A DNA stretch of 64,000 bases. Origin: an uncultured Roseibium sp. GTDB taxonomy: Bacteria > Pseudomonadota > Alphaproteobacteria > Rhizobiales > Stappiaceae. Below the pieces are notes generated by a model. The model had not been told where the DNA came from. It was given only the letters and a program-made list of their open reading frames with translations, and did not search any database. The stretch is from positions 2,092-66,091 of the forward strand of contig NZ_CANMNP010000021.1 in the NCBI RefSeq assembly GCF_947499295.1. Direction: 5' to 3'. A program made the position numbers and the translations under genes. Positions 1 to 64,000 of the stretch are shown here, piece by piece; the first letter of the stretch is position 1; each line of letters starts with the position of its first letter.

Positions 1-409
1 CTTCAGCACGGCGACGTGAGATACGAATGCCGACACCTTGAGCTTCGTCGAAGATCTCCGGCTTGGTTACCTTGACCGTAACCCGCTCTGCCAAGGGATT
101 GGCGAGCACAAACTCTGCGACCGCTTCGGCCCAATCTTCAACCAGATCGATATGCCCGCCTGAAGCCGCTTTTTCCTGGATAAAAGTGACCGTGTCGGCG
201 TAGGAAACAAACGTTCCCTTTTCGCGCACGATTTTCCGGTAGCCGGGAATGGTAACGATTTCGACGTCGAACCGAACGGTTTGACGCCGCCCTTTCTCGC
301 TTTCCAGAATGCCGATCTCGGTTGGCAGCAACAATCCGTCGATCAGGATGGTGTCCTGAGCCTCCTCGATCAGTTCGTGTTTCAGCGGCAGGTCAGAATG
401 GACGGACAT
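1..409 (-). CDS. folB: Dihydroneopterin aldolase (3' end runs off window)
   Basis: Translated by hand (absent from the ORF track because no stop lies in the window): MSVHSDLPLKHELIEEAQDTILIDGLLLPTEIGILESEKGRRQTVRFDVEI...VSYADTV...GGHIDLVEDWAEAVAEFVL...VTVKVTKPEIFDEAQGVGIRISR. FolB-type IG..E...Q..D, SY and KP motifs. CAGGAG RBS upstream of ATG at 409. Confidence 0.85.
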   Translation of the reverse strand, partial: MSVHSDLPLKHELIEEAQDTILIDGLLLPTEIGILESEKGRRQTVRFDVEIVTIPGYRKIVREKGTFVSYADTVTFIQEKAASGGHIDLVEDWAEAVAEFVLANPLAERVTVKVTKPEIFDEAQGVGIRISRRRAE

Positions 410-617
410 TGAAACTCCTGTGTCCCGGGCGGTAAACGTGTGGTCATGGATGTAACCACATCCCGCACGGGGTCAAGTTGCTCAGGTCTCAAGTCTTGCT
501 TTGTGATGCTGCGCGCACAAATCAGCTGAGCCTGTGAGACACGGCTCAAAGCCAAGGCACTTGACCGCAGCAAACTTGCGGCAACCGCGGCCTGCTTGTC
601 GTCGCAATCTGGCTCTG

Positions 618-1643
618 TCAAGCACCCCAAGTGTCGCTCAACCGGTACCCGCTCGGCCAGGGATCGTCGGGATCCAGCATGTGCTGGTGAATTCCGGTAA
701 TCCACCCTCTTCCTGAGATTTCCGGGACAATTCCGGCGCGATCACCGATCCTCTGCTCTTTGACGATCCGGCCGAGAAACGTCGATCCGATGATTGAGAC
801 AGCCTTGAATTCCTGGCCGACACTCATTTCCCCCTTTGCGGCCAAGAGCGCCATGCGTGCCGACACTGCCGTTCCGGTTGGTGACCGGTCGATCTTACCA
901 GGCTGAATGGCGACCGCAGATTTCCCTGTGAGCCCGTTCGTCATCGGGGTCAGCGGCCCGCAATAAGCGCAAAATGAAATATGGTTCCAGTCAGGAACCT
1001 CGGGATGATGAAATCCAAGCTGTTCATTGGCTGCATTGGTGATCCGTACACCAAGGCTGGCAAGATCCTTGGCTCCATCTTCTTCGATGGCAAATCCGAG
1101 TTCACCGGCGTCGACCACAACGAAGCTGTCGCCGCCATAAGCCGTATCGACCGTTAAAGTGCCTATGCCTTCGACTTCCAGAGGGACCGAAATCTTGTCT
1201 GCGAAACTGGTCAGATTCTGGACCATAATCCGAACGGCCTTACCCTCACGGCATTCGGCCTTCACCTGCACCAGCCCGCCCGGCGCTTCCAGTGTCATGT
1301 CCGTGAAAGGCTCTTGCATCGGAATAATGCCGGCATCAAGCAGCACCGTGGACACACAAATAGAATTCGAGCCCGACATTGGTGGCGTGTCTTCGGGTTC
1401 CATGATGATGAACGCCGCATCGGCCTTTGGATGTTTGGGCGGCACGAGAAGATTGACATGCCGAAAGACACCGCCGCGTGGCTCGTTCAAGACGAAGTTT
1501 CGCAGGGTTTGGTCATTGGCAATATGGCTGCGTTGCTCCCAGAGCGTTTCGCCCGGAGGAGGAGCGACACCCCCGACAATCACATCGCCAACCTCACCTT
1601 CCGCATGGCAGGAAATCACATGGATGGTTTTGGCGCTGCGCAT
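618..1643 (-). CDS. Proline racemase family, Ser/Thr dyad; probable trans-3-hydroxy-L-proline dehydratase
   Basis: HAEGE N-terminus. MSGSN (Ser at the first catalytic site) and DRSPTGT (Thr at the second) replace the Cys/Cys pair. Lies in the hydroxyproline operon. Confidence 0.75.
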
Positions 1644-1652
1644 GAATCTGCC

Positions 1653-2756
1653 TCAAGTGTATCTGGCAACAGGAGCGCCCAACGCGTCAAAAATCGGCTC
1701 AATTCCCAGCCCCGGACGATCAGTGGCGGTCATGCGGCCATTCACCCGCTTTGGCGCACCGTCTGCAATATCTACCGTGCCATAACTGTTGAAATCCGTC
1801 GCCGAAAACGTGAATTCGGCAGGTGTTGAACGTGCAAGATGCGCGATGGCCGCTGTCGTAATGTCACCGCCCCATGTGTCTTCGATTGTCATCGGGATCC
1901 CATGTGCCACGCAAAGGTCCCGCATCAACTTGGCCCTGGTAAGCCCACCAACTTTTGAGATCTTCAGGTTGATGCAATCCATGGCATCTTCGGCAATACC
2001 CCTGACCAGCATATTAGGTCCATCGATGACCTCATCCAGCACAAAGGGCAATGTGGTGCGACGCCGGATAGAGAGGCATTCCTCGTAGGTCAGACAGGGC
2101 TGTTCGATATAAACGTCAAGATCAGCAACCGCACCAACAACACGTGCGGCCTCATGGCGGTTCCAACCGGTATTTGCATCGGCAACCAACAGATCAGTTG
2201 ACTTTAGAACGGCCCGTGTGGCGCGAATGCGCTCGATATCGTCATTCGCATTCCCACCCACCTTGAGTTGGAACTTGGTGTAACCCTCCGCCGCATAACC
2301 CTCTATCTTGCCGGCCATGACCTCCGGCGCTTCCTGACTGATCGCCCGGTAAAGAACAACATCATCCTGCGCAGCTCCGCCAAGCAGGGTAAAAAGCGGC
2401 TGCCCTGTAGCCTTGCCCAAAAGATCCCAGCAAGCGATATCGATCGGCGCTTTTGCATAAGGATGTCCACGCAGCGCGGCATCCATGACCCGATTGATGT
2501 CTCCGATATTGAGTGGGTTCCGGCCGATCAGCTGAGGGGAAAGCTCCTCAAGTCCCGCCCTCACACCGCGGGCAAAACTCGGCAGATAGGCAGATCCGAG
2601 CGGACAGCATTCAGCATATCCCTTCAAGCCTTCATCGGTTTCGACTTCAACGACCGTGCTGTCGAAAACCTCGACAAAGTTTCCATTCGACCAGCTGTAC
2701 CGTCCTTCTTTCAAGGGAAGGTCGACCTGATAGACGTTGATGGCCGAAATTTTCAT
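1653..2756 (-). CDS. Enolase superfamily (MLE subgroup) cis-3-hydroxy-L-proline dehydratase
   Basis: QLKVG, VADAN, IEQP, VLDE and NLKISK motifs. The sequence ([18 protein letters not shown]...[11 protein letters not shown]) closely matches my recollection of the Labrenzia aggregata cis-3-Hyp dehydratase, and the gene context agrees. Confidence 0.8.
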
Positions 2757-2774
2757 ATAGCTCTCCTTGCGGAT

Positions 2775-4025
2775 CTAGAAGCGGCGTGCGGAAAAAGCGC
2801 TCATGTCGATTGGCAGTGAGGCATCCGACGCCAATGCCGCCACCAGTTCGGCCGTTCCGGCTGATTGGGTCAACCCCAGATGACCATGACCGAAAGCATA
2901 AAGGACCCGGCGGTCGTTCGGAGACCGGTCAATAACCGGCAAACTGTCGGGCAGCGACGGCCGGAAGCCCATCCATTGGCGCCCCCCCTCGGTTTTAAGA
3001 CCGGGCAAAAAGCTCTGCGCCTTCTTCAACAAAATCTCAGATCGCTTGTAGTTGGGCTCAAGGTTGAGCCCACCCAGCTCAACAGCCCCACCAACACGAA
3101 CACCACCATTGATCCTGGTCACCACAAATCCGTGCCCGGAAAAACTCAAATGGGTTTTCAGATCAAATGCACCCTGAGGCAGGGTGGTGTTGTACCCGCG
3201 CTCGGTTTCAAGCGGGATCCTGTCACCGATTGATCGGGCGATATGATGTGACCAGGCACCGGCACAAACGACCACCTGTTTTGCCCCAAGACACTTTCCT
3301 TCGAGCTGGACGCTAACGCATGTGCTTTCAGATTTGAGCGTTTTGACGTCACCCGCACCGATCTCTCCACCGCGCTCCAGAAACCTTGCCCGCAGGCGAT
3401 CTAGCCAACGAGCCGGATCACAGGTGTTGATCCAGTCCGGTGTAAATCCGGCATGTGTAAATCGTCGATCGAGACCTGGTTGATAAGCGGCAATTGCGTC
3501 CGGCGTTTCAAGCAGTTCAAACCGGACCCCATGTTCACCGCGCCTTTGCCAGACGGGTAAGCTTGCCGCGAATTCCTTTGCACCCTCGAACAACTGCAGC
3601 TGACCCTCACGTTGAAGAAGCTCCTCACCATCAACATCTGCGACAAGGGCGTAAAGAGCCGACTGCGACACTTGCATCAGGCTGGCCTGCGCTCTCAGGG
3701 CAAGTTGGTGTCTATCCGGCCAGCTTGCGCGCCAGAAGCGCAACATCCAGGGCGCAATCTTGAACGCATAAGATGGCGGGATGGAGAGTGGGCCGAGCGG
3801 ATCCAGAAGCCACTTTGGCGCTTTTCGCATAATGCCCGGCGTTGCGAGTGGCTCGATGTCGGAAAAGGCAAAGGCACCGGCGTTCATTTCCGATGCCCTT
3901 TGAGACGTTTTCTGCCTGTCAACGATCAGAACGGACCGACCTCTGGATTGCAAGGCCAGAGCGCTGCAGATGCCCACGACCCCGGCACCTATTACAATGA
4001 CATCCTGCACCTGACTGCCAGCCAT
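2775..4025 (-). CDS. FAD-dependent D-amino acid dehydrogenase (probable D-hydroxyproline dehydrogenase)
   Basis: GAGVVG dinucleotide fold, WMGFRPSLPDSLPVI and FGHGHLGLTQ DadA-family motifs. Adjacent to the Hyp epimerase. Confidence 0.8.
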   Translation of the reverse strand: MAGSQVQDVIVIGAGVVGICSALALQSRGRSVLIVDRQKTSQRASEMNAGAFAFSDIEPLATPGIMRKAPKWLLDPLGPLSIPPSYAFKIAPWMLRFWRASWPDRHQLALRAQASLMQVSQSALYALVADVDGEELLQREGQLQLFEGAKEFAASLPVWQRRGEHGVRFELLETPDAIAAYQPGLDRRFTHAGFTPDWINTCDPARWLDRLRARFLERGGEIGAGDVKTLKSESTCVSVQLEGKCLGAKQVVVCAGAWSHHIARSIGDRIPLETERGYNTTLPQGAFDLKTHLSFSGHGFVVTRINGGVRVGGAVELGGLNLEPNYKRSEILLKKAQSFLPGLKTEGGRQWMGFRPSLPDSLPVIDRSPNDRRVLYAFGHGHLGLTQSAGTAELVAALASDASLPIDMSAFSARRF

Positions 4026-4078
4026 GGCCGAACCCCTGCTTAAGGCCTGCGGGTTACAACCTCCGCAAGCAATTCTCT

Positions 4079-5011
4079 CTAAAGGCGAATGCCAGATCTA
4101 TAAGGATCGCCAGGTTCAAAGATGAGATGGGCTTCAGAGGTCACGAAAGCCTGTCCCCTGACCTGAGGAACAACGCCGCCATTCTGCCCGGGCTGGTAGC
4201 TCATATCGTAGGTGCTTCCAACAATGCTCTCCTGCCTCCAGGGCTCACCTGGGGCAAGCAGACCGTCCTCAGCCAAACAAGCGAGTTTGGCCGAACAGCC
4301 TGTGCCGCACGGTGAACGGTCATAGGCTCCTCCGGGACAAAGCACGAAGTTCCGGCTGTTGGCGGTTGGCTCGACCGGTGAGCCGAACAGTTCGACATGA
4401 TCGATCCAGGCGCCGTCAGCGCCGGTGACACCGGCGCTTTCAAGTCCACTTCTGATCTTAAGTGTCAGGTCTGTAAGGGCACGGATGTTCGAACCGGCAA
4501 GTGCCAGCGGGCTTTCTTTGACAAGAAAAAACCAGTTGCCGCCCCAGGCAACATCGCCGGTTACCGGACCGATGCCTTCGACCTCAATCGTGACGCCCTT
4601 GGCATATCGGTAGCTTTCGACGTTGGTCACGGAAACCGTATTTGGGTCCAGAAGATCGACGTCGACAACGCCGACAGGTGTTTCAAACTTGTGCGCACCG
4701 ATGCCAATGCGGTTCAAATGCGCAAGCGTGACCGCAAGCCCGATTGTCGCGTGGCCGCACATCCCAAGGTTCTGAAGATTGTTGAAATAGATGACACCAG
4801 TGGCGCAATCTTCTCGGGTCGGCGGCACCAGGAGTGCACCTATGATCGCATCATGCCCTCTGGGTTCCAGAACAACAGACGCGCAGAAATCCATATATTC
4901 AGCTTCCAGCCGTGCCGCGCGTTCTGGAAGTGGCCCGGACCCCAAATCCGGACCGCCCTCGATCACAACACGTGTTGGCTCACCCGCCGTATGACTGTCG
5001 ACTACGCGCAT
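4079..5011 (-). CDS. lhpA: 4-hydroxyproline 2-epimerase (proline racemase family, Cys/Cys)
   Basis: DSHTAGEPTR, MCGH and DRSPCGTG motifs. Start reassigned to ATG 5011 (MRVVDSH). Confidence 0.85.
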   Translation of the reverse strand: MRVVDSHTAGEPTRVVIEGGPDLGSGPLPERAARLEAEYMDFCASVVLEPRGHDAIIGALLVPPTREDCATGVIYFNNLQNLGMCGHATIGLAVTLAHLNRIGIGAHKFETPVGVVDVDLLDPNTVSVTNVESYRYAKGVTIEVEGIGPVTGDVAWGGNWFFLVKESPLALAGSNIRALTDLTLKIRSGLESAGVTGADGAWIDHVELFGSPVEPTANSRNFVLCPGGAYDRSPCGTGCSAKLACLAEDGLLAPGEPWRQESIVGSTYDMSYQPGQNGGVVPQVRGQAFVTSEAHLIFEPGDPYRSGIRL

Positions 5012-5961
5012 TCGGCAATCACGCCTCCCTGTTTCGACCAATCGGCATACCAGGTTTTGAACAGCTCATATTGCGCTTCAACGTAGTTGCGCTGCGCGTC
5101 GGTCAACGCATCGGTTTCATTGAAATGCAGTCGATAGGCGTCCTCACCGTTCATGACCATCAGATGTTTGTAATAGAGAACAAGGTCTGGGCCTTCGTCG
5201 AAACTGGACAGAACCGCCAGCGCCTCTTCCAGCTCTTTTGCCCTTAAACGCGCCTCCGCATTCCCTGCCGCAGCTCTTTTGCAGAGAGAAACAAGAAGCA
5301 GCACCTCACGCGGCAGCGCGTTTCCGATACCGGTAATCGCCCCAGTCGCACCGCAGTTGACAAAGCCATGATAGACCGCGGTATCAACACCAACCATCAG
5401 CGTGACCTCGTCGTCCTGCGATGTGATGTTTTCTGCCGCATATCGCAGATCGTCCGGGCCACCGAACTCCTTGAAGCCGACGAGATTTGGATGATCCTTT
5501 CTCAAGTCGAAAAAGAGGTCTGCTCTCGTCGCAAATCCATAATACGGGCTGTTGTAGATGACTGCCGGAAGATTTGGTGCTGCAGCCAGGATCGCGCTGA
5601 AGTGCTGGCGCTGCGCGGACGCTGATACTCCGCGTGAGAGAACTCTCGGAATGACCATGAGGCCATGCGCACCAACTTTTGCGGCATGCCTCGCATGGGA
5701 GACCGCCGACGCGGAATTGATTGCGCCAGTGCCCACGACCACGGGAACGCCTGCTTTGACCAGACGCTCCACGCCCTCCATGCGGGCTTCGTCGGTCAAT
5801 AGCGGCCAATCTCCCATGGAACCGCAATAGACGACAGCCGACATGCCGACCTCCATCAGCTCCTGACCCTTTTTCACCAGAGCATCATAATCGGGCGAGC
5901 GGTCGGCTTTGCACGGCGTCATAAGTGCCGGCATGCATCCGGAAAAAACATTCGACGACAT
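5002..5961 (-). CDS. lhpC: DHDPS-family delta1-pyrroline-4-hydroxy-2-carboxylate deaminase
   Basis: GSMGDWP, YNSPYYG and GFKEFGG motifs. AGGAG RBS before ATG 5961. First gene of the Hyp operon. Confidence 0.8.
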   Translation of the reverse strand: MSSNVFSGCMPALMTPCKADRSPDYDALVKKGQELMEVGMSAVVYCGSMGDWPLLTDEARMEGVERLVKAGVPVVVGTGAINSASAVSHARHAAKVGAHGLMVIPRVLSRGVSASAQRQHFSAILAAAPNLPAVIYNSPYYGFATRADLFFDLRKDHPNLVGFKEFGGPDDLRYAAENITSQDDEVTLMVGVDTAVYHGFVNCGATGAITGIGNALPREVLLLVSLCKRAAAGNAEARLRAKELEEALAVLSSFDEGPDLVLYYKHLMVMNGEDAYRLHFNETDALTDAQRNYVEAQYELFKTWYADWSKQGGVIAECA

Positions 5962-6275
5962 TATCAACTCCTTACAGGGTCAGACAGTACAAGAAAATCG
6001 AGACGCCTGACGTCACGATGATTGCGCTGGCGAGCGCACATTGGCAAGAAAACTGCGCGTCTTCCCTTAAACTCAGGTTCCTGAATCCATCGGTAGAGCC
6101 CGTGGCCGTGTGGCCTGAAACCATTGCCCACCCGGCAAAGGCCAGACCATGGTTACGTCAATGATGAGCATTCGCATCGAAACAGTCGTATCCCATTCTA
6201 GCGAGGCACCGCTTCGCGGCGAATACTCAACCCTCGCAGTCCTACAATTCCCTCTCAACGGGATTGATAATCTAA

Positions 6276-6287
6276 ATTGGATCCAAT
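6276..6287. promoter_or_regulatory. Perfect 12-bp palindrome ATTGGATCCAAT, candidate GntR operator
   Basis: Lies in the AT-rich divergent region between the hyp operon and gntR. Confidence 0.4.
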
Positions 6288-6372
6288 ATTCAATATAAAA
6301 TATTCAAAAGCATTCCCTCTTCACGCAAACGGGCCGATCCCGTACAAGTCTGAAGTCAAGGAGAACGGGCAC

Positions 6373-7026
6373 ATGAAACTGGAATCGATGGACATTTCGG
6401 CGACTGCATCGGCGTCCTCGATTGTGTTCAGTGCGCTCAGGAAGGCCATTATCGAAGGCCAGCTCGAGGAGGGCGAACCTCTTCGGCAAGACGAAATTGC
6501 CAGGCTTTTCAACACCAGCCGGATCCCGGTTCGCGAAGCAATATCCAGGCTTGAAGAACAAGGACTGGTTAGAACACAGCGGTACAAAGGAGCGGTTGTC
6601 GCTGGCTTGTCTCCAAAGGAAACAGCCGAAATTTTCGACCTGCGCGCTCTGGTCGAGCCCGAAATTATCCGGGATGCCGTGCCGCGCATGACACCTGAAC
6701 TCCTGAGGACTGCACGAAAGAAATGCGCAGCATTCTCATCGGCCAAAGATCCGATGCACTACGGCGATCTCAATCGGGATTTTCACGAGACGCTTTATAG
6801 CGTCAGTGAACTGAAGTTCTTTCTGGAGATTGCCGACAACGCAATCGACCGGGTCGAACGGCAAATTCGCGCCCAGCTGGTAATGTCCGATGGCATGGAA
6901 CGGGCAAGCACCGAGCATGCGTCCATCCTGAACGCCTGCGAATCCGGCAATGCCGAACTTGCTGCGAAACTGACACGGGATCACATTCGGGGCGCAAAGA
7001 AGTCATTGCTGCAACATCTGGCCTGA
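6373..7026 (+). CDS. GntR/FCD transcriptional regulator (HypR-like)
   Basis: wHTH LRQDEIARLFNTSRIPVREAI plus FCD domain (NRDFHETL, EHASIL). AAGGAG RBS before ATG 6373. Confidence 0.88.
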   Translation: MKLESMDISATASASSIVFSALRKAIIEGQLEEGEPLRQDEIARLFNTSRIPVREAISRLEEQGLVRTQRYKGAVVAGLSPKETAEIFDLRALVEPEIIRDAVPRMTPELLRTARKKCAAFSSAKDPMHYGDLNRDFHETLYSVSELKFFLEIADNAIDRVERQIRAQLVMSDGMERASTEHASILNACESGNAELAAKLTRDHIRGAKKSLLQHLA

Positions 7027-7027
7027 A

Positions 7028-7054
7028 CCTGCCCCGTCGCTCAAGTTGGGCAGG
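7028..7054. terminator. Hairpin between convergent genes
   Basis: CCTGCCC...GGGCAGG 7-bp stem right after the gntR stop. No clear U-tract. Confidence 0.35.
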
Positions 7055-7080
7055 ACGCCGAAACGCCCTGCAAGCAGTTT

Positions 7081-7452
7081 TCATTTTGAGAGGTCTTGGG
7101 CAAGCATAAGCGCGTTGCCGTCCGGATCATAAAATGTCGCTGTGCTGACCATTCCCTCGACCGTCTCAGTCGGTCCGTCAAATTTGACGTCAACCCCCTC
7201 CAACGCCGTCCGTGCCGCCTCAATATCGGCGACGCCGAAAACGGGAACAGTGTTCCCGGGTGAAGGCTCCGCCTGCTCACCCAATCCCAGAGTGACCCCT
7301 TCAGTCTTGGTTTGCATCTCGCTCCAACCGGCCTCGTCAAAATGATAAAGCAGCTCGAAGCCGAGTTTCTCCACATACCAGGCAGCACTGATATGCCTGT
7401 CGCGCACAGAAAGTGCCAAAGTGATTGTATTGTCCAAAGAAACTACCGACAT
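7081..7452 (-). CDS. VOC/glyoxalase family protein
   Basis: WYVEKLGF and TFYDPDGNALML motifs. Confidence 0.85.
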   Translation of the reverse strand: MSVVSLDNTITLALSVRDRHISAAWYVEKLGFELLYHFDEAGWSEMQTKTEGVTLGLGEQAEPSPGNTVPVFGVADIEAARTALEGVDVKFDGPTETVEGMVSTATFYDPDGNALMLAQDLSK

Positions 7453-7473
7453 GACGCTTTCCTATGTAGCAAA

Positions 7474-7490
7474 AATATAGTAACTATATT
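7474..7490. promoter_or_regulatory. Inverted repeat AATATAG-TAA-CTATATT, candidate operator of the HxlR-type regulator
   Basis: Fills much of the 40-bp gap between divergent VOC and HxlR genes and ends 2 nt before the HxlR ATG. Confidence 0.5.
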
Positions 7491-7492
7491 TC

Positions 7493-8029
7493 ATGGATAT
7501 CACCTTGCTTGTCAAGCTCACATCCAAAGCGTGGTCCTTGAAAATCCTCGCTCTCATGCATGCCGGCACTCCCGGGCGGCAAGCCCCGCTCATTGCTGCG
7601 ACAAGTGCAAGCCGCTCGGCTTTTGCATCGAGCCTTGATCATCTGGTGCAACTTGGCCTGCTTGAGAAAAATCCGGGGCACGGCCATCCTTTGCGACCGG
7701 AATTCCGGCTGACTGCACTTGGCGTTCCTGTGGCTGCCGTTGCAAGCAAGATCATCGGCACGGTGCCTGACGAAACTGCATTGGCCATAATTCGCCGAAA
7801 CTGGGCCGTGCCTATTTTGGCCATCACGGCGAAACCGACCCGATTTTCAATCATCAAATCCGAACTGGGCTCAATCACAGACCGTGCCCTGTCCAAGTCA
7901 TTGTGCACCTTGGAAGACCAGCAATGGCTCAAACGCGAGATTGACGTATCCCAGCGCGCTCCTTTCCCGACGTATCTTGCGGTGAATGCAGGCTTGCAGA
8001 TTAACAAGGCCATTAGTTTGAGCCCCTAA
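7493..8029 (+). CDS. Tandem HxlR-type winged-helix regulator
   Basis: Two wHTH units: WSLKILAL...LVQLGLLEK...FRLTALG and WAVPILA...RFSIIKSELGSITDRALSKSLCTLE. Confidence 0.75.
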   Translation: MDITLLVKLTSKAWSLKILALMHAGTPGRQAPLIAATSASRSAFASSLDHLVQLGLLEKNPGHGHPLRPEFRLTALGVPVAAVASKIIGTVPDETALAIIRRNWAVPILAITAKPTRFSIIKSELGSITDRALSKSLCTLEDQQWLKREIDVSQRAPFPTYLAVNAGLQINKAISLSP

Positions 8030-8143
8030 TGCCCGCACTTTGGGAACGTTCAAACTTGAGCAAATTGCTGACCTGGCGCCCAACAGTATCAGCACAACGA
8101 CCGTCCTCGACTGTCAACATCTGTCCTTTTCGGGAAAAGTACC

Positions 8144-8195
8144 TTGACAAATTGGAACGTTCCAGTTTTTATAAAAGTCAATTGGAACGTTCCAA
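8144..8195 (+). promoter_or_regulatory. sigma70-like promoter overlapped by two LacI-type operators TGGAACGTTCCA
   Basis: TTGACA at 8144-8149. TGGAACGTTCCA at 8153-8164 and TTGGAACGTTCCAA at 8182-8195. A weaker copy (GGGAACGTTCAA) lies at 8042-8053. Confidence 0.75.
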
Positions 8196-8213
8196 AAAAC
8201 TTAGGGAGACAAG

Positions 8214-9215
8214 ATGCGCTGGGGTCTTATTGGTGCAAGCCGAATTGCGTCGAGTTACGTCATTGATGCCATCCGGGCACAGGCAGACTGCGATATCCTG
8301 TCTGTCTTGAGCTCCAATGCATCTCGCGGCGCATCTTTCGCCGCAGACCACGGCATCGTGGACAGCTACACGGATCTTGACGCGCTTCTAACCGACCCGT
8401 CAGTCGACGCCGTTTACATCTCGACCACAAACGATAAGCACCACGCACAAGCCATGGCAGCCATTGCGGCCGGCAAACATGTTTTGTGTGAAAAACCGCT
8501 TGCAATGACGCTCGCCGAGGCCAACGAAATGGTACGCAGCGCTGAAGAAAAGGGTGTCGTCTTTGCGACCAATCATCATCTGCGCAACGCAGGATCGCAT
8601 CTTGCCATTCAAGATCTGATCGCGAACGGCCGCATTGGCAAAGTGCTCAGCGCACGCGTCTTTCACGCGGTCAATCTGCCGGAGCACCTCCGCGGTTGGC
8701 GCATCAATGACGCTGCAGCAGGCGGCGGTGTCATTCCGGACATCACCGTTCATGATGCCGACACCATCCGCTTTCATCTCTCTGAAGACCCTGTTGATGT
8801 GGTTGCCAAGTCTGGCTCTTCCGGCCTTGGCGAAGGCGTCGAGGACAGCGTCATGTCGGTCTGGAGCATGCCGTCGGGTGCGATGGTCCAGACCCATGAG
8901 AGCTTCACACATGGATATGCCGGGACCGGCATCGAGTTTCACGGCACAAAGGGCTCCATCTTCGCCCGCAACGTCATGACACAGGAACCTGTCGGCGAAA
9001 TCCGCCTGGTCGACGCGCAGGGTGAAGCGGCAATTTCCTACGAAAAGCACAATCTCTATCACCGCGCGCTCGGCTTGTTTGTTCAAGCCGTCGCGGGCCG
9101 TGGCCGGCCGTCAGCCAACGGTGTGGATGGCGTCAAGTCCCTGGCCGTCGCACTTGCAGTGCGTGAAGCAGCCAAATCCGGCAATGCCACTCGTGTCGAC
9201 TATGGAGGGTTATGA
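8214..9215 (+). CDS. afr: Gfo/Idh/MocA oxidoreductase, 1,5-anhydro-D-fructose reductase-like
   Basis: WGLIGAS, STTNxxH, HVLCEKPLA, TNHHLRNA, DITVHDADT and NVMTQxPVG closely follow my recollection of the Sinorhizobium Afr sequence. Confidence 0.75.
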   Translation: MRWGLIGASRIASSYVIDAIRAQADCDILSVLSSNASRGASFAADHGIVDSYTDLDALLTDPSVDAVYISTTNDKHHAQAMAAIAAGKHVLCEKPLAMTLAEANEMVRSAEEKGVVFATNHHLRNAGSHLAIQDLIANGRIGKVLSARVFHAVNLPEHLRGWRINDAAAGGGVIPDITVHDADTIRFHLSEDPVDVVAKSGSSGLGEGVEDSVMSVWSMPSGAMVQTHESFTHGYAGTGIEFHGTKGSIFARNVMTQEPVGEIRLVDAQGEAAISYEKHNLYHRALGLFVQAVAGRGRPSANGVDGVKSLAVALAVREAAKSGNATRVDYGGL

Positions 9216-9219
9216 GACC

Positions 9220-10794
9220 ATGTCCTCGAAAGTCGTTTCCATGGAAGATGCCGCCGCCCGGATCTCCGATGACGCCGTCGTGACCATTTCCTCCTCCTCC
9301 GGCCTCGGGTGTCCCGACAAGATACTGGAAGCAATTGGTGACCGGTTTGATCAGGAAGGACACCCGAGGAACCTCACGACGCTGCACCCGATTGCCGCCG
9401 GTGACATGTATGGCATCAAGGGCATCGACCACATTGCCAAAGATGGCTTGCTTTCCGCCATCATTGCCGGTTCCTATCCCTCAGGACCGTCTTCTTTGCC
9501 AATGCCGCAGATCTGGCAAATGCTGGTTGAAGACCGGGTCGCGGCTTACAATGTTCCCTCCGGCATCCTGTTTGACATGCACCGTGACGTAGCTGCCCGC
9601 CGCCCCGGCGTGTTTACGAAAATCGGGCTGGACACGTTTGTCGACCCCCGACGCCAGGGCTGCGCCATGAACGATGCGGCAAGCAAAAAGCCAATCGTCT
9701 CGCGCGTGGAACTTGGCGGCGAAACCTGGCTTCATTTTCCTAACATTGTTCCCGATGTCGCAATCATTCGCGCCACCACCGCAGATGAGCGCGGCAATCT
9801 GACCTATGAACACGAAGGGGCATATCTTGGCGGTCTTGAACAGGCGATTGCCGTGCGCAACCATGGCGGCCTGGTTATTGCACAGGTCAAGCGGATTACG
9901 GCCGCCGGGTCCTTGCGCCCGCATGATGTCAGGGTTCCGGGTCATCTGGTGGACTTGATCGTCGTCGACCCGGACCAGCGTCAGACAACTGAAACTGAAT
10001 ATGACCCGGCGATTTCCGGCGAAATCATGCGCCCTTGGTCCAGTTTCTCGCTCGCAGAACATGGCGTTGAAAAGATTGTTGCGCGCCGGGCAGCCATGGA
10101 GCTGAGCTCAGGCCAGACGGCGAATCTCGGTTTCGGCATCTCCGCCATGGTCCCGCGCGTCTTGCTGGAAGCAGGTCAGGAACAGGCAGTCACCTGGGCC
10201 ATCGAGCAAGGCGCGACCGGCGGTATGCCACTGACTGGTTTCGCCTTTGGTTGCGCATCCAATGCTGATGCCTACATGCCCTCGCCTCAGCAATTCACTT
10301 ACTTTCAGGGTGGTGGGTTCGACGTCTCCTTCCTGTCGTTTCTGGAGATCGATCTGGAAGGCAACGTGAATGTTTCCAAGCTCGGAAAGAAACCCTACCT
10401 GACGGCCGGTTGCGGCGGCTTTGTCGACATCACCGCGCATGCCCGAAAGATAGTGTTTTCCGGCCTCTTTGAGGCAGGCGCAGACCTTGACCTGAGCAAT
10501 GATGCACTAACGGTCAAATCCCCCGGCAAATTCACCAAGATGGTTGATGAGGTCGAACACATCACTTTCTCAGGCCGCAGAGCGCGCGAACTGGGGCAGG
10601 AAGTTCTCTATGTCACGGAACGCTGCGTCATCGAATTGAAGAATAACGGTCTGATGGCAACGGAAATCATGCCGGGCATCAATCCAGAACGCGACATTGT
10701 CGATGCTTCGAAGGGCCGCGTTCGTCTTGCCAACAGCCTGAAGGAAATGCCGAAGGCCCTCTTGCGGAGCGAAGCGATGGAGCTGAGCCTTTGA
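9220..10794 (+). CDS. Acyl-CoA:acetate CoA transferase (YdiF/Pct family, fused alpha/beta)
   Basis: DVAIIRATTADERGNL, NLGFGIS, IEQGATGG and GCGGFVDI motifs. Start reassigned to ATG 9220 after GGAGGG. Confidence 0.88.
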   Translation: MSSKVVSMEDAAARISDDAVVTISSSSGLGCPDKILEAIGDRFDQEGHPRNLTTLHPIAAGDMYGIKGIDHIAKDGLLSAIIAGSYPSGPSSLPMPQIWQMLVEDRVAAYNVPSGILFDMHRDVAARRPGVFTKIGLDTFVDPRRQGCAMNDAASKKPIVSRVELGGETWLHFPNIVPDVAIIRATTADERGNLTYEHEGAYLGGLEQAIAVRNHGGLVIAQVKRITAAGSLRPHDVRVPGHLVDLIVVDPDQRQTTETEYDPAISGEIMRPWSSFSLAEHGVEKIVARRAAMELSSGQTANLGFGISAMVPRVLLEAGQEQAVTWAIEQGATGGMPLTGFAFGCASNADAYMPSPQQFTYFQGGGFDVSFLSFLEIDLEGNVNVSKLGKKPYLTAGCGGFVDITAHARKIVFSGLFEAGADLDLSNDALTVKSPGKFTKMVDEVEHITFSGRRARELGQEVLYVTERCVIELKNNGLMATEIMPGINPERDIVDASKGRVRLANSLKEMPKALLRSEAMELSL

Positions 10795-11564
10795 GCGCAC
10801 TGCATCTCATACGCCACAGCCCGGTTGCCGAGCTGAAACTGGACAATCCGGGAAAGCTCAACGCGTTCACGCTGGAGATGTTGCGCGCGGTTGAACCGAT
10901 CTGCGACGACCTGGAGCGCGACCCGGGCATCCTTGCTGTTATCATCACTGCAGCAGACAGCAAAGCCTTCTGCGCCGGTGCCGACATACTGGAATGGTCT
11001 GAGCTTTCTCCCTACGAGTTTGCACGGCACTGGGTGCGTGAAGGTCACCGAGTATTCGATCGGCTGGCGCGATTGTCGAAACCCACAATTGCTGCTGTCG
11101 GCGCACATGCATTTGGCGGTGGACTTGAATTTGCTGCAACCGCAGACATTCGCATCATGGCCCCAGGCGCAACACTCGCCCTTCCCGAGGCTTCGGTCGG
11201 GATTGTCCCGGGCTGGTCGGGAACACAGCGGCTGATCCGCTTGCTCGGCGAGCCGCTGGTCAAGGAGATGGCCCTCTTCGGCCGCCGCATCTCGGCAGCG
11301 CGTGCCCATTCGATTGGGTTTGCAGCAGATATTGCCGAAGATCCGCGCTCTTTTGCCTTCGAGTGTGCTCAGAAACTTTCGGCCAGGTCCCAACATGCAT
11401 CCGAAGTGGCGAAATACATGATCCACGCGGCCGTTGGCGAAGATCGCGGTGCCATGATCGAGACCCTCGGGGCCGGCATGATCAGCCCGACCGACGACCG
11501 CAACGAAGGCGTCGCAGCCTTTCGTGAAAAGCGTAAACCGAACTTTTCCGGAAACCAGTCATGA
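10791..11564 (+). CDS. Enoyl-CoA hydratase/isomerase family
   Basis: AFCAGADI, GGGLEFA and PEASVGIVPG; both catalytic Glu positions are retained. Confidence 0.88.
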   Translation: MSALHLIRHSPVAELKLDNPGKLNAFTLEMLRAVEPICDDLERDPGILAVIITAADSKAFCAGADILEWSELSPYEFARHWVREGHRVFDRLARLSKPTIAAVGAHAFGGGLEFAATADIRIMAPGATLALPEASVGIVPGWSGTQRLIRLLGEPLVKEMALFGRRISAARAHSIGFAADIAEDPRSFAFECAQKLSARSQHASEVAKYMIHAAVGEDRGAMIETLGAGMISPTDDRNEGVAAFREKRKPNFSGNQS

Positions 11565-13081
11565 GCGAATTGAACGTTGTCTCCATTAGTGAAGCACAAA
11601 TCCCAAGCGAAACTTTTGTCGCCCGTCACCTGATCGACGGATCCTGGCAAGCCAGCACTGACGGCGCGACCTTTGAAAGAACTTCGCCGTCACATGGCTG
11701 CGTGGTCACCCTGGCCAGCAAGGGCAGCGCCCGGGATGTGGATGCCGCAATTTCCGCGGCCCGCCTCGCGTTCGACAAAGGCCGCTGGCCGCGAACATCC
11801 GGCAAGGAGCGAGCAACGCTATTGCTCAAGGTGGCTGACCTGATCGACCGGGAGCGCGATCGGATTGCCCTCATGGAAACTCTCGAGTCCGGCAAGCCAA
11901 TCAGCCAGGCAAAAGCCGAGATAGAAGGTGCCGCAGATATCTGGCGGTATGCAGCCTCGCTCGCACGTACGCTCCACGGCGAGAGTTACAATTCGCTTGG
12001 AAACGACTTTCTTGGTCTCGTTCTGAAGGAACCGATTGGTGTCGTTTCAATTATCACACCCTGGAATTTCCCGTTCCTTATTGTCACGCAAAAACTGCCA
12101 TTTGCGCTCGCAGCAGGTTGTACGGCGGTCATCAAGCCTTCCGAAATGACCCCTGCGACAACCGTGATCCTGGGCGAGCTTCTCCATGAAGCGGGATTGC
12201 CTGCCGGTGTTGTTAACATCATCCTTGGTTACGGCGATCCTGTTGGCGCTGCAATGACCGCAGACAAGCGGGTCGATATGGTGACCTTCACCGGTTCGAC
12301 AGCTGTCGGAAAATCCATCGTAAGCGCTGCTTCAGGCACCTTGAAAAAGGTTTCGCTGGAACTTGGCGGCAAGAACCCGCAAGTCATTTTTCCGGACGCG
12401 GACCTCGAAAGCGCAGTCGATGCCGTCGTGTTCGGCGTTTACTTCAATGCCGGCGAATGCTGCAACTCCGGATCCCGGATCATCGTGCACGAGGATATTG
12501 CCGAGGATTTTACGAAGCGAACGGTCGCGCTGTCGCGGCAAGTGCCCTTCGGCGACCCATTGGACCCATCGACCAAAGTCGGCGCGATCATCACACCCGA
12601 GCATCAAAACAAGATCGACAGATATGTTCGGGAAGCCGCCCGATCGGGAGCTACAGTTGAACTTGGTGGGGAGGCTTTGGCCGTTCCCGGCCTGAAGGGT
12701 CAGTTCTATCAGCCAACGGTGGTCTCCAATGTGAGGAGCAACATGCCGATTGCGCGCGAGGAAGTCTTTGGGCCCGTGTTGTCCGTTCTGACTTTCAAGA
12801 CGCTTGATGAAGCCATTGAGCTGGTCAACGACGCCGACTATGGACTTTCGGCCGGCGTTTGGAGTGACAACGTTCACACCTGCCTTGAATTCGCACGCCG
12901 TGCTCAGGCTGGAACTGTCTGGACCAACACCTGGATGGATGGATTTTCCGAACTTCCCTTCGGCGGTGTCAAGGAGAGCGGTCAGGGACGGGAGCTTGGC
13001 AAACACGGCCTTGAGGAATTTCTTGAAGCCAAAACCGTGACCATGCGGATCGGCCGCTCACGCGCGCCCTGGGTCTCCTGA
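11561..13081 (+). CDS. NAD(P)-dependent aldehyde dehydrogenase (sorbosone dehydrogenase-like)
   Basis: ITPWNFP, FTGST, LELGGKNP, AGECCNSG and EEVFGPV motifs. Confidence 0.92.
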   Translation: MSELNVVSISEAQIPSETFVARHLIDGSWQASTDGATFERTSPSHGCVVTLASKGSARDVDAAISAARLAFDKGRWPRTSGKERATLLLKVADLIDRERDRIALMETLESGKPISQAKAEIEGAADIWRYAASLARTLHGESYNSLGNDFLGLVLKEPIGVVSIITPWNFPFLIVTQKLPFALAAGCTAVIKPSEMTPATTVILGELLHEAGLPAGVVNIILGYGDPVGAAMTADKRVDMVTFTGSTAVGKSIVSAASGTLKKVSLELGGKNPQVIFPDADLESAVDAVVFGVYFNAGECCNSGSRIIVHEDIAEDFTKRTVALSRQVPFGDPLDPSTKVGAIITPEHQNKIDRYVREAARSGATVELGGEALAVPGLKGQFYQPTVVSNVRSNMPIAREEVFGPVLSVLTFKTLDEAIELVNDADYGLSAGVWSDNVHTCLEFARRAQAGTVWTNTWMDGFSELPFGGVKESGQGRELGKHGLEEFLEAKTVTMRIGRSRAPWVS

Positions 13082-13089
13082 TGAGACAC

Positions 13090-14139
13090 TTAGCCGGAAA
13101 TGGAAAACGGCCCATTGGGCTTGAGGAGAACCTGCATCTCCTCCATTGGCCTGCCGTCTATCCTTGCGAGCAGAACCTCAGCCATGGCGCGGCCCGTGGC
13201 GCGAAGGTCTTCGTCCACTGTCTCAATGCGCGGACGAAAATGATTGGAAATCGGAGAGGCGCGTTTGGCGACAAGATCGACTTCCTTTCCAGGGGTCAGC
13301 CCCATGTCATTCAGACCGGCAAGCGTGATCAAGGCCATCACTTCACCAACGCACACATATCCATCCGGCGCATCCGGTCCGGCGTGAAGCGCACGAAGTG
13401 TCGCGGCAATCTCGTCAGGTTCGCTGTCAAGATCTACACCTTCGGGGATCGTGAGCTGTGCACCACAGGAAATAGCCGCCTGCCGGGCCCCAAAGCGCAA
13501 GTGCTGCCCAAACGTGTACCGCTCATTCGGCATGACGATGCAAATATGCTGACGCCCTTTTTGAACAAGGCGCTCGATTGCCTGGCGCACGAAGGCCTCA
13601 TTGTCGAAGTCGACAAAGGGATGCGGCGTGGTGAAATCCGTCCGGCCGTGGCTGACAAACGGAAAGCCGTGCTCAAGCAGATATCGCACACGGTCATCGA
13701 AGCATTCTGTACGCGTGAACACGATGGCATCCGCAAGCGAATGGCGCCGTATCTGGCGGATTACATCCAGCCGGTCGCCGCCAAGGCTGTCGGCCGTGAT
13801 GTTGATTGCGTATCCGGTTCCCTGCAGTCCCTCACTCATACCGGCGAGAAACTCGGACGTGAAACTGAGATACTCGTGCCGGGTGTTGAGCAAAAGGCTA
13901 ATGACTTTTGTGCGGCCGGTGCGCAGCCGCTGCGCCGCACGGTTGGGAACGTAGCCTTGTCTGTTGGCAACTTCCGTAACCCGCTTGCGGGTGGCTTCCG
14001 CGATCCTGGGATCGTCGGCAAGTGCGCGCGAAACAGTGGTAACCGCAAGACCTGCCTCCGCCGCAACTGTGCGCAGGGTCGGTCGCGGCAAAACGTCAGC
14101 GGCATTTTCTTCTTTGGAAACCAAATTCTTTCGCGGCAT
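13090..14139 (-). CDS. LacI-family transcriptional regulator
   Basis: TLRTVAAEAGLAVTTVSRAL HTH, YVPNRAAQRL hinge and a sugar-binding domain. Confidence 0.9.
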   Translation of the reverse strand: MPRKNLVSKEENAADVLPRPTLRTVAAEAGLAVTTVSRALADDPRIAEATRKRVTEVANRQGYVPNRAAQRLRTGRTKVISLLLNTRHEYLSFTSEFLAGMSEGLQGTGYAINITADSLGGDRLDVIRQIRRHSLADAIVFTRTECFDDRVRYLLEHGFPFVSHGRTDFTTPHPFVDFDNEAFVRQAIERLVQKGRQHICIVMPNERYTFGQHLRFGARQAAISCGAQLTIPEGVDLDSEPDEIAATLRALHAGPDAPDGYVCVGEVMALITLAGLNDMGLTPGKEVDLVAKRASPISNHFRPRIETVDEDLRATGRAMAEVLLARIDGRPMEEMQVLLKPNGPFSISG

Positions 14140-14200
14140 GCCCGTTCAACTCACCCCAAGCCTTGTAGCGCAGAAACCAAAACAAGTCTAATCAGCTCAT

Positions 14201-14214
14201 TTATAACGTTACAA
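14201..14214. promoter_or_regulatory. LacI-type operator TTATAACGTTACAA
   Basis: Near-palindrome with an AACGTT core, upstream of the divergent LacI gene. Confidence 0.6.
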
Positions 14215-14308
14215 CAAAAATTTTTAACCCAGATCAGAATTTCGAAAAATCTTATAATAGTATGTAAAAAAAGAGCAAAACTAATTCCGAAACAAAATCG
14301 AAAAGCCA

Positions 14309-14339
14309 TTGACACAGATCATGTTTGCAACGTTACAAT
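14309..14339 (+). promoter_or_regulatory. sigma70-like promoter with LacI-type operator TTGCAACGTTACAA
   Basis: TTGACA at 14309-14314 and TACAAT at 14334-14339. The operator at 14325-14338 overlaps the -10. Confidence 0.6.
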
Positions 14340-14414
14340 AGACGTTGCGTAATCATCGGACTGACGGACACCCGCAATCCGAAACGCCTACTGGCACGCA
14401 AAGGGAGGAATACC

Positions 14415-15659
14415 ATGCGTAAATTGACCATGATGACAGCGGCTGCCGCCCTGATGGCAGCAAGCACCAGCGTTCAGGCGGAAGATGTTGAAGTTCTGCA
14501 CTGGTGGACATCCGGCGGCGAAGCAGCTGCTCTCAATGTTCTGAAAGAAGACTTGCAAGGCCAGGGCATTGGCTGGCAGGACATGCCGGTTGCCGGCGGC
14601 GGCGGAACCCAGGCCATGACCGTGCTTCGTGCCCGTGTTACCTCTGGCAACCCGCCTACTGCGGTTCAGATGCTCGGTTTTGATATCCTTGACTGGGCAG
14701 GCGAAGGCGCATTGGCCGACCTCAACATTCAGGCAGGCCTGGAAGGTTGGGACGATGTCGTGCCCGAGGCACTTCAGCAATTTGCCAAGCACGACGGCAA
14801 ATGGGTGTCTGCACCGGTCAACGTGCACTCCACCAACTGGGTATGGGCCAACAAGGCAATACTGGATGAACTGGGCATTGCCGTTCCGACGACCTGGGAT
14901 GAGTTTGTTGCCGCGCTTGAAAAAGTGAAGGCATCCGGCAAAACTCCGATTGCTCATGGCGGCCAAGCCTGGCAGGACGCAACTGTGTTTGATGCAGTCG
15001 CCATGTCAACCGGCGGTCCGGAGTTCTACAAGAAAGCCTTTATTGATCTCGACGAGGAAACCCTCGGTTCGGACACGATGAAGGAAGCCTTCGACCGGAT
15101 GGCTGTGATCCGTTCACACGTGGACGACAACTTTTCCGGCCGCGACTGGAACCTGGCTACAGCCATGGTGATCAACGGCGATGCCGCTTTCCAGATGATG
15201 GGCGACTGGGCAAAGGGTGAATTCCTGAACGCCGACAAGAAGCCGGACACGGACTTCCTGTGTTTCCGTTTCCCGGGCACTCAGGACCAGGTCACATTCA
15301 ATGCCGATCAGTTCGCAATGTTTGCGCAGGGCAAGGAAGTCGGCAAGGAGCAGGCTGCACTTGCAACTGCAATCCTGTCCCCGAGCTTTCAGTCAGCCTT
15401 CAATGTGGTCAAAGGGTCTGTTCCGGCACGCACGGATGTCTCCGACGATGCTTTTGATGCCTGCGGCAAGAAAGGCATGGCGGATCTGAAGGCAGCTGCT
15501 GACAGCGGCAACCTTTATGGCTCGATGGCCCATGGCCATGCGAACCCGGCAGCGGTGAAGAACGCCATGTACGATGTCATCACGGCACACTTCAACGGCG
15601 AATACGACAGCGCCACCGCCGTTGAGGAACTCGTGACCGCAGTACAAATCAACAAGTAA
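14415..15659 (+). CDS. Carbohydrate ABC transporter substrate-binding protein (CUT1)
   Basis: Sec signal ([22 protein letters not shown]), [16 protein letters not shown] and [19 protein letters not shown] before ATG 14415. Confidence 0.92.
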
Positions 15660-15668
15660 TCTGCCCTT

Positions 15669-15694
15669 GAGAGCGGTGATACGTCACCGCTCTC
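15669..15694 (+). other. 11-bp perfect stem-loop with a UACG tetraloop after the SBP gene
   Basis: GAGAGCGGTGA-TACG-TCACCGCTCTC. No U-tract, so it more likely stabilises or processes the mRNA than terminates it. Confidence 0.6.
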
Positions 15695-15715
15695 GCATGG
15701 GACCGGGGACCGACA

Positions 15716-16621
15716 ATGTCTATTTCTGAAACGGCGAACCCAAGGGGTTCCGTTGTTGACAGACTGCGTGATGCGCTGCCCAAACTCGTCCTGAGTCCGA
15801 CTGTCGCAATCGTTGCGATCTTCGTCTACGGGTTCATCTTCTTCACGCTATATCTGTCCTTCACCGACAGCCGTATTCTGCCCTCCTTCGGCTGGGTTGG
15901 CTGGAAAAACTTTGAAAACCTGTTCCGGATCCGGGCCTGGGATACAGCTGTCTGGAACCTTGTCATTTTCGGTTCGCTCTACATTGTCGTCTGTTGCGTG
16001 CTCGGCCTTCTGCTTGCCATCCTGCTCGATCAGCGGATCCGCGCCGAAGGGTTCATTCGGACCATTTATCTTTATCCGATGGCGCTCAGCTTCATTGTGA
16101 CAGGTGTTGCCTGGAAGTGGTTTCTCGACCCTGGTATCGGCATCGAGGCCGTGGTTCAGGGCTGGGGCTGGACCAGTTTTGAATTCAACTGGATCAAGGA
16201 CCGTGAAATGGCGATCTACACGATCGTGATTGCTGCGGTCTGGCAGACATCCGGTTTTGTCATGGCGATGTTTCTTGCAGGTCTGCGCGGAATCGACAGT
16301 GAAATGATGAAGGCTGCCCAGATTGATGGCGCCTCGACATTTGCGCTCTACCGCCGGATCGTCATCCCGCAGCTGCGGCCCGCTTTCATGTCGGCCTTTG
16401 TCGTCCTCGCCCACATGGCGATCAAGTCCTACGACCTCGTTATCGCACTGACCGGCGGCGGCCCCGGCACGGCAACCGAATTGCCGGCAACCTTTATGTA
16501 TTCCTACACCTTCACACGAAACCAGATGGGCATAGGCGCAGCCTCCGCGGTCATCATGCTGATGACGATTGCCGCGATCATCGTGCCATATCTCTGGTCG
16601 GAACTGCGGGAGAAGAAGTGA
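15716..16621 (+). CDS. Carbohydrate ABC permease
   Basis: Multiple TM helices and the EAA-like loop LRGIDSEMMKAAQIDGA. Confidence 0.92.
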   Translation: MSISETANPRGSVVDRLRDALPKLVLSPTVAIVAIFVYGFIFFTLYLSFTDSRILPSFGWVGWKNFENLFRIRAWDTAVWNLVIFGSLYIVVCCVLGLLLAILLDQRIRAEGFIRTIYLYPMALSFIVTGVAWKWFLDPGIGIEAVVQGWGWTSFEFNWIKDREMAIYTIVIAAVWQTSGFVMAMFLAGLRGIDSEMMKAAQIDGASTFALYRRIVIPQLRPAFMSAFVVLAHMAIKSYDLVIALTGGGPGTATELPATFMYSYTFTRNQMGIGAASAVIMLMTIAAIIVPYLWSELREKK

Positions 16622-17493
16622 TGTCGACCGCAGCAAAATCCTCTTCGTTCAGCGCGGGCCGTATCATTCTGTACATCCTGCTCTTGCTGTTCTGCATCTA
16701 CTACCTCCTGCCGCTCTATGTGATGGTGGTAAATTCGCTCAAGCCGCTGTCGGAGATTACCGCAGGCGGCATGATGGCGTTGCCGCGGGATTGGACCGCG
16801 GCACCCTGGTTCAGCGCCTGGTCGACCGCGCAGGTTGGAGTTGAGGCAACGGGCCTGCGTCCATACTTCCTCAACTCCATCATCATGGTCGTTCCGGCCG
16901 TTGCCCTGTCGACCCTCGTGGGTGCCTTGAACGGCTACGTTTTGACCAAATGGGCCTTCAAGGGCTCCACGATCCTTTTCGGCCTGCTTCTCTTCGGCTG
17001 CTTCATCCCGTTCCAGATGGTTCTGATCCCGATGGCGCGCATGCTTGGGCTGATGGGACTGGCCGGCTCGGTGCCCGGACTGATCTTCGTTCACTTTGTC
17101 TACGGCATCGGGTTCTCGACGCTCTATTTCCGCAACTATTATGCAGCATTCCCCACGGAACTTGTCCGTGCCGCGCAAATCGATGGCGCCGGTTTCTTCC
17201 GCATCTTCTGGCGCATTTTGTTGCCCTCATCCGGTCCGATCGCGGTTGTCTGCATCATCTGGCAGTTCACCAACATCTGGAACGACTTCCTGTTCGGAGC
17301 GTCTTTCTCCGACTTTGACAGCCAACCGATGACCGTTGCCCTGAACAACCTGGTGCAGTCTTCAACCGGGGTGAAGGAATACAACGTCCATTTTGCAGGC
17401 GCGATCATGGCCGCGCTGCCAACACTCCTCGTCTACATCGTGGCGGGACGCTACTTCGTCCGCGGTCTGATGGCTGGCTCAGTAAAAGGATAA
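16621..17493 (+). CDS. Carbohydrate ABC permease
   Basis: FPTELVRAAQIDGA and WQFTNIWNDFL motifs. Confidence 0.92.
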   Translation: MSTAAKSSSFSAGRIILYILLLLFCIYYLLPLYVMVVNSLKPLSEITAGGMMALPRDWTAAPWFSAWSTAQVGVEATGLRPYFLNSIIMVVPAVALSTLVGALNGYVLTKWAFKGSTILFGLLLFGCFIPFQMVLIPMARMLGLMGLAGSVPGLIFVHFVYGIGFSTLYFRNYYAAFPTELVRAAQIDGAGFFRIFWRILLPSSGPIAVVCIIWQFTNIWNDFLFGASFSDFDSQPMTVALNNLVQSSTGVKEYNVHFAGAIMAALPTLLVYIVAGRYFVRGLMAGSVKG

Positions 17494-17497
17494 AACA

Positions 17498-18607
17498 ATG
17501 GGCTTTCTCGACATCAAACAAGCGACCAAGTCCTATGGTGCCCTCCAGGTTCTTCAGGAAACCGACATTTCGGTGGAAGAAGGTGAGTTCCTCGTGCTCG
17601 TCGGGCCTTCAGGTTGCGGCAAGTCTACCCTGCTCAACATGATTGCCGGGCTTGAGGACATCACATCGGGCGAAATTGCCATTCGCGGCAAAAGCATGAA
17701 CGGCGTCAAACCCGCAGACCGCAACATCGCGATGGTGTTTCAGTCCTATGCGCTCTACCCGAACATGACAGTACGCGGAAACATCTCCTTTGGCATGGAA
17801 ATGCACGGCATCCAGAAACAGGAACGGGAAAAGCGTATCGACCAGGTTTCCGATCTTCTGCAGATCAGTCATCTGCTTGACCGCAAACCAGGCCAGCTCT
17901 CTGGCGGCCAACGGCAACGTGTTGCCATGGGGCGGGCACTTGTGCGCGAGCCGGATGTATTCCTGTTCGACGAACCGCTCTCCAATCTTGATGCCAAGCT
18001 GCGTGTCGACATGCGCACCGAAATCAAGAAGCTTCACCAAAAGCTTGGAACGACCATTGTTTACGTGACACACGATCAGATCGAGGCGCTGACCCTTTCG
18101 ACCCGAATTGCAGTCATGTTCGGCGGCTATGTACAGCAGCTCGGCACACCGAAGGAAATATACGACAATCCGGCAAACATGTTTGTTGCCGGTTTCATGG
18201 GGTCTCCATCCATGAATCTGTTTCCGGCCAAAGTTGTTTCCGGCGACGGCAAACCTGCTGCTGAAATCAAGCTTGCCGACGGCAAGACTGCGGCAGTGCC
18301 ATTTGCCAAGGACGCACTGGCCTCCAGCATCGGACGCGACATAATCCTTGGCATCCGGCCGGAAGCGATTACCGACAAGGATGGCGCGGACCGCAACTCA
18401 CAAGCTGTGCACATTGTAGAGGCCCCTGTCGAGGTTACGGAACCGGCAGGGTCCGACACCTTTGTCGTCAGCCAGATTGGCGGCAAGGACGTGACCGGAC
18501 GCTTCCGAGCAGATGTTGCGGTGAATGCGGGCGATGTCTTCCCGTTCGCCTTTAACATGGAAAAGGCCGTCGCCTTTGATCCGAAGACAGAAAACCGGAT
18601 CGCCTGA
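17498..18607 (+). CDS. Carbohydrate ABC ATPase (MalK-like)
   Basis: GPSGCGKST, LSGGQRQRV, FLFDEPLSNLD and a TOBE tail. Confidence 0.95.
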   Translation: MGFLDIKQATKSYGALQVLQETDISVEEGEFLVLVGPSGCGKSTLLNMIAGLEDITSGEIAIRGKSMNGVKPADRNIAMVFQSYALYPNMTVRGNISFGMEMHGIQKQEREKRIDQVSDLLQISHLLDRKPGQLSGGQRQRVAMGRALVREPDVFLFDEPLSNLDAKLRVDMRTEIKKLHQKLGTTIVYVTHDQIEALTLSTRIAVMFGGYVQQLGTPKEIYDNPANMFVAGFMGSPSMNLFPAKVVSGDGKPAAEIKLADGKTAAVPFAKDALASSIGRDIILGIRPEAITDKDGADRNSQAVHIVEAPVEVTEPAGSDTFVVSQIGGKDVTGRFRADVAVNAGDVFPFAFNMEKAVAFDPKTENRIA

Positions 18608-18610
18608 CAT

Positions 18611-20095
18611 ATGAAAACCGCACCGGACATCGTCATCATTGGCAGCGGCATGGGCGGCGCGACCCTTGCTGCAGGTCTGGCGCCGTCCGGTGCACGCATA
18701 ACGATTCTGGAACGCGGGCATCACATACCCGACGATGCGCCAACGCGGGATCCTTGGCGCATTTATACCAACAGTGCATTCCGGTCCGATGAGACCTGGC
18801 TGGACGCCGAAAACAGGCCTTTTGAACCAGGCAACTATTACAATGTTGGTGGGAATTCCAAACTTTACGGCGCCGTTCTGCTCCGCTACCGGCAGGAAGA
18901 TTTCGGCGAACTGGAGCATTTTGACGGCGTATCTCCAGCCTGGCCGTTTGGTTATGAGGAGCTGGCACCCTGGTACGATGCCGCCGAAGCGCTCTACAAT
19001 GTGCGCGGCGACAGCAGCTCAGACGGCACGGAACCTCCGCATGCATCCGATTATCCTTTCCCACCTGTCCCTGATGAACCCGCGATCAAAATAGCGCGTC
19101 AGCGGCTTGAGAATGCAGACACCAAACCATTCAGTCTGCCGCTTGGCATCGACATCGACCGTTGGCTCCAAGCCGGTGAAACCGGCTGGGACGGCTATCC
19201 GGATGTTAGATGCGGCAAGATGGATGCCGAGACCTGTGCACTCGCGGAAGCCCTTTCCCATGACAATGTTGACCTGATCACGGGCGCCGAAGTCACCCGG
19301 CTTGAAATGGAGCCGGGTTCACGGCGCATCACCTCTGTAACCTACAGCAAGGACGGAACGGACAGGTCGTTGAAACCGGCATATGTCGTCTTATGTTCAG
19401 GCGCAGTTCAATCCGCGGCCACGCTGCTCCGGTCAGGTGTTGCCAACAGCTCCGGTTACGTTGGCCGCTGTTTCATGAATCACAACGCAACAGCTGTCAT
19501 CGCCGTCGATCCGAGATTTCGAAACGATGCTGTCTACCAAAAAACCTTCGGTATCAACGACTGGTATCTGTCCGACGGGTCGGAGGGGAAACCGCTTGGC
19601 AATGTGCAACTTCTCGGACGGGTCACGCCCGATATCTTGAAAATTCAGGTACCTTATTTGCCGATGTTCGCCGCCCGCTGGGTGTCACACCACGCATTGG
19701 ACCTTTATCTGATCTCAGAAGACCTGCCGGATCCTGAAAGCCGGGTGGTTCTGAAGGATGGCAAGATCCAACTGCGCTGGCGGCGGTCGAACATGACCGC
19801 GCACACCAAACTCGTCGCCAAGACAAAGAATACTCTTCGAAAGGCAGGCTTTCCGATTATTCTGACGCGCCTCTTCGACGGACGTGTGCCGTCGCACCAA
19901 TGCGGCACGGTTCGATTGGGAAGCGATCCGGAAACATCCGTTGTTGATCCTGATTGCCGTTCCTGGGACCACCCGAACCTTTTTGTAGCAGACGCAGCAG
20001 CACTGCCGACGTCAGCTGCCGTCAATCCGGCACTGACGGTCGCAGCCCTTGCCCTTCGCACCGCCAAAAGAATTGAAAAGGATATGGCGGCATGA
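18611..20095 (+). CDS. GMC-family FAD oxidoreductase
   Basis: GSGMGG, NVGGNSKLYGA and HQCGTVRLG...HPNLFVADA motifs. No signal peptide. Confidence 0.88.
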   Translation: MKTAPDIVIIGSGMGGATLAAGLAPSGARITILERGHHIPDDAPTRDPWRIYTNSAFRSDETWLDAENRPFEPGNYYNVGGNSKLYGAVLLRYRQEDFGELEHFDGVSPAWPFGYEELAPWYDAAEALYNVRGDSSSDGTEPPHASDYPFPPVPDEPAIKIARQRLENADTKPFSLPLGIDIDRWLQAGETGWDGYPDVRCGKMDAETCALAEALSHDNVDLITGAEVTRLEMEPGSRRITSVTYSKDGTDRSLKPAYVVLCSGAVQSAATLLRSGVANSSGYVGRCFMNHNATAVIAVDPRFRNDAVYQKTFGINDWYLSDGSEGKPLGNVQLLGRVTPDILKIQVPYLPMFAARWVSHHALDLYLISEDLPDPESRVVLKDGKIQLRWRRSNMTAHTKLVAKTKNTLRKAGFPIILTRLFDGRVPSHQCGTVRLGSDPETSVVDPDCRSWDHPNLFVADAAALPTSAAVNPALTVAALALRTAKRIEKDMAA

Positions 20096-20850
20096 CCAAG
20101 ACTGCACTCGTCACAGGCGGACAAAGAGGCATTGGACGCGGCATTTGCGAAGCGCTCGTCAAGGCGGGCTACCAGGTCGCGCTTCTTGCCCAGGTCGAAT
20201 CCGACGATCGGGACGTAATCGATGCGCTCGATCAGCTCGGCTCAAAAGCTCGGTACTATCGTCACGACCTTCAGGAAGTAGCGGGTCACGCTGCCATACT
20301 CGACCGCATCGAAAACGAGCTCGGCTCCATCACCACACTTGTTTCAAATGCGGGCGTGCCGGCCAAATCACGTGGTGACCTGCTTGAGGTTCAACCAGAC
20401 AGTTTTGATTTCGTTCTGGGCGTCAACCTGCGGGGTGCTTTCTTTCTTGCGCAAGAAGTAGCGCGGCGAATGCTTGCAGTGCCTTCAGAGGCCTACCGGT
20501 CCTTGATCTTCGTGACCTCGGTCAGTGCCGAGATGGTGTCCGTAGAGCGCGCCGAATATTGCGTGTCGAAGGCCGGTGCAGCGATGATGGCGGACCTTTT
20601 TACCGCAAGGCTGGCGCCTCACGGCATTGGTGTCTTCCAGATACAGCCAGGCATCATTGAAAGCCCGATGACCGCAAGTGTGAAAGACAAATACACCACA
20701 CGCATCGATGACGGCCTCGTACCGGTCCGGCGATGGGGCCAGCCGGAGGACATCGGCTCTGCAGTTGTCCCCCTGGTGCAGGGACAAATGGCCTACGCAA
20801 CAGGCACGACGATCAAGGTTGACGGCGGGCTTTCAATCCCACGCCTTTGA
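20092..20850 (+). CDS. Short-chain dehydrogenase/reductase
   Basis: TGGQRGIG, NAG and YCVSK motifs. Confidence 0.9.
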   Translation: MTKTALVTGGQRGIGRGICEALVKAGYQVALLAQVESDDRDVIDALDQLGSKARYYRHDLQEVAGHAAILDRIENELGSITTLVSNAGVPAKSRGDLLEVQPDSFDFVLGVNLRGAFFLAQEVARRMLAVPSEAYRSLIFVTSVSAEMVSVERAEYCVSKAGAAMMADLFTARLAPHGIGVFQIQPGIIESPMTASVKDKYTTRIDDGLVPVRRWGQPEDIGSAVVPLVQGQMAYATGTTIKVDGGLSIPRL

Positions 20851-20853
20851 GAG

Positions 20854-22452
20854 ATGAAAATGGAAAACGGCTACGACTTCATCATAATCGGTGGCGGAAG
20901 CGCAGGGTCGGTTGTTGCGGCCCGACTGACCGAGGATCCGAACATCCAGGTGCTTCTTCTGGAAGCCGGAGGGCGTGACCGTCACCCATTTTATCATTTG
21001 CCGGCAGGTTTCGCGAAAATGACCAAGGGCATCGGGTCATGGGGTTGGCATACAGTCCCGCAAAAGCACATGAACAACAGGGTCTTCCGCTATACGCAAG
21101 CCAAGGTGATTGGCGGCGGGTCCGCGATCAACGCTCAGATTTACACACGCGGAAACGCCCGGGACTACGACGAATGGCGTCAACTGGGATGCGAGGGATG
21201 GGGTTTTGACGATGTCCTGCCCTACTACCGGAAAGCTGAAGACAACGACACTTATGACAACCGGTATCACGGCAAGGGTGGACCGCTCGGCGTTTCGAAG
21301 CCTTGTGCGCCTCTTCCGATTTGCGAAGCTTATTTCGAAGCAGCGGCCAAGCTGGGCATTCCAAGAAACGAAGACGTGACCGGCGAGACACAGGACGGAG
21401 TTGCCTACTATCAGTTGACCCAGAAAAATGCGCGCAGGTCGTCTGTGGCGATGGCCTATCTCGCCCCAAATCGTGACCGTTCCAATCTGCATGTGCGCAC
21501 CGGCGCCAATGTTCGCCGGATCGTTGTGGAGGGTGGCAGGGCAACAGGCGTGGAATTGGTCGACGGTACCAGGCTCTCAGCCGGCACGGAAGTCATCCTT
21601 TCTTCCGGTTCCATCGGCTCGCCGCGCCTTCTCCAACTTTCGGGTATCGGCCCGGCAGCAGAGTTGCGTGATCTTGGAATTGACGTCGTTCTCGATCGGC
21701 CTTCCGTCGGTACAAACCTTCAGGATCACCTGGATCTTTATTGTATCTGCGAGGTCAGCGGCCCGCACACTTACGACCGTTTCGCCAAACCGCATCTGTC
21801 AGTGCTTGCCGGACTGCAATACATCTTCACGCGGCGTGGGCCGGTATCCTCCAGTCTCTTTGAAACGGGAGGCTTCTGGTACGCAGATCCGGAAGCACGC
21901 TCGCCGGATCTTCAGTTTCACCTTGGTCTTGGTACCGGCATCGAATCCGGTGTCGCGGCAATGCCGGACGGCGGCGTCACGCTCAATTCGTGCTACCTGC
22001 GACCGCGCTCGCGCGGAACCGTCCGGCTCCGCAGTTCAGACCCCTCGGATGAGCCTCTGATCGACCCGAACTACCTGCAAGACCCCAAAGATCGCGAGAT
22101 GTCGATCCGAGGGCTCAGGCTCACACAGGAAATCCTGGCACAGGAACCGTTGAAACCGTTCATAAAGGCAGAGCGACTTCCTGGCCCCGATATCAAGAGC
22201 GATGAGGCCTACTTTCGCTTCATCTGCGAACACTCAAAGACGTCCCACCACCCAGCCGGCACATGCCGGATGGGCATTGACGACCAGGCGGTCGTTGACC
22301 CCAGATTGCGGTTCAACGGCATCGAAAATTTGCGTGTCGTCGATGCCTCCATCATGCCGAATGTCATTTCGTCCAACACCAATGCTGCGGCCATCATGAT
22401 CGGCGAAAAAGCCTCCGACATGATCCGCCAAGATCACGGAACCACATCATGA
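20854..22452 (+). CDS. GMC oxidoreductase (choline/L-sorbose dehydrogenase-like)
   Basis: GGGSAG, AKVIGGGSAIN, GTNLQDH, HHPAGTCRMG and SSNTNAAAIMIGEK motifs. Confidence 0.9.
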   Translation: MKMENGYDFIIIGGGSAGSVVAARLTEDPNIQVLLLEAGGRDRHPFYHLPAGFAKMTKGIGSWGWHTVPQKHMNNRVFRYTQAKVIGGGSAINAQIYTRGNARDYDEWRQLGCEGWGFDDVLPYYRKAEDNDTYDNRYHGKGGPLGVSKPCAPLPICEAYFEAAAKLGIPRNEDVTGETQDGVAYYQLTQKNARRSSVAMAYLAPNRDRSNLHVRTGANVRRIVVEGGRATGVELVDGTRLSAGTEVILSSGSIGSPRLLQLSGIGPAAELRDLGIDVVLDRPSVGTNLQDHLDLYCICEVSGPHTYDRFAKPHLSVLAGLQYIFTRRGPVSSSLFETGGFWYADPEARSPDLQFHLGLGTGIESGVAAMPDGGVTLNSCYLRPRSRGTVRLRSSDPSDEPLIDPNYLQDPKDREMSIRGLRLTQEILAQEPLKPFIKAERLPGPDIKSDEAYFRFICEHSKTSHHPAGTCRMGIDDQAVVDPRLRFNGIENLRVVDASIMPNVISSNTNAAAIMIGEKASDMIRQDHGTTS

Positions 22453-22763
22453 TCCGCCATATCGTTCTCATCAAATTCAATCCGGATGTAACGGAAGAGA
22501 CGATCGCCGAGCTCTTTCAGGAGCTTCGCGAGATCGAAAAGCAGGTACCGGGCATCCGCGACATCACGTCCGGACGCAGCGAGAGCCCTGAGAAAATAGA
22601 ACGCGGTTACATGCACGGTTTTGTTGTCGATTTCGATGACTGGGACGCACTGGAACGGTATCAGATCCATCCCGATCACAAGGCGCTCGGCGCCAAACTG
22701 GTCGCCAACGCCATCGGCGGAATTGACGGCATTCTGGTGCTGGATATTCCAGTGCCGGCCTGA
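22449..22763 (+). CDS. Dabb (stress-responsive A/B barrel) protein
   Basis: IRHIVLIKF...HGFVVDFDDWDALERYQIHPDH. Confidence 0.85.
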   Translation: MIRHIVLIKFNPDVTEETIAELFQELREIEKQVPGIRDITSGRSESPEKIERGYMHGFVVDFDDWDALERYQIHPDHKALGAKLVANAIGGIDGILVLDIPVPA

Positions 22764-22792
22764 GCAGCTGCCAACAAAATCCGGAGCCGCAG

Positions 22793-23956
22793 ATGCTGAA
22801 CCTCCCGACTTACGAAAACAGGCTCGAAGTTTATACGCCGACAGGCGATGCCCTGACACCGCGAGCCCCACGAACAACGTTGACCCGTACCGCTTTTGCA
22901 GCCGCCCATGTGGTCTCCGACCCGCTTGCTGAACGCGCGCCCTGGGAGGGATCCCCCGCGGTGGACTGGGACAATACATTGCGATTCCGTCGCTGGCTCT
23001 GGGACCAGGGCCTTGGACTGGCAGAGGCCATGGATACGGCACAGCGCGGCATGGGCGTTGACTGGCCAACGGCAAAGGAACTGATCGAACGCACCATGCG
23101 AGAAGCCAAGGTGCATCCGTTGAAACCGCGTGTTGCCTGTGGTGCCGGGACGGACCAGAAAGCGCCGGAAGAGCTGGCAACACTCCATGACATTCAAGCA
23201 GCCTATTGCGAGCAGATGGAAGCGATTGAGGCTGCAGGCGGGCAAATCATCTTGATGGCATCACGCGCCTTTCCAGCTATCGATGCCAGTGCCGACGATT
23301 ATGCCAAAGCCTATAGTGCATTGCTTGAGCAAGCGTCTGAACCAGTGGTTCTTCACTGGCTGGGAAACATGTTTGATCCCGCTTTGAAAGGATACTGGGG
23401 CAGTGAAGACGTTGACACAGCATCAGACCTCGTTCTTCAGATCATCAATGCAAACAAATCGAAGGTCGACGGCATCAAGATATCGCTTTTGGATCAGGCG
23501 CACGAAGAAAGCTTTCGTGCACGGCTACCCGAAGGTGTCCGTCTCTATACCGGTGATGACTTCAACTACGCTCCGTTGATTGAGGGCGATGGCACGCGCC
23601 ATTCCCACGCACTTCTGGGTGCTTTCGCAGCCATTGCGCCGGTGGCGAGCCAGGCATTGGAAGCGCTTGCGGAAAATGATCTTGAAACCTACCACGCGCT
23701 GTTCGCACCGACAGTTCCCCTCAGCCGCGAATTGTTCAAGGCGCCAACCCGTTTCTACAAGGCGGGAATTGCCTTTCTGGCGTGGTTGAACGATGCCCAG
23801 AACCACTTCGTCATGCCGGGCGGGTTTCAATCTTCGCGTGAAATTACGCATTATGCCGAGGTCTTTCGGCTTGCAGACAAGGCTCGATTGTTGTCAAAGC
23901 CTGATATAGCCGTGGAACGAATGCGACTTTTGTTAAAGCTTCACGGCGTTGGTTGA
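22793..23956 (+). CDS. DUF993 family (DHDPS/class I aldolase-like TIM barrel)
   Basis: AFAAAHVVSDP, AEAMDTAQRGMG, HWLGNMFDPAL, DGIKISLL and YTGDDFNY motifs. Confidence 0.82.
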   Translation: MLNLPTYENRLEVYTPTGDALTPRAPRTTLTRTAFAAAHVVSDPLAERAPWEGSPAVDWDNTLRFRRWLWDQGLGLAEAMDTAQRGMGVDWPTAKELIERTMREAKVHPLKPRVACGAGTDQKAPEELATLHDIQAAYCEQMEAIEAAGGQIILMASRAFPAIDASADDYAKAYSALLEQASEPVVLHWLGNMFDPALKGYWGSEDVDTASDLVLQIINANKSKVDGIKISLLDQAHEESFRARLPEGVRLYTGDDFNYAPLIEGDGTRHSHALLGAFAAIAPVASQALEALAENDLETYHALFAPTVPLSRELFKAPTRFYKAGIAFLAWLNDAQNHFVMPGGFQSSREITHYAEVFRLADKARLLSKPDIAVERMRLLLKLHGVG

Positions 23957-23973
23957 TCAGCTTTGGAAGGCGA

Positions 23974-24981
23974 ATGAAGAAAAGACCGACGATCCTGGAT
24001 GTCGCAAAACACGCCGGTGTATCAAAATCGACCGTGTCGCTCGTTTTGCAGAATTCCCCGTCGGTGAAGAAGTCGACCCGCGATGAAGTCAACCACGCCA
24101 TCGAAATCCTCGGCTATGTCTACAACAGATCAGCGGCCGGTTTGCGCGGCGCGTCATCAGGACTGGTCGGACTGATTATCAATGACTTGCGAAATCCGTT
24201 CTTCACCGAGTTCGCAGCATCGGCTCAGATGACCTTTGCGCGCAAAGGCTATTCAACGGTTGTTGCCAACACGGACGAAGACCCTGAGACTCAATCTCAG
24301 GTGATCGCTTCCATGATTGAGCATGGCGTCTCGGCATTCGTGATTTCTCCGGCCTATGACGCAAGTGGCTCAGCCTTTGACAGCATCCAGCGTGCCGGCA
24401 TTCCAACGCTACAGGTCCTCAGACAGATCGATGAGAGAACCAGCGTCTTTCCGTTCGCTTCGCACAATTATGTTGCCGGGGGAGAGTTGGCAACAAACCA
24501 CTTGATTGAAGCAGGTTGCCGAAAAATAGCCTTTGCCGGGGGCCTGGAAGAGCGCCCGGTCACCCTGGAAAGGATGTCGGGATACTGCAATGTCATGAAG
24601 GCGCGAGGCCTTCCCGTCGAAACTTTCTATGGCCGCCCGTCGCGAGCCTTCGGCCGTGAAATCGCACTGGAGATCACGACCAAGCATCCGGATATCGACG
24701 CGGCGATATGCTTCAGTGATCTGGTGGCTCTCGGCATGCTGTCCGGTTTTGCTGAAGCAGGTGTGCGCGTTGGAGATGAATTCAAGCTCATCGGCTTCGA
24801 CGACATTGAAGAAAGTTCCCTTGTCTATCCCCGTCTCAGTTCTGTACGGTGCGACACCGGAGCGTTCGGAGAACACGCGGCAGAAGCCATGCTTGCGTGG
24901 ATTGTGGATGGCGTACGTCCACCCGACACCAAGCGCTACGACGTGGAACTGATCAAACGCCAATCCAGCCTCGGAATCTGA
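23974..24981 (+). CDS. LacI-family transcriptional regulator
   Basis: TILDVAKHAGVSKSTVSLVL HTH, YVYNRSAAGL and IGFDDI motifs. Confidence 0.92.
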   Translation: MKKRPTILDVAKHAGVSKSTVSLVLQNSPSVKKSTRDEVNHAIEILGYVYNRSAAGLRGASSGLVGLIINDLRNPFFTEFAASAQMTFARKGYSTVVANTDEDPETQSQVIASMIEHGVSAFVISPAYDASGSAFDSIQRAGIPTLQVLRQIDERTSVFPFASHNYVAGGELATNHLIEAGCRKIAFAGGLEERPVTLERMSGYCNVMKARGLPVETFYGRPSRAFGREIALEITTKHPDIDAAICFSDLVALGMLSGFAEAGVRVGDEFKLIGFDDIEESSLVYPRLSSVRCDTGAFGEHAAEAMLAWIVDGVRPPDTKRYDVELIKRQSSLGI

Positions 24982-24983
24982 TC

Positions 24984-26246
24984 ATGAAAATTAGCCCTGA
25001 TGCGCTCTTGAAGCGCCTGTTCGATGTTGCCGTCGCGGCGGCCGATCCGATGGTCTGTGTTCCAAAACACCTGCCGGAAAAACCCCCTGGCCGCTGTTTG
25101 GTTATTGGAGCCGGCAAAGCCTCTGCGCGTATGGCGGAAGCGCTCGAGGCGGCGTGGGGTCCGGTTGACGGGCTTGTCATTACACGCGATGGCTACGCGA
25201 GGCCCTGCGCCGGAATAGAGGTAATAGAAGCGTCTCATCCGGTCCCGGACCAGCGAGGTCTCGACGCCACTGCCAGACTTTTGGAACTCCTCGAAGGTCT
25301 TGAAGACGGTGATAGGGTCATCGCTCTTATCTCCGGCGGTGCGTCCGCATTACTGGAAAATCCAGCTGGTGAAATCTCGCTCGAAGACTTGCGCAAACTC
25401 AACGAGGATCTTCTGTCCTCCGGCGCGCCCATCGATCAGATGAATACGGTGAGGAAGCATGTGAGCCGCGTCAAAGGCGGACAGCTGGCAGCGGCCGCCT
25501 ATCCTGCGCACATGACCTCGCTGATCGTTTCCGACGTCGCAGGCGACGACCCCGCCTTTATTGCATCTGGTCCGACTGTTGGAGACAACACCAGCTCTGA
25601 AGATGCGAAGTCGATTTTGGCAAGCAACGAAATCAAAATTCCAAAATCCATTGAAGAGGTGCTGATGGCGCCAACCGGCGTATTGCCGGTGGGTGCACCA
25701 AAGCTGTCACAGACTGAAAACATCATTGTCGCCGCACCTTCCTTGTCCCTAAATGCGGCAAGCGAATTGGCTGAGGCGGAAGGAATTGCGGTTACGCTCT
25801 TGGGCGATGCCATTGAGGGCGAAGCGCGTGACCTTGCACAAGAGCATGCAAGCCTGGCCCTTAAGGTACAGGCAGAGCTTTCACCCGGTGACAAGCCCCG
25901 GCTGCTCCTCTCAGGCGGAGAATGTACCGTCACGCGCCGAGGTGACGGTATCGGTGGACCAAACGCGGAATATGCACTCGCGCTCGCATTGGCTTTGAAC
26001 AACCAGCCGGGCATTTACGCAATTGCCTGCGATACGGATGGTGTGGACGGAGCAGCGGATGTTGCCGGGGCACGCGTCAGTCCTCAGACATTGTCAAAGG
26101 CATCAGAAAATGGGGTCAATGCGGCGGCCATGCTGGCGGGCAACGACAGTCACAGTTTCTTTGATTTGATCGGCGACCAGATTGTCACAGGCCCAACTTT
26201 GACCAATGTGAACGATTTCCGGGCAATCCTGATCGAAAGTGTCTGA
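24984..26246 (+). CDS. Glycerate 2-kinase (TtuD/MOFRL family)
   Basis: GAGKAS, ASHPVPD, ISGGASAL, SGGECTVT, DTDGVDG and TLTNVNDFR motifs. Start at ATG 24984. Confidence 0.88.
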   Translation: MKISPDALLKRLFDVAVAAADPMVCVPKHLPEKPPGRCLVIGAGKASARMAEALEAAWGPVDGLVITRDGYARPCAGIEVIEASHPVPDQRGLDATARLLELLEGLEDGDRVIALISGGASALLENPAGEISLEDLRKLNEDLLSSGAPIDQMNTVRKHVSRVKGGQLAAAAYPAHMTSLIVSDVAGDDPAFIASGPTVGDNTSSEDAKSILASNEIKIPKSIEEVLMAPTGVLPVGAPKLSQTENIIVAAPSLSLNAASELAEAEGIAVTLLGDAIEGEARDLAQEHASLALKVQAELSPGDKPRLLLSGGECTVTRRGDGIGGPNAEYALALALALNNQPGIYAIACDTDGVDGAADVAGARVSPQTLSKASENGVNAAAMLAGNDSHSFFDLIGDQIVTGPTLTNVNDFRAILIESV

Positions 26247-26835
26247 AATGCGGGACCTTGAAGCACGGATCAATGCCGCAGAAGCATTGATTTTCGATTG
26301 CGACGGGACGCTCTTGAAGACGCCGGATCTATATACGCTTGGCTGGCAGTCAGCTTTTGGCGCAGCAGGGCTGAAGATGGATGCAGATTGGTATCACGCG
26401 CGCGCCGGCATGTCCGAACATGTGCTCATGGATGAGTTCGAGGCGGAAAGGGGCGTGACCCTCGATCGCAGCAAGACAGTCCGCGACCTCCGAAAGGCCG
26501 TCCTTCGGCAAATGCACACGGTCGCGGAAATCCCTGCCATCGCCTCAATTGCCCGCAAGTATCATGACAGAAAACCGGTCGCTGTGGCATCGGGAGGCCC
26601 AAAGGCCATTGTGATCCCGGCTTTGGAGGCGGCCGGTTTACTGCCGCTTTTCAAGTCCGTCGTCACAATGGACGACGTCGCCAACGCAAAGCCCTCGCCG
26701 GACCTGTTTCTTTTGGCTGCCGAAAATCTGGCAATTCCAGCAAAGGCCTGTCTGGTCTTTGAAGATAGTCCACAGGGGCTACTTGCCGCCGAAAGAGCCG
26801 GGATGTCAGCAATTGACGTAAACGGTCTTATGTAG
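26239..26835 (+). CDS. HAD-superfamily phosphatase (beta-PGM/YqaB-like)
   Basis: IFDCDGTL, ASGG, KPSPD and VFEDS motifs. Confidence 0.88.
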   Translation: MSEMRDLEARINAAEALIFDCDGTLLKTPDLYTLGWQSAFGAAGLKMDADWYHARAGMSEHVLMDEFEAERGVTLDRSKTVRDLRKAVLRQMHTVAEIPAIASIARKYHDRKPVAVASGGPKAIVIPALEAAGLLPLFKSVVTMDDVANAKPSPDLFLLAAENLAIPAKACLVFEDSPQGLLAAERAGMSAIDVNGLM

Positions 26836-26837
26836 TC

Positions 26838-28325
26838 TCACGCAGTTGCAGTCTGCGCCGCGCGCTGTTGCCCGGGCAATGTGTGCTGTTCAATGCATGT
26901 TTGCGCAAAGACATCGCCCACAGCAATGAGAACCGGACCTGTGGACTGCAGACTGTCGACACCTTTTGCCAAATTTGTAAGGCAACCTGACCATGAAGCC
27001 GCGTTGTGGCGGGAGATATTGGTCATCACTCTCACGGGCGTTTGTGATGACAGGCCCTCGGCAATCAATCGCGCACTGATCCGCTCCGCCATACGCCCGG
27101 CCATGTAAAACACCGTCGTGGTCGCAGGGTCTGTGAGCCCTTTCCAGTCGACGGTTTCTGGCAACTTTCCATTGCGCGCATGCCCTGTCACGAACCGTAC
27201 CGATTGCGCGTGATCGCGATGGGTCAGCGAAATGCCGAGTTCGGCAGCCATCGCGGATGCAGAAGTAATGCCCGGCACAACGCTCGCTGGAATACCCTCA
27301 TCAGAAAGGCGCTGAAGTTCCTCGCCCGCACGGCCGAATATCATCGGGTCGCCGGATTTCAGCCGAACCACATTCTTGCCCTGCCTTGCCAGGGAGACCA
27401 TCAGATCGTTGATATCCTCTTGCCGGCAGCTCTCCCGGCCACCCCGTTTTCCGACCATCATTCGTTTCGCCTCTCGGCGGGCGAGCTCCAACACAGTGTC
27501 GTCAACCAGATCGTCGAACAAAATGACATCGGCGGCCTGCAAGGCCCGCATCGCTTTCAACGTCAGGTTTTCCGCATCGCCCGGGCCTGCTCCGACCAGC
27601 GTCACGCGCCCTTGCCTTACATGGCCGGCCTCGTCGAGGAGTTGTTCGAATTCTTCAAGATTCATTGTTTCGGGGGCTGATCTGGATGAAAACGCCAGGT
27701 CGACGAAACGCTCCCAGAAGCGGCGGCGTTCAGCCCCCACCGCCAGCGATTTCATAACGCGCCCGCGGATTTGTTGCGCCAGCACAGCCCAAACGCGCAG
27801 TGAGGACGGCAATAGAGTTTCAATCCGCCGGCGAATCGCTTGCCCCAAGATGGGCGCAGCCCCATTGGTTGAAACGCCAATGACGACGGGCGATCTATTT
27901 ACTATCGATCCGAACTGGAACTCACAAAACGGCGGATTATCGATAACGTTGACAGGTACACCGGCAGCCTTTGCCGCGCAGAAAAATGCTTGCGCTTCGC
28001 CTTGCGACCGCGCATCGGCGATCGCAAGGCATGCACCTTCAAAGCTGTCCATCGACCAGCACTTTTGGTGGTGAACAAAACGCCCTTTGACACTTCCGGC
28101 CTCGAGCAACCGCTCGAAAGTCTGCTCCAACTGCTCAGCGAAAACGTGAACTTCCGCTCCTGCTGCCGCCAGAAGTTCAGCCTTCCAGGCTGCGGCATCC
28201 GTTCCACCGGCCAGAACAACCCGCTTGCCTTCCAGGGAGAAAAACAAAGGCACACTTGCCAGGGGTTCGACCCGGACAGCCTGGCGTTTGGACCCGACTT
28301 CAACCGGCCTGCGCAATGTCGACAT
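26838..28325 (-). CDS. cysG: Siroheme synthase (fused dehydrogenase/ferrochelatase + uroporphyrinogen-III C-methyltransferase)
   Basis: VNVIDNP, LVGAGPGD, RLKSGDPMIFGRAGEE and VVPGITSA motifs. The start codon is uncertain (28325 or 28352). Confidence 0.92.
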   Translation of the reverse strand: MSTLRRPVEVGSKRQAVRVEPLASVPLFFSLEGKRVVLAGGTDAAAWKAELLAAAGAEVHVFAEQLEQTFERLLEAGSVKGRFVHHQKCWSMDSFEGACLAIADARSQGEAQAFFCAAKAAGVPVNVIDNPPFCEFQFGSIVNRSPVVIGVSTNGAAPILGQAIRRRIETLLPSSLRVWAVLAQQIRGRVMKSLAVGAERRRFWERFVDLAFSSRSAPETMNLEEFEQLLDEAGHVRQGRVTLVGAGPGDAENLTLKAMRALQAADVILFDDLVDDTVLELARREAKRMMVGKRGGRESCRQEDINDLMVSLARQGKNVVRLKSGDPMIFGRAGEELQRLSDEGIPASVVPGITSASAMAAELGISLTHRDHAQSVRFVTGHARNGKLPETVDWKGLTDPATTTVFYMAGRMAERISARLIAEGLSSQTPVRVMTNISRHNAASWSGCLTNLAKGVDSLQSTGPVLIAVGDVFAQTCIEQHTLPGQQRAAQTATA

Positions 28326-30990
28326 CCTCCGAGATCTCCCTGCTGAAACCATCAATGATCGCCTGGATCTCAGAACGGCAAGACCCGCAATTCGTTCCGG
28401 CCTCCAGGCAAGCACCAATGGCGCTTAAACTGGTGGCTCCATCCTTGACAGCAGCTGCAATCTGGCTGTTGCCGACCTGAAAGCAGGAACAGACGATAGC
28501 GCCCTTGTCGGGCATATCAGCTGGAGAGCGACCCGCCAGAACCTTGAAACGCTGGTCCCTGGAAAGGGCAGGGTTCTCAAGCAGGCTGCAGGCCCATTGA
28601 CGCGACACGGAAACTGGATCTTTTGAAAAGAAAAATGCCCCGTCCAAATCATCGCCGCACCACCCGGCAAAGCGCAGATTTCCAGATTTGCGATCTTCGA
28701 AACTGAGCGGCTCTATTGCGTCGCCCATAAGGCTTTCGGCAAGAGCTGCGAGATCGATCTGCTCAATTCCGGCCATCTCGATCCGCCAACCGCCTCTGGT
28801 CGGTGCGACCGCCCAATAATCAACGTCCAGCTTCTGTGGCTTGATGCGCACGACAGCGAAGCCGTACCAGGAAAACTGTATTTTCCGAATTGCGACCGGG
28901 GTGAATTTCGATCCCGGTTGACCGGAGACAGGGTCGGTTTCAGGCGCGACAACGGCGTCCACCCGTGCTTGGGAGGCGACCTGATCCGTCCAGTGCATCG
29001 GCACAAACACTGTGCCTTTGAGGACTTTTTCCGTCACCTGCGCACGCACCACGACCGCGCCAAACGGGCTTTTCACCTCAACCAGGTCGGCCGCTTTGAT
29101 GCCGGATTGCTCTGCATCCGATGGATGAATTTCCAGGTAAGGCTCTGCAATATGTGTGGCGAGGCGCGGAGTCTTACCGGTCCGGGTCATCGTATGCCAT
29201 TGATCGCGGATACGGCCTGTGTTGAGAACAAAAGGATATTTGCGTCCGATCTCGCGCGGCTCTCCGACTTTCGTTGCCACGAAAGTCGCCTTGCTATCTG
29301 GGGTGAAGAAGTTTCCGTGTGCGAAAAAACGTGTATCTCCGTCTGACCGCCTCTTACTCGACTGCGGCCACTGGAGGGGTTCCAGGCCGTCGAATTCCGA
29401 AAGTGTCAGGCCAGCCAAGGCGCTGATATCAAAATCGCGGCTGCCCCGGTTTTCATGTCCGGAGAGAGCGGCGTGTTCGCGAAAGATCGCATCAGGACCT
29501 GAATAGTCAAAGGCCTCTTCGAAGCCCATACGACAGGCAACCTCACTCAATTGCCACCAATCAGGTCTGGTTTCTCCCGGAAGATCGAGCAGGCTTCTCT
29601 GCCTTGAAATCCGCCGTTCTGAATTGGTAACAGTGCCATCTTTTTCGCCCCAGGCAGCTGCTGGCAGCAGCACATTGGCATACTCAACCGTATCAGCGGC
29701 CCTGGTCACGTCGGAAACAACAACGAACGGACACGTTTTCAGAGCATCGGCAACGCCATCGGCATCCGGCAGGCTGTCGACAGGGTTTGTCGCCATGATC
29801 CACAAAGCCTTGATCTTACCGCTGCGCACCGCACGGAACAGATCAACCGCCTTGAGCCCTGGCCTTTCGGCAATGACCGGACTTTGCCAGAATTCTTGTA
29901 CAATGGCGCGATGCCTCGGGTTCTCGATCGCCATATGCGCTGCAAGCATATTGGCAAGGCCGCCAACCTCTCGCCCACCCATAGCATTGGGTTGCCCTGT
30001 CACCGAGAAGGGGCCCATGCCTGCTCTACCGATGCGTCCGGTTGCCAAGTGGGTATTGATGATCGCATTGACCTTGTCGGTCCCGGTGGTGGACTGATTG
30101 ACGCCCTGGCTATAAACGGTGACGGTTTTTTCCGTGCGCGCAACCATAGTGTAATAAGTTGCCAGATCACGCGGCGCCAGACCTGTCGCCTTTGCAATCT
30201 GTTTGATTTCACAAGCGCCAGCCATCGCCAACGCGTCTTCAAATCCCTTCGTGTGGGTCTTGATATAGGCCTGGTTCAACGCCCCGGCTTCCGACAGGAA
30301 TGCCAGCAGACCGTTGAACAGGGCGACGTCAGTGTCGGGCTTCAGCGCCAGATGCAGATCCGCGATGGCGCAGGTTGCCGTTTCTCTCGGGTCAACCACA
30401 ACGACCTGCATCTGCGGATTGGCCGCCTTCGCAGCTTCGACCCTCTGAAATAGAACAGGATGGCACCAGGCAAGGTTGGACCCGACCAGCACCAGCAGCT
30501 CACAGGTCTCCAGATCCTCATAGGTTCCCGGGACCGTATCACTGCCAAATGCGCGCCGATGACCGGCAACCGAAGAGGCCATGCACAAACGCGAATTCGT
30601 GTCGATATTGGCCGACCCGATAAACCCCTTCATCAGCTTGTTCGCGACGTAATAATCTTCAGTCAGTATTTGACCTGATACATAAAAGGCAACGCTATCG
30701 GGCCCGTGTTCGCGAACAGCCTGGGAGAAGCGCCCTGCGACAAGATCGAGAGCCTCGTCCCAACTTGCTTGTGTGCCCTCGATTTCCGGATGAAGCAGCC
30801 GATCGTCCAGTGAAAGCGTCTCACCCAGGGCCGAGCCCTTGGAACACAGTCGTCCGAAATTCGACGGGTGTTCCGGATCACCTGAAATGGCGACCGACCC
30901 ATCCTCCTTGACCTGTGCAAGCACGCCGCAACCCACCCCGCAATAGGGGCACGTTGTCTTGACCGTTTTTACTGTTTCTTGACCGGCCAT
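28300..30990 (-). CDS. nasA: Assimilatory nitrate reductase catalytic subunit (Mo-bisPGD)
   Basis: TTCPYCGVGCG...LCSKG, SNLAWCHP, LNTGRIRDQWHTMTRT and a C-terminal BFD-like CSCFQVG...CGSC. Start at ATG 30990 after AAGGAG. Confidence 0.95.
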   Translation of the reverse strand: MAGQETVKTVKTTCPYCGVGCGVLAQVKEDGSVAISGDPEHPSNFGRLCSKGSALGETLSLDDRLLHPEIEGTQASWDEALDLVAGRFSQAVREHGPDSVAFYVSGQILTEDYYVANKLMKGFIGSANIDTNSRLCMASSVAGHRRAFGSDTVPGTYEDLETCELLVLVGSNLAWCHPVLFQRVEAAKAANPQMQVVVVDPRETATCAIADLHLALKPDTDVALFNGLLAFLSEAGALNQAYIKTHTKGFEDALAMAGACEIKQIAKATGLAPRDLATYYTMVARTEKTVTVYSQGVNQSTTGTDKVNAIINTHLATGRIGRAGMGPFSVTGQPNAMGGREVGGLANMLAAHMAIENPRHRAIVQEFWQSPVIAERPGLKAVDLFRAVRSGKIKALWIMATNPVDSLPDADGVADALKTCPFVVVSDVTRAADTVEYANVLLPAAAWGEKDGTVTNSERRISRQRSLLDLPGETRPDWWQLSEVACRMGFEEAFDYSGPDAIFREHAALSGHENRGSRDFDISALAGLTLSEFDGLEPLQWPQSSKRRSDGDTRFFAHGNFFTPDSKATFVATKVGEPREIGRKYPFVLNTGRIRDQWHTMTRTGKTPRLATHIAEPYLEIHPSDAEQSGIKAADLVEVKSPFGAVVVRAQVTEKVLKGTVFVPMHWTDQVASQARVDAVVAPETDPVSGQPGSKFTPVAIRKIQFSWYGFAVVRIKPQKLDVDYWAVAPTRGGWRIEMAGIEQIDLAALAESLMGDAIEPLSFEDRKSGNLRFAGWCGDDLDGAFFFSKDPVSVSRQWACSLLENPALSRDQRFKVLAGRSPADMPDKGAIVCSCFQVGNSQIAAAVKDGATSLSAIGACLEAGTNCGSCRSEIQAIIDGFSREISEDVDIAQAG

Positions 30991-31039
30991 ACGGCGAAGC
31001 TCCTTGGGCTTTCCTCGATTTTTGTTTTGATGTGTTTGT

Positions 31040-31387
31040 TCAGGCAGCCGTTCGGCGGGCCAGATCGTCGGCTGCGAGCAAAATCGTTCCGTTCTCGATC
31101 TTTGCGGTCGTGACGGGAACCTTGCCGTTGTCAGCGCCTTGTGCGAGGCCCGTTGCGAGATCAAAAACCCAGTTGTGCAAGGGGCAGGTCACAGACGTCC
31201 CATGGACGATGCCCTGGCTGAGCGGCCCGCCCTTGTGAGGGCAGCGATCATCAAGCGCGTAGACCTCATCATTGACGGTTCTGAACACCGCGATACAACC
31301 AGCCGATGTTTTCACAACCCGTGCGCCCTCGCGAGGTATGTCGGACAACGCTCCGATAGCGACCCAGTTTCTGGTTTCCGCCGTCAT
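31040..31387 (-). CDS. nirD: Nitrite reductase small subunit (Rieske)
   Basis: CPHKGGPL and CPLHNW motifs. Confidence 0.92.
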   Translation of the reverse strand: MTAETRNWVAIGALSDIPREGARVVKTSAGCIAVFRTVNDEVYALDDRCPHKGGPLSQGIVHGTSVTCPLHNWVFDLATGLAQGADNGKVPVTTAKIENGTILLAADDLARRTAA

Positions 31388-33837
31388 TCCGCAGCCTCCC
31401 TGGTGAATACAGCCATAGGATTGAATTCGTGTTTGTCCTTCCCGGACACACGCTCTGACCAGGGATCAACCTGTGCGAATTTCTGCGAGAAGACGAAGCG
31501 CTCGAAATAGGCTTTGCGCCGATCATGATCTTCCATGATCTGTTGCCGGATCTCGTCATATCCGACACGCTTTGCCCATTTGTAGATCCGCTCCAGATAC
31601 CAGCCCTGCTCCCGGTACATCTGCGTGAGCGCGACAACATGCTCAAGGACCTCTTTCTCGGTCTTGACCAGCCCAAGGACTTCCGTCCCCTTGATATCGA
31701 GGCCGGCGGCACCGGCGTAGTGGATCTCAAATCCGCTGTCGACACAGACCACGCCAATGTCCTTGCAAGTCGCCTCAGAACAGTTGCGCGGGCAGCCGGA
31801 GACCGCCAGTTTCAGTTTTGCCGGCGTCCAGGACCCCCACATGAATTTTTCGAGCTTGATGCCGAGACCGGTAGAATCCTGAGTTCCGAAACGGCACCAG
31901 TCGGATCCAACACAGGTTTTGACGGTACGCAGGCCCTTTGCATACGCTTGACCGGAAACAAATCCCGCCTTCCCAAGGTCTTCCCAGACCGCCGGCAGGT
32001 CTTCTTTCTTGATACCCAGCATGTCGATGCGCTGACCGCCGGTACATTTGACCGCCGGGATGTCGAATTTGTCGACAACGTCGGCAATCGCCCTCAGTTC
32101 CTTGGACGATGTCATCCCGCCCCACATCCGCGGAACAACCGAATATGTGCCGTCTTTCTGAATGTTGGCGTGAACACGCTCATTGATGAACCGGGATTGA
32201 TAGTCATCGGCATATTCATCCGGCCAGTCCGAAACCAGATAATAGTTCAGCGCCGGGCGGCACTTGGCACAGCCACCGGACGTCGTCCACTCCAGTTCCT
32301 GCATGACTGACGGAATGGTTTTGAGTTCCTTCGACTTGATAAGACGACGAACCTCGTCATGGCCCAGAGGGGTACAGCCGCACATGGGTGTCACCGCCGC
32401 CGGGTTGTATGCATCGCCAAGGGTCACTTGCATCAGCTGCTCGACCAGGCCGGAGCAGGTTCCGCAAGACGCAGAAGCCTTGGTATGCGCCCGGACATCA
32501 TCCAGGCTGTTCAGGTCCTTTTCCCTGATCGTGGTAACGATCTTTCCTTTACATACGCCGTTGCAGCCGCAGATTTCCGCATCATCCGGCAAGGCTGCAA
32601 CGGCCGCCATAGGGTCCAGCGGGGCACTCCCCTGGTAGGCCTGGCCAAAAATCAGTGTCTCGCGCATTTCCGAGACATCCGTTCCCTTCTTGAGCAGATC
32701 GAAGAACCAAGGACCATCGGACGTCTCCCCATAAAGGACCGCTCCAATGATCTTGTCGTCCTTCAGGACAAGGCGTTTGTAGACACCAGCAGCCGCGTCC
32801 CGCAGTACGATCTCTTCGCGATCCTCGCCTTCTGCAAAGTCGCCAGCGGAATAAAGATCAACTCCGGTTACCTTGAGCTTGGTCGCCGTGACAGAGCCGG
32901 CGTAGCCCGACGATCCCTCCAGCAGATTGTCGGCAATCACCTCCGCCATTTCATAAAGGGGTGCAACCAGACCGTAGCAGGCGCCCTGATGTTCGACACA
33001 TTCGCCAAGGGCGAAAATGTCGGTATCGCTGGTCCGCATGTCATCCGTGACGAGTATACCGCGATTAACGTCTAGCCCGATGGATTTCGCCAGTCCGGTT
33101 GATGGCCGGATGCCAACAGCCATGACGATGATACCCGCTTCGATCTCCGCACCGTCATCCAGACGTATAGCCTTCACATTGCCATTGCCGTCATCGACAA
33201 TCTCGTGGCTATTGGCTTTGGTACGGACATCAATGCCACGCCGCTTGAATTCTTCTTCCAGTAGGTGCCCTGCGGCCGGGTCGAGCTGACGTTCCATAAG
33301 GGTCGGCATGAGATGAAGAACGGTGACCTCCATACCCTGCATTTTCAAACCGGCGGCCGCTTCCAATCCCAGAAGTCCGCCACCAATCACCACTGCGCGC
33401 CCACCGCGTTCAGCCGCTGCAAGCATCTTGTCCACATCATCCAGATCCCGGTAGGTCAGAACGCCATCGAGGTCTTTGCCCGGAAGCGGAATGATGAATG
33501 GGTTGGAACCTGTCGCAATCACCAGCTTGTCGTACGTGGCAGTAACACCGTTTTCCGACGTGACGGTTTTTGAGGTCCGGTCGATATTGCTCACACGCGC
33601 CGACTTGTGAAGCGTGATGCCATGCTCGGCATACCAATCATCACCATGGGTGATGATGTCTTCATAGGTTTTCTCCCCAGAGAGGACAGGGGACAACATC
33701 AACCTGTTGTAGTTGACCCTCGGCTCGGCGTTGAAAATTGTGACCTCGTAGGCCTCTTTGTCCTTTTCGAGCAGATATTCAAGCATCCGCCCTGGGGCCA
33801 TGCCGTTCCCGACGATGACAAGTTTCTGTTTGCTCAT
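31384..33837 (-). CDS. nirB: NAD(P)H nitrite reductase large subunit
   Basis: GNGMA, GGGLLGLE, CGCNGVCK, KTCVGSDWC and SGCPRNC siroheme motifs. Start at ATG 33837 after GGGGAGG. Confidence 0.96.
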   Translation of the reverse strand: MSKQKLVIVGNGMAPGRMLEYLLEKDKEAYEVTIFNAEPRVNYNRLMLSPVLSGEKTYEDIITHGDDWYAEHGITLHKSARVSNIDRTSKTVTSENGVTATYDKLVIATGSNPFIIPLPGKDLDGVLTYRDLDDVDKMLAAAERGGRAVVIGGGLLGLEAAAGLKMQGMEVTVLHLMPTLMERQLDPAAGHLLEEEFKRRGIDVRTKANSHEIVDDGNGNVKAIRLDDGAEIEAGIIVMAVGIRPSTGLAKSIGLDVNRGILVTDDMRTSDTDIFALGECVEHQGACYGLVAPLYEMAEVIADNLLEGSSGYAGSVTATKLKVTGVDLYSAGDFAEGEDREEIVLRDAAAGVYKRLVLKDDKIIGAVLYGETSDGPWFFDLLKKGTDVSEMRETLIFGQAYQGSAPLDPMAAVAALPDDAEICGCNGVCKGKIVTTIREKDLNSLDDVRAHTKASASCGTCSGLVEQLMQVTLGDAYNPAAVTPMCGCTPLGHDEVRRLIKSKELKTIPSVMQELEWTTSGGCAKCRPALNYYLVSDWPDEYADDYQSRFINERVHANIQKDGTYSVVPRMWGGMTSSKELRAIADVVDKFDIPAVKCTGGQRIDMLGIKKEDLPAVWEDLGKAGFVSGQAYAKGLRTVKTCVGSDWCRFGTQDSTGLGIKLEKFMWGSWTPAKLKLAVSGCPRNCSEATCKDIGVVCVDSGFEIHYAGAAGLDIKGTEVLGLVKTEKEVLEHVVALTQMYREQGWYLERIYKWAKRVGYDEIRQQIMEDHDRRKAYFERFVFSQKFAQVDPWSERVSGKDKHEFNPMAVFTREAAE

Positions 33838-33854
33838 TGTCTTCCTCCCCGGCT

Positions 33855-35615
33855 TCACTCAGCTGCCTCTATCGCGGCTCTCTGCCTGGCCATGCGGGCT
33901 GCGCGTTTTTCCTGGATGGATTTCAGTTGGTCTTCACTTGGATCTGCGCCGCCCTCATAAGCTTCAAGGAAATCGAGAAGCTCTTCGCGATAGGCGTAAT
34001 AATCCGGATGCGCGAGCAGCTCTTTACGCGAACGAGGGCGCGGAAGATCGACCTCCATGATGTTGCCGATCCGGGCATTCGGCCCGTTCGACATCATCAC
34101 AACCCGGTCTGCGAGCAGAATGGCTTCGTCGACGTCATGAGTGACGCAGACCGCAGTCACCTGCGTGCGCTTCCAGACATCCATCAGAACGTCCTGAAGC
34201 TCCCAACGCGTCAGGCTGTCCAGCATTCCAAAAGGCTCGTCGAGCAGAAGCAACTTCGGTGACAACGCGAATGCACGTGCAATACCGACGCGTTGTTTCA
34301 TGCCGTTGGAAAGATCCACCGCCGCCTTTTGCATGGCATCTGCCAGGCCAACTTTCGACAGGTAGTATTCGATGACATCGCGCTTTTCTGCCTTGGATGC
34401 ATCTGGATACACCTTGTCGACACCCAGTTCGACATTCTCATAAGCTGTCAGCCAGGGCATCAGACTTGGAGCCTGAAATACAACGGCCCTGTCAGGACCG
34501 GCCTGGGTGACATGAGTGCCGTCGAGGACGATCGCACCTTCCGTGATCGGGTTTAGCCCTGCGACCATTGAAAGGACCGTTGACTTGCCGCAGCCGGAGT
34601 GACCAATCAGGGTGATGAACTCGCCCTTCTTCATCTTCAGTTCAAAACCGTCGACAACGGTCAGCGGCCCTTTGGGGGTCGGATAGACCTTCTTCAACTG
34701 TGAGAAATCGAGAAAACGGTCCTGATTGAAGCTCTCTGCCGCGCGCTCATAGGCGACGGGCAGCTTGTCGCCCTTCTTGGTCCGCTGCGTGATCGGCACA
34801 ATATTGGGCAAGACGATATCGCGTTCCAGATCAGCTCCACGCTCGGCGCCGACCTGCATCAGGTATTCCGTAACTTCGGCACGCAATCTGATGAAATCGT
34901 CGTCGTGGTTCAGTTCACCCCGTTCACGTGGCCGCTTGAACGGCACCTTGAATTCAGGACCAAGCGTCGCTGGCGTGCCCGGTTTGAGCGGAAGGATACG
35001 GTCGGCAAGAAGAATGGCTTCGTCCACATCATTGGTGATGAGGACAATCGTCTTCTTCTCCTCTTCGCAAATTGCCGCGAATTCGTCCTGAAGCTTCGCA
35101 CGGGTCAGAGCGTCGAGTGCCGATAGCGGCTCATCAAGCAAGAGCAACTCCGGCTGCATCGCAAGCGCTCGGGCAACCGCAACACGCTGGCGCATACCGC
35201 CGGAAAGCTCAGCAGGCTTTCGCTCGCGGGCATGACCCAGCCCCACCATGTCGATATACTTGTCGCAGATTTCCTTGCGTTCCTTGGCGCTCTTCTTTTT
35301 GAAGACACTGTCGACCGCGAGCGCGACATTTCCTGAAACCGAGAGCCACGGCATCAGCGAATAGGACTGAAACACGACACCCCGGTCCGGGCTCGGCCCA
35401 TCTATCTCCTTGCCTTTGAACACAATGCCGCCCGCATCAGGTTCCATGAGGCCAGCCAGAAGCGAGATGAGCGTTGTCTTGCCGGTGCCGGAGAACCCGA
35501 CAATGGCAATGAATTCGCCTTCTTCCACTTTCAGGTTGATGTCTTCAAGGACGTCAGTCCGGCTTGCAGCTTCGCCATAACATTTGGAGACGCCGGCTAT
35601 TTCCAGAAAGGACAT
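33855..35615 (-). CDS. Nitrate ABC transporter ATPase, tandem NrtC/NrtD fusion
   Basis: Two NBDs: [18 protein letters not shown] and [18 protein letters not shown]. Confidence 0.9.
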
Positions 35616-35626
35616 ATCTGCACTCC

Positions 35627-36709
35627 TTATCTGTTGGCCGAGAAAGTGAAGGCACGCTGGAGGGCAAACATCAGACGGTCGAGCATGAAGCCGATAATCC
35701 CGATGGTCAGAACAGCGACCATGATTTTCGCAAGCGACTGGGAAGACCCGTTCTGGAATTCATCCCAAACGAACTTTCCAAGACCCGGGTTCTGGGCCAG
35801 CATTTCCGCTGCAATCAACACCATCCAGCCCACGCCGAGAGACAGGCGCAAACCAGTGAAAATCAAAGGAAGTGAAGACGGCAGGACCAGCTTGGTCACC
35901 GTTTTCCATGTCGGCAGTTGAAGGACTCTGCCGACATTCATCAGGTCCTTGTCGACCGATGCGACACCGAGCGCGGTGTTGATCAGCGTCGGCCACATGG
36001 AGCAGAGCGTAACAGTGACGGCAGAGATCAGGAGCGACTTCGACAACCAGTCATAGGGATTGGCGTAGGTTGCCGACACGATCATGGTCACGATAGGCAG
36101 CCAGGCGAGCGGCGAAACAGGTTTGAAGATCTGTATGAGTGGGTTGATCGCACCGTTGAAGGTTCTGGAAAGACCGGACGCAATGCCAAGCGGCACCGCG
36201 ATGATTGTGGCGATCAGAAAACCGAGGCCGACGGTTTTAAGCGATGTCCCGATCTGATCGATGTAAGTCGGCTTGCCTGTATAGGTACGCCACTTAATCT
36301 TGTCGGTCTTGCCTTCGGCTTCAAATTTGGCGTTGCGCGTGTCTTGCCGCTCATAAAACACAGCGGCTTTTTCGCGTTCGCGGACATGATCTTCCCAAAG
36401 ATTGATTGTTTGCGCCCAAACCTGCGCGGGCCCGGGCACCGCTCCAAGAGACGTTTGAACCTGTGGCGCCAGAACACCCCAGAGCGCCAGAAATGCAGCA
36501 ATCCCGAGAATGGGAATTAAAAGAACGCGCTTCAACTCACCGAGTTGCTCTTTTGGACTGTCGCCGGCAGCGATTTTCAAGAGCGGCACAGACCAGGACA
36601 GGCCAAGTGCATCCAGCCAACCGGCAGCTTTGTTAATTCGGGTGAAAAGCCGTTCCTTGCGCGCGATGCGCTCAAGGTCCTGGCTGCCTGCAATATCGGC
36701 ATTGGCCAT
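35627..36709 (-). CDS. nrtB: Nitrate ABC transporter permease
   Basis: [21 protein letters not shown] and IAAEML motifs. Confidence 0.9.
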
Positions 36710-36805
36710 GATGAGTGTCCTTGGTCGGATTTCTTTTGTTTCGTTTGAACTTGGAAAAGAGGAGCGGCGAAGGCTGCAAATCCGCCACTCCAGTTTCTCT
36801 GTGGC

Positions 36806-38206
36806 TTAGCCGCCCACAACCTCGTTGCCATCGACGACCTGCTTGCCTTTCAGGCCGATTGGGAGGCTGTCGAGATAGGCATTGGGTTGCTTGCCGTCGT
36901 AGGGGATGCCATCGATGATGTCTTCAGCCGGGGTCGGAGCGCGGTATCCGTCCGTGTCCCATGGGAAGTCTTCTTCGGCGACATGGCCTTCCTCGACCAG
37001 CAATCGTGCTGCCGCCAGGTAGATTTCCGGCTGATAAACCGACTTGGCAACTTCATCATACCAACTGTCGGGTTTGTGCTCGCCGATCTGCCCCCAACGG
37101 CGCATCTGGGTAAGGTACCAGACGGCATCAGAATAGTAGGGATAGGTCGCGAAGTAGCGGTAGAAGACATTGAAGTCCGGAACGTCGCGCTTGTCACCTT
37201 TTTCGTATTCGAAAGTGCCGGTCATGGAGTTCGCAATGACCTCCGCATCAGCACCGACATATTCGGACCTCGCCAGGATCTCGACGGCCTCCATGCGATT
37301 GGCGTTGTCGTTTTCATCGAGCCATTTGGCTGCGCGGATCAGAGCTTTCGTGATTGCAAGCGTCGTGTTCGGGTTTTCTTCGGTAAACGCCTTGGTGAGA
37401 CCGAAGACTTTTTCAGGATTGTTTTTCCAGATCTCGAAGTCGGTGATGACCGGGACGCCGATCCCTTTGAAGACGGCTTGCTGGTTCCATGGCTCTCCCA
37501 CGCAATAGCCATAGATGGTACCGGCTTCCAGGGTTGCCGGCATTTGGGGCGGCGGCGTAACAGACAGCATGGCTTCTGCCTGGATCTGACCGGAAATATC
37601 TGACTCCGAATAAAAACCTGGATGAATGTCACCTGACGCAAGCCAGTAACGCAGTTCGTAATTGTGCGTGGAAACCGGGAAAACCATCCCCATGTTGAAC
37701 GGCTTGCCCTCGTCAATGAACTTGTCGACCACGGGCTTCAGCGCTTTTGCTGAAATCGGATGCTGCGGGCGCCCATCATCCATCTTCGGAATGTTCGGCT
37801 TCATCATTTCCCAAATCTCATTGGAAACGGTGATGCCGTTGCCGTTGAGATCCATGGAGAACGGTGTAACGATATGCGCCTTGGTGCCGAAACCAATCGT
37901 GGCCGCAAGCGGCTGACCAGCCAGCATATGTGCGCCATCAAGTTCACCTGTGATGACCCGATCCAGCAGAACTTTCCAGTTCGCCTGAGGCTCCAGGGTT
38001 ACAAAGAGCCCTTCTTCTTCGAAATAGCCAAGTTCATAGGCGACCGCGAGCGGCGCCATATCTGTCAGTTTGATGAAGCCGAAGGTCAATTCATCCTTTT
38101 CAACATCAAGCATTTCTGCAAATGCGCCGGAAGACGGCACCAAGGCGGTTGCAGCCATGAGTGCGCCAAGAGCAACCCGGCGAGTCATCTGGAAGGTTTT
38201 TGCCAT
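36806..38206 (-). CDS. nrtA: Nitrate ABC transporter periplasmic binding protein
   Basis: Signal peptide ([10 protein letters not shown]), [19 protein letters not shown] and YCVGEPWN motifs. Start at ATG 38206. Confidence 0.9.
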
Positions 38207-38254
38207 TGTCACGTCCTGTTCCCTTTTTTGCCCCGCTGCCTTGGCATTGGGGCC

Positions 38255-38351
38255 AAACAAAAGAAAAGCCGCCGACTGACCCTGCATGTATGGGAGGAGG
38301 AAACATGCAGATCAGAGCGGCGGCTTTGCCTGTGCGCCCTTCGATGGACGC
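38255..38351 (-). promoter_or_regulatory. ANTAR (NasT) antitermination leader with overlapping intrinsic terminator
   Basis: P1 GCGTCC-ATCGAA-GGGCGC (38351-38334) and P2 GGC-AAAGCC-GCC (38330-38319) both have hexaloops with A1/G4. The terminator arm AAAGCCGCC overlaps P2 and pairs with GGCGGCTTT, followed by TCTTTTGTTT (to 38255). Confidence 0.88.
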
Positions 38352-38390
38352 GATATCGGTTGGGCCAACGTCGGCCACGTCACAATTAAA

Positions 38391-38406
38391 AGCATGAAGT
38401 GTGCCA
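38391..38406 (-). promoter_or_regulatory. sigma54 promoter of the nrt/nir/nas operon
   Basis: TGGCAC-ACTTC-ATGCT (GG-N10-GC) just upstream of the ANTAR leader. Confidence 0.75.
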
Positions 38407-38617
38407 GTTCGTGGAAAACTTTCTTTATTGCTTAAAAACAGACACTTAATTGAAAAAATGGTCTCGATGCATTTCCATAACCTGCTCGTTTAGTCAGCTA
38501 ATGCAGCAGGCAAATGATCTTTTTTTGTGCAACGCAGCGAAATCCGGTGTTTGTTTACCGGCTCATTCGCAAGTCTGATCCGATACCCTGGTAACAAGGG
38601 TCGCACTTCATATCATC

Positions 38618-38648
38618 TGCACCCGATCCGCTTACACATCATGGTGCA
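38618..38648. promoter_or_regulatory. Possible NtrC enhancer half-sites
   Basis: TGCACC at 38618 and ATGGTGCA ending at 38648, about 230 bp upstream of the sigma54 site. Neither 17-mer is a full consensus. Confidence 0.35.
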
Positions 38649-38721
38649 GGGGAACGCTTCGGCAGTCTCCAATCTCTTTCAAAGGGATGGTGTAACGACT
38701 GAACAGAGCATCTCGTTGGCG

Positions 38722-39825
38722 CTAGGCATCAAAGAGTTTGATCGCGGGCTCCAGCCAACTGTCCTCAAGCCCGAGCGCAGACCGGTAGATCTGCGGAGAA
38801 AAAACTGCTTCCGCCTGACTGAAGGCCTCTTCAGATGCAGACGCTTGTCCCCAACGCACCATTTGTTCAAAAAACCAACGGCCATGGGCGGGCATTGGCG
38901 CCGCTTTGGAGCCTCCGGAAAAACTCAAAAAATCGGGTTGGGATAACTCCGGCTCGCCAATATCGAAACGCATCTGTCCGGTGATTGCTGGCATGCAAAT
39001 TTCCATTGGACAAGAAAGAAGATCCGGACGGGAGAGTATGCCAGCCAGTTGCTCGGCGTTTTCCGGAGATGCGCACCATTCGGCCGCCGCTGAAAATGCG
39101 CGTAGCAAGGCAGCAAGTGTTTCGGGATTACGTTCCGCCCAAGTATGCGTCACACCCAATACTTTTTCAGGACTATCCGGCCAGATCGCTTGTTTGTATG
39201 TGACAATCCGACCGGTTCCCGCCGAAACCGCCGCCGTGTTCCATGGTTCGCCAACGCAGTATCCGTCAATCTGCTTTGCTTGCAACGCATCTGCCATGAC
39301 CTGAGGCGCAAGGACTGAAATCTCAACATGAGTGTCCGGATCGACGCCTGCTGCCGCCAGCCAATATCGGAGTTCGTAAGCATGCCCGGAAAAGGGATGC
39401 ACGACACCAAACCGCAAAGGCGGATTTCCGTCGGAGTGCCGCGAAAAGATTATGGATGCCAATGCTTTGCCAGTTGTAACCGGATCCCCTTTCAAATCAG
39501 CTCCAGAGTCAGTCATTTGCTGCCACAGGTCCATCGACACCGTGATGGCGTTACCTCCGAGGCCCAGAAGCATTGGAGCTTTCATGGGGACCGCCAAACT
39601 CGTGAGATTGAGCGTCGCGGCGATCGGCATCGGGGCAAGCATGTGAGCAACATCGAAATGACCGACCGAGATGCGATCTCGGATATTTGCCCAGGAAGTT
39701 TCGCGGACCAGTTTAAGAGCAACCCCCTCTTCCTCGGCAAATCCCATCTCAGCGGCAATTACCGGAACAGCGCAATCAAGCAACGGAATGAAACCAGCTA
39801 TGACGGGTCTTAACTTAGGGTCCAT
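38722..39825 (-). CDS. nasS: Cytoplasmic nitrate/nitrite sensor
   Basis: NrtA-like ([24 protein letters not shown]) without a signal peptide, directly downstream of nasT. Confidence 0.88.
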   Translation of the reverse strand: MDPKLRPVIAGFIPLLDCAVPVIAAEMGFAEEEGVALKLVRETSWANIRDRISVGHFDVAHMLAPMPIAATLNLTSLAVPMKAPMLLGLGGNAITVSMDLWQQMTDSGADLKGDPVTTGKALASIIFSRHSDGNPPLRFGVVHPFSGHAYELRYWLAAAGVDPDTHVEISVLAPQVMADALQAKQIDGYCVGEPWNTAAVSAGTGRIVTYKQAIWPDSPEKVLGVTHTWAERNPETLAALLRAFSAAAEWCASPENAEQLAGILSRPDLLSCPMEICMPAITGQMRFDIGEPELSQPDFLSFSGGSKAAPMPAHGRWFFEQMVRWGQASASEEAFSQAEAVFSPQIYRSALGLEDSWLEPAIKLFDA

Positions 39826-39884
39826 TACTCTTCGCTCCCCTGGTAGGCCGCTCCTCCCCGACCGTTCAATCTGACTGTCATGAT

Positions 39885-40472
39885 CTAGTCTCCCAGCAAA
39901 CCGCTGGCGATAACCAGACTTTGCGCGACATCTATAATCTTGCGGCTTTGGTTCATGGCTGTTCTGCGCAGAAGATCGTAGGCCTCCTGCTCTGACAGCC
40001 CTTTCGATTTCATCAAGATACCTTTGGCCCGGTCGACAGTTTTCCGATCGGCAAGTTCTGTTCGCGCTTCTTCAAGGTCACTCGCAAGTTTTGAAAAAGC
40101 GCGGAAGCGGCTGATCGCCATATCCAGTATGGGCTTGACCCGTTCCCGTCGGAGCCCGTCAACAACATACGCCGAGACACCGGCATCGACTGCAGCTTCA
40201 ATCGACTGACTGTCGGCACTGTCCACGAACATGGCAATCGGTCTGTGAACCGCCCGTGACACCTGAAACATGTGTTCGAGCTGATCGCGATTTGGATTTT
40301 CCAGATCGATAACAATTACATCGGGATTGATGTCGGCAATTTGCCGAACGAGACCGTCCATCTGATGAACGACAATGACTTTGTCATGTCCCGCGTCCTG
40401 CAAGCCTTCTTCGATGATCGACGCTCGGATCTTGTTGTCATCTATGACCAGTATGGACAAACCACCATTCAT
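39885..40472 (-). CDS. nasT: ANTAR-domain RNA antiterminator (receiver-like + ANTAR)
   Basis: ILVIDDN receiver-like domain and DRKTVDRAKGILM...AYDLLRRTAMNQ ANTAR domain. Start at ATG 40472. Confidence 0.92.
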   Translation of the reverse strand: MNGGLSILVIDDNKIRASIIEEGLQDAGHDKVIVVHQMDGLVRQIADINPDVIVIDLENPNRDQLEHMFQVSRAVHRPIAMFVDSADSQSIEAAVDAGVSAYVVDGLRRERVKPILDMAISRFRAFSKLASDLEEARTELADRKTVDRAKGILMKSKGLSEQEAYDLLRRTAMNQSRKIIDVAQSLVIASGLLGD

Positions 40473-40733
40473 GCCGCCATTATGCGCAGGACTATTTTTT
40501 ATGCAATCAATTTGCTGCACTGCGTCATTTCAATTCCTGAGAGCAAGGCAACAAGGCTAACATTGCCACCCAACCTTTCTTTTTGGGCCGTGTTTGTTTC
40601 ACGAAGAATGCCCACAGGTTTGGTTCCTGTTTGATATGGTCGTAGTGCTTTCCCCTTCTGGGGAACTGCGCTTATGGTTCTTCGGCGCGTTTTGAAAGTT
40701 TCATCTGGCTTTGCAGGGCATCGGCCTTCCGGC

Positions 40734-41120
40734 TCAGGCGTATTCGTCGATCATGCTGACATGAGCCGCCACGACCTGCCATCCTGCATCCGTCCTGACC
40801 CAGGTCTGCATCTGGCGGCCGACCTTGCCCGGAGACGTGTCGCGGTAGAAGAGCGTTGCGGCTGTCGCAAAATCGGCTCCGTAGGTGGTAATGACGGTCT
40901 TGGCCAATGTCCGATCAAGATTGCCACCGGCCCTTGCCGACCGGAACGCGGCGATTTCAGCGTAGCCGTAGAGATTTTCCCCACCGCCATAGCGGATCGT
41001 GGTCGGCGCGTTCAGGAACAGCCGGTCCAGCGTATCGACATCATTGCTCACCAGCGCCGTCTCATATTCCTCGAAAACCGCCTCGACCTCTGCCTTAACG
41101 GCTGCGATGTTGATCTCCAT
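40734..41120 (-). CDS. atzH: AtzH/HpxZ-like protein (DUF3225, NTF2 fold)
   Basis: YETALVSNDVDTLD, IRYGGGENLYG, GRQMQTWVR and VAAHVS motifs. Linked to atzG/atzE. Confidence 0.85.
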   Translation of the reverse strand: MEINIAAVKAEVEAVFEEYETALVSNDVDTLDRLFLNAPTTIRYGGGENLYGYAEIAAFRSARAGGNLDRTLAKTVITTYGADFATAATLFYRDTSPGKVGRQMQTWVRTDAGWQVVAAHVSMIDEYA

Positions 41121-41896
41121 CAGTCTTGGCTCCCTGCAGTTTCCATGCGTGCACGCAGTTTATTTAGGAACGGGATGTCCCGGTACTGGTCCGGCTGCAC
41201 TTTATCCCAGGCGACACCGCGCGGCTGTGCGAAGGCCGTCCCGGTCTCGATAAGTTCCGCTTCCGTCGCGATGGCATGCAGCGGGCTGTCATGACCCATC
41301 ATCACCAGCCGGTCGTTGTCTACGACCTGTGAAGAATGCACCGTCGTCGTGATCGGCGCGTTCGGTTTCAGCTTCGAGAGTTCACGAAAGATGCCGAGTT
41401 CCAGGTCGGCAAATCCGCCGCCCTTTCCCGTGCGCGCGCCCTGACGGCTGACCGCAACGCAACCGACGACAACAAAATCCAGAAGCTCCATATCCTCGAA
41501 CTCGACCGGGTCGCCATGTTCGACGAAGCCTTGCGAGGTCGCCGCCAGTTCGAACTGGATACCTTTGCGCGCAAGTGTTTCGGGGTCCAGCCGGACGAAG
41601 GGAAAAGGCTTCAGGAGTTCCGGAACGGGCGCATAGACGATCTTGCCCTCGTAGAGCGCGCGCAGCCGGACCGGAATCTGCGGCGGATCGGGATTGCACT
41701 TGACGACCCTGGCCGCCTGCCATTCCGGCAGCCTGGCAAGGTTGCGAGCCGCCAAGTCCGCGCCGGCGAAATTCGGGATGCAGCTGAAAGCGGGCCCAAT
41801 GCTGGTCCCGCTGTCTTCGAGACCGGCCCAGACCGCCTGCCGGATATTGTCCTTGTCCTGATTCCGGCCCGCCCAGCGCGCGTTGTCCATGATCAT
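41120..41896 (-). CDS. 5-formyl-THF cyclo-ligase paralog (COG0212/MTHFSD-like)
   Basis: IPNFAGA, VKCNPDPPQ, DFVVVGCVAV and RTGKGGGFADLE motifs. Start at ATG 41896, overlapping the atzE stop; its own stop overlaps the atzH start. Confidence 0.8.
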   Translation of the reverse strand: MIMDNARWAGRNQDKDNIRQAVWAGLEDSGTSIGPAFSCIPNFAGADLAARNLARLPEWQAARVVKCNPDPPQIPVRLRALYEGKIVYAPVPELLKPFPFVRLDPETLARKGIQFELAATSQGFVEHGDPVEFEDMELLDFVVVGCVAVSRQGARTGKGGGFADLELGIFRELSKLKPNAPITTTVHSSQVVDNDRLVMMGHDSPLHAIATEAELIETGTAFAQPRGVAWDKVQPDQYRDIPFLNKLRARMETAGSQD

Positions 41897-43311
41897 GTCC
41901 CCTGGCTCACAAGTTCGGCCCGCCGGGCCGCGACTGGCGCTTTGCAGGTGCCGTCCTGCTCGAGGCGCGACGCAATCCTGAGCGCGATATCCTCCCGCCA
42001 CGCCGGTGCGATCACCTGGACGCCGATCGGAAGCGAAGCCTCTTCAAGCCAGACCGGCACCGCGACGACAGGCAGGCCGATAAAGGAGATCGGTTGGGTG
42101 AAGAGGCCGATATTCGGCCGCGCGGGCATAGTCTCCCCGTCGAGCGTGATGGTTTTCGTTCCGGAGGGAAGCGCCGAGAACGGCGTTGCTGGTGCCAGTA
42201 AGGCATCGACATGCTCGAAGATGCCGCGCATCATCGCCCGGAACCAGCTTCGGAAGCGCTGTGCCTGTTGCACCCAGAGGGCAGGGACCATGGTGCCGGA
42301 CAGGAACCTGTCGCGCGTGTCCGGATCGAAGTCCTGCGGCCTGTTGGTGATCCGCTCGAGATGAAGGGCGGCACCTTCCGCCACAGTGATCACATAGGCG
42401 GACGCGCGCGCCCTCGCAGCTTCGGGAATGTCGATTTCAGCCGAGACGCCAAGCGCGTTGGCAACCGCGTCCACGGCAGCAAGAGCTTCCGGTTCGGCTT
42501 TCTGCCTGAAATAGCCTCCGGCGACGGCGATCCGCAGGCCATCCGTGCCCTTTACCAGCTCCCCGCCCGTTGACAGGACCGGCCGATCCGGTTGGGCCGG
42601 ATCGCTGATGTCGCGTCCCTGCAGCGCATCGAACACCAGCGCAAGATCCTGCGCCGAGCGGGCCAGAGGGCCGAGATGATCGAGACTGCCGACAAACGGA
42701 AAGGTTCCGTGGCGCGACAGACGGCCATAGGTAGGTTTCAGCCCGAACAGGCCGCAGAAAGAAGAGGGCACGCGGATGGAGCCGTTGGTGTCCGAACCGA
42801 GGGTAACGGGAACCATGCCGCTGGCCACCGCCGAACCGGCTCCGGAAGAGGAGCCACCGCTCATGCGGCCGGGATCGTGCGGATTGAGGCAATTCCCGTC
42901 ATGTGCGTTTTCGCCGGTAAAGTCATAGGCGTATTCGCCCATGTGCAAGCCGCCCATCAGGATACCGCCGGCCCGGCACAGCTTGGTTGTCAGGGTCGCA
43001 TCGGTCGTGGCCGGCAGGTTTTCCAGGTTGATCTTCGACCCGGCCCGGGTCACCAAACCCTTGATGTCGAACAGGTTCTTGACCGCGAAAGGCACCCCGG
43101 CCAGAGGCAGATCCGCACCGACGGCAATCGCAGCATCAACGCTCTCGGCCTCGGCCATGGCCCGATCCGCGGTCACATCGGTGAACGCATTGAAAACCGG
43201 GTTGAGCGTCTCGATCCGCGACAGCGACGACCGGACGACGTCGACTGCCCTCAGCTCGCCAGATCCGACGGCGGAGGCAATCGCGGCCGCGCTTTCCGGT
43301 ACAGCGCTCAT
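41893..43311 (-). CDS. atzE: AtzE-family amidase (1-carboxybiuret hydrolase-like)
   Basis: Amidase signature KNLF, GGSSSG and GSDTNGSIR; YDFTGEN; RPNIGLFTQP. Confidence 0.88.
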   Translation of the reverse strand: MSAVPESAAAIASAVGSGELRAVDVVRSSLSRIETLNPVFNAFTDVTADRAMAEAESVDAAIAVGADLPLAGVPFAVKNLFDIKGLVTRAGSKINLENLPATTDATLTTKLCRAGGILMGGLHMGEYAYDFTGENAHDGNCLNPHDPGRMSGGSSSGAGSAVASGMVPVTLGSDTNGSIRVPSSFCGLFGLKPTYGRLSRHGTFPFVGSLDHLGPLARSAQDLALVFDALQGRDISDPAQPDRPVLSTGGELVKGTDGLRIAVAGGYFRQKAEPEALAAVDAVANALGVSAEIDIPEAARARASAYVITVAEGAALHLERITNRPQDFDPDTRDRFLSGTMVPALWVQQAQRFRSWFRAMMRGIFEHVDALLAPATPFSALPSGTKTITLDGETMPARPNIGLFTQPISFIGLPVVAVPVWLEEASLPIGVQVIAPAWREDIALRIASRLEQDGTCKAPVAARRAELVSQGT

Positions 43312-43493
43312 GCCTCGAACACCGGAGCAGCTTCGATGTCTTCCCCGAGTGGGAAGGACAGCACAAGTTCTGCGGCTTTCTGCGTGGCGGCGATATGGGC
43401 TTCCACGACGGGACGCCAGTCGTCCTCAATGGCCAGCCCCATGATTTTTTCCATGTGGGCGACATGCGAATTGGCATCGAATTCAGCGCTCAT
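43308..43493 (-). CDS. atzG: AtzG-like small subunit (DUF4089)
   Basis: 61 aa ending LVLSFPLGEDIEAAPVFEA, directly upstream of atzE. GGGAG RBS before ATG 43493. Confidence 0.8.
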   Translation of the reverse strand: MSAEFDANSHVAHMEKIMGLAIEDDWRPVVEAHIAATQKAAELVLSFPLGEDIEAAPVFEA

Positions 43494-43510
43494 GGACACT
43501 CCCGTTATTG

Positions 43511-44170
43511 CTATATTGCTTTTTCGAACGAAGCCAGCGGCGCGGTCCAGCCGACAATGCCGCCCTGCGCGCGGATCATGTCGAGTGTCGCCGCCTTGAA
43601 CGCAGGGAAATAGCTTTCCGTCGCCTCCTCGATCAGGAGACATTCGAAGCCGCGGTCATTGGCCTCGCGCATGGTTGTCTGGACGCAGACTTCCGTGGTA
43701 ACGCCGGCAAAGACCAGGCTTCTCGCACCAAGCTCTTCCAGGATAATGCCCAGCTCCGTTGCGTAGAACGCGCCCTTGCCAGGTTTGTCGATGACGGTTT
43801 CCCCGGCGACCGGCGCGCACTCGGCGATGATCTCGGCACCCGGCTCGCCCTGGATCAGGATCCGCCCCATAGGCCCGATGTCGCCAATCCGAAGCGCCGG
43901 GCTGCCACGGTCCCGTTTGGCGGGCGGACAGTTGCTCAGGTCCTGCGCATGCGTCTCCCGCGTATGGATGACAGGCCAGCCCTCCTCCCTGAACAGGCGA
44001 AGCAGCATTGCCGTTGGGGCGATGGCCCGTTGCATGTGGGAGATATCGTTGCCGAGCGTCTCGCCGAAGCCGCCCGGCTCTATGAAATCCCGCTGCATGT
44101 CGATGACGACCAGGGCCGTTGCGGCGGGGTCAAACGTGAACTCGAAAGGCGAAGCATCGACCGTGATCAT
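43511..44170 (-). CDS. trtA: Isochorismatase-like cysteine hydrolase, triuret hydrolase-like
   Basis: D-K-C triad ([26 protein letters not shown]). The GGFG..LGND, MGRIL and YFP..AQGGIVG motifs match my recollection of TrtA rather than BiuH. Start at ATG 44170. Confidence 0.72.
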
Positions 44171-45711
44171 CAGTGATGCCCCGCCATTGCATGGCCGATC
44201 GTGGCCCTGTCCGTTTCCGTCATAGGCGACTGGTATGTGACCCTGCCTTCCGACATTACCGCGACCGTGTCTGCAAGCTCCAGAATCTCGTCGAGATCCT
44301 CGGACACAAGAAGGATAGCGGCACCCTTGTTGCGCTGGTCCATGATCTGCGCCCGGATTTCCGCGACCGAGGCAAAATCGAGCCCGAAACACGGGTTGGC
44401 GACGATGAGGATATCGACCTCGTGAGACAGTTCCCGCGCCAGGATCGCCCGCTGTACGTTGCCGCCGGAGAGGTTCTCGATCGGCTCTTCGGTCGAGGGG
44501 GTCTTGACCCGGTAGGCGGCAATCAACTCTCGTGCCCGCTTGCGCATCGGCGGCGGCGAAAGCCAGCCCTTGAAAGGCGAGATCGGTGCCTTGTCGAAGG
44601 TTCGGAAGGCCATGTTTTCCGCAACGCTCATGTTTGGCACGGCCACGTTTTTCAAGGGTTCCTCGGAAAAGCCGAACACCTTGAACCGGTCCATTTGGTC
44701 CCGCTCCGGTTCATAGGGCTGCTTGTCGACGAAAATCCGTCCGTCCGTTGGCTGCCGCTGCCCGGACAGGACCTCGATCAACTCGGACTGGCCATTGCCG
44801 GAAACACCTGCGATGCCGAGGATCTCACCCGCGTGGATCTTCAGGCTGATCGCCTCAATGGCAGGCAGCTCAGAATCGTCATCCGCGAACAAACCGGCAA
44901 GCTCCAGCTTCAGGGCCTTCTCCGGCTGGTCTACCCGGGCCGCGCTTTCGCGGATCTCCGTTTCGCCGATCATCATGCGGCTCATTTCCTCGACGGAGAG
45001 ATCCTGAACCCGGCCACTGTCGACGACACGCCCGCGCCGCAGCACCGTGACATCATCGGCATAGGCCGTCACTTCCCGAAACTTGTGGGTGATCATAAGA
45101 ATGGTGAGCTCGCCCGCTTCGGTCATGCCGCGCAGGAGCCCGAGCACCTCGTCCGCCTCGTCCGGCGTCAGCACCGATGTCGGCTCGTCGAGGATCAGGA
45201 AGCGCTGATCGAGGTAGAGCTGCTTCAGAATCTCCAGCTTCTGCTTTTCGCCCGCGGAAAGGCTCGAGACCTGTACATCCAGCGGGACCTTGAAGGGTGT
45301 TGTCTCGAGAAAAGCATTGAGCGCCCTGCGTTCACTCTTCCAGTCGATCACCGCCGGGGTGTCGGCGCGGGCGATGACAAGGTTTTCCGCCGCCGTCAGG
45401 GACGGCACAAGCGTGAAATGCTGATAGACCATGCCGATCCCGCACGCATGTGCCGCGCGTGGATTGGGGATCTCGACTTCGCTGTCGTCGACCAGCATCG
45501 TGCCACTTGTCGGCTGGTAGAAGCCCATCATGCATTTGACGAGCGTGGATTTCCCGGCACCGTTCTCGCCCAAAAGCGCGTGAAAGGACCCGGGTGTGAC
45601 CCGGATCGACACGTCGTCGAGTGCGGTCAGGCTCGCAAACACCTTGGTCATGCCGAGGGTTTCAACGCCAATGGCTCGGAACTCAGGGTCCGCGAACTGT
45701 GTAACACTCAT
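44170..45711 (-). CDS. CUT2/nucleoside-type ABC ATPase (two NBDs)
   Basis: [17 protein letters not shown] and LSGGNVQR motifs. Start at ATG 45711. Confidence 0.92.
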
Positions 45712-46454
45712 TTCGGCGCTCCTCCGACGGCAAGTTCCAGTCCGGCCAGCAGCGCGTCGCTGTCGGCGACCGCACCGAAAACCCCACCCTGCATGGTCAC
45801 CATCTTCAGCGCCGCCTCGTGATTGCCTGGATCGGTCGCCGCGCAGCAATCCGACACAATCAGACATTCAAAGCCGCGGTCATTGGCCTCGCGCATGGTG
45901 GTGTGCACGCAAACATCGGTGGTGATCCCGGTCAGGATCAGGTTGTCGATGCCTCGGGTTCTGAGCAGCAGTTCCAGGTCCGTGGCGCAGAAGGAGCCCT
46001 TGCCCGGTTTGTCGATAACCGGTTCGCCGTCGGCGGGCGCAAGTTCGGGAATGATCTCCCAGCCTGGCTCGCCGCGAACCAGGATCTTGCCGCAGGGACC
46101 CGGGTCACCTATCCCCGCTCCGATCTGTTGGGACCGCCAGCGCTTGTTGGCCGGCAGATCGGCGAGATCCGGGCGGTGCCCCTCGCGGGTGTGAATGATG
46201 TGATAGCCTCTGGCACGCATGGACGCGAGCACCTTGCCGATCGGCACGATCGGCGCGCGTGTCAGGCCGATATCGTAGCCCATGCTGTCTACATAACCGC
46301 CTTTGCCGCAGAAATCGGTCTGCATGTCTATGATGATCAGCGCCGTGTTCTCCGGCCTGAGATCACCGTTATAGGGCCAGCTATAGGGAACCGAGGCGAC
46401 CTGCCCCTTGACCTCGTCCGCATCGAGCGTTTGCGCAAGGCTCATGTAAGTCAC
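45708..46454 (-). CDS. biuH: Biuret hydrolase
   Basis: [52 protein letters not shown] and MQGGVFG closely match my recollection of Rhizobium BiuH. Confidence 0.88.
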
Positions 46455-47470
46455 TCCGCCGCGTCGCTGAGGGCTTTTTCACCGAAAACCCGCACCGGCT
46501 CTTCGAAGCCGCAGGAGGTTCCGTCCGTGTGCAGGACCTCGTCTTCCCATGGCAACCGGTACCGACCCGCCGCGAGATCAGTCATGTAGGTGTAGGGACA
46601 GTCCTGCGCCCCGCCCTTCACGGCAACATAGCCGCGATGGCCAAACTGGTAGATATTGTTTTCCACGCTCCAATTGATGCGCGCCTCGCGCACGAGGTCC
46701 GGCCGGACCTCGGCGGTGATGATCTCGTTCGGCCGACCGTTGGTACCGTGGGCCAGGATTGTGCCGTCGAAATTGACGATCATGCCCTCGCCCATACTGT
46801 CGAAAGTTCCGTCAGTGCCGCACATGCAGACATTGGCAGTCACCATGAGATTGCAGAACGCGTTGGACTGGTTGGTGAATTTCCAGCTGTCACGGATCGG
46901 GGCCGTGTAGCCAGCGGTCCGGATCATGATTTCCGCGCCTTTGTAAGCGCATTCGCGGGCCATTTCCGGAAACATGCCGTCATGGCAGATGATCAGCGCC
47001 ATCCTGCAGCCGTTCGGGCCGTCGATCACCGGAATGCCCTGGTCTCCTGGCTCCCACGGCTCCACCGGCACCCATGGATGCATCTTGCGGTAATAGAGCT
47101 TCAGCTCGCCGGTATTGTCGATGATTAGCCCGGAATTGTAGGGCATGCCGCCGGGATTCAGCTCCATGATGGAGAAGCAGCCCCAGATGTCGTTGTCGAC
47201 ACAGGCCTGCTTGAAGGCGGCAACCTCCGGCCCGTCGAGCGAGCACATGATGTCCGGGTTGGTGTCCATTGACAGGCCGTGCAGGGCGTATTCAGGAAAG
47301 ACGACCATATCCATGCTCGGCATGTTGCGCCGCGCCTTGGCCACCATGTCGACAATCACCTGCGTCTGGTTCGCAAGGTCGACCTCGCTCACCACCGTCG
47401 GCAGCTGCAGCTGCACCATGCCCAGGACCACGCCGTTCGGGGCTTTATTCAGTCCACCAAGTCCGCTCAT
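46451..47470 (-). CDS. Formamidase (nitrilase superfamily, AmiF-like)
   Basis: E-K-C triad: [20 protein letters not shown] and IICHDG. Confidence 0.82.
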
Positions 47471-47481
47471 GTCGTGGCTCC

Positions 47482-48405
47482 TTATTTGGTGATCGAGAGT
47501 TCGCCCGGCGCACCCTTAAGGGACCGCCTCGGTGAGGAGCTCGCAATCATGATCAAGAGGGTGAGGATGTAGGGCGCCGCATTGAAGAAGTGATAGCCGC
47601 GCGAGATGCCGATGGACTGCAGCGCTGGTCCGAGCGCCCCTGCCGCGCCGAAGAGCAGCGCCGCCCAGAAGCAGGCGATCGGGTTCCACCTGGCAAAGAT
47701 CACCAACGCAACTGCCATCAGGCCCTGACCCGACGACAGACCTTCCGTCCAGCTGCCCGGATAGTAGAGCGACAGGAAGGAACCGCCGATGCCGGCGAAA
47801 AACCCGCCCGCCATGGTCGACAGCAACCGGACCTTGTCGACATTGATGCCGAGCGCGAGGGCTGCCGGTGCACTGTCACCGGTGGTGCGGATGGTCAGGC
47901 CGTACCGGGTGTTCTTGAGCGCCCACCAAAGGAACACGGCAAGCGCGATGCCAAGCAGGAACAGCGGATTGATTTCCAGTGCCTGGCGTACGCCCGGATG
48001 TTCGCTCCAGGTGCCGAAGGAGATCGACGGCAAGCGCGGTGCGGATGGCTGGATATAGGCCTTGCCGAAAAAGAAGGCGAGGCCCGTGCCGAACAGCATC
48101 AGGGCGATGCCGATGGCAATGTCGTTGACCTTCGGCAGCTTGCACAGATAGCCGTGCAGTGCCCCGAAGCCCGAGCCGCAGATGCCGGCGACGAGCACGC
48201 CCAGCCAGGGTAAGCCCGTGTGATAAGAAATCGCGTAACCGGACATGGCACCGAAGACGAGTGTTCCCTCGAGACCCAGATTGATGCGGCCGGATTTCTC
48301 CGTCAGCATTTCACCCAGACTGACGAACAGGAACGGGGTCGAAACCCGGATGGCTCCGGCAAACATCGCCAGAAGCACGGTCATGAGACCTGCGTCGCCG
48401 CTCAC
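47482..48405 (-). CDS. ABC permease (nucleoside/BMP type)
   Basis: GEMLTEKSGRINLGLEG and GQGLMAVALVIFARWNP motifs. Confidence 0.9.
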   Translation of the reverse strand: MSGDAGLMTVLLAMFAGAIRVSTPFLFVSLGEMLTEKSGRINLGLEGTLVFGAMSGYAISYHTGLPWLGVLVAGICGSGFGALHGYLCKLPKVNDIAIGIALMLFGTGLAFFFGKAYIQPSAPRLPSISFGTWSEHPGVRQALEINPLFLLGIALAVFLWWALKNTRYGLTIRTTGDSAPAALALGINVDKVRLLSTMAGGFFAGIGGSFLSLYYPGSWTEGLSSGQGLMAVALVIFARWNPIACFWAALLFGAAGALGPALQSIGISRGYHFFNAAPYILTLLIMIASSSPRRSLKGAPGELSITK

Positions 48406-49517
48406 AGCACCCCTCCTTTAGACCTGAAGATGGCAAAGCGTCCGTAGAAGGTTTCGGACACCAGGATGACCAGAAACAGCAGCCCCTGCAGGACCAGCAC
48501 CGTTGCATCCGGCAGGTCCATACGCCGTTGGATCAACCCACCCGAAGCGGCGATGCCTCCGAGGAAGATGGCCACGGGTATGATCACCAGTGGATTGTGG
48601 CGTGCGAGAAACGAAACAAGGATCCCGGTAAAGCCGTAGCCCGCGATCAGCGAGGCATTGGCCTTACCGTGTATGGCCGCCACCTCGAAGAATCCGGCAA
48701 GCCCCGCGCAGGCCCCCGCGATTGCGCAGGACACCACGACCAGCCGACCAACAGGCAGACCCTGCGCCTGGGCGGCCCTGAGATTGCCGCCGGCGATCTG
48801 AGCGGCAAAGCCGAAGGTGGTCCGGTTCATCAGCAGATAGAGCAGCCCGCACAGGACAACGCCGGTCAGCAGTCCCCAGTGCACGTCCGTGCCGGGGATT
48901 GCGCCGATCATGTTGTCCGAGCCGATCGGCCGTGTTGACGGCTTGTTCGGATCGGAGGGATCGCGCAGGGCGCCTTCGACGAAGAAATTCAGGATCGAGA
49001 CGGCAATGTAGAACATCAGCAACGAGGCGATAGTCTCGTTGACACCCCGGTAGTGGCGCAGCGCACCGACGCAGCCGATCCAGAGGCCACCCGCCAGCAT
49101 GGCGGCGATCACCATGACACCGAGCAGCAGGAAGCCGGGCGCCCAGTCGACCATGGGAATGGCGATCGCAGCTGCAGCGAAACCGCCGAGCACCAGCGCG
49201 CCCTCGCCGCCGATGATGACAAGCCCGAGCCGCGCCGGAACGGCAACGCACAGCGCCGTAAAAATGAACGGCGCGGAGCGCACCAGTGTATTCTGCCAGG
49301 AAAAACTCGTGCCGAAGCCGCCGCGCCAGACCAGCGAGAAGAAGTCCGCTGGAGATTTGCCGAGTGTGAGCAGGAAAATGGAGAAAAGGATGCCAGAAAA
49401 GACCAGCGCCAGAAGGGGAATTACCACATATTCCGCCGAGCGCCGAAACCTATCCAGAAGATCGGCCGCGAAGCTGGATTGAACGGCAATCCCGGGTGTT
49501 TCCGTGGTATCTGCCAT
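48402..49517 (-). CDS. ABC permease (nucleoside/BMP type)
   Basis: IGGEGAL, GVNETIASLL and GYGFTGILVSFLAR motifs. Start at ATG 49517. Confidence 0.9.
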   Translation of the reverse strand: MADTTETPGIAVQSSFAADLLDRFRRSAEYVVIPLLALVFSGILFSIFLLTLGKSPADFFSLVWRGGFGTSFSWQNTLVRSAPFIFTALCVAVPARLGLVIIGGEGALVLGGFAAAAIAIPMVDWAPGFLLLGVMVIAAMLAGGLWIGCVGALRHYRGVNETIASLLMFYIAVSILNFFVEGALRDPSDPNKPSTRPIGSDNMIGAIPGTDVHWGLLTGVVLCGLLYLLMNRTTFGFAAQIAGGNLRAAQAQGLPVGRLVVVSCAIAGACAGLAGFFEVAAIHGKANASLIAGYGFTGILVSFLARHNPLVIIPVAIFLGGIAASGGLIQRRMDLPDATVLVLQGLLFLVILVSETFYGRFAIFRSKGGVL

Positions 49518-49635
49518 ACCTTCTCCCTGAAGATTGGGCTGCTGCCGCACCATTCGTCGACAGACGCACCGAATTCCTGGCCACACCGGAGGCCCGTTTT
49601 CCAACGGGCTCGTCCAATGTGGCGGTTTTCTTCGA

Positions 49636-50748
49636 TCAGGTGATCGAGCCGATCACGCCTTCGATCAGGTAGTCGGTCTGGTCGAGGGAGGGTTCGTAAT
49701 TTTCGAAGCTGGCGCCTGCAGCCAATAGCGACGAACCGTCCTGTTTGTTGATCGGGCCGACAAAGATCGACTTACCGGCCTTGACGTCCGCGCGGGCCGC
49801 GTCAGCGGCCGCGATTGCGGCTTCCGTCGCGCCAGCGCCGTAAGGCGTGGAGCGCACGAAATCGACATCGAACCCGCCGCCGGTGAAGTTCGGCAACGGC
49901 TCGCCCTCGGCCAGATCTGTGGCGAACATCTTGTAAATGGTCTCCCACTTGTATTCCGCGCCGGTGATAAAGCCATTCGGTGCCAGAGGTGACTGGGAGG
50001 CATTGTGGCCACAGCACTTGATGCCGCGGGACTCGGCAGTTTCGATCACCACCTTCGGTCCGTCGACATGACAGGTGAGCACATCGCAACCGGCATCGAC
50101 CAGGGCGTTAGCGGCCTCGGCTTCGCGAACCGGCATCGACCATTCACCGGTGAAGATCACCTGGACCGTGGCTTCCGGATTGACCTTGCGTGCGCCCAAA
50201 AGGAAGGAATTGATGTTGCGCAGGACTGTGCCGATCGGTTTGGCTGCGACAAAGCCGAGCTTGTTGCTTGTCGTCGACAGGCCAGCAGCAACACCGTCTA
50301 CATAATGCGCCTGGTCGAGATATCCGAAATAGCTGCCGGCATTCTTCGGGTCGGCCTCGGTCCAGAGCGGTGCAGCGTGGCGGAATTCGACGTCGGTATA
50401 TTTCGCCGCCAGATCCAGCACGAACGGTTTGTAGTAGCCGAAGGAGGTCGCGAAGATCAGCTTGGCGCCGTCCAGGTTAATCATGGATTCCATGGATTTC
50501 TGAACCGCGATCGTTTCCGGCACGTTTTCCTCTTCCACCACCGTTACGCCCGGCACGTCCTTCAGGGCGGTGGCGGCGACGGCATGAGCCTGGTTCCAAC
50601 CGAAGTCGTCACGCGGACCGACATAGACAATGCCGACAGTCAGCTCTGACGCTTGCGCCAGCCGCGGCAACCCGGCCGAGGACAACGCGGCAAGGCCCGC
50701 TGCGGATGATTTCAGGATGGTTCGGCGAGAGAGTTCGAATTTAGACAT
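49636..50748 (-). CDS. BMP-family ABC substrate-binding protein (Tat signal)
   Basis: SRRTILK twin-arginine signal; YVGPRDDFGWNQAH and IFATSFGY motifs. Confidence 0.9.
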   Translation of the reverse strand: MSKFELSRRTILKSSAAGLAALSSAGLPRLAQASELTVGIVYVGPRDDFGWNQAHAVAATALKDVPGVTVVEEENVPETIAVQKSMESMINLDGAKLIFATSFGYYKPFVLDLAAKYTDVEFRHAAPLWTEADPKNAGSYFGYLDQAHYVDGVAAGLSTTSNKLGFVAAKPIGTVLRNINSFLLGARKVNPEATVQVIFTGEWSMPVREAEAANALVDAGCDVLTCHVDGPKVVIETAESRGIKCCGHNASQSPLAPNGFITGAEYKWETIYKMFATDLAEGEPLPNFTGGGFDVDFVRSTPYGAGATEAAIAAADAARADVKAGKSIFVGPINKQDGSSLLAAGASFENYEPSLDQTDYLIEGVIGSIT

Positions 50749-50816
50749 GACGTCCTCCGTATTATGACGAAGCCACGCAGTACCCGCCTGCCTCCGTCTT
50801 GCCTCTGGTTAATTTT

Positions 50817-50832
50817 AGCAATCCCTGTGCCA
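50817..50832 (-). promoter_or_regulatory. sigma54 promoter of the BMP-ABC/biuret operon
   Basis: Consensus TGGCAC-AGGGA-TTGCT, about 70 bp upstream of the SBP ATG, with AT-rich DNA further upstream. Confidence 0.85.
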
Positions 50833-50999
50833 ACTCGCCCTGCTCCGGGCACAACAGTCCGGAATCTTTCAAGGTGCTGACTTACAAGTTGTTTTCCTGT
50901 TCCTTCCCCAGTCCCCGGGCCATTACCCCAAGCCTTTTCAAGTGAACGGCACTTTTGATTTTGCCTATTTATTAATCACTTGCTGTTTTTGATTATATT

Positions 51000-51983
51000 T
51001 TATTCAATTTGGACATGACCCGTGGCCGCCTTCACCGGCTCATAGCTCGCGTCGAGTTTGGATTTCAGGTAATCGGCACCCGAGATCGGGTCATATTTCG
51101 CTTCATCGCCCGGTGCTACGCAGCTGGGCAGACAGGCCACGTCCGCATCCGGATTGGGGTCCAGAAAGAACGCGATCGAGTAACGCTCAAGACCACTTGC
51201 ATTGACCACCCGGTGAGGCGTCGACACATAGACATCGTTTGTCCAGCGCATCAGGCAGTCGCCGATGTTGCAGACAAAGGCACCTTCCAGCGTGGGCGCC
51301 TTGAGCCAGACGCCGTCCCGCCGTCGCACTTCCAGACCGCCGACAGCATCGGGTAGCAATATTGTAATGTTGCCGTAATCCGTGTGGGTTCCCGCGCCGA
51401 TCTGCCCCTTTTCCGCGCCAGCGTGCTGCGGCGGGTAATGCAGCAGCCGAAGCGTTGCCATCGGCGCATCGAGCTTGTCTTCGAAGAAGTCCGGATGCGC
51501 TCCGAGATCCGCTGCGACCGCCCTGTGCATCTGCTGCCCCAACATCCAGACGGCGTTGAAATAGGCCAACACGACCTCCTTCCAACCGGGCAGGTCGGGC
51601 CAGAGATTGACAGCCCGGAAGGGTTCCCCGGCAAGGATCCGCGGATCGTCCTCAGCAAGGTCGAGCCCGATATTAAACGCTTCCTTCAGGTCGGACGGTT
51701 TCGTCGGATCAAGATTTTCTCCCTTCATCGGCACATAGCCACGATTGGTTTTGAAGAAATCCTTCGTCAGCGCCATCTTGGCATCCAGCGGCTGCGTAAA
51801 GAGCTTATGTGCCGCCGCGAAGACCTCCCCGATCAGGACCTGATCGACCCCGTGGTTCTTCACATAGAAAAACCCGGTTTCGCGGGCCGCGCAGCCGATC
51901 TCCGCAGCGACGGTCTCAAGACCACCCGGCGCGCCGGACACCAGCGGCTTTAGATCGATGATAGGAAGATCCAGGTCAGTCAT
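51000..51983 (-). CDS. 2-oxoglutarate/Fe(II) oxygenase (IPNS/DIOX family)
   Basis: GFFYVKNHG, LRLLHYPP, HTDYG (HxD), STPHRV and RYSIAFF (RxS) motifs. Confidence 0.9.
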   Translation of the reverse strand: MTDLDLPIIDLKPLVSGAPGGLETVAAEIGCAARETGFFYVKNHGVDQVLIGEVFAAAHKLFTQPLDAKMALTKDFFKTNRGYVPMKGENLDPTKPSDLKEAFNIGLDLAEDDPRILAGEPFRAVNLWPDLPGWKEVVLAYFNAVWMLGQQMHRAVAADLGAHPDFFEDKLDAPMATLRLLHYPPQHAGAEKGQIGAGTHTDYGNITILLPDAVGGLEVRRRDGVWLKAPTLEGAFVCNIGDCLMRWTNDVYVSTPHRVVNASGLERYSIAFFLDPNPDADVACLPSCVAPGDEAKYDPISGADYLKSKLDASYEPVKAATGHVQIE

Positions 51984-52000
51984 CCTGCGCATCCGCCTTT

Positions 52001-53824
52001 TCACTCAGCCGCCGCAACGGGCTGCTGCGCCGTCACCGACGCAATGAATTTCCGCCAGCTGCCGAGATGGGAAATGTTCTCCGCGCGCTCAACCCCGGCG
52101 GCCTCGCAGATGAAGCCGGTCACACTGGTACTGTCGGAGAGGTCCACCGTACCCAGGCCGAGCGGCGCCGGAATACCGGCCAGGAACCCGCCCACTTCGG
52201 TGGCGGGCAGCGCCCAGACTTCCAACTCGATCGCGGCACCTGAGCCCGCAGGTCCACGCACGAGACCGGGCCGTTTCGGCGGACCGCCCGCAAGCGCAAA
52301 AAGTGAATAGGCATCGCTGGTCTCGGCAGACTTCAGAAAGCGCCCGCCGCGCCCAGTCAATTCGCCGTTCAGCGCCATACCGGACATGTGTGCGCCACAG
52401 ACCGCAATGGCGATCTCACTGGTATCGGGAGCGGGTTGAAGATCTGCCGGGGCGGGCAGTGCCCAGCCTGTCGCACCAAGCGTGTGCGGCGCCATCTGTT
52501 CCAGCCGGCTGCCGACCGCAGCCAGGAAACCGTCGCGGCCCGCGGACGCCAACAGGGTCACGTTGCCCGGCCGTCCGTCCGAACGCGGTTTCACCGGCAC
52601 AGCGAGGCCACACATGTCCAGAAGGTTGACGAAATTGGTGTAGGTGCCGTTTCGCGAATTCGGACCGACCGGGTCGGCTTCGAGATCGGCCACGCTGTAG
52701 AAGGTCGGCATGGTCGGTACGCACAGAAGATCCAATTCAGACAGGACCGGCTCCGTTTTCCGGGCAAGCTCCTTCAGCCGGTAGAACCCCCGGAACGCAT
52801 CCGTCGCACTCAGGTCCAGCGCAGCCCCGACGATTTTGCGGGTCACCGGGTGGACTGCCTCCAGATTCTCGTTCATCAGTTCTTCGATGACCGTATGCCG
52901 CTCGGCGACCCAGGCCCCCTCGTAAAGCATGTGTGCGACATCGTAGAAGGGCGTGAAATCGACCTCGACGATCTCTGCCCCTTCCGCCCTCAGCAGTGCG
53001 ACCGTGTCGCGGAAGGACTGTTCCTGGACGGCATCTCCGCAGAACTCGATTGATCCCGCATCCGGTATGCCGATCCGCAGGCTGGGCGGCACCGGTGACA
53101 GGTCCGGAGCGGCGATCTTTCTGGAATAGGCATCGGCTTCGTCGTATCCGGCGGCAGCCTGATATGCGGTGTAGGCATCCTCCACCGTGAGGGCGAAAAT
53201 CGAAATCGTGTCGAGTGTGCGGCAGGCCGGTACAACACCGGATGCGGAGAGAGCGCCGAGCGTCGGCTTCAGGCCGACGATGTTGTTGAGCGCCGCCGGT
53301 ACCCGGCCGGAGCCGGCCGTATCCGTTCCGAGCGAGAAACTGACGATGCCATGGCCGACCGCAACGGCGGACCCGGAAGAGGAGCCACCCGGAACGATAG
53401 CCGGGTCTACGGAATTTTTTGGCGGCTGGTAGGGAGATCGCACGCCGACCAGCCCGGTCGCGAACTGGTCGAGATTCGTCTTGCCGATCAGAAGTGCGCC
53501 CGCCTGGCGCAGGTTCCTGACGACAAAGGCATCTTCCCCGGCCTGATACTCGTAGGCTGGACAGGCGGCCGTGGTCGGTTTGCCACCCGCGTCGATATTG
53601 TCCTTGATGACAAAGGGAATACCCCAGAGCGGTTTCGTGGCGTTGAACGCTCCGAGTTCGGCCGCCTGCTCAAGCACTTCCTGCTTGTCGAGGAGATAGA
53701 TGAAAATGCCCGGATCGCCGATGGTCTCGATCCGCCTGTAGACTTCCTCGACAATATCCGCAGGGCTTGCTCCGCCAGAATAGGCGGTCTTCAGGGATGA
53801 AAGCGTAAAGGGAAGATCGAACAT
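52001..53824 (-). CDS. atzF: Allophanate hydrolase
   Basis: KDNID, GKTNLDQFATGL, GGSSSGS, GTDTAGSGRVP and the C-terminal VCGAHMSG domain. GAGGAC RBS before ATG 53824. Confidence 0.95.
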   Translation of the reverse strand: MFDLPFTLSSLKTAYSGGASPADIVEEVYRRIETIGDPGIFIYLLDKQEVLEQAAELGAFNATKPLWGIPFVIKDNIDAGGKPTTAACPAYEYQAGEDAFVVRNLRQAGALLIGKTNLDQFATGLVGVRSPYQPPKNSVDPAIVPGGSSSGSAVAVGHGIVSFSLGTDTAGSGRVPAALNNIVGLKPTLGALSASGVVPACRTLDTISIFALTVEDAYTAYQAAAGYDEADAYSRKIAAPDLSPVPPSLRIGIPDAGSIEFCGDAVQEQSFRDTVALLRAEGAEIVEVDFTPFYDVAHMLYEGAWVAERHTVIEELMNENLEAVHPVTRKIVGAALDLSATDAFRGFYRLKELARKTEPVLSELDLLCVPTMPTFYSVADLEADPVGPNSRNGTYTNFVNLLDMCGLAVPVKPRSDGRPGNVTLLASAGRDGFLAAVGSRLEQMAPHTLGATGWALPAPADLQPAPDTSEIAIAVCGAHMSGMALNGELTGRGGRFLKSAETSDAYSLFALAGGPPKRPGLVRGPAGSGAAIELEVWALPATEVGGFLAGIPAPLGLGTVDLSDSTSVTGFICEAAGVERAENISHLGSWRKFIASVTAQQPVAAAE

Positions 53825-53848
53825 TTTTGTCCTCAATGTCTCTTGTTC

Positions 53849-55501
53849 TCATTCGGCGGCGGAACTGGCCGGCTCCGCCAGGACAGGCGGGGCGGGCGCA
53901 GCGGCCAGCAATTCCTGTGTATAGGGATGGGCGGGCATCTCCATAAGCTTGTCGGCAGGTCCCTCCTCGACGATCTCGCCGTCCCGCATGACGATGACAT
54001 GGTCACAGAGCAGGCGCACGACATGCAGGTCGTGGCTGACAAAGAGGTAGCTGATACCGAGCCTTGCCCTAAGGTCGACCAACAGGTTGAGCACGATCGC
54101 CTGGATGGAGACGTCCAATGCTGCGGTCGGTTCATCGAGAATGAGAAAATCAGGATCGACCGCGATCGCTCGCGCAATGCCGACACGCGCTTTCTGCCCA
54201 CCTGACAGCTGGTGCGGGAACCGGTCGAGAAGTGGGCGCGGTAGGCCGACCAGGTCCGCCAGCTCCTCGATTCGAGCCCGGCGATGCGTGCCGGACAGCC
54301 CTGTCAGGCGCGCCAAAGGTTCGCCGATGGAATGGCGCGCCGTGTGCCGTGGATTGAAGCTGTCGGTGGCGTCCTGAAACACCATCTGGATCCTTGATCG
54401 GCGGGTATCACGAGCGAACGCCTTTGCCGGCGTTTTCGCAAGGTCCTCACCGTTGAAGAGAATTTCGCCACTGGTCGGGTCCGCGAGCCGCACGAGGATG
54501 GACGAGGTCGTCGATTTGCCGCATCCGCTTTCGCCAACGAGACCAACGCTCTGGCCCTTCTTCACGGTGAAGGAAATGCCCTTGACCGCATGCACGGGAC
54601 CGGACTTGCCCTGGTAGGTTTTCACGAGGTCCCGGACATCAAGAAGCGGTGCCTCAGAGGGCGTGAGAACCGGAGCCGGCGAACGCAAGTCCACAGGCAA
54701 CAACGAGCGCACGGAAGCTCCCGCCCGCGGCGTAGCATCCACCAGCTTGCGGGTATAGGCATGCCGGGGTGCCGCGAACAAACGCTCGGCATCGCCTTCC
54801 TCGACGACCTCGCCGTCCTTCATCACCGCAATCCGGCCGCAATACTGCGCGGCAAGGCCGAGATCATGCGTGATCACCATGGCGCTCATACCACGCTCGG
54901 TAATCAGCTCGGCAATCAGGTCCATCACCGCCTTCTGGGTGGTAATGTCGAGGCCGGTGGTCGGCTCGTCGGCAATCAGCAGCTTGGGATCACAAGCGAG
55001 CGCAAGCGCGATGACTATGCGCTGGCACATGCCGCCGGAAAGTTCGAACGGGTAAGCATTGTAGCGTGCTTCTGCGTCCCGGATCCGGACCGCCTCCAGC
55101 GCCTTGATCGCCTCGGACCGCGCATTTGATCGCGTGGCTTTGGCATGCCGGCGCAGCACATCCTCGATCTGGTGCCCGACTTTGCGGATCGGATTAAGGG
55201 CCGCACGCGGATTCTGGAAGATCATCGAGATTTCCCGGCCACGCAGGTCTCGCATCGTGCTTTCCCTGACGGTTCGCAAATCGATGCCGCCGTAGGTCAA
55301 CGCGCCGCCGGTGATGCGGCCGTTGCTTTCCAGAAGCCGCATCAGCGCATAGGAGGTGACCGACTTCCCGGATCCGGATTCACCGACAATGCCGAGCACT
55401 TCGCCCTTGGCAACCTCGAGCGACACACCTCGCACCGCATCGACGTCACCGCGCCGGGTCTTGAAAGAAACTTTCAGGTCCTTGATCGACAGAAGGCTCA
55501 T
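53849..55501 (-). CDS. Dpp/Opp-type ABC ATPase (fused DppD/F)
   Basis: GESGSGKS/LSGGMCQR and GESGCGKS/LSGGQKAR motifs. Start at ATG 55501. Confidence 0.92.
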   Translation of the reverse strand: MSLLSIKDLKVSFKTRRGDVDAVRGVSLEVAKGEVLGIVGESGSGKSVTSYALMRLLESNGRITGGALTYGGIDLRTVRESTMRDLRGREISMIFQNPRAALNPIRKVGHQIEDVLRRHAKATRSNARSEAIKALEAVRIRDAEARYNAYPFELSGGMCQRIVIALALACDPKLLIADEPTTGLDITTQKAVMDLIAELITERGMSAMVITHDLGLAAQYCGRIAVMKDGEVVEEGDAERLFAAPRHAYTRKLVDATPRAGASVRSLLPVDLRSPAPVLTPSEAPLLDVRDLVKTYQGKSGPVHAVKGISFTVKKGQSVGLVGESGCGKSTTSSILVRLADPTSGEILFNGEDLAKTPAKAFARDTRRSRIQMVFQDATDSFNPRHTARHSIGEPLARLTGLSGTHRRARIEELADLVGLPRPLLDRFPHQLSGGQKARVGIARAIAVDPDFLILDEPTAALDVSIQAIVLNLLVDLRARLGISYLFVSHDLHVVRLLCDHVIVMRDGEIVEEGPADKLMEMPAHPYTQELLAAAPAPPVLAEPASSAAE

Positions 55502-56373
55502 GAGCGCTGCCGGGGGTCGACAATGTCGCGCAGCCCGTCTCCCAGGAGGTTGAAGGTAAAAACGGCGAACATCAGCGCAAATCCGGGAAAGATCGCCAGC
55601 CACCATTCGCCGGACACAATGAAGTTCGCACCTTCCGCGACCATGATGCCCCATTCCGCCGTGGGCGGCCGGACGCCGAGACCGATGAAGCTCAGCCCGG
55701 CGGCATTAAGGATCGCCCAGCCGAGATTGAGCGAGACCTGCACCATCATCGGTGGCAGCGCGTTCGGGAAAATGTGCAGCGCCAGCACCCGAACATCGGA
55801 ATTGCCGGCCAGCTTGGCCGCCTGCGCGAAGCCGGAATCCCGGCGGATGTTGACTTCCGCCCTTACCAGCCTTGCATAGAAGGGAATATTGATGACCGCG
55901 GTCGCGTAGACGATGTTTTCCACCGTGTTGCCCAGTGCCGCGACGATCCCCATGGCAAGCACAAACAGCGGAAAGGCCATGATCGTGTCGAACAGGCGGT
56001 TCAGCACCGCGTCCAACCAGCCGCCCCAGTATCCGGCGATGCTTCCGAGGACCGACCCGATCAGAAACGACAAGGCGACCGCCGCCACGGAAATCGCCAG
56101 ATCCAGCCGTGCGGCGACGATGACCCGGCTGAAGACGTCCCGACCCAGGTTGTCGGTGCCGAACCAGTGGTCAAACGAAGGCGGCTGAAGCGCCAAGGCT
56201 GCGTTCGAGGCCAGTGGGTCGTAAGGCACGAGCACAGGTCCGAGGATCGCAGCCACCAGCAGAACCGCAAACATCGAAAAGGCCAACAGGGTTACCGGAT
56301 TGGACCGCAGTACATAGACCACATGCGCAAGGGCGCCGTCGGTTTTTGGAGTGGAGGCAGCCAGGTCGCTCAT
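55498..56373 (-). CDS. Dpp-type ABC permease (DppC-like)
   Basis: HWFGTDNLGRD and AGLSFIGLG motifs. Confidence 0.92.
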   Translation of the reverse strand: MSDLAASTPKTDGALAHVVYVLRSNPVTLLAFSMFAVLLVAAILGPVLVPYDPLASNAALALQPPSFDHWFGTDNLGRDVFSRVIVAARLDLAISVAAVALSFLIGSVLGSIAGYWGGWLDAVLNRLFDTIMAFPLFVLAMGIVAALGNTVENIVYATAVINIPFYARLVRAEVNIRRDSGFAQAAKLAGNSDVRVLALHIFPNALPPMMVQVSLNLGWAILNAAGLSFIGLGVRPPTAEWGIMVAEGANFIVSGEWWLAIFPGFALMFAVFTFNLLGDGLRDIVDPRQRS

Positions 56374-57401
56374 TTGGTTTCAAATCCGATACGAGGGTCG
56401 ATGAGCGTGTAGGTGAGGTCGATCACCAGGTTCAGGGCAACAAAGAGAAGTGCCATCGCCAGCACGAAGCCCTGGACGGCCGCATAGTCGGACACCACAA
56501 GCGCCTCGACCGCGTAGGACCCGATGCCTGGCCAGGCAAAGACCTTTTCCACCAGGACATTGGCGCCAAGCGTGAAGGAGAACACCATGCCAAGGGTGGT
56601 GATGACCGGCAGGAGCGCATTGCGGAACGCATAGGTGAACAACACCTTGTCCTCCGTCAGACCGGCCGCGCGCGCGGTCCGGATATAGTCTGAGGAGAGC
56701 GCGCTGAGCATCGCCGCGCGGGTCATCCGCGCCAGCGGCGCCAGGGTGAACAGCGCCAGGGTTGTTGCAGGCAGCACCAGTTGCTTGAGAGCCCCGGTCC
56801 AGGTTTCCCAGTCTCCGGCGATGGCTGCGTCGATCAGGTAAAAACCGGTGACACGGTCCGGTTCGATATAGATGAAATCGAGCCGGCCGAGCGGCGACGG
56901 TGCGATTCCAAGCAGGTAGTAGAAGACGTAAATCAGAACGACACCGGTAAAAAAGGTCGGCAGCGATACCCCCGCCGTAACGAGCACCCGGCACAGGTGA
57001 TCGACTGCCGACCCCGGGCGCGTTGCTGCCAGCACGCCAAGCGGAATGGCAATGCCGCAGGAAAGCAGCAGTGCCGTAAGTGTGAGTTCGAGCGACGCGG
57101 GTAGCCGGTTTGCGAGGTCCTGGAGTACCGGCTGGCCCGTAGAGAGCGAGTTGCCGAGATTGCCGGTGATCACGTCCCCGGCATAAATCAGGAACTGCTC
57201 CATCAAAGGCTTGTCGAGACCGAGCGCTGTCCGGATTTCGGCGATCGACTGTTCATCGGCGGCGGCGCCGGCAAAATAGACGGCCGGGTCGCCGGGAAGG
57301 GCGCGGGTCAGCAGGAAGCTGACCACGACCACTCCCAGGATCACGGGAATGGCATGTGTGATCCTTAACCCGACCGTCGACAGGCGCCCGGCCATCGGCA
57401 T
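56370..57401 (-). CDS. Dpp-type ABC permease (DppB-like)
   Basis: LPGDPA, ARMTRAAML, YIRTARAAG and VEKVFAWPGIG motifs. Confidence 0.92.
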   Translation of the reverse strand: MPMAGRLSTVGLRITHAIPVILGVVVVSFLLTRALPGDPAVYFAGAAADEQSIAEIRTALGLDKPLMEQFLIYAGDVITGNLGNSLSTGQPVLQDLANRLPASLELTLTALLLSCGIAIPLGVLAATRPGSAVDHLCRVLVTAGVSLPTFFTGVVLIYVFYYLLGIAPSPLGRLDFIYIEPDRVTGFYLIDAAIAGDWETWTGALKQLVLPATTLALFTLAPLARMTRAAMLSALSSDYIRTARAAGLTEDKVLFTYAFRNALLPVITTLGMVFSFTLGANVLVEKVFAWPGIGSYAVEALVVSDYAAVQGFVLAMALLFVALNLVIDLTYTLIDPRIGFETK

Positions 57402-59026
57402 CAGGCCTTTTTCAGTCCGCGGACATCAAGCTGGCGGTGGAACCAGTACTCGTAGCCCTCGAGGTTGCGCGTACCAACGTTCAGCGCCGGCTGCCACAGG
57501 GCAATGCGAGGCACCTCGTCCCAGGCGATCTCGATCATGCGCTTGATCTTGGGGGCATAGTCCGGATCCTCGACCGACATGTGCAACGCTTCCGACGTCA
57601 GCGTTTCGATCTCCTCGTTCCGGTAGTTGGACGAGTTGAAGAGATGGCCTTCCTGGTAAGCCCAGAAAAAGTAATAGCAGGGGTAGTTCAGCCAGCCACC
57701 GAAGGTTTCCAGATGAAGCGGCAAGCGTTTTTCGACCAATGAGGCAGTGCGCCAGTTGGCACCCGGGATTTTCTCGATGGTTGCCGTGATCCCTATCTTG
57801 GCGAGGTTTTCCTGGATCAACAGCGCCGTAGGCTCCATCCAGTCGCTCTGCGACAGGTCGATCGACAGCGGCACTTCGAAACCGTCGGCATAACCGGCTT
57901 CCGCCAGAAGTGCCTTGGCCTTGTCGAGATCCGTCGAATAGGGAAATTTCTGCGGCCAGGCGATATCTGCCGGCGCCGTCGACGGCCCACCCCACATAGG
58001 TGCGCCCCGCCCATAGGCGGCGGTCTGGAACACTTCCTCGTAAGGCACCGCCCATGCGATGGCCTGACGGACCTTCTTGTCCTTGAAGGGCTCGAATGCC
58101 AGGTTCGGGCACAGGCAGTAGATGGCATTCTCGATCGGCGTCGTGGCGACCGTGATGTCCTCGGTGCCCGACAGCTCCTTGGCGTCCTTGTTGGGCATGT
58201 TGAACGACATATTGACGTCACCGCGTTCCAGCAGCGCGCGTCGTGTGGCCGAGCTCGGCACCTCGCGCAGGACGACGCGCTGAACCGCCGGCACCGGACC
58301 GGAAGTCCAGCCGTCATTGCGCTCATAGACAAGCTGTTCGCCAGGCTTCCACGAAGCGACCTTGAAGGCGCCCGAGCCAGCTGGGGTCTTGTGCAGATAT
58401 TCCATCGCCCATGGATCGTCTTCGGTCGCGTGTTCACGCGCCACCTTGGCGTTGATGATCATCGGCACCGGCACCGCCAGATCCGGCAGGGTCAGCTTGG
58501 ACTTGCGCAGCAGATTGATCTTGAACGTGAACTCGTCGACGACCTCGAACTGCTCCGGCTTTTCAAGGGAACCTGCCTTCATCTGAACCGTCGGGAACCC
58601 GCCGACGCTGACCGCTCTATCGAAGGACCATTTCACATCCTCGGCGGTGATCGGCGAACCGTCCTGGAATTTGCCGTCGGGACGCAACTTGAAGACGATC
58701 GCCATGTCGTCATCGGTGAATTCCCAGCTTTCGGCAACTTCCGGCTCGATCACCGAGTAGTCGTAGGACAGGCTGCCGTCCTCGAGCGTCTTGGTGCCGA
58801 AACTGACCAGCCGGTCATAGACGTTGACCGCAACCTGGTAGCTCGGGCGGTTCGTGCCCGTGCGTTGAATGTCAAGGCTGTTGATGGTCTGGCCAGTAAC
58901 AGCCACCACCACATCACCTGCCGCCGCGGAGGCCGGAAGCACTTTCAGAAAAGGTAAAACGGACGCTCCGAGGACCGTTGCACCGGCACCTGTCAGGAAC
59001 CCGCGGCGTGAAGTTTTATAGGTCAT
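57401..59026 (-). CDS. Family 5 ABC substrate-binding protein (Tat signal)
   Basis: SRRGFL twin-arginine signal; YDRLV, FQDGSPITAEDVKWSF and PAGSGAFKV motifs. GAGGGG RBS before ATG 59026. Confidence 0.92.
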   Translation of the reverse strand: MTYKTSRRGFLTGAGATVLGASVLPFLKVLPASAAAGDVVVAVTGQTINSLDIQRTGTNRPSYQVAVNVYDRLVSFGTKTLEDGSLSYDYSVIEPEVAESWEFTDDDMAIVFKLRPDGKFQDGSPITAEDVKWSFDRAVSVGGFPTVQMKAGSLEKPEQFEVVDEFTFKINLLRKSKLTLPDLAVPVPMIINAKVAREHATEDDPWAMEYLHKTPAGSGAFKVASWKPGEQLVYERNDGWTSGPVPAVQRVVLREVPSSATRRALLERGDVNMSFNMPNKDAKELSGTEDITVATTPIENAIYCLCPNLAFEPFKDKKVRQAIAWAVPYEEVFQTAAYGRGAPMWGGPSTAPADIAWPQKFPYSTDLDKAKALLAEAGYADGFEVPLSIDLSQSDWMEPTALLIQENLAKIGITATIEKIPGANWRTASLVEKRLPLHLETFGGWLNYPCYYFFWAYQEGHLFNSSNYRNEEIETLTSEALHMSVEDPDYAPKIKRMIEIAWDEVPRIALWQPALNVGTRNLEGYEYWFHRQLDVRGLKKA

Positions 59027-59126
59027 AGCAATCCCCTCTTGGCAGGAAAGGGGAGAAGGCCCTTCCCACTGGCCTTCACGATGCGCGTCTTTGGTGAGTA
59101 CTTCTATTGCTATTTTTGCACCTTTG

Positions 59127-59145
59127 TGCTTCGTAATTTGCAGCA
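59127..59145. promoter_or_regulatory. LysR box TGCT-N11-AGCA
   Basis: Dyad with T-N11-A spacing in the divergent promoter, about 20 bp before the lysR ATG. Confidence 0.55.
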
Positions 59146-59165
59146 CCATACGCAAAGCATTGAAA

Positions 59166-60095
59166 ATGAAACACCTTCAAACACTCAAGCTGATCGACGC
59201 GGTGAACAAGGCAGGCTCCATTCGCAAGGCCGCCGAAGACATGAACATCACCTCGTCCGCCCTGAATAGGCGCATCCTGGGGTTCGAGGAGGAATTCGGC
59301 GCACCCATTTTCGAGCGTCTGCATGGCGGCGTACGCCTCAACCCGGCCGGCGAGCTGCTGATCCAGCACATCCGCGGCCAGATCGCCGATCTCGAGCGGG
59401 TCCGCAGCCAGGTGGCCGACCTGTCGGGCCTGCGCCGCGGCCATGTCAGCATCGCTTGTTCCCAGGCGATTCAGCCCTATTTCATGCCAGCCCAGATTGC
59501 CGCCTACCGGGCGGAACATCCCAGCGTCTCCTTCTCCGTCCACGTGCGCGACCGGGATGCGGCGGAAGAAGACCTACGCGCCTTCGAAAGCGACCTCGCC
59601 CTCGTATTCGAACCGGTTCACCTGGGAGATTTCGATGTGCTCCTCTCGGTGGAACAGCCGGTTTACGCGGTCATGGCCAGGGACCATCCCCTTGCGGCGA
59701 AGGAAAAGCTCCGCCTGCGGGACTGCCTAGGCTTTCCGCACATTGTTCCGCCGAAGCGGATCGGCATCCGCTACCTTCTCGACCTTGCCGTTGCCAGCAT
59801 GAGCCAGAAGATGGAGCCGACCGCAGAAGCCGATTCCTTTGAATTCATGCGTCACTATGTGCAGCAGGAAGCGGCCGTCGGCTTCCAGTTCCCCATCGGG
59901 CTCAACCTGTCCGGCGATGACCGCCTGACCTTCCGCCCGCTCGCCAAGGAAGACGTGCCCTATGGCAACCTGACCCTGATGCAGATGCGTGGCCGGACCC
60001 TGTCCGTCGCCTCGGCTCGATTCGCCAACCAGCTTGCGGCGGCCCTCAACAGCTTGCCGAACGAACTGATCAGGCTTGCCCGGCAATCGCGTTGA
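59166..60095 (+). CDS. LysR-family transcriptional regulator
   Basis: GSIRKAAEDMNITSSALNRRI HTH. Divergent from the dpp-atzF operon. Start at ATG 59166. Confidence 0.92.
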   Translation: MKHLQTLKLIDAVNKAGSIRKAAEDMNITSSALNRRILGFEEEFGAPIFERLHGGVRLNPAGELLIQHIRGQIADLERVRSQVADLSGLRRGHVSIACSQAIQPYFMPAQIAAYRAEHPSVSFSVHVRDRDAAEEDLRAFESDLALVFEPVHLGDFDVLLSVEQPVYAVMARDHPLAAKEKLRLRDCLGFPHIVPPKRIGIRYLLDLAVASMSQKMEPTAEADSFEFMRHYVQQEAAVGFQFPIGLNLSGDDRLTFRPLAKEDVPYGNLTLMQMRGRTLSVASARFANQLAAALNSLPNELIRLARQSR

Positions 60096-61638
60096 ACCGG
60101 TAAGACGGCGGGCTCGTCTCCGGATAGCGGGCTTCGAACCAGTCCGCCATGTATCGGACAAGGCGCGCCGTTCGGTTCCGTGCTTCCATTTCGGACACAG
60201 TGAAGGGCGCGGACAGCAAGGCGCCTATTTCCTCAAGAACCATGTCTCGGTCTATCGAGATCACCCTGCCATCGGCGACGACCTTGCAGCCGCCGACAAA
60301 GACCGTCCGCGCGGCCATCTGCCTGCTGCGCTGCAGGACCGCATCTACCAGAGGCACACTGTCATCTATGAAAGGACGGGCAATGTCGGCCCAGTCGACC
60401 AGGACAACGTCCGCCGCCTTGCCAGCGTCCAGTCGCCCGATACGCCCCTCGAAGCCCGTGCTCGCCGCGCCGTGTTCCGTCGCCATCCTGAAAACATGCC
60501 CGGCAGACGGGCGGAAGGTGTCCAACCCCGGCTCCCGGTGCAGCGCCCAGGCCAGCCGCATCTCCTGAAGCATGTCGCGGTCATCGTTGATCCCGGCCTG
60601 GTCGATGCCGAGGCAGACGGGCACACCCCTCTTCAGCATCTCGTTGACAGGCGCGATGCCGCTGGCTAGACGCAGGCCCGAACTGGCATTGTGACAGATG
60701 GTACAGCCGCAGTTGCGAACGAGGTCAAGGTCTTCCGGGTCGGTCCAGATGCCGTGGCCGAGCGTAAGGTTGCCTGTCAGACAGCCGAGATCCGCAAGAT
60801 GGCGAATGGCTGACTTGCCATAGGTCCGCCGGGCAAATTCCGCCTGCAGCCGGGTTTCCACCAAATGCATGTGGATCTTCGAACCCGTGCGTGCCGCCGT
60901 GTCGAAAATGGCACTCAGGCAGTCATCTGAGCACCAGTGCAGGTTGGCCGGTGCGAGCTGCCAGGACACCCCGTCCGGATCCGATTTTGCCCAGACAGTC
61001 TTTTGCTCCTCGAACCAGCTCATGTGGGATAAGATCGGCGCCTTGCTCGCGGCAAGCTTCGGCCGCCAGTAGGCAGCCTCATCTTCCGGTAATCCGGACA
61101 GGAACGGTTCGTCGTCTTCGTGAACGAGCTGGTTGCGGTCCCGGATCATGAAGGAGAAGGACACTCGCATACCGATGTCGCGATAGGCCCCGATCACCTT
61201 GTTTGACAGATTGGTCCAGGTGTCCGGTTCACCTGTAAGGCCGGGGTGAATATGCTGGACCGTCGTCGTACCTGATTCCAGCATCTCGATCGCCGAATAG
61301 AGCGTGTCGAGCCTGTGCCCTACATAACGCATGCCCCGGAACTGCGGCAGCCAAAGCTCCAGCGGCCCGTAGGGAACCCCGAGCTGGAGCGGCGTCAGCC
61401 CCGAATGGTGATGGCTGTTGACGAGGCCTGGAAAGGCAATTGCGTCAGGCCCACCCTCGACCGGCAGGTCCGGATGGTCGGTGCGCAGATCCTCAAAGGG
61501 TTTCACGGCGACGACAAGCCCGTCCCGGACATGGATAGCCGCGCCTTCGATCACCTCACCAGTTGAGGCATCGTCGACGCCGGTGATCGTGGCACAGGTA
61601 CGGATCAGGAATTCCCGGTCGGCCGGACAGTCACTCAT
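60070..61638 (-). CDS. Metal-dependent amidohydrolase (AtzA/TrzA/8-oxoguanine deaminase-like, COG0402)
   Basis: GLVNSHHH, IHMHLVET, LGHGIW and CLGIDQAG motifs. Start at ATG 61638. Confidence 0.85.
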   Translation of the reverse strand: MSDCPADREFLIRTCATITGVDDASTGEVIEGAAIHVRDGLVVAVKPFEDLRTDHPDLPVEGGPDAIAFPGLVNSHHHSGLTPLQLGVPYGPLELWLPQFRGMRYVGHRLDTLYSAIEMLESGTTTVQHIHPGLTGEPDTWTNLSNKVIGAYRDIGMRVSFSFMIRDRNQLVHEDDEPFLSGLPEDEAAYWRPKLAASKAPILSHMSWFEEQKTVWAKSDPDGVSWQLAPANLHWCSDDCLSAIFDTAARTGSKIHMHLVETRLQAEFARRTYGKSAIRHLADLGCLTGNLTLGHGIWTDPEDLDLVRNCGCTICHNASSGLRLASGIAPVNEMLKRGVPVCLGIDQAGINDDRDMLQEMRLAWALHREPGLDTFRPSAGHVFRMATEHGAASTGFEGRIGRLDAGKAADVVLVDWADIARPFIDDSVPLVDAVLQRSRQMAARTVFVGGCKVVADGRVISIDRDMVLEEIGALLSAPFTVSEMEARNRTARLVRYMADWFEARYPETSPPSYRFNAIAGQA

Positions 61639-61721
61639 GCCCCTTGTCCCCATGCTGTGCGGCACATTCCTTCAGCGCGCCGCAGCAGTGCTTCCCGGCT
61701 GTCCGCCTGCCTGCCCGCGAC

Positions 61722-61763
61722 CGTTCTATCGACCAGCTCCATCTGCTGCTGGTTGATAGAACG
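61722..61763. repeat. 16-bp inverted repeat (one mismatch) in the intergenic gap
   Basis: CGTTCTATCGACCAGC (61722-61737) / GCTGGTTGATAGAACG (61748-61763). Confidence 0.7.
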
Positions 61764-61929
61764 ACAATCGCGTGTCGTCTCGCATCTCCGGAAGCCATGC
61801 CTACCTCATTTTGTGTACTCGAAACTTTTCTTCAGTATCGGCGATTGCAAGCTATTCGCATCAGGAATGGTTCTTTGCCGAGGAAGGCACGCTCCGGGAG
61901 CGTGGATCGGTTTTTCTTGTCCGGAATTG

Positions 61930-63189
61930 TCAAACGGTCTCCGTTTCGACCTCGTGTCCCTGGACCGTCTCCGGCGCCAGCAGCCGCGCTACCGGCTGTT
62001 CGAAGCTGATGCGTCCCAGCTTCATGCCCCAGCTAGGCCGCGCAATCTCGGCGATCGCCTGTGCGCCCGTCTCGGCGGGCAAGGCGACGAAAGTCGCCTC
62101 TTCGCCGACCACCAATGAACGGGGCCGGCTGATCAGCTGCATGGGCGCCGCCGTGACCATATCGAAACAGGCTTCCAGCTCGGTCGCTGTGCTCAGCTGA
62201 TGCACATTGGCATAAAGATTGGCCACGCGCGTCAGCGAACAGTCGCCATAAGGCGTGAACGGGTTGAGCACATTGTTGGTCGCGACTGTGCAACAGACAC
62301 CGGCAGCATGGAATACATGCGCCGGCGCGACACCCCGCGGAACAAGATGATCGCGGTTCCGACCCATCAGGAAGAGATCCGTTACCGGCAGCACCGTCAG
62401 AGCGATGCCGGCGTCCTTCATCAGCAGGACAGACTCCCGAAGCTGGCGCGGCGGCAAGGCCGACAGCTTGGTGACATGGCCAATGGCGACCCTGCCCTGC
62501 CAGGCGAAGGCGATGGCCTGGCGCGCGATCTCGTCCAAATGCCGCCAGCCTGGATCCAGATCAAAATCCAGATGAAAATCCAGATCAACGTCATGGCGCG
62601 TTGCCATCTCGAACAGGAGCCGGATCTGGGCATTCGGATCGGTGTCGGTATAGGGACAGCCACCGAGCACATCCGCCCCTTTCGAAAGCGCCGCCTCGAG
62701 CAGTTCCTCAGTTCCCGGATTGTTGGTCATGCCTTCCTGAGGAAAGACGCATATCTGCAGGTCGAGCGCCCAGGCAAAGTCCCGTTTCAGCCGCAGAACG
62801 GCATTAAAACCGGTCAGGCCGATCACCGGATCGATCTCGACATGGGTGCGCATGGCGTTGGTGCCCTGGACGATCGCCTTCTTAAGAACCCTGGCACCGC
62901 GCGCGTGGACATCCTCCTCCGTGAAGCCCATCTTCGCCACTCCGACAGAGGCGATCGCCCCCTCAAGCGTACCTGTCTCGTTGTGACAGCGGTCCAGGAT
63001 ACAGGCCTTGTCGAGATGAATATGGCTTTCGACGAACCCGGGCGTCAGCAGCGCCCCGTTGCCTGAAACCTGCCGGACGTCGGTCACGATACGCGGCCCG
63101 ATTGCCGCGATCAGGCCATTGCGGACGAGAAGATCCACGCGGGACGCATGATCCGGAAGCCTGACGTCACGAATGACGCATTCACTCAT
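61930..63189 (-). CDS. Cytosine deaminase-like (CodA fold) amidohydrolase
   Basis: GFVESHIHLDKA, RTHVE, VFPQEG, DFHLD, IGHVTKL and TNNVLNPFTPYG motifs. Confidence 0.85.
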   Translation of the reverse strand: MSECVIRDVRLPDHASRVDLLVRNGLIAAIGPRIVTDVRQVSGNGALLTPGFVESHIHLDKACILDRCHNETGTLEGAIASVGVAKMGFTEEDVHARGARVLKKAIVQGTNAMRTHVEIDPVIGLTGFNAVLRLKRDFAWALDLQICVFPQEGMTNNPGTEELLEAALSKGADVLGGCPYTDTDPNAQIRLLFEMATRHDVDLDFHLDFDLDPGWRHLDEIARQAIAFAWQGRVAIGHVTKLSALPPRQLRESVLLMKDAGIALTVLPVTDLFLMGRNRDHLVPRGVAPAHVFHAAGVCCTVATNNVLNPFTPYGDCSLTRVANLYANVHQLSTATELEACFDMVTAAPMQLISRPRSLVVGEEATFVALPAETGAQAIAEIARPSWGMKLGRISFEQPVARLLAPETVQGHEVETETV

Positions 63190-64000
63190 GCAATGGCCTC
63201 CTTTACAGCTTCGTCCGGTTCGCCGCCCCCCAGATAGGCTGCCGTCAGACGCGGGTCGGCGGAGAGCTCGCCGGCCGGCCCTTCGACGACCACCCTGCCC
63301 TGTTCAAGCACATAGGCGTAGTCGGCGACCGACAGCGCCATGGTCGCCATCTGGTCGACCAGAAGGATGGTCTTGCCTTCGTCCCGCAGCTCCCCAAGAA
63401 TGGCATATAGCTCGTTGACCATAGCCGGCGCCAACCCCAGCGATGGCTCGTCCAGCAGCAGGATTTCAGGCTTGGCCATGAGCCCCCGTGCAATTGCCAT
63501 CATTTGCTGCTCGCCCCCGGACAGCAGTCCGGCGCGGCTGAAAAGCCGATCCTTGAGGCGCGGAAACCGGTCCAGGTGGGCCGCGATTTCGTCCTGCGAT
63601 ATGTCCTTGCGGCGTTTGTAGGCACCAAGTTCGATATTCTCCAGAACGGTGAGTTCGGGAAACACCTGGCGCCCTTCGGGCACCAGCACCAGACCGCGTT
63701 TCACCAGATCATGCGGCGCCAGGTCATGGACCGCGGCATCGTTCAGAATGATCCGGCCGCCGACGGGCCGGTGCAGTCCGGCAAGTGCCGACAGGAAAGT
63801 GGATTTGCCTGCACCGTTCGCACCCAGAAGCGCAACCATCTCGCCGGGACGCACCTTCACGGAGACCTCTGTCAGGACAGGCGCCGCGCCGTAGCCCGCG
63901 GTCAACCTGAGGGTCGACAGGACAGGTGTCTCCACCGTCTCGAGCAGTACGGAACGCGGATGGGCCGAAGACGATCCATCACCCAGATAGGCGGCGATAA
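63186..64000 (-). CDS. Fused LivG-LivF-type ABC ATPase (5' part outside window)
   Basis: LivF domain (GANGAGKS, LSGGEQQM). The frame stays open upstream of the GTG at 63935 to the window edge and reads IAAYLGDG..., the C-terminal motif of a preceding LivG-type domain. Confidence 0.85.
   Translation of the reverse strand, partial: IAAYLGDGSSSAHPRSVLLETVETPVLSTLRLTAGYGAAPVLTEVSVKVRPGEMVALLGANGAGKSTFLSALAGLHRPVGGRIILNDAAVHDLAPHDLVKRGLVLVPEGRQVFPELTVLENIELGAYKRRKDISQDEIAAHLDRFPRLKDRLFSRAGLLSGGEQQMMAIARGLMAKPEILLLDEPSLGLAPAMVNELYAILGELRDEGKTILLVDQMATMALSVADYAYVLEQGRVVVEGPAGELSADPRLTAAYLGGGEPDEAVKEAIA

Follow-up and report, generated by a model that had tools for sequence, protein, structure and literature searches.

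A conserved afr gene island in Roseibium suggests an undescribed aerobic breakdown of anhydro sugars

How do aerobic bacteria open the ether ring of 1,5-anhydro sugars? In the 1,5-anhydrofructose pathway of Sinorhizobium morelense and S. meliloti, the reductase is AFR (EC 1.1.1.292; Kuhn et al. 2006, summarised in PMC12441222), and the published route proceeds from anhydromannitol to mannose by a "P450-like" hydroxylation at C1 (PMC12441222). As of a 2025 review, the enzyme that opens the ring of anhydromannitol aerobically was still unidentified (PMC12441222). The question arises again in a window (i.e., the whole stretch of DNA that was analysed, 64,000 nucleotides) from an uncultured Roseibium. 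The first gene of the island there is an orthologue of afr, and AFR is the one known aerobic enzyme, whose only known genetic context is this island. The island's gene content suggests an undescribed aerobic breakdown of anhydro sugars via CoA-bound sugar acids. A first-pass annotation of the DNA had proposed a pathway of this kind, and we find it partly supported: its core is plausible and new.

Layout and conservation of the island

Scans with Pfam and NCBIfam recovered every function that the first-pass annotation had named between positions 8214 and 26835 (Table 1). Its list missed the second LacI regulator and the Dabb protein, and what it described as a single co-oriented cluster is two operons plus a LacI gene on the minus strand. 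The first transcription unit is afr-CoA-transferase-crotonase-ALDH, and the second is a 12.4-kb operon that runs from the gene for the solute-binding protein (SBP) to the HAD gene. There are 4-bp overlaps among afr, CoA-transferase, crotonase, and ALDH and among GMC1, SDR, GMC2, and Dabb. Translational coupling links AFR to the CoA-transferase. The 4-bp overlap of the Dabb gene onto GMC2 covers the stop codon of GMC2. The translation of LacI regulator 1 matches a gene of R. porphyridii that carries a LacI annotation. A plus-strand reading frame that covers this regulator (13081-14352, 423 amino acids) has no family match, and we rejected it as spurious antisense noise.

Table 1. Predicted features of the island, with positions in the window
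Feature	Position	Strand	Family match or remark
Three LacI-type operator palindromes, afr promoter region	8041..8195		TGGGAACGTTCAAA, TTGGAACGTTCCAG, TTGGAACGTTCCAA
1,5-anhydro-D-fructose reductase (AFR) orthologue	8214-9215	+	Gfo/Idh/MocA family
Fused family-I (YdiF-type) CoA-transferase	9220-10794	+	Pfam CoA_trans
Crotonase / enoyl-CoA (de)hydratase	10791-11564	+	Pfam ECH_1, 4.3e-45
NAD(P)-dependent aldehyde dehydrogenase (ALDH)	11561-13081	+	Pfam Aldedh, 3.5e-170
LacI-family regulator 1	13090-14139	-	convergent with ALDH, divergent from ABC operon
Two LacI operators, ABC-operon promoter region	14201..14338		TTATAACGTTACAA, TTGCAACGTTACAA
CUT1 ABC system as a whole	14415-18607	+	
CUT1 solute-binding protein (SBP), glucose-binding type	14415-15659	+	
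Two ABC permeases	15716-16621 and 16618-17493	+	Pfam BPD_transp_1
MalK-type ABC ATPase	17498-18607	+	Pfam ABC_tran and OB_MalK
GMC1, divergent cytoplasmic GMC flavoprotein	18611-20095	+	partial GMC_oxred N and C domains
SDR, PRK12745 "3-ketoacyl reductase" type	20092-20850	+	NF009386, 336 bits (cut-off 250)
GMC2, choline-dehydrogenase-like flavoprotein	20854-22452	+	PRK02106, 565 bits (under the 605-bit cut-off)
Dabb (dimeric alpha/beta-barrel) protein	22449-22763	+	Pfam Dabb, 2.5e-23
DUF993 protein	22793-23956	+	PF06187, 5e-172
LacI-family regulator 2	23953-24981	+	Pfam LacI and Peripla_BP; start codon uncertain
Class II (MOFRL) glycerate 2-kinase	24984-26246	+	DUF4147 2e-79, MOFRL 2e-33
HAD-IA sugar-phosphate phosphatase (YqaB / beta-PGM family)	26239-26835	+	

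The motif TKGNAACGTTNCMA has five matches in the window, all of them within the two promoter regions, while 0.54 would be expected by chance. The operator variants differ slightly between the two operons, and the motif is also present upstream of afr or the CoA-transferase gene in S. meliloti as well as in other genera. We read these sites as one operator family that is common to both promoters and is kept across genera.

We examined 80 of at least 585 matching stretches, from dozens of genera. These loci are from the Rhodobacterales and Hyphomicrobiales, in soil and marine Alphaproteobacteria, many of which are associated with algae. The order of afr, CoA-transferase, crotonase, ALDH, ABC transporter, GMC1, SDR, and GMC2 is kept over the 80 loci. 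Dozens of genera share it, and chance is a very poor account of such an arrangement. Among the matches listed, the CoA-transferase is 76-90% identical across at least 585 loci. It adjoins the crotonase in 79 of the 80 loci, and the two lie next to afr in 67, which agrees with the co-occurrence that the first-pass annotation expected; ALDH was found in 65 of the 80. The annotation also predicted synteny in Sinorhizobium, and indeed the biochemically characterised afr of S. meliloti (SMc04400) lies in a matching 14-gene cluster with conserved order.

The invariant core of the island is the ABC transporter, GMC2, ALDH, CoA-transferase, and crotonase. Reduced variants retain these genes and may be missing GMC1. 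A single exit module is made up of AFR, SDR, DUF993, and glycerate kinase. In 21 of 30 genomes DUF993 comes immediately downstream, and the SDR, which also adjoins DUF993 in unrelated clusters, co-varies strictly with it. Genomes without the exit module have a flavoprotein of 700 amino acids instead, and some of them also have a sugar-acid kinase. This kinase of the type II clusters scores 241-259 bits against NF052444 (KdgK; the next match scores 115) and does not reach the 400-bit cut-off, so we call it KdgK-like at most. An LgdA-like dehydrogenase is present in type II clusters as well. In both cluster types, Dabb comes after GMC2, and LacI regulator 2 is kept downstream of DUF993 or Dabb. 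Glycosidase and lyase genes are not among the conserved genes of the island. Among the genomes examined, the HAD phosphatase is found only in the window and in R. porphyridii; in S. meliloti and Peteryoungia, for example, it does not follow the glycerate kinase.

Predicted functions of the proteins

From its sequence, we consider the reductase to be a genuine AFR orthologue. It aligns with PDB entries 2GLX and 4KOA over residues 2-331 (384 and 383 bits; the next match scores 100 bits), it is 57% identical to the characterised enzyme of S. meliloti, and its LCEKPLAM and DITVHDAD motifs are identical to those of 2GLX in the alignment. In the AFR structure, the catalytic lysine is the one in the EKP motif, and the Asp/His pair is D..H in DITVHDAD. 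What had been called Afr-like is thus a full-length orthologue with the motifs kept. The AFR reaction is an NADPH-dependent reduction of anhydrofructose with manno specificity. AFR also reduces 2-keto-aldoses, and the specificity of its orthologues covers anhydrofructose and osones.

The SBP is a predicted glucopyranose binder. Its closest solved orthologue is 4R2B (Oant_3817; 601 bits, 67% identity, TM 0.96), which was crystallised with bound glucose and is 86.6% identical to the SBP of the S. meliloti afr cluster. The SBP is also 45-47% identical to glucose-binding proteins from Pseudomonas and SAR11. We counted the predicted glucopyranose binding for our best explanation (below) and the glucose in the orthologue's crystal against it.

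Family I CoA-transferases of the YdiF type have fused alpha and beta domains and a catalytic glutamate that forms an enzyme-CoA thioester. The CoA-transferase of the island matches YdiF (2AHU) with 333 bits over residues 5-520, and its E329 is aligned with the catalytic E333. The crotonase carries both of the catalytic glutamates that had been claimed for it, in the motifs GGGLE and LALPEASVG, which we take to be the equivalents of the rat ECH motifs.

The nearest solved relatives of GMC2 are a chloramphenicol primary-alcohol oxidase (390 bits) and choline dehydrogenase (387 bits), with glucose oxidases at about 155 bits. This fits a primary-alcohol oxidase type for GMC2 and, together with ALDH, the conversion of an alcohol to an aldehyde to an acid, as the first-pass annotation had proposed for a GMC oxidase and ALDH. 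The best solved relatives of GMC1 are the catalytic subunit of FAD-glucose dehydrogenase (116 bits) and the large subunit of fructose dehydrogenase (70 bits). The annotation held that its route gave a role to nearly every gene, but it left the SDR, GMC1, Dabb, and LacI genes with no real role. Our own roles for GMC1, the SDR, and Dabb are guesses, and we count this against our best explanation.

DUF993 is similar to 4DNH (446 bits). When the predicted model was compared with solved structures by Foldseek, 4DNH was at the top, followed by structures of NanA and DapA (E about 1e-8, target TM-score 0.72-0.77), so by its model DUF993 has the NAL/DHDPS (beta/alpha)8-barrel fold. In the class I aldolases of the NAL/DHDPS type, the Schiff-base lysine is at the end of beta-6 and a catalytic tyrosine is on beta-5. 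In DUF993, K229 (DGIK motif) is invariant and is on the predicted sixth barrel strand, beta-6, as placed without residue-level superposition; on beta-5, which reads LHWLG, the catalytic tyrosine was not found. A comparison with one DHDPS-family protein by hhalign was not significant. Because the sequence scan matched PF06187 alone and not PF00701, a profile search of the PDB matched 4DNH only, and the tyrosine of beta-5 is missing, we regard DUF993 as a family of its own whose fold is related. The fold behind the earlier label of class I aldolase-like was borne out, while membership in PF00701 and the beta-5 tyrosine were not. DUF993 is a candidate for an aldolase of the Schiff-base kind, or for a C-C lyase, that acts on a 2-keto acid. 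Its neighbours in other phyla include a CoA-transferase and a hydratase, a glycerate kinase, and either an SDR or a Gfo enzyme, which we count for our best explanation, and elsewhere it is also paired with a protein of the sugar phosphate isomerase/epimerase family (a xylose-isomerase-like TIM barrel). The best NCBIfam matches of the island's glycerate kinase are archaeal glycerate 2-kinases (233 bits, under the cut-off of 550).

A tentative pathway and its alternatives

Our best explanation, which we put forward tentatively, is that positions 8214-26835 are the Roseibium copy of a conserved afr regulon, i.e., a two-operon catabolic island under LacI repression. The substrate would be a gluco- or manno-configured pyranose that is barred from direct glycolysis, and 1,5-anhydro-D-fructose and 1,5-anhydrohexitols seem likeliest. 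The sugar would be imported by the glucose-type CUT1 ABC system. AFR would reduce anhydrofructose to 1,5-anhydro-D-mannitol, as shown for Sinorhizobium orthologues, and GMC1 may bring in anhydroglucitol via ring oxidation. The primary alcohol at C6 would be oxidised to a carboxylate by GMC2 and ALDH, the YdiF-type CoA-transferase would form the thioester, and the crotonase would eliminate the beta-hydroxyl, which is the logic of CaiB/CaiD applied to a sugar acid. The enol ether would then open to give a 2-keto-3-deoxy (or 2,4-diketo-3-deoxy) hexonate. DUF993 would cleave this to pyruvate and a C3 unit. The latter would finally become D-glycerate, from which the MOFRL kinase would make 2-phosphoglycerate. 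Only the manno configuration would yield D-KDG or D-glycerate, which would explain the stereospecificity of AFR. The first-pass annotation had also arrived at a 2-keto-3-deoxy-hexonate, and the KdgK-like kinases in some clusters without DUF993 fit that product.

The difficult step is the opening of the ring. The ring oxygen of a 2,6-anhydro-aldonyl-CoA sits in the alpha rather than the beta position relative to the thioester, and an elimination by itself therefore leaves the ring closed. The earlier proposal was that the enol ether simply hydrolyses, but elimination yields an alpha-alkoxy-acrylyl enol ether, and alpha-alkoxy-acrylates are chemically stable. A catalyst is needed, and none was named. 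Oxidation at C3 by the SDR, or else the Dabb protein, would probably aid ring opening. We are slightly more doubtful about the specific claim of a widespread aerobic pathway in which the ring of anhydrofructose, anhydromannitol, and anhydroglucitol is opened via the CoA thioester of a C6 acid, with the crotonase as a sugar-acid dehydratase and DUF993 as a new Schiff-base family whose products are pyruvate and a precursor of glycerate. Other observations also count against the best explanation. AFR is missing in about 15% of clusters; only 12 of the 21 genomes of type I have the glycerate kinase next to DUF993; and the experimental link between the cluster and a substrate is the in vitro activity of AFR alone. 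The 700-amino-acid flavoprotein of the alternative cluster type has no place in it, and the published C1-hydroxylation route, which was absent from the first-pass annotation, counts against it as well.

A serious alternative, which we consider unlikely, is that, for the same class of substrate, the ring is opened at C1 without CoA. GMC1 or an unlinked P450-like enzyme would take a hydride from C1 of anhydromannitol to give mannose, and a second oxidation would lead via mannonolactone to mannonate; the CoA-transferase and crotonase would then be a CoA-dependent mannonate dehydratase that makes KDG, and DUF993 or a KdgK-like kinase, ALDH, and glycerate kinase would complete a non- or semi-phosphorylative pathway of the Entner-Doudoroff type. 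Dabb could be a mutarotase-like helper, and the overlap of its gene with the stop codon of GMC2 suits this. The best solved relatives of GMC1 oxidise ring carbons of sugars (C1 in the case of FAD-glucose dehydrogenase), conversion of anhydromannitol to mannose was reported in S. morelense (PMC12441222), and variant clusters do encode KdgK-like kinases. Also, dehydration of an alpha-hydroxy-beta-hydroxy-acyl-CoA would give a 2-keto-3-deoxy acid with no extra ring-opening step. However, if one enzyme yields mannose or glucose, then ordinary hexose catabolism is enough and a 15-gene island is superfluous. Furthermore, GMC2 and ALDH, a pair that oxidises primary alcohols and aldehydes, remain part of the invariant core in clusters that lack GMC1, and ALDH is kept in clusters without DUF993, where glyceraldehyde would not arise.

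It is similarly improbable that the substrate is some other glucose-like compound and that AFR is a mere 2-keto-sugar reductase. Candidates would be a C6-oxidised glucose or glucoside (a glucuronide or uronate), a precursor of a hexarate, or an anhydro sugar of the furanoid kind (1,4- or 3,6-). A furanoid sugar would have its ring oxygen in the beta position relative to the thioester, where the crotonase could open the ring without further help. The CoA-transferase and crotonase would be a CoA-dependent uronate or aldonate lyase, and the SDR would be like KduD, a DEH reductase, or tartronate-semialdehyde reductase. The glucose bound in 4R2B speaks for this, and the SDR, DUF993, and glycerate kinase recall the logic of GarL-GarR-GarK. 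The isomerase/epimerase-family partner of DUF993 in other clusters, the absence of AFR from most type II clusters, and their LgdA-like dehydrogenase point the same way. On the other hand, AFR occurs in 67 of the 80 loci and is coupled to the CoA-transferase, and its orthologues have a narrow specificity. Such bacteria already have the standard routes for glucose and uronates, and the island has no conserved glycosidase or lyase gene. Finally, smc04396 is reportedly induced by dextrin and is not listed as a glucose response (PMC4960864), which we count for the best explanation. That the sugar and acyl-CoA genes are chance neighbours from unrelated pathways is highly improbable: each of the two operons might answer to its own LacI regulator, of which there are two, and the operator variants differ slightly, but gene order is kept over two orders and dozens of genera, 4-bp overlaps run through both gene groups, and both promoters carry one operator family.

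Relation to known systems and significance

The tentative CoA-dependent route shares its start with the Sinorhizobium pathway, whose afr is in a matching cluster, but as published that route stops at hydroxylation of C1 to give mannose. To our knowledge, none of the CoA, GMC, SDR, or DUF993 genes of the island has so far been connected with it. In carnitine dehydration, CaiB and CaiD are a CoA-transferase and a crotonase that act on a beta-hydroxy acid. As there, activation by CoA transfer would be followed by removal of the beta-hydroxyl by a two-glutamate crotonase, and the CoA of the product can be passed on to the next substrate. Unlike CaiB, which is of family III, the island's transferase is of family I (YdiF type), and it would presumably act on a sugar acid that is polyhydroxylated and alpha-oxygenated.

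The non- and semi-phosphorylative Entner-Doudoroff pathways use KDG aldolase, glyceraldehyde dehydrogenase, and a MOFRL glycerate 2-kinase, or else KDG kinase. The predicted conversion of a 2-keto-3-deoxy-hexonate to pyruvate and a C3 unit, and on to glycerate and 2-phosphoglycerate, is similar, with the same type of MOFRL kinase, and the variant clusters have KdgK-like kinases. However, a CoA-transferase and crotonase take the place of the dehydratase, and DUF993 is the aldolase candidate. In the diketo-hydrolase branches for L-rhamnose and L-fucose and in "route III" for pentoses, an SDR 4-dehydrogenase works with a C-C hydrolase of the FAH family. An SDR and a C-C cleaver could likewise yield pyruvate and a hydroxy acid (here glycerate), and the co-variation of SDR, DUF993, and glycerate kinase matches this logic, but DUF993 is a TIM barrel with a lysine rather than a FAH-family hydrolase.

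Ether rings of anhydro or enol-ether sugar acids are also opened, to 2-keto-3-deoxy acids, by 3,6-anhydro-L-galactonate cycloisomerase and by the unsaturated uronyl hydrolases of GH88/GH105. These are members of the enolase superfamily or hydratases of the glycoside-hydrolase type, and their substrates are free acids rather than CoA thioesters; the island has no homologue of either. Escherichia coli degrades 1,5-anhydroglucitol and anhydromannitol anaerobically with a PTS and the glycyl-radical enzymes YbiW/PflD (PMC12441222). It faces the same 1,5-anhydro ring in the same substrates (predicted, for the island), but it uses radical chemistry that is sensitive to oxygen and has 6-phosphates as substrates, whereas the island's would be cytoplasmic, based on flavin, NAD, and CoA, and found in aerobes.

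An oxygen-tolerant enzyme that degrades 1,5-anhydroglucitol would have therapeutic use in the neutropenia of GSD-Ib and G6PC3 deficiency (PMC12441222). If the ring is indeed opened via the CoA thioester, the island would be the missing oxygen-tolerant route for this compound and would contain the first CoA-dependent step in the cleavage of a monosaccharide ring, and CoA-dependent dehydration would be a new way of handling sugar acids. It would also give a function to DUF993, whose structure 4DNH has stood without an assignment since 2012, and it would correct a group of annotations as "choline dehydrogenase," "3-ketoacyl-ACP reductase," and "DHDPS family." Anhydro sugars from algae and plants would then enter the carbon cycle of the sea and the rhizosphere via this island.

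Gene content and regulation of the island

We drew the gene map from six-frame ORFs and from Pfam and NCBIfam scans of the window (see the table). The first-pass annotation had the gene inventory at 8214-26835 right, apart from omitting both LacI genes and the dimeric alpha/beta-barrel protein (Dabb), but its description of one co-oriented cluster does not hold, as LacI regulator 1 runs on the minus strand. Most genes are joined by a 4-bp overlap or are only a few bases apart. Wider spacing occurs at three places: a divergent region of 275 bp separates LacI 1 from the gene for the solute-binding protein (SBP), 56 bp separate the SBP gene from the first permease, and 29 bp separate Dabb from DUF993. 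Because of this spacing and the divergent 275-bp region, we divide the island into two operons.

A 423-aa plus-strand ORF at 13081-14352 was rejected as a gene: it has no family hit and lies antisense to the clear LacI gene at 13090-14139 (-). Similar conserved antisense frames turn up across many of the related loci, and in such high-GC DNA they can lead ORF-based annotation astray. With longest-ORF calling in 80 loci, many of the conserved "families" were such artefacts, and no further conserved gene beyond the island was found.

The two operons appear to share their regulation. The palindrome TKGNAACGTTNCMA, with at most 1 mismatch, occurs five times in the 64-kb window, three times upstream of the 1,5-anhydro-D-fructose reductase gene (afr) and twice between LacI 1 and the SBP gene, so that all occurrences lie in two promoter regions. 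The chance expectation is 0.54, and no shuffle reached 5. The candidate LacI operator sequences are TTGGAACGTTCCAA and TTGCAACGTTACAA, and Sinorhizobium meliloti has TTGGAACGTTCCAA in the corresponding spacer. Operator matches in 55 full-length loci are concentrated just upstream of afr/CoA-transferase and of the SBP gene. Since the matches mark both promoters and are kept across loci, the two operons are predicted to form one conserved LacI regulon.

The DNA is 90% identical to a 49-kb record from Roseibium porphyridii KMA01, whose source is the red microalga Porphyridium, and the gene order is the same. This record (NZ_CP120864.1, loci L001 and L002) is labelled "plasmid unnamed1," is non-mobilizable, and carries genes for folate biosynthesis, nitrate assimilation, and hydroxyproline; it may be part of the chromosome or a contig that was circularised in error. 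According to its annotation, the upstream region (618-5967 on the minus strand and 6277-8029) holds a hydroxyproline-type cluster (proline racemase family genes, cis-3-hydroxy-L-proline dehydratase, an FAD oxidoreductase, and a DHDPS-family protein), along with GntR and winged-helix regulators and a VOC protein. Other genera do not keep these genes beside afr. Downstream, from 26838-31164 (-) onward, the same record indicates cysG and assimilatory nitrate reductase, then nirBD and a nitrate ABC transporter, which are unrelated to the island. Near 42 kb the G+C content rises from about 0.56 to about 0.62 (through about 42000-64000), which suggests a border between regions of different origin.

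Features of the island in the window, and the flavoprotein genes of seven related loci (L088-L094) that lack an adjacent DUF993
Feature	Location	Position	Strand
AFR-like Gfo/Idh/MocA reductase	window	8214-9215	+
Fused family-I CoA-transferase	window	9220-10794	+
Crotonase	window	10791-11564	+
ALDH	window	11561-13081	+
LacI regulator 1	window	13090-14139	-
CUT1 solute-binding protein	window	14415-15659	+
Two permeases	window	15716-16621, 16618-17493	+
MalK-type ATPase	window	17498-18607	+
GMC1	window	18611-20095	+
SDR	window	20092-20850	+
GMC2	window	20854-22452	+
Dabb	window	22449-22763	+
DUF993	window	22793-23956	+
LacI regulator 2	window	23953-24981	+
MOFRL glycerate kinase	window	24984-26246	+
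HAD phosphatase	window	26239-26835	+
About 700-aa FAD_binding_2 flavoprotein	L088	4280-6370	
About 700-aa FAD_binding_2 flavoprotein	L089	8476-10620	
About 700-aa FAD_binding_2 flavoprotein	L090	8709-10811	
About 700-aa FAD_binding_2 flavoprotein	L091	2798-4948	
About 700-aa FAD_binding_2 flavoprotein	L092	2593-4779	
About 700-aa FAD_binding_2 flavoprotein	L093	7351-9417	
About 700-aa FAD_binding_2 flavoprotein	L094	7330-9396	

Conservation and the two types of cluster

The reductase itself (AFR) matches the two solved 1,5-anhydro-D-fructose reductases over its full length with 384 bits, whereas the next match has 100 bits. It shares 57% identity with the S. meliloti enzyme, and its EKP and DITVHDAD motifs are kept.

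When we searched one genome per species with the CoA-transferase (tblastn, E <= 1e-3), at least 585 stretches encoded a relative. The best 80 of these are 76-90% identical and come mostly from marine Rhodobacterales and Hyphomicrobiales. As had been proposed, the CoA-transferase and crotonase (ECH) genes co-occur with afr in other genomes: among these 80 loci, ECH adjoins in 79 and AFR in 67, along with ALDH (65), ABC genes (about 64), GMC1 (61), and SDR (50). GMC2 was seen in 39, a count that is limited by the 10-kb flank. This synteny excludes chance adjacency of sugar and CoA genes. A strong homologue was present in only 5 of 400 other genomes from an even sample of the class, and the island is patchy, as is usual for accessory catabolic loci. 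The order of the island is identical in Peteryoungia, including Dabb-DUF993-LacI-glycerate kinase.

The synteny that the first-pass annotation expected in Sinorhizobium was found as well, and around a biochemically characterised gene. In S. meliloti the order is DUF993, then LacI-afr-CoA-transferase-ECH-ALDH-SBP-permeases-ATPase-GMC-SDR-GMC-glycerate kinase, with afr annotated as 1,5-anhydro-D-fructose reductase. Published tags (leuB, SMc04405; "L-sorbose dehydrogenase," SMc04390; SDR, SMc04391; dehydrogenase, SMc04392) fix the locus as SMc04389-SMc04402, and together the gene order and the tags place the characterised afr in the cluster. We note that a 3.7-Mb S. meliloti record labelled "plasmid pSymB" (CP090106.1, locus L086) is the chromosome, because it carries leuB, asd, and the SMc044xx genes. 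In all, the island is firmly established as a conserved, co-regulated unit centred on AFR.

Not all clusters have the same content. A DUF993 orthologue (70-81% identity) lies directly downstream in 21 of the 30 genomes tested (type I), followed by glycerate kinase in 12 of those 21. The nine genomes without an adjacent DUF993 (type II) also lack SDR, and six of them lack AFR. We extended seven of the nine downstream, and all seven continue with GMC2(-Dabb)-LacI and then a FAD_binding_2 flavoprotein of about 700 aa (mutually 68-71% identical). This fumarate-reductase/KstD-like protein stands in place of SDR and DUF993 in each of the seven. Three also have a Gfo/Idh/MocA enzyme of 389 aa, for which levoglucosan dehydrogenase (LgdA) is the best model. 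In two there is a PfkB kinase that fits 2-dehydro-3-deoxygluconokinase (KdgK) best by far, though below the cut-off (241-259 bits vs. 115 for the next). Given these gene contents, the invariant core is the ABC system, GMC2, ALDH, CoA-transferase, and ECH, usually with Dabb and LacI. One alternative module is AFR, SDR, DUF993, and glycerate kinase, and the other is the flavoprotein, to which the Gfo enzyme and the KdgK-like kinase are added in some clusters.

DUF993 and its other contexts

At the sequence level, DUF993 matches only PF06187 and the structure 4DNH. Neither a PDB profile search nor hhalign tied it to DHDPS; only the fold search did, as an AlphaFold model (pLDDT 75) matches structures of N-acetylneuraminate lyase and DHDPS with a target TM-score of about 0.75. 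The Schiff-base lysine of that family lies on the sixth barrel strand. In DUF993, K229 (DGIK) is invariant and on the sixth predicted strand, a placement that is consistent with a Schiff-base role but does not prove it. SMc04132, the protein in 4DNH, is not the afr-linked DUF993, but a paralogue at another S. meliloti locus.

We found DUF993 in three further contexts: on S. meliloti pSymA, on an Octadecabacter plasmid, and in the actinobacterium Glaciihabitans. In each, it is found with a CoA-transferase of family I or III; with either a hydratase (ECH or MaoC) or an ETF-associated acyl-CoA dehydrogenase; with an SDR of the PRK12745 type or else a Gfo enzyme; and with a TIM protein resembling xylose isomerase and a glycerate kinase. 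Because the same partners recur, CoA-dependent (de)hydration, DUF993, and glycerate are linked in general, not just in the afr island. The pSymA module (L083:2167-12721) has a CoA-transferase (60% identical), glycerate kinase, AKR, acyl-CoA dehydrogenase, SDR, DUF993, the TIM protein, and ETF alpha/beta, and probably also an unlisted ECH. It resembles a pathway of the beta-oxidation kind that would take a different hydroxy acid to glycerate.

How the ring might be opened

A 2025 review (PMC12441222) describes an anaerobic route with PTS and glycyl-radical enzymes, and an aerobic route of Rhizobiaceae in which AFR is followed by C1 hydroxylation, by a not yet identified P450-like enzyme, to mannose. 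Our literature search returned no paper that links afr to CoA genes and none that mentions DUF993; searches on SMc04132-37, SMc04390-04400, Oant_3817/4R2B, and glyceryl-CoA gave no afr-CoA gene link either.

Judging from the protein families, the core would oxidize a primary alcohol to an aldehyde and an acid, convert it to an acyl-CoA, and then carry out a crotonase-type elimination. The CoA-transferase is YdiF-like (333 bits, with E329 aligned to YdiF E333), and the crotonase has both catalytic Glu. By analogy with CaiB/CaiD, the best reading of the pair is a dehydratase that acts on sugar acids in a CoA-dependent way. The nearest relatives of GMC2 oxidize primary alcohols (chloramphenicol oxidase, 390 bits; choline dehydrogenase, 387 bits), with alcohol and choline oxidases ranking below these and glucose oxidases at about 155 bits. 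GMC1 is a divergent cytoplasmic GMC, and its closest solved relatives are the catalytic subunit of FAD-glucose dehydrogenase and the large subunit of fructose dehydrogenase.

When a 1,5-anhydrohexitol is oxidised at C6, C4 carries the beta-hydroxyl and the alpha carbon bears the ring oxygen, so elimination would give an alpha-alkoxy-acrylyl enol ether. The CoA route in the first-pass annotation is partly supported, and its core is plausible and new. The weak point of that scheme is that it then hydrolyses this enol ether, a species that is not readily hydrolysed. If C3 were oxidized, by SDR in type I clusters or by an LgdA-like enzyme in type II, the enol ether would become a vinylogous ester, which water would easily open. 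This would yield 2,4-diketo-3-deoxy-hexonate, and DUF993 could split that acid into pyruvate and glycerate. Alternatively, Dabb or DUF993 might hydrate the enol ether to 2-keto-3-deoxy-hexonate (KDG), with DUF993 as the KDG aldolase.

The main rival has the same substrate but opening at C1: GMC1 or a P450 would turn anhydromannitol into mannose and then, via the lactone, mannonate, and the CoA-transferase and ECH would be a mannonate dehydratase. This agrees with the published mannose intermediate, but it gives no role to the invariant GMC2 and ALDH pair. The second rival takes some other glucose-like compound to be the true substrate, in view of the glucose in the structure 4R2B. The SBP of the window is 67% identical to 4R2B, whose PDB title is "sugar transporter Oant_3817 ... 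with bound glucose." Since 4R2B in turn shares 86.6% identity with the S. meliloti afr-cluster SBP, it counts as an orthologue from an afr-type island. The S. meliloti SBP gene, smc04396, is cited as dextrin-induced (PMC4960864). Some clusters have a second, divergent SBP among their ABC genes (about 46-50% identity, motif MHFWTSGGE; L013:17063-18325, L066:17130-18398, and L082:17123-18394), which hints at a second ligand.

Levoglucosan was rejected as the substrate, since it lacks the free C6 hydroxyl on which GMC2 and ALDH would act. We set aside the deoxyribonate/glyceryl-CoA pathway, as the island has no BKACE enzyme and DUF993 resembles an enzyme for alpha-keto acids. The DMSP/acrylate (AcuN/AcuK, DddA/DddC) and PEG-type ether pathways were rejected, as they do not fit a glucose-type SBP and a linked AFR.

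The HAD-IA phosphatase belongs to the sugar-phosphate enzymes of YqaB/HxpB type and, among the clusters examined, is found only in the window and in R. porphyridii. We speculate that, like mammalian G6PC3, it might be a repair enzyme, acting on anhydrohexitol-6-phosphates that arise from a side activity of hexokinase.

To return to the CoA-dependent route, its stereochemistry would support an anhydromannitol substrate. With the chain numbering inverted, the manno configuration would lead to 3-deoxy-D-erythro-hexulosonate (D-KDG) or D-glycerate, and the gluco configuration to the L-threo acid or L-glycerate. That manno alone gives D-KDG or D-glycerate would explain the strict manno-selectivity of AFR and a GMC1/AFR epimerisation funnel for anhydroglucitol. 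A long-standing gap is now directly testable in S. meliloti 1021.

What the first reader, a model, noticed from the sequence alone, without database searches (positions are those of the whole stretch)
41120..41896. COG0212 formyl-THF cyclo-ligase paralog inserted inside the atzG-atzE-atzH module
Seen: it is translationally coupled between atzE (4-bp overlap) and atzH (1-bp overlap), and shares the operon with a formamidase. Established: the COG0212/MTHFSD paralog family lacks a defined reaction and was linked by comparative genomics to thiamin or N-formyl metabolites rather than canonical 5-FCL activity. In the characterised Pseudomonas ADP operon, atzG, atzE and atzH have no such gene between them. 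Inference: this context is a new clue that the protein acts, probably ATP-dependently, on an N-formylated ureide or moves a formyl group into the folate pool.
Basis: partly seen in the sequence, partly recalled or inferred. Interest (0 to 1): 0.8.

Follow-up and report, generated by a model that had tools for sequence, protein, structure and literature searches.

The report
Orphan cyclo-ligase paralog in biuret operon
A gene of a universal but functionally undefined enzyme family (relatives of 5-formyl-tetrahydrofolate cyclo-ligase, including human MTHFSD) is wedged between atzE and atzH of a triuret/biuret nitrogen-scavenging operon in dozens of alphaproteobacterial species; its wider partners are importers of purine-like bases, which gives a testable handle on the family.

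Summary
Window 41120-41896 (- strand) encodes a 258-aa PF01812 protein. It is tightly coupled to an AtzE-family amidase upstream and an AtzH/HpxZ-like gene downstream. The operon also carries a BMP-type ABC importer, formamidase, BiuH, a TrtA orthologue and AtzG.

It is not a canonical 5-FCL. It scores far below the equivalog cut-offs, its substrate pocket is remodelled, and the genome has a separate canonical 5-FCL. It carries the signature of the MTHFSD / "5-FCL-like" paralog family.

The atzE-X-atzH order is not a one-off: it occurs in 67 of 84 loci across many Hyphomicrobiales genera and Roseivivax. The gene is optional, however. Orthologous clusters exist with atzE directly followed by atzH. 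About two thirds of BiuH-positive and about 70% of AtzE-positive genomes of the order lack it.

Close orthologues also occur as LysR-X-BMP-importer units without any amidase. More distant ones sit beside nucleobase transporters, a 2OG oxygenase, deaminase-type amidohydrolases and nucleoside enzymes.

Best reading: an accessory, probably ATP-dependent, amide-activating enzyme that acts on the purine/triazine-like cargo of the AtzT-like importer, rather than a dedicated partner of AtzEG/AtzH. Substrate and reaction remain unknown.

The parts
41120..41896 (-). Target gene: 258-aa MTHFSD-like / '5-FCL-like' paralog (PF01812 fold), referred to here as FCLp
   Evidence: AF2 pLDDT 88.8. Foldseek top hits are 5-FCL/MTHFS structures, E 2e-9. 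Family signature.
41893..43311 (-). AtzE-family Ser-cisSer-Lys amidase (472 aa)
   Evidence: NF006631 675 bits, cut-off 461; PF01425.
43308..43493 (-). AtzG-like small subunit (probable start MSAEF...)
   Evidence: PF13318 E 9.8e-14; weak HpxX match.
40734..41120 (-). AtzH/HpxZ/TrtB-type SnoaL-fold protein (128 aa)
   Evidence: PF11533 184.6 bits. NF033625 185.9 bits, over its cut-off. Best PDB match is AtzH 6bjt, E 1.2e-39.
43511..44170 (-). TrtA (triuret hydrolase) orthologue, isochorismatase-like
   Evidence: Best PDB match 6xix/6xje (TrtA), 300 bits, against BiuH 6xjm at 214 bits. BiuH model 247 bits, below its 370 cut-off.
44170..45711 (-). ABC transporter ATPase (two cassettes) of the BMP system
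   Evidence: PF00005 x2; NF047930 412 bits, below its cut-off.
45708..46454 (-). BiuH biuret amidohydrolase
   Evidence: NF050097 423.7 bits, cut-off 370. PDB 6azo 410 bits.
46451..47470 (-). Formamidase (AmiF type)
   Evidence: NF009803 573 bits, cut-off 406.
47482..49517 (-). Two ABC permeases of the BMP system (47482-48405 and 48402-49517)
   Evidence: ORFs. Conserved with the SBP and ATPase in related loci. The Pfam family was not checked on the window copies; homologues in other loci are PF02653.
49636..50748 (-). BMP-family periplasmic binding protein, AtzT-like, with TAT signal
   Evidence: PF02608 E 4e-32. PDB 3s99 E 2.4e-49; AtzT 6pi5 E 3.9e-41. AtzT binds guanine and ammeline (PMC6834077).
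51000..52004 (-). 2OG/Fe(II) oxygenase (DIOX_N + 2OG-FeII_Oxy), a recurrent partner of the target gene
   Evidence: Orthologue co-occurs with the target at 15/22 versus 8/279 genomes, p = 8.6e-15. Adjacent to it in L055, L076 and L088 and in L158, L171 and L172; one gene away in L165 and two genes away in L141.
52001..53836 (-). AtzF allophanate hydrolase
   Evidence: NF006043 794 bits; TIGR02713 758 bits.

Best explanation
The gene encodes a catalytic member of a distinct bacterial clade of the MTHFSD / '5-FCL-like' (COG0212 paralog) family.

Shown:
- It has the 5-FCL fold and keeps the N-terminal K/R pair and the glycine-rich loop. From my own knowledge of MTHFS structures, these hold the ATP phosphates.
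- The pocket residues that would hold 5-formyl-THF are replaced.
- It is an optional accessory gene of alphaproteobacterial triuret/biuret operons, co-translated with atzE and atzH.
- The clade's other partners are importers of purine-like bases (AtzT-like BMP systems, Vut_1/YhhQ-type, NCS2), a 2OG oxygenase, deaminase-type amidohydrolases and nucleoside enzymes.

Inferred:
- It uses ATP to phosphorylate an amide or formamide carbonyl of the imported purine/triazine-like compound, or of a ring-opened formamido or ureido form of it. This would mirror the first half-reaction of 5-FCL.
- That activation would drive a C-N ring closure or opening, which feeds or salvages the compound alongside TrtA, BiuH, AtzEG, AtzH and AtzF.
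- Its place between atzE and atzH reflects co-expression in one nitrogen-scavenging operon, not a step between the AtzEG and AtzH reactions.
For: Fold and motifs:
- AF2 pLDDT 88.8, pTM 0.88. Best structural matches are 5-FCL/MTHFS (2jcb, 1ydm, 1wkc, 3hy6), E 2e-9 to 4e-7, at 13-20% identity.
- A profile alignment to solved 5-FCLs places G153-x-R-x-G-K-G-x-G-F-A-D-L-E on G-x-R-x-G-x-G-x-G-Y-Y-D-R. D70 of the N-P-D-P-P-Q motif falls on the conserved Glu.
- The family-wide signature is shared with RRM-fused eukaryotic proteins. It differs from the genome's own canonical 5-FCL at K158, E166, H187 and D70.
- A separate canonical 5-FCL sits at G000:C5:180400-180924.

Clade:
- The BMP/biuret-associated orthologues form one clade (support 95/100) with the LysR-BMP-only genes nested inside. 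The clade is apart from an NMT1/RpiR-linked clade, the eukaryotic RRM clade and canonical 5-FCL.

Context:
- AtzE is immediately upstream in 67 of 84 loci and AtzH immediately downstream in 67 of 84. Within 10 kb: ABC ATPase 77, BiuH 71, TrtA-like 68.
- BiuH co-occurrence is 22/22 against 44/279.

Optional:
- Orthologous clusters L112 and L114-L116 (and L118, in a rearranged gene order) have atzE directly followed by atzH.

Independent of AtzE/AtzH:
- L119 and L120 read TrtA-AtzH-X-AtzF; L122 reads TrtA-X-AtzH.
- LysR-X-BMP SBP-permeases-ATPase units occur on three Rhodobacterales plasmids and on metagenome contigs L186 and L189. L162, L170, L193 and L196 have the same X-BMP-ABC order, with no LysR detected upstream.
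- A 37%-identical relative sits inside a BMP operon.
- A 54%-identical relative sits among adenosine deaminase, PfkB, PsuG, NUDIX and IU-nucleoside hydrolase genes.
- Relatives of 51-53% identity lie next to or within two genes of DIOX, with Vut_1, NCS2, allantoate amidohydrolase and a TRZ/ATZ / 8-oxoguanine-deaminase-like amidohydrolase nearby.

The window's binding protein is homologous to AtzT, which binds guanine (110 nM) and ammeline (360 nM).
Against: - No biochemical datum exists for any member of this clade. ATP use is inferred only from conserved motifs and was not checked on model coordinates, which were not available to me.
- Some close orthologues sit in housekeeping surroundings: between dnaG and rpoD in L121, and next to maf and hemE in L051.
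- The relatives at 43-50% identity to the window protein, found in the metagenome scan, have no conserved neighbours. The importer link is therefore strong only within the clade above roughly 50% identity.
- The very tight coupling with atzE and atzH in 60+ species could still reflect a functional or physical link with these two proteins.
- The importer's real ligand is unknown.
Confidence: 0.45

Rival explanations
1. First reader's version. The enzyme acts ATP-dependently on an N-formylated ureide (formylurea, formylbiuret), for example cyclising N-formylbiuret to 5-azauracil. Alternatively it passes the formyl group to the folate pool, working together with the formamidase.
For: - 5-FCL chemistry is activation of an N-formyl group.
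- A formamidase lies in the same operon.
- Formylurea is the second-best TrtA substrate in vitro, at 0.3% of the triuret rate (PMC7948467).
- My inference: BiuH/TrtA-type hydrolysis of formylurea would yield formamide.
Against: - Formamidase is present in only 43 of 84 loci, and also in clusters that lack the gene.
- The gene occurs in importer-only units without any ureide hydrolase.
- The canonical YYDR motif and the residue aligned to the conserved Glu are replaced, so a folate acceptor is unlikely.
Confidence: 0.15
2. It handles the unstable N-carboxylated intermediates between AtzEG and AtzH (1-carboxybiuret, 1,3-dicarboxyurea, allophanate). Examples would be ATP-dependent activation of the carbamate carboxylate, or the reverse reaction yielding ATP.
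For: - The position between atzE and atzH, with overlapping stop/start codons, is conserved in 67 of 84 loci.
- Extra invariant basic residues (K66, R77, K158) could bind a carboxylate.
Against: - The same residues are invariant in the NMT1-linked and eukaryotic RRM-fused clades, which have no such intermediates.
- The gene persists without AtzE, and without any amidase.
- Orthologous clusters work without it.
Confidence: 0.1
3. It is a non-catalytic partner: a scaffold, chaperone or ligand sensor for AtzEG/AtzH or for the LysR regulator.
For: - Translational coupling with atzE and atzH.
- A LysR gene lies directly upstream in the importer-only units.
- AtzG is described as a vestigial, non-catalytic subunit in the title of the JBC 2018 paper cited.
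Against: - The invariant residues are the ones that align with the phosphate-binding loop and pocket of 5-FCL, and they are kept from bacteria to eukaryotes. That pattern is typical of an active site.
- Some close orthologues are stand-alone genes in housekeeping regions.
Confidence: 0.08
4. It is simply a second, divergent 5-formyl-THF cyclo-ligase that recycles 5-CHO-THF.
For: PF01812 match, and public annotation as '5-formyltetrahydrofolate cyclo-ligase'.
Against: - TIGR02727 scores 24.9 bits against a cut-off of 84.9; NF007661 scores 18 against 343.
- A canonical 5-FCL exists elsewhere in the genome.
- The YYDR motif and the residue aligned to the conserved Glu are not conserved.
- Family members tested by others lack 5-FCL activity and do not complement (PMC3223725).
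Confidence: 0.03

Closest known systems
5-formyltetrahydrofolate cyclo-ligase (MTHFS / YgfA, EC 6.3.3.2; PDB 2jcb, 1ydm, 1wkc, 3hy3-3hy6)
   Same: - Same fold.
- The N-terminal K..R pair, the G-x-R-x-G-x-G-x-G loop, D164, Q190 and the D203...T211-E212 stretch are retained.
   Different: - 13-20% identity, below both equivalog cut-offs.
- YYDR is replaced by F-A-D-L-E.
- The conserved Glu position is an Asp inside a new K-x-N-P-D-P-P-Q motif.
- New invariant residues: W23, I-P-N-F, K158, E166, H187.
- An extra C-terminal segment of about 45 aa carries invariant W230.
- The genome has its own canonical enzyme.
COG0212 paralog, the '5-FCL-like protein' (Arabidopsis At1g76730; human MTHFSD; Pribat et al. 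2011, cited in PMC3223725 and PMC4120688)
   Same: - Shares the whole family signature with RRM-fused eukaryotic members, at 35-42% identity.
- Groups with them, well away from canonical 5-FCL.
- No defined reaction.
   Different: - The described bacterial paralogs are linked to thiamin genes.
- That type was seen here as a separate clade (30-34% identity) in RpiR / 5-FCL-like / NMT1-THI5 binding protein / ABC units.
- The window's clade is instead linked to BMP/AtzT-like importers, a 2OG oxygenase and triuret/biuret genes.
Pseudomonas sp. ADP atzDGEHF operon with the divergent atzRSTUVW operon
   Same: AtzG, AtzE, AtzH and AtzF homologues, plus a LysR-regulated ABC importer whose binding protein (AtzT) is homologous to the window's BMP protein.
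   Different: - ADP has AtzD and nothing between atzE and atzH.
- The window's genome gave no AtzD/TrzD match (that search rang in no control genome either).
- The window has TrtA, BiuH, formamidase, the 2OG oxygenase and the extra paralog, with the importer genes interleaved among the enzyme genes.
Triuret/biuret cluster of Herbaspirillum sp. BH-1 and nitrifiers (TrtA, TrtB, BiuH, AtzF, BmpA-NupABC)
   Same: A TrtA orthologue (300 bits to 6xix), BiuH, AtzF and a BMP-type importer are co-located (PMC7948467; PMC12625717).
   Different: - The gene lists for those clusters in the papers I could read include no 5-FCL-like gene and no AtzEG.
- Here, AtzEG and the paralog are added in a subset of Hyphomicrobiales.

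Membership tests
Canonical 5-FCL (EC 6.3.3.2) | Scores above the curated equivalog models (TIGR02727, NF007661) | tested here: not met
   24.9 bits against 84.9, and 18 bits against 343.
Canonical 5-FCL (EC 6.3.3.2) | 5-FCL/MTHFS fold | tested here: met
   AF2 model pLDDT 88.8. Foldseek top 12 hits are all 5-FCL/MTHFS, E 2e-9 to 2e-4.
Canonical 5-FCL (EC 6.3.3.2) | Glycine-rich phosphate loop plus N-terminal K/R (ATP site) | tested here: met
   K15, R19, G153, R155, G157, G159, G161 and D164 are conserved and align to the canonical loop. Their role in ATP binding comes from my own knowledge of MTHFS structures.
Canonical 5-FCL (EC 6.3.3.2) | Folate-pocket residues (Y-Y-D-R motif; conserved Glu after strand 2) | tested here: not met
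   The motif reads F-A-D-L-E instead of Y-Y-D-R, and Asp70 sits in N-P-D-P-P-Q where canonical enzymes have the Glu.
Canonical 5-FCL (EC 6.3.3.2) | 5-CHO-THF to 5,10-methenyl-THF activity; complementation of ygfA | not testable with these tools
   Needs an enzyme assay and complementation.
MTHFSD / '5-FCL-like' paralog family (COG0212 paralog) | Family signature shared with RRM-fused eukaryotic members | tested here: met
   W23, I-P-N-F, K-x-N-P-D, Q73, R77, G-x-R-x-G-K-G-x-G-[FY]-x-D-x-E, T-x-V-H, W230 are invariant or nearly so in the window clade, the NMT1 clade and the RRM-type proteins. The signature was derived here; it is not a published definition.
MTHFSD / '5-FCL-like' paralog family (COG0212 paralog) | Groups with the paralogs, apart from canonical 5-FCL, and coexists with a canonical copy | tested here: met
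   Tree (canonical 5-FCL on a branch of about 8 substitutions per site). Canonical copy in the same genome.
MTHFSD / '5-FCL-like' paralog family (COG0212 paralog) | Genomic association with thiamin genes (the basis of the published functional link) | tested here: not met
   Not seen for this clade, except one adjacent thi cluster in Roseicitreum. The NMT1/THI5-linked genes form a separate clade.
AtzG-AtzE-AtzH module | AtzE-family amidase, AtzG-like small protein and AtzH-like SnoaL protein, co-oriented | tested here: met
   NF006631 675 bits; PF13318 51.9 bits; PF11533 184.6 bits; AtzH PDB 6bjt E 1.2e-39.
AtzG-AtzE-AtzH module | Substrates 1-carboxybiuret and 1,3-dicarboxyurea (rather than oxalurate, as for HpxXYZ) | not testable with these tools
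   The AtzH-like protein also passes the HpxZ equivalog cut-off (185.9 against 135). The presence of TrtA makes carboxybiuret plausible, but nothing here shows it.

The most novel reading that the evidence does not exclude
The whole MTHFSD-like family would be ATP-dependent cyclo-ligases that re-close, or otherwise process, ring-opened N-formyl derivatives of pyrimidine-based heterocycles.

Candidate substrates by clade:
- the thiamin breakdown product formylaminopyrimidine, for the NMT1/ThiY-linked clade;
- formamidopyrimidine-type (FAPy) or related ring-opened purine/triazine bases, for the BMP/AtzT-, Vut_1- and NCS2-linked clade that contains the window's gene.

In that case the gene would be a salvage/repair enzyme for damaged purine-like bases taken up together with their oxidation products (triuret, biuret). 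The bacterial operon would then give the first assayable entry to the function of human MTHFSD.
Probability: 0.1. Interest if true: 0.85.

Novelty: new variant of a known kind. Interest (0 to 1): 0.6.

Why it matters
The MTHFSD / 5-FCL-like family occurs in bacteria, archaea and eukaryotes including humans. The exhaustive search found 1,796 cluster representatives. The family still has no assigned reaction.

This clade places one member in a compact, inducible operon, next to an importer whose relative AtzT binds guanine and aminotriazines. That narrows the candidate substrates to a short, purchasable list. The natural presence/absence polymorphism (atzE-X-atzH against atzE-atzH) offers ready-made comparator strains.

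The finding also shows that the alphaproteobacterial triuret/biuret operon has conserved accessory genes, this paralog and a 2OG oxygenase. Current pathway schemes for triuret, biuret and cyanuric acid breakdown do not account for them.

Finally, public annotation as "5-formyltetrahydrofolate cyclo-ligase" is probably wrong for this clade.

Tried and rejected
- **Promoter and terminator scan, 40.3-54.5 kb.** Counts were no higher than in shuffled sequence.
- **Key papers not held.** Aukema et al. 2020 (TrtB, PMC6952224) and Pribat et al. 2011 (PMC6078417) could not be read. What TrtB is, and the detailed Pribat claims, rest on citing papers and on my memory.
- **Relatives at 31-40% identity in other Alphaproteobacteria (L004-L015).** None is next to AtzE or AtzH. 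Their contexts are heterogeneous (a gene set around an ABC ATPase that recurs in a few loci and that I read by eye as Mla-like, plus apparent flavin reductase and TauD-like genes; none of these was scanned against Pfam) and uninformative.
- **Fusion proteins as clues.** The isochorismatase fusion (P0136) lies on a contig of fragmented gene calls and is probably an artefact. The GTP cyclohydrolase II fusion (P0163) is a single representative on a 1.9-kb contig. GNAT and amine-oxidase fusions are also single cases. Ten more long relatives showed only RRM or nothing.
- **AtzD/TrzD in the genome.** No match, but the control panel did not ring either, so absence is only probable.
- **Relatives at 43-50% identity to the window protein, from the metagenome scan.** No conserved neighbours, so the importer link cannot be extended to the whole family.
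- **Literature search for MTHFS active-site residues.** Nothing usable was returned.
- **Model coordinates.** These were not available to scripts, so spatial clustering of the invariant residues was not checked.
Full report
**1. What is in the window**

On the minus strand, one run of overlapping or nearly abutting genes extends from 50748 down to 40734:
- a BMP-family binding protein with a TAT signal (49636-50748);
- two permeases;
- a formamidase (NF009803, 573 bits);
- BiuH (NF050097, 423.7 bits, over the cut-off);
- a double-cassette ABC ATPase;
- a second isochorismatase-like hydrolase whose best solved relative is triuret hydrolase TrtA (6xix, 300 bits, against 214 bits for BiuH 6xjm; the PDB codes were confirmed in PMC7948467);
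- an AtzG-like small protein;
- an AtzE-family amidase (NF006631, 675 bits);
- the target gene;
- an AtzH/HpxZ-type protein (PF11533, 184.6 bits; AtzH 6bjt, E 1.2e-39).

Directly upstream lie a 2OG/Fe(II) oxygenase and AtzF. Further upstream are a LysR gene, a Dpp-type transporter and two amidohydrolases. The block 41-50 kb has 61-64% G+C against 53-57% around it.

**2. The observation**

The target ORF (41120-41896) gives 258 residues.
- Its first ATG overlaps the atzE stop (ATGA). An ATG two codons later, which most homologues use, leaves a 2-nt gap.
- Its stop shares one base with the atzH start (TGATG).
- It matches PF01812 (E 1.6e-18). It scores only 24.9 bits on the bacterial 5-FCL equivalog, whose cut-off is 84.9.
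- The genome has a separate full-length canonical 5-FCL on another contig.

**3. Not a one-off**

A scan of one genome per species found 242 relatives. The best 80 (62-89% identity) were fetched with 10-kb flanks. Four plasmid loci were added.

Among these 84 loci:
- AtzE is the immediate upstream neighbour in 67.
- AtzH is the immediate downstream neighbour in 67.
- Within 10 kb: ABC ATPase 77, BiuH 71, TrtA-like 68, the binding protein 68, the 2OG oxygenase 44, formamidase 43.

The loci span Roseibium/Labrenzia/Stappia, Kaistia, Bauldia, Mesorhizobium, Bosea, Methylocapsa, Roseiarcus, Lichenihabitans, Pleomorphomonas, Mongoliimonas, Chthonobacter, Zhengella, Salaquimonas, Breoghania and Roseivivax.

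The junctions stay tight:
- From the atzE stop to the nearest start of the gene, the gap is -4 nt in 18 loci and within about 17 nt in most.
- From its stop to the atzH start, the gap is -4 nt in 22 loci and -1 nt in 16.

An independent first-stage note on another genome saw the same arrangement.

**4. But optional, and not tied to AtzE/AtzH**

In an even sample of 301 genomes of the order:

| Gene | Genomes with it |
|---|---|
| close orthologue (60% identity or more) | 22 |
| AtzE-family gene over the cut-off | 69 |
| BiuH over the cut-off | 66 |

- All 22 orthologue-positive genomes have BiuH (p = 1.3e-16).
- 20 of them have AtzE, and 17 have it adjacent.
- 44 BiuH-positive and 49 AtzE-positive genomes lack the gene.

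Fetching such clusters showed the same architecture with atzE directly followed by atzH (L112, L114, L115 and L116; L118 also has atzE abutting atzH, in a rearranged cluster).

Conversely, clusters without AtzE keep the gene: TrtA-AtzH-X-AtzF in L119 and L120, and TrtA-X-AtzH in L122.

Three Rhodobacterales plasmids carry only LysR-X-BMP binding protein-permeases-ATPase, with no amidase. The same LysR-X-BMP unit recurs on metagenome contigs L186 and L189. L162, L170, L193 and L196 show the X-BMP-ABC order without a detected LysR.

A few close orthologues are stand-alone genes in housekeeping regions.

Formamidase presence is independent of the gene.

**5. Which family**

- The exhaustive search gave 1,796 representatives at E up to 1e-3.
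- Longer relatives at 35-42% identity are 5-FCL-domain plus RRM proteins, the MTHFSD architecture.
- A maximum-likelihood tree puts the window's protein in a well-supported clade (95/100). That clade holds all the biuret-cluster genes, with the LysR-BMP-only genes nested inside.
- A second bacterial clade (30-34% identity) sits in RpiR / 5-FCL-like / NMT1-THI5 binding protein / ABC units. This is the thiamin-type context reported for COG0212 paralogs (PMC3223725, PMC4120688).
- The eukaryotic RRM proteins form a third group. Canonical 5-FCL sits on a very long branch.

A column-by-column comparison gives a signature common to all paralog clades: K15, R19, W23, I-P-N-F, K-x-N-P-D, Q73, R77, G-x-R-x-G-K-G-x-G-[FY]-x-D-x-E, T-x-V-H, Q190, D203, T211, P225, W230.

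Only the following are shared with canonical 5-FCL: the K/R pair, R77, the glycine loop, D164, Q190 and D203...T211.

The profile alignment to solved 5-FCLs shows Y-Y-D-R replaced by F-A-D-L-E, and Asp70 aligned to the conserved Glu.

The AF2 model is confident (pLDDT 88.8). Its only strong structural matches are 5-FCL/MTHFS at 13-20% identity, and no paralog structure is in the PDB.

The protein is therefore a member of the MTHFSD-like paralog family and fails the membership test for canonical 5-FCL.

**6. What the wider partners say**

- The window's binding protein is homologous to AtzT of Pseudomonas ADP (E 3.9e-41). AtzT binds guanine at 110 nM and ammeline at 360 nM, and belongs to the importer encoded divergently from atzDGEHF (PMC6834077).
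- A 37%-identical relative lies inside a BMP operon: Bmp, two 5-FCL-like genes, ATPase, two permeases.
- A 54%-identical relative lies among adenosine deaminase, PfkB, pseudouridine glycosidase, NUDIX, an MFS transporter and IU-nucleoside hydrolase genes.
- Relatives of 51-53% identity lie next to, or within two genes of, an orthologue of the window's 2OG oxygenase. Nearby are Vut_1 (YhhQ-type) and NCS2 nucleobase transporters, an allantoate amidohydrolase and a TRZ/ATZ / 8-oxoguanine-deaminase-like amidohydrolase.
- The oxygenase orthologue co-occurs with the gene in the order-level sample at 15/22 against 8/279 (p = 8.6e-15).
- Relatives at 43-50% identity have no conserved neighbours.

The consistent theme within the clade is uptake and breakdown or salvage of purine-like or triazine-like bases. 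It is not the AtzEG to AtzH step.

**7. How it most likely works**

Shown:
- the fold;
- a retained phosphate-loop motif;
- an altered pocket;
- operon membership;
- optional distribution;
- purine-type importers as partners.

Inferred:
- The protein uses ATP to phosphorylate an amide or formamide oxygen of the imported heterocycle, or of a ring-opened form of it, as 5-FCL does with 5-formyl-THF.
- This would drive a ring closure or opening that channels the compound towards TrtA, BiuH, AtzEG, AtzH and AtzF, or back into salvage.

I put this at about 0.45. The rivals are:

| Rival | Probability |
|---|---|
| action on the N-carboxylated intermediates | 0.10 |
| a non-catalytic partner | 0.08 |
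| ordinary 5-FCL | 0.03 |

The remainder is something not considered here.

**8. Comparison with what is known, and novelty**

None of the papers I could read mentions a 5-FCL-like gene. These were the papers on AtzH (searched by term only), on TrtA and on nitrifier triuret clusters (text searches and the cluster gene lists), and on AtzT (not searched for such a gene). The TrtB paper could not be read. No biochemical function for MTHFSD-type proteins was found.

The gene is a new, context-defined variant within a known family of unknown function. The conserved atzE-X-atzH arrangement and the link to the BMP/AtzT importer and the 2OG oxygenase appear to be undescribed.

**9. Limits**

- There is no biochemistry for this clade.
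- ATP-site roles rest on my knowledge of MTHFS structures.
- The identity of TrtB, and the details of Pribat et al., could not be read.

Noticed in passing
window 41000-50000: The operon block has 61-64% G+C against 53-57% on both sides. Several orthologous units are plasmid-borne. This suggests horizontal acquisition.
   Followed up: partly
window 51000-52004, and loci L055, L076, L088, L141, L158, L165, L171, L172: A DIOX_N/2OG-FeII_Oxy oxygenase is a recurrent partner of the 5-FCL-like gene: directly adjacent in most of these loci, one or two genes away in L165 and L141. This holds even outside biuret clusters, where it sits with Vut_1 and NCS2 nucleobase transporters. Its best solved relatives are an ethylene/succinate-forming-enzyme homologue (9ovh) and thymine dioxygenase (5c3p). 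The substrate is unknown.
   Followed up: partly
L110 7048-7785; L124-L127: A second paralog clade (30-34% identity) sits in RpiR / 5-FCL-like / NMT1-THI5 binding protein / ABC ATPase / permease units. It often occurs as two copies a few kb apart, and in the same genomes that carry the biuret-cluster copy.
   Followed up: partly
L109 (Roseicitreum plasmid pRA01) 2579-8566: The LysR-X-BMP unit lies divergently next to a thiD-thiO-thiS-thiG-thiE-thiF-SBP-TenA-ABC thiamin cluster. This is the only thiamin adjacency seen for this clade.
   Followed up: no
G000:C22:5558-6934: The genome has a second AtzE-family amidase (676 bits) on another contig, without a 5-FCL-like neighbour reported.
   Followed up: no
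window 38722-40520: Directly downstream of atzH lies a NasS/NasT-like pair (an NMT1_2 sensor protein, and a response regulator with an ANTAR domain) in lower-GC DNA. It marks the edge of the operon.
   Followed up: no
window 59091-63189: A LysR gene is divergent from a Dpp-type transporter/atzF/oxygenase operon. Beyond it are a TRZ/ATZ-like amidohydrolase (partial matches only, 175 bits against a cut-off of 540) and a cytosine-deaminase-like amidohydrolase.
   Followed up: no
P0122 (representative library): An 1810-residue protein with seven 5-FCL-like repeats (31% identity each) was the top-scoring hit of the exhaustive search. Its origin and meaning are unknown.
   Followed up: no
L131, L132 (metagenome contigs): A 53%-identical homologue lies on contigs with eukaryotic genes (ribosomal protein S7e, KRR1, SERRATE/ARS2), next to a PfkB kinase. 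This could be a bacterial-type copy in a microbial eukaryote.
   Followed up: no
L121 (G516:C1:3702000-3716000): A 60%-identical orthologue sits between dnaG and rpoD, about 50 kb from that genome's BiuH/TrtA/AtzE cluster.
   Followed up: no

Follow-up and report, generated by a model that had tools for sequence, protein, structure and literature searches.

The locus described here raises the question of which nitrogen compounds are degraded by a cluster in which predicted triuret and biuret hydrolases lie beside a formamidase, an oxygenase and two amidohydrolases, and of whether these genes serve one pathway. The window analyzed is a stretch of 64,000 nucleotides. All of the enzymes named in a preliminary description of it (TrtA, BiuH, AtzEG, AtzH, AtzF, a formamidase, a COG0212 protein, a 2-oxoglutarate (2OG) oxygenase and two amidohydrolases) were found, each on the minus strand and where it had been placed. 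The island also contains a LysR gene and three ABC transporters, and its GC content is ∼62%, against 54.9% for the genome. Position 63189, originally taken as the end, proved too short a boundary: the GC-rich stretch continues to ∼69.3 kb (window-equivalent), taking in genes for a Liv-type ABC transporter, a SnoaL-like protein and a regulator of the GntR type, and the island of ∼28.5 kb overshoots the window end by ∼5.3 kb. Nitrate-assimilation genes adjoin the island. Urease is absent from the window, as noted earlier, and a urease alpha gene is located on contig C14 of the same genome. The reading that we favor, with a probability of about 60%, is a horizontally acquired, mosaic nitrogen-scavenging island in a Roseibium-like marine alphaproteobacterium, combining a core pathway with a formyl branch and feeder modules.

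The core genes are joined through overlaps of 1–4 bp (coordinates refer to the minus strand unless noted). The predicted triuret hydrolase TrtA (43511..44170), an isochorismatase-like cysteine hydrolase, scored 300 bits against Herbaspirillum TrtA (6XIX), compared with 214 and 193 bits against BiuH structures. The D24-K129-C162 triad is present, and all seven residues that discriminate TrtA from BiuH (PMC7948467) are of the TrtA type (F35, N41, A134, E160, Y187, Q202 and I205). The predicted biuret amidohydrolase BiuH (45708..46454) matched the equivalog model NF050097 with 423.7 bits (cut-off 370) and Rhizobium leguminosarum BiuH (6AZO) with 410.7 bits, and at the positions that tell the two enzymes apart it has the BiuH-type residues Y, Y, S, D and T. 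An AtzE-family amidase, the putative homologue of the 1-carboxybiuret hydrolase large subunit (41893..43311; NF006631, 675 bits, cut-off 461), overlaps by 4 bp with the gene for an AtzG-like small subunit (43308..43493; Pfam AtzG-like, 51.9 bits), whose start was placed at M51 of the open reading frame from the length of its orthologues (61–67 residues). The set also includes a predicted decarboxylating enzyme of the AtzH/TrtB/HpxZ family (DUF3225, NTF2-like; 40734..41120; Pfam AtzH-like, 184.6 bits) and a predicted allophanate hydrolase, AtzF (52001..53824; TIGR02713, 758 bits, cut-off 511). BiuH, AtzE, AtzF and the formamidase are all above NCBIfam equivalog cut-offs.

A BMP-type ABC importer is encoded among these genes. 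It comprises a BMP/PnrA-family substrate-binding protein, presumed to bind triuret and biuret (49636..50748; Pfam Bmp, 111.8 bits), permease 1 (48402..49517; NCBIfam match), for which an ATG with a ribosome-binding site was chosen, giving 371 residues as in orthologues, permease 2 (47482..48405; NCBIfam and Pfam, BPD_transp_2 type) and a two-cassette ATPase (44170..45711; NCBIfam ABC ATPase matches). The ATPase gene lies between biuH and trtA, with its start overlapping the biuH stop and its stop overlapping the trtA start, a position kept across 64 loci. The whole order, BmpSBP-perm-perm-(Fmd)-BiuH-(AtzD)-ATPase-TrtA, is conserved in 64 species-representative loci.

On these predicted functions, the importer would take up triuret and biuret, and triuret would be deamidated by TrtA to 1-carboxybiuret. 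Carboxybiuret could then either lose CO2 to give biuret, which BiuH would convert to allophanate, or be deamidated by AtzE-AtzG to 1,3-dicarboxyurea, from which the AtzH-family protein would form allophanate. Ammonia and CO2 would finally be released from allophanate by AtzF. This downstream half of the route proposed in the preliminary description, from triuret through carboxybiuret and biuret or dicarboxyurea to allophanate and ammonia, fits the published TrtA/BiuH/AtzEGH/AtzF pathway (PMC7948467) in sequence detail.

The gene between permease 2 and biuH encodes a predicted formamidase of the nitrilase superfamily, AmiF/FmdA type (46451..47470; NF009803, 573 bits, cut-off 406), with a candidate Glu-Lys-Cys triad (E60, K129 and C162) read by eye from the sequence alone. 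It is present in 34 of the 64 TrtA clusters and occupies the identical slot in 33; at the remaining locus (L047) it is found in a different slot, independently adjoining trtA. In the order, 38 of 301 genomes carry the formamidase; 37 of these also have a TrtA-family gene, and in 28 of the 38 (∼74%) the formamidase lies within 6 kb of trtA. Mapped on a tree of BiuH and TrtA, its presence and absence require at least 15 changes, of which well-supported branches make no fewer than 7 unavoidable, and in the 64 clusters its presence is independent of AtzF. The formamidase is thus an integral and widely conserved part of TrtA clusters, in keeping with the pathway role first proposed for it and with a formyl-ureide/formamide branch. 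A branch yielding formamide would be the simplest explanation of the conserved slot. N-Formylbiuret and formylurea, the formyl counterparts of triuret and biuret, may be deamidated by TrtA or BiuH and lose CO2 to give formamide, which the formamidase would convert to formate and ammonia in parallel to the main route. TrtA has measurable activity on formylurea, exceeding that on biuret (PMC7948467). However, this activity is just 0.3% of that on triuret, and about half of the TrtA clusters have no formamidase; both facts count against the reading we favor.

Other genes accompany the core. The Fe(II)/2OG oxygenase of the IPNS/EFE-like family (51000..51983; Pfam DIOX_N and 2OG-FeII_Oxy) has intact H207-x-D209, H263 and R274-x-S276 residues, and the structures nearest to it are those of a reconstructed ancestral EFE (9OVH), PaIPNS and thymine dioxygenase. 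The COG0212 paralogue, of the 5-formyltetrahydrofolate cyclo-ligase family (41120..41896; PF01812, 67 bits), gave no match in NCBIfam or among PDB sequences. Its ATG at 41896 produces a 4 bp overlap with the atzE stop, and its end overlaps the start of the AtzH-like gene by 1 bp. It occurs in 8 of the 64 TrtA clusters, all of which have an AtzH-like gene, and the oxygenase (≥55% identity) is restricted to clusters of this kind (4 of 8, against 0 of 56), adjoining the cluster in Polymorphum, Hartmannibacter, Pseudoxanthobacter and Breoghania. The two form a co-occurring, clade-specific sub-module. A Dpp/Opp-type ABC importer (53849..59026; NCBIfam matches) consists of a fused ATPase (53849-55501), two permeases (55498-56373 and 56370-57401) and a family-5 binding protein (57401-59026). 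Divergent from the dpp-atzF-oxygenase genes, on the plus strand, is a LysR-type regulator (59091..60095 as the maximal open reading frame; NCBIfam LysR matches), with its true start probably near 59166. The importer arrangement is also found in Roseibium sp. Sym1, where a LysR orthologue, 94% identical, occupies the equivalent place. The LysR-controlled importer, AtzF and the oxygenase might together make up a first feeder module.

Both amidohydrolases had been described as deaminase-fold enzymes, a view that suits one better than the other. The TRZ/ATZ-type protein (60070..61638), which scores under all NCBIfam cut-offs (best match, the TRZ/ATZ family, 174.6 bits), has the canonical deaminase residues (HxH 85-87, HxxE 267-270, H303 and D354). 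The CodA/AtzC-fold protein (61930..63189; 137 bits to Escherichia coli CodA) keeps the HxH motif and two more histidines but lacks the catalytic Glu and Asp of CodA: E217 is replaced by Phe and D313/D314 by Asn/Asn. In 120 homologues of this noncanonical protein the HLDF motif is constant (its L in 118) and T-N-N-x-x-N nearly constant. TRZ orthologues (≥51% identity) occur in 10 of the 301 genomes of the order, all ten with TrtA, although such co-occurrence statistics ignore phylogeny and genome size and the ten genomes represent only ∼5 families. The CodA-like gene adjoins a TRZ orthologue in at least 6 other genomes, and the two are adjacent or near each other in 7 of the 10 TRZ-bearing genomes; they are a conserved gene pair. 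This pair adjoins the TrtA cluster in some lineages only; within the genus it does so in two or more ways (this genome and G016 versus G013). In G022 the CodA-like gene alone adjoins the cluster, G142 has an orthologue of it 3.2 kb downstream of trtA, and one protein (P0303) is a fusion of CodA-like and AtzH-like parts. Next to the pair, the window ends within a Liv-type permease-ATPase-ATPase fusion gene (3′ part, 63186..64000), which encodes 855 residues and extends as far as window-equivalent 65753. Genes for a permease and a binding protein come next, then the SnoaL-like gene and GntR, up to ∼69273 (Pfam, L002 open reading frames). The GntR-controlled Liv-type importer may be a second feeder module and the two amidohydrolases a third, and the three might, with less confidence than for the formyl branch, bring further substrates into the polyureide funnel. 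C-H or amino s-triazines from oxidized purines or azapyrimidines are one possibility.

A less probable reading, though the strongest competitor, is that the core alone is one pathway, with the Dpp, Liv, TRZ, CodA-like and perhaps oxygenase genes as independent nitrogen-scavenging cassettes and the formamidase using imported or endogenous formamide. Nitrogen genes would gather here anyway, because the island adjoins those for nitrate assimilation. The GntR-SnoaL-LivK-LivH-LivMGF-amidohydrolase cassette of the island recurs in Thalassospira and Breoghania, and the Liv and CodA-like unit stands alone, with the triuret cluster distant or absent, in Breoghania, Thalassospira and Salipiger. This independence, like the absence of TrtA from 18 of the 50 genomes with a CodA-like gene, also counts against the mosaic island. 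TRZ orthologues have unrelated surroundings in Hartmannibacter and other genomes, and Dpp-type genes recur beside AtzE/AtzH in betaproteobacterial TrtA clusters (L038, L046, L064 and L076). Arguing for linkage are the fixed intra-operon slot of the formamidase and the place of 74% of its orthologues in TrtA clusters, the presence of TrtA with every TRZ gene, the recurrence of TRZ and CodA-like genes beside the cluster in differing arrangements, and the P0303 fusion. The proposed place of the amidohydrolases in the pathway is upheld for the pair and its linkage to TrtA, and weakened by the stand-alone CodA-like/Liv cassette and the varied contexts of TRZ.

The lack of AtzD in the window, reported in the preliminary description, extends to the entire genome: none was found in 6.4 Mb with PF09663, and tblastn with the AtzD of a relative gave nothing at E ≤ 1e-3. 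The PF09663 search does find AtzD in 7 of 41 relatives. Where relatives carry it in the equivalent cluster, it has a fixed slot there, between BiuH and the ATPase. Clusters of this type are therefore not separate from cyanurate metabolism, which weakens the interpretation first proposed. Within the genus, AtzD (G001, G012, G018, G023 and G024) and close (≥70%) orthologues of the pair exclude one another, CodA-like or TRZ genes being found in G000, G003, G013, G014, G016 and G022; G038 carries AtzD plus a CodA-like gene.

The model first proposed for the locus now appears unlikely. It holds that 5-azacytosine- or oxonate-type azapyrimidines are deaminated by TRZ and either opened, by the CodA-like enzyme or spontaneously, or hydroxylated by the 2OG oxygenase, giving N-formylbiuret, triuret or carboxybiuret for TrtA, BiuH and the formamidase. 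5-Azauracil does ring-open to N-formylbiuret, and the integral formamidase, the canonical TRZ site and the absence of AtzD here and in pair-carrying congeners are all in its favor, as is Labrys, where 1.2 kb separates TRZ and formamidase orthologues, at a distance from trtA. That adjacency, however, is confined to this single genus, the oxygenase and COG0212 are found also in AtzD-carrying clusters, and the natural abundance of azapyrimidines is doubtful. Nothing singles out any of them (5-azacytosine, 5-azauracil or oxonate) as a substrate, and a literature search found no paper on azapyrimidine catabolism of this type.

Slightly less likely again is that AtzG-AtzE-AtzH is of the HpxXYZ type, with oxalurate from purine breakdown, not carboxybiuret, as substrate. 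With 185.9 bits, the AtzH-like protein exceeds the cut-off (135) of the HpxZ equivalog model in NCBIfam, and AtzGEH could therefore act on oxalurate-like ureides; AtzGEH clusters, moreover, occur mostly outside cyanurate contexts (PMC6219798). Yet the protein scores 138.9 bits against AtzH of Pseudomonas ADP (6BJT) and keeps the equivalents of its catalytic Tyr22 and Arg46 as Y19 and R43, the three genes are translationally coupled to trtA, an AtzH-like gene directly follows trtA in other species, matching the published trtB, and the island contains no HpxW/GGT or allantoin genes. Most doubtful of all is a route, independent of AtzD, for amino or fully oxidized s-triazines, in which TRZ deaminates ammeline/ammelide-type compounds and the CodA-fold enzyme opens the ring to carboxybiuret for AtzH/TrtB and AtzEG: AtzC (ammelide hydrolase) is a CodA homologue, and the mutual exclusion in the genus and the P0303 fusion agree with such a substitution, but AtzD and a CodA-like gene coexist in G038, we know of no precedent for CodA-fold ring opening with Asn replacing the metal-binding Asp, and the formamidase is left unexplained.

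To return to the mosaic island, its extra enzyme and transporter modules point to undescribed side or feeder routes, because they are repeatedly linked to the triuret/biuret pathway. As judged by homology, the core is the already known pathway: the trtA-biuH-atzF-trtB genes with bmpA-nupABC have been published as a cluster (PMC7948467, PMC12625717), and the BMP-type importer in the window corresponds to the bmpA-nupABC transporter of published trtA-biuH clusters (PMC12625717). New to this system are the formamidase slot, the oxygenase/COG0212 sub-module and the conserved amidohydrolase pair.

The GC-rich island begins at about 41 kb and maintains a GC content of ~62% to a window-equivalent position of 69–70 kb, ~5.3 kb past the window end, in a genome of 6.4 Mb with 54.9% GC, whose close homologues bear names that indicate Roseibium (Stappiaceae). 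The LysR gene is the sole plus-strand gene of this stretch; all others lie on the minus strand. The order is AtzH-like, COG0212, atzE, atzG and trtA, then the ABC ATPase gene, biuH, the formamidase gene (fmd), two permeases and a BMP-family binding protein. A 250-bp gap separates the last from the gene of a 2OG oxygenase, which is followed by atzF, a Dpp-type ABC system (fused ATPase, two permeases, binding protein) and the divergent LysR gene. Beyond it lie a TRZ/ATZ-type amidohydrolase gene (TRZ, 60070–61638), a CodA-like amidohydrolase gene (61930–63189), a Liv-type ABC system (permease-ATPase-ATPase fusion, permease, binding protein), a small SnoaL-like gene and a GntR gene. With gene starts set by orthologue lengths and ribosome-binding sites, overlaps of 1–4 bp join atzH/COG0212, COG0212/atzE, atzE/atzG, trtA/ATPase, ATPase/biuH and biuH/fmd. 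The gene content agrees with the preliminary description, which had suggested a possible azapyrimidine/formylbiuret nitrogen-scavenging pathway at 40734–63189. A promoter and terminator scan of 40–60 kb returned no more sites than shuffled sequence, so operon boundaries cannot be drawn from it, and an Rfam scan of the window and its extension found no riboswitches or other RNA families. Directly upstream, in DNA of genome-typical GC content, lies a complete assimilatory nitrate/nitrite set (26838–40520: cysG, a nasA-type reductase, nirB, an nrtABC-type transporter, a NasS-like sensor and a NasT ANTAR regulator). Directly after the island, low-GC DNA (43%–53%) carries an ORF of 2418 aa (positions 7646–14902 of locus L002; window-equivalent ~70.5–77.8 kb).

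Both triuret and biuret arise by oxidation of urate and contaminate fertilisers; the pathway for their breakdown was defined only in 2018–2021. The core of the island is this pathway, its function being settled as far as sequence can do so. TrtA aligns to Herbaspirillum TrtA (6XIX) with 300 bits, compared with 214 and 193 bits to BiuH structures; the residue numbering is identical and the Asp-Lys-Cys triad (D24, K129, C162) is present and unchanged across six orthologues. Seven positions discriminate TrtA from BiuH (F35, N41, A134, E160, Y187, Q202 and I205; PMC7948467). The TrtA-type residue occurs at all seven in the window TrtA, and the neighboring BiuH carries the BiuH-type Y, Y, S, D and T at corresponding positions. 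BiuH itself scores 423.7 bits against the NF050097 equivalog (cut-off 370) and 410.7 bits against Rhizobium leguminosarum BiuH (6AZO). AtzF, like AtzE and the formamidase, lies above its curated cut-off (TIGR02713, 758 bits versus 511, residues 43–599) and has both the amidase domain and the C-terminal domain. The triuret/biuret/allophanate part of the proposed pathway is upheld by the TrtA residues and the BiuH, AtzE and AtzF models, and it had already been published: clusters of trtA-biuH-atzF(-trtB) with a bmpA-nupABC transporter are in the literature (PMC7948467; PMC12625717), and the transporter has been noted in nitrifier genomes (PMC12625717). BiuH homologues also occur on 202 records of a plasmid collection, including plasmids of Pantoea, Klebsiella and Enterobacter. 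On plasmid pC of Rhizobium etli CIAT 652 (L088), trtA-biuH adjoins an annotated cytosine deaminase, an FAD-linked oxidase and an NMT1-type ABC system, with further amidohydrolase, isochorismatase and dioxygenase genes nearby.

AtzE (NF006631, 675 bits versus 461) and AtzG (Pfam AtzG-like, 51.9 bits), whose genes overlap by 4 bp, form a putative 1-carboxybiuret hydrolase, HpxY-type and AtzE-type proteins being inseparable by sequence here. The AtzH-like protein, of NTF2-like fold, matches AtzH of Pseudomonas sp. ADP (6BJT) with 138.9 bits, and its Y19 and R43 are equivalent to Tyr22 and Arg46, the catalytic residues of AtzH (PMC6219798). It also passes the NCBIfam HpxZ model, and its gene occupies the position held by trtB in other clusters. 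Because TrtB, AtzH and HpxZ (DUF3225) constitute one family, the protein can be assigned to that family but not to one sub-function among the candidates (dicarboxyurea amidohydrolase, carboxybiuret decarboxylase or the oxalurate branch). Elsewhere in the genome (G000:C22:5343-6949; L095), atzG and atzE occur a second time, with 65% and 69% identity to the island copies. This pair is flanked by cytochrome oxidase genes on one side and a HAD hydrolase gene on the other, and its neighborhood contains no AtzH, COG0212 or TrtA gene.

To this core the island adds three points beyond the pathway of 2018–2021: the formamidase slot, the oxygenase/COG0212 pair and the TRZ/CodA-like pair. Eighty TrtA-seeded loci, one per species, were searched with all island proteins by tblastn, and 64 had an intact core. 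A formamidase gene is present in 34 of these, lying between permease 2 and biuH in 33 and between the ATPase gene and trtA in one (Paraburkholderia bengalensis, L047). AtzF occurs in 36 of the 64 loci, the AtzH-like protein in 27 and AtzE in 18. The island formamidase scores 573 bits against the NF009803 equivalog (cut-off 406), and a candidate Glu-Lys-Cys triad (E60, K129, C162) was read by eye from its sequence rather than from an alignment to a characterised formamidase. On the tree of BiuH plus TrtA, formamidase presence switches at least 15 times, and well-supported branches force no fewer than 7 of these switches. Co-occurrence statistics, here and below, are uncorrected for phylogeny. 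In a second sample of 301 evenly sampled genomes of the order, 38 have formamidase orthologues; 37 of these carry a TrtA-family gene, against a background of 78/301, and in 28 of the 38 the formamidase lies within 6 kb of trtA. The link between formamidase and cluster is robust and, as far as our literature search shows, undescribed: a search for formamidase together with biuret hydrolase found no relevant paper.

The simplest explanation of the formamidase, and the one we prefer, would be a formyl-ureide branch. TrtA and BiuH remove a terminal carbamoyl nitrogen and may also accept N-formylbiuret and formylurea; decarboxylation of the deamidated formyl-ureides would leave formamide, on which the formamidase would act as AtzF does on allophanate. 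The side activity of TrtA on formylurea, 0.3% of that on triuret but above that on biuret (PMC7948467), is compatible with such a branch. That the formamidase instead substitutes for AtzF is rejected, because the two are present independently of each other (Fisher p = 1.0, 64 loci). With the formamidase in a fixed slot of about half of the clusters, and mostly housed there in the order, the natural substrates of the pathway are suggested to include formyl-ureides.

The second addition is the oxygenase/COG0212 pair. The oxygenase has Pfam DIOX_N and 2OG-FeII_Oxy domains, with an intact iron triad (H207, D209, H263) and RxS 2OG-binding motif (R274, S276), and its orthologues (61%–88% identity) head the same cluster in Roseibium, Polymorphum, Hartmannibacter, Pseudoxanthobacter and Breoghania. 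Its closest PDB match is a reconstructed ancestral EFE (9OVH), and a further structure, 6JYV, is without known function, so neither names a substrate. For the COG0212 protein, NCBIfam and PDB searches gave no PDB sequence match and no characterised relative. COG0212 is found in 8 of the 64 loci, always together with the AtzH-like protein and in three of them without AtzE; all four loci with the oxygenase (≥55% identity) also have COG0212 (Fisher p = 1e-4). The pair offers a functional context for an orphan COG0212 paralogue family.

The window had been described as devoid of AtzD, and a search of the whole genome with the PF09663 profile and by tblastn likewise gave no match. The same search was positive in 7 of 41 relatives, which makes the absence in the source genome credible. 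The AtzD gene of Hartmannibacter, Breoghania, Rhizobium, Agrobacterium and others keeps one fixed position, flanked by biuH and the ATPase gene, and the seven AtzD-bearing loci among the 64 all carry the formamidase. This slot inside the same cluster indicates a cluster type for joint use of cyanurate, triuret and biuret, of which the window holds the AtzD-less version.

The two enzymes at the far end of the window had been taken for deaminase-fold proteins. TRZ keeps the deaminase site (HxH 85–87, HxxE 267–270, strand-6 H303 and strand-8 D354) and scores under the cut-off of every named NCBIfam subfamily. The CodA-like protein has Phe where E. coli CodA has Glu217, and Asn/Asn where the latter has Asp313/Asp314, giving HLDF for HxxE and T-N-N-V-L-N for H-D-D-V-F-D. 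Across 120 homologues of ≥57% identity these replacements show little or no variation, indicating a functional protein family of altered chemistry rather than a pseudogene; the pair provides a functional context for it. TRZ orthologues occur in 10 of the 301 genomes, all ten with TrtA (naive p = 9e-9, from only ~5 families), and the CodA-like gene is adjacent to or near TRZ in seven of the ten. Within the genus, at least two placements of the pair beside the triuret cluster occur, at the AtzF end in the source genome and a relative (G016) and at the AtzH end in another (G013). In G022 a CodA-like gene stands at the AtzH end of the cluster, and in G142 directly after it. Other contexts argue against a close association: 18 of 50 CodA-like-bearing genomes have no TrtA, TRZ has an unrelated context in Hartmannibacter, the CodA-like gene is solitary in Salipiger, and the GntR-SnoaL-Liv-CodA-like cassette stands alone in Thalassospira and is separated from the triuret cluster by 0.84 Mb in Breoghania.

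Further neighborhoods were observed. A protein of 575 aa on a 2.2-kb metagenomic contig (P0303) combines a C-terminal AtzH-like domain, 71% identical to the window protein, with a CodA-like domain (66% identity); it may be a genuine fusion or a product of misassembly or faulty gene calling. One gene group of Devosia sp. SL43 (L090) comprises DUF1989, TRZ (54%) and, in convergent orientation, a CodA-like gene (46%); a GGT, another amidohydrolase, a BMP-type ABC system and a BMP binding protein sharing 63% identity with that of the island belong to it too. In Roseibium sp. Sym1, DUF1989 likewise comes before TRZ. In Labrys monachus (L089, 6778–10560), orthologues of the formamidase (79%) and TRZ (62%) are 1.2 kb apart with a flavin reductase gene alone between them, 2.8 Mb from the trtA of that genome. 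This single case is suggestive.

Within the genus, pair-bearing congeners have no AtzD and AtzD-bearing congeners have no close orthologues of the pair, an exclusivity that agrees with the CodA-fold enzyme opening a triazine ring in place of AtzD. The classic route from melamine or ammeline to cyanurate is disfavored because AtzD is absent from the genome, and a general linkage of TRZ with formamidase is rejected because the two adjoin only in Labrys and Roseibium. Taken together, the add-on modules are plausibly, on correlative grounds, feeders into a polyureide funnel. The fullest joint reading, to which we give a probability of only about 0.15, is that TRZ and the non-canonical CodA-fold enzyme form an AtzD-independent entry route. 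The pair would convert amino or C-H s-triazines (azapyrimidines or oxidised-purine products) to formyl- or carboxy-polyureides, which would pass to TrtA, BiuH, AtzEG and AtzH, with the one-carbon remnant going to the formamidase; the 2OG oxygenase and COG0212 would constitute an oxidative, ATP-dependent variant of the entry. For the specific azapyrimidine substrates of the preliminary description no direct support emerged, and a literature search for azauracil, formylbiuret and oxonate catabolism found nothing relevant. If true, this reading would describe a natural, herbicide-independent pathway of triazine-ring catabolism with a new ring-opening enzyme. The oxygenase/COG0212 and TRZ/CodA-like pairs both give a hint of where polyureides may come from in nature, upstream of the pathway, a question that the field has still to answer.

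Among known systems, the closest is the triuret/biuret pathway (TrtA, TrtB, BiuH, AtzF) of Herbaspirillum sp. BH-1 and Rhizobium leguminosarum 3841 (Tassoulas et al., 2021; PMC7948467), with which the island shares the ABC ATPase gene flanked by TrtA and BiuH paralogues, the BMP-type importer, allophanate hydrolase, an AtzH/TrtB-family protein and the TrtA discriminating residues. In contrast to that system, the island adds AtzG-AtzE, the COG0212 paralogue, formamidase, the 2OG oxygenase, two further ABC importers and two amidohydrolases, none of which, as far as we found, figures in published triuret/biuret pathway schemes. The cyanuric acid operon atzDGEHF of Pseudomonas sp. ADP (PMC6219798) has AtzG, AtzE, AtzH and AtzF homologues in common with the island, as well as the AtzG-AtzE order and the AtzH catalytic residues; the island genome differs in its lack of AtzD, the COG0212 gene inserted between atzE and atzH, and the presence of BiuH and TrtA alongside. 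Relative to the oxalurate genes HpxWXYZ of Klebsiella, the AtzG/AtzE/AtzH homologues score as HpxX/Y/Z-like, the HpxZ model being passed, but the island has neither HpxW (a GGT-family oxamate amidohydrolase) nor allantoin genes, and its genes are coupled to trtA. The formamidase resembles AmiF/FmdA in the equivalog model and in its candidate triad. In methylotrophs such enzymes are described with fmdB or a urea/amide transporter, whereas that of the island is housed in a trtA-biuH operon. Finally, the CodA-like protein shares with E. coli CodA and AtzC the fold, the HxH motif, the strand-5 and strand-6 His and Gln156 but, unlike either, has neither the catalytic Glu nor the metal-binding Asp and is not a canonical deaminase.
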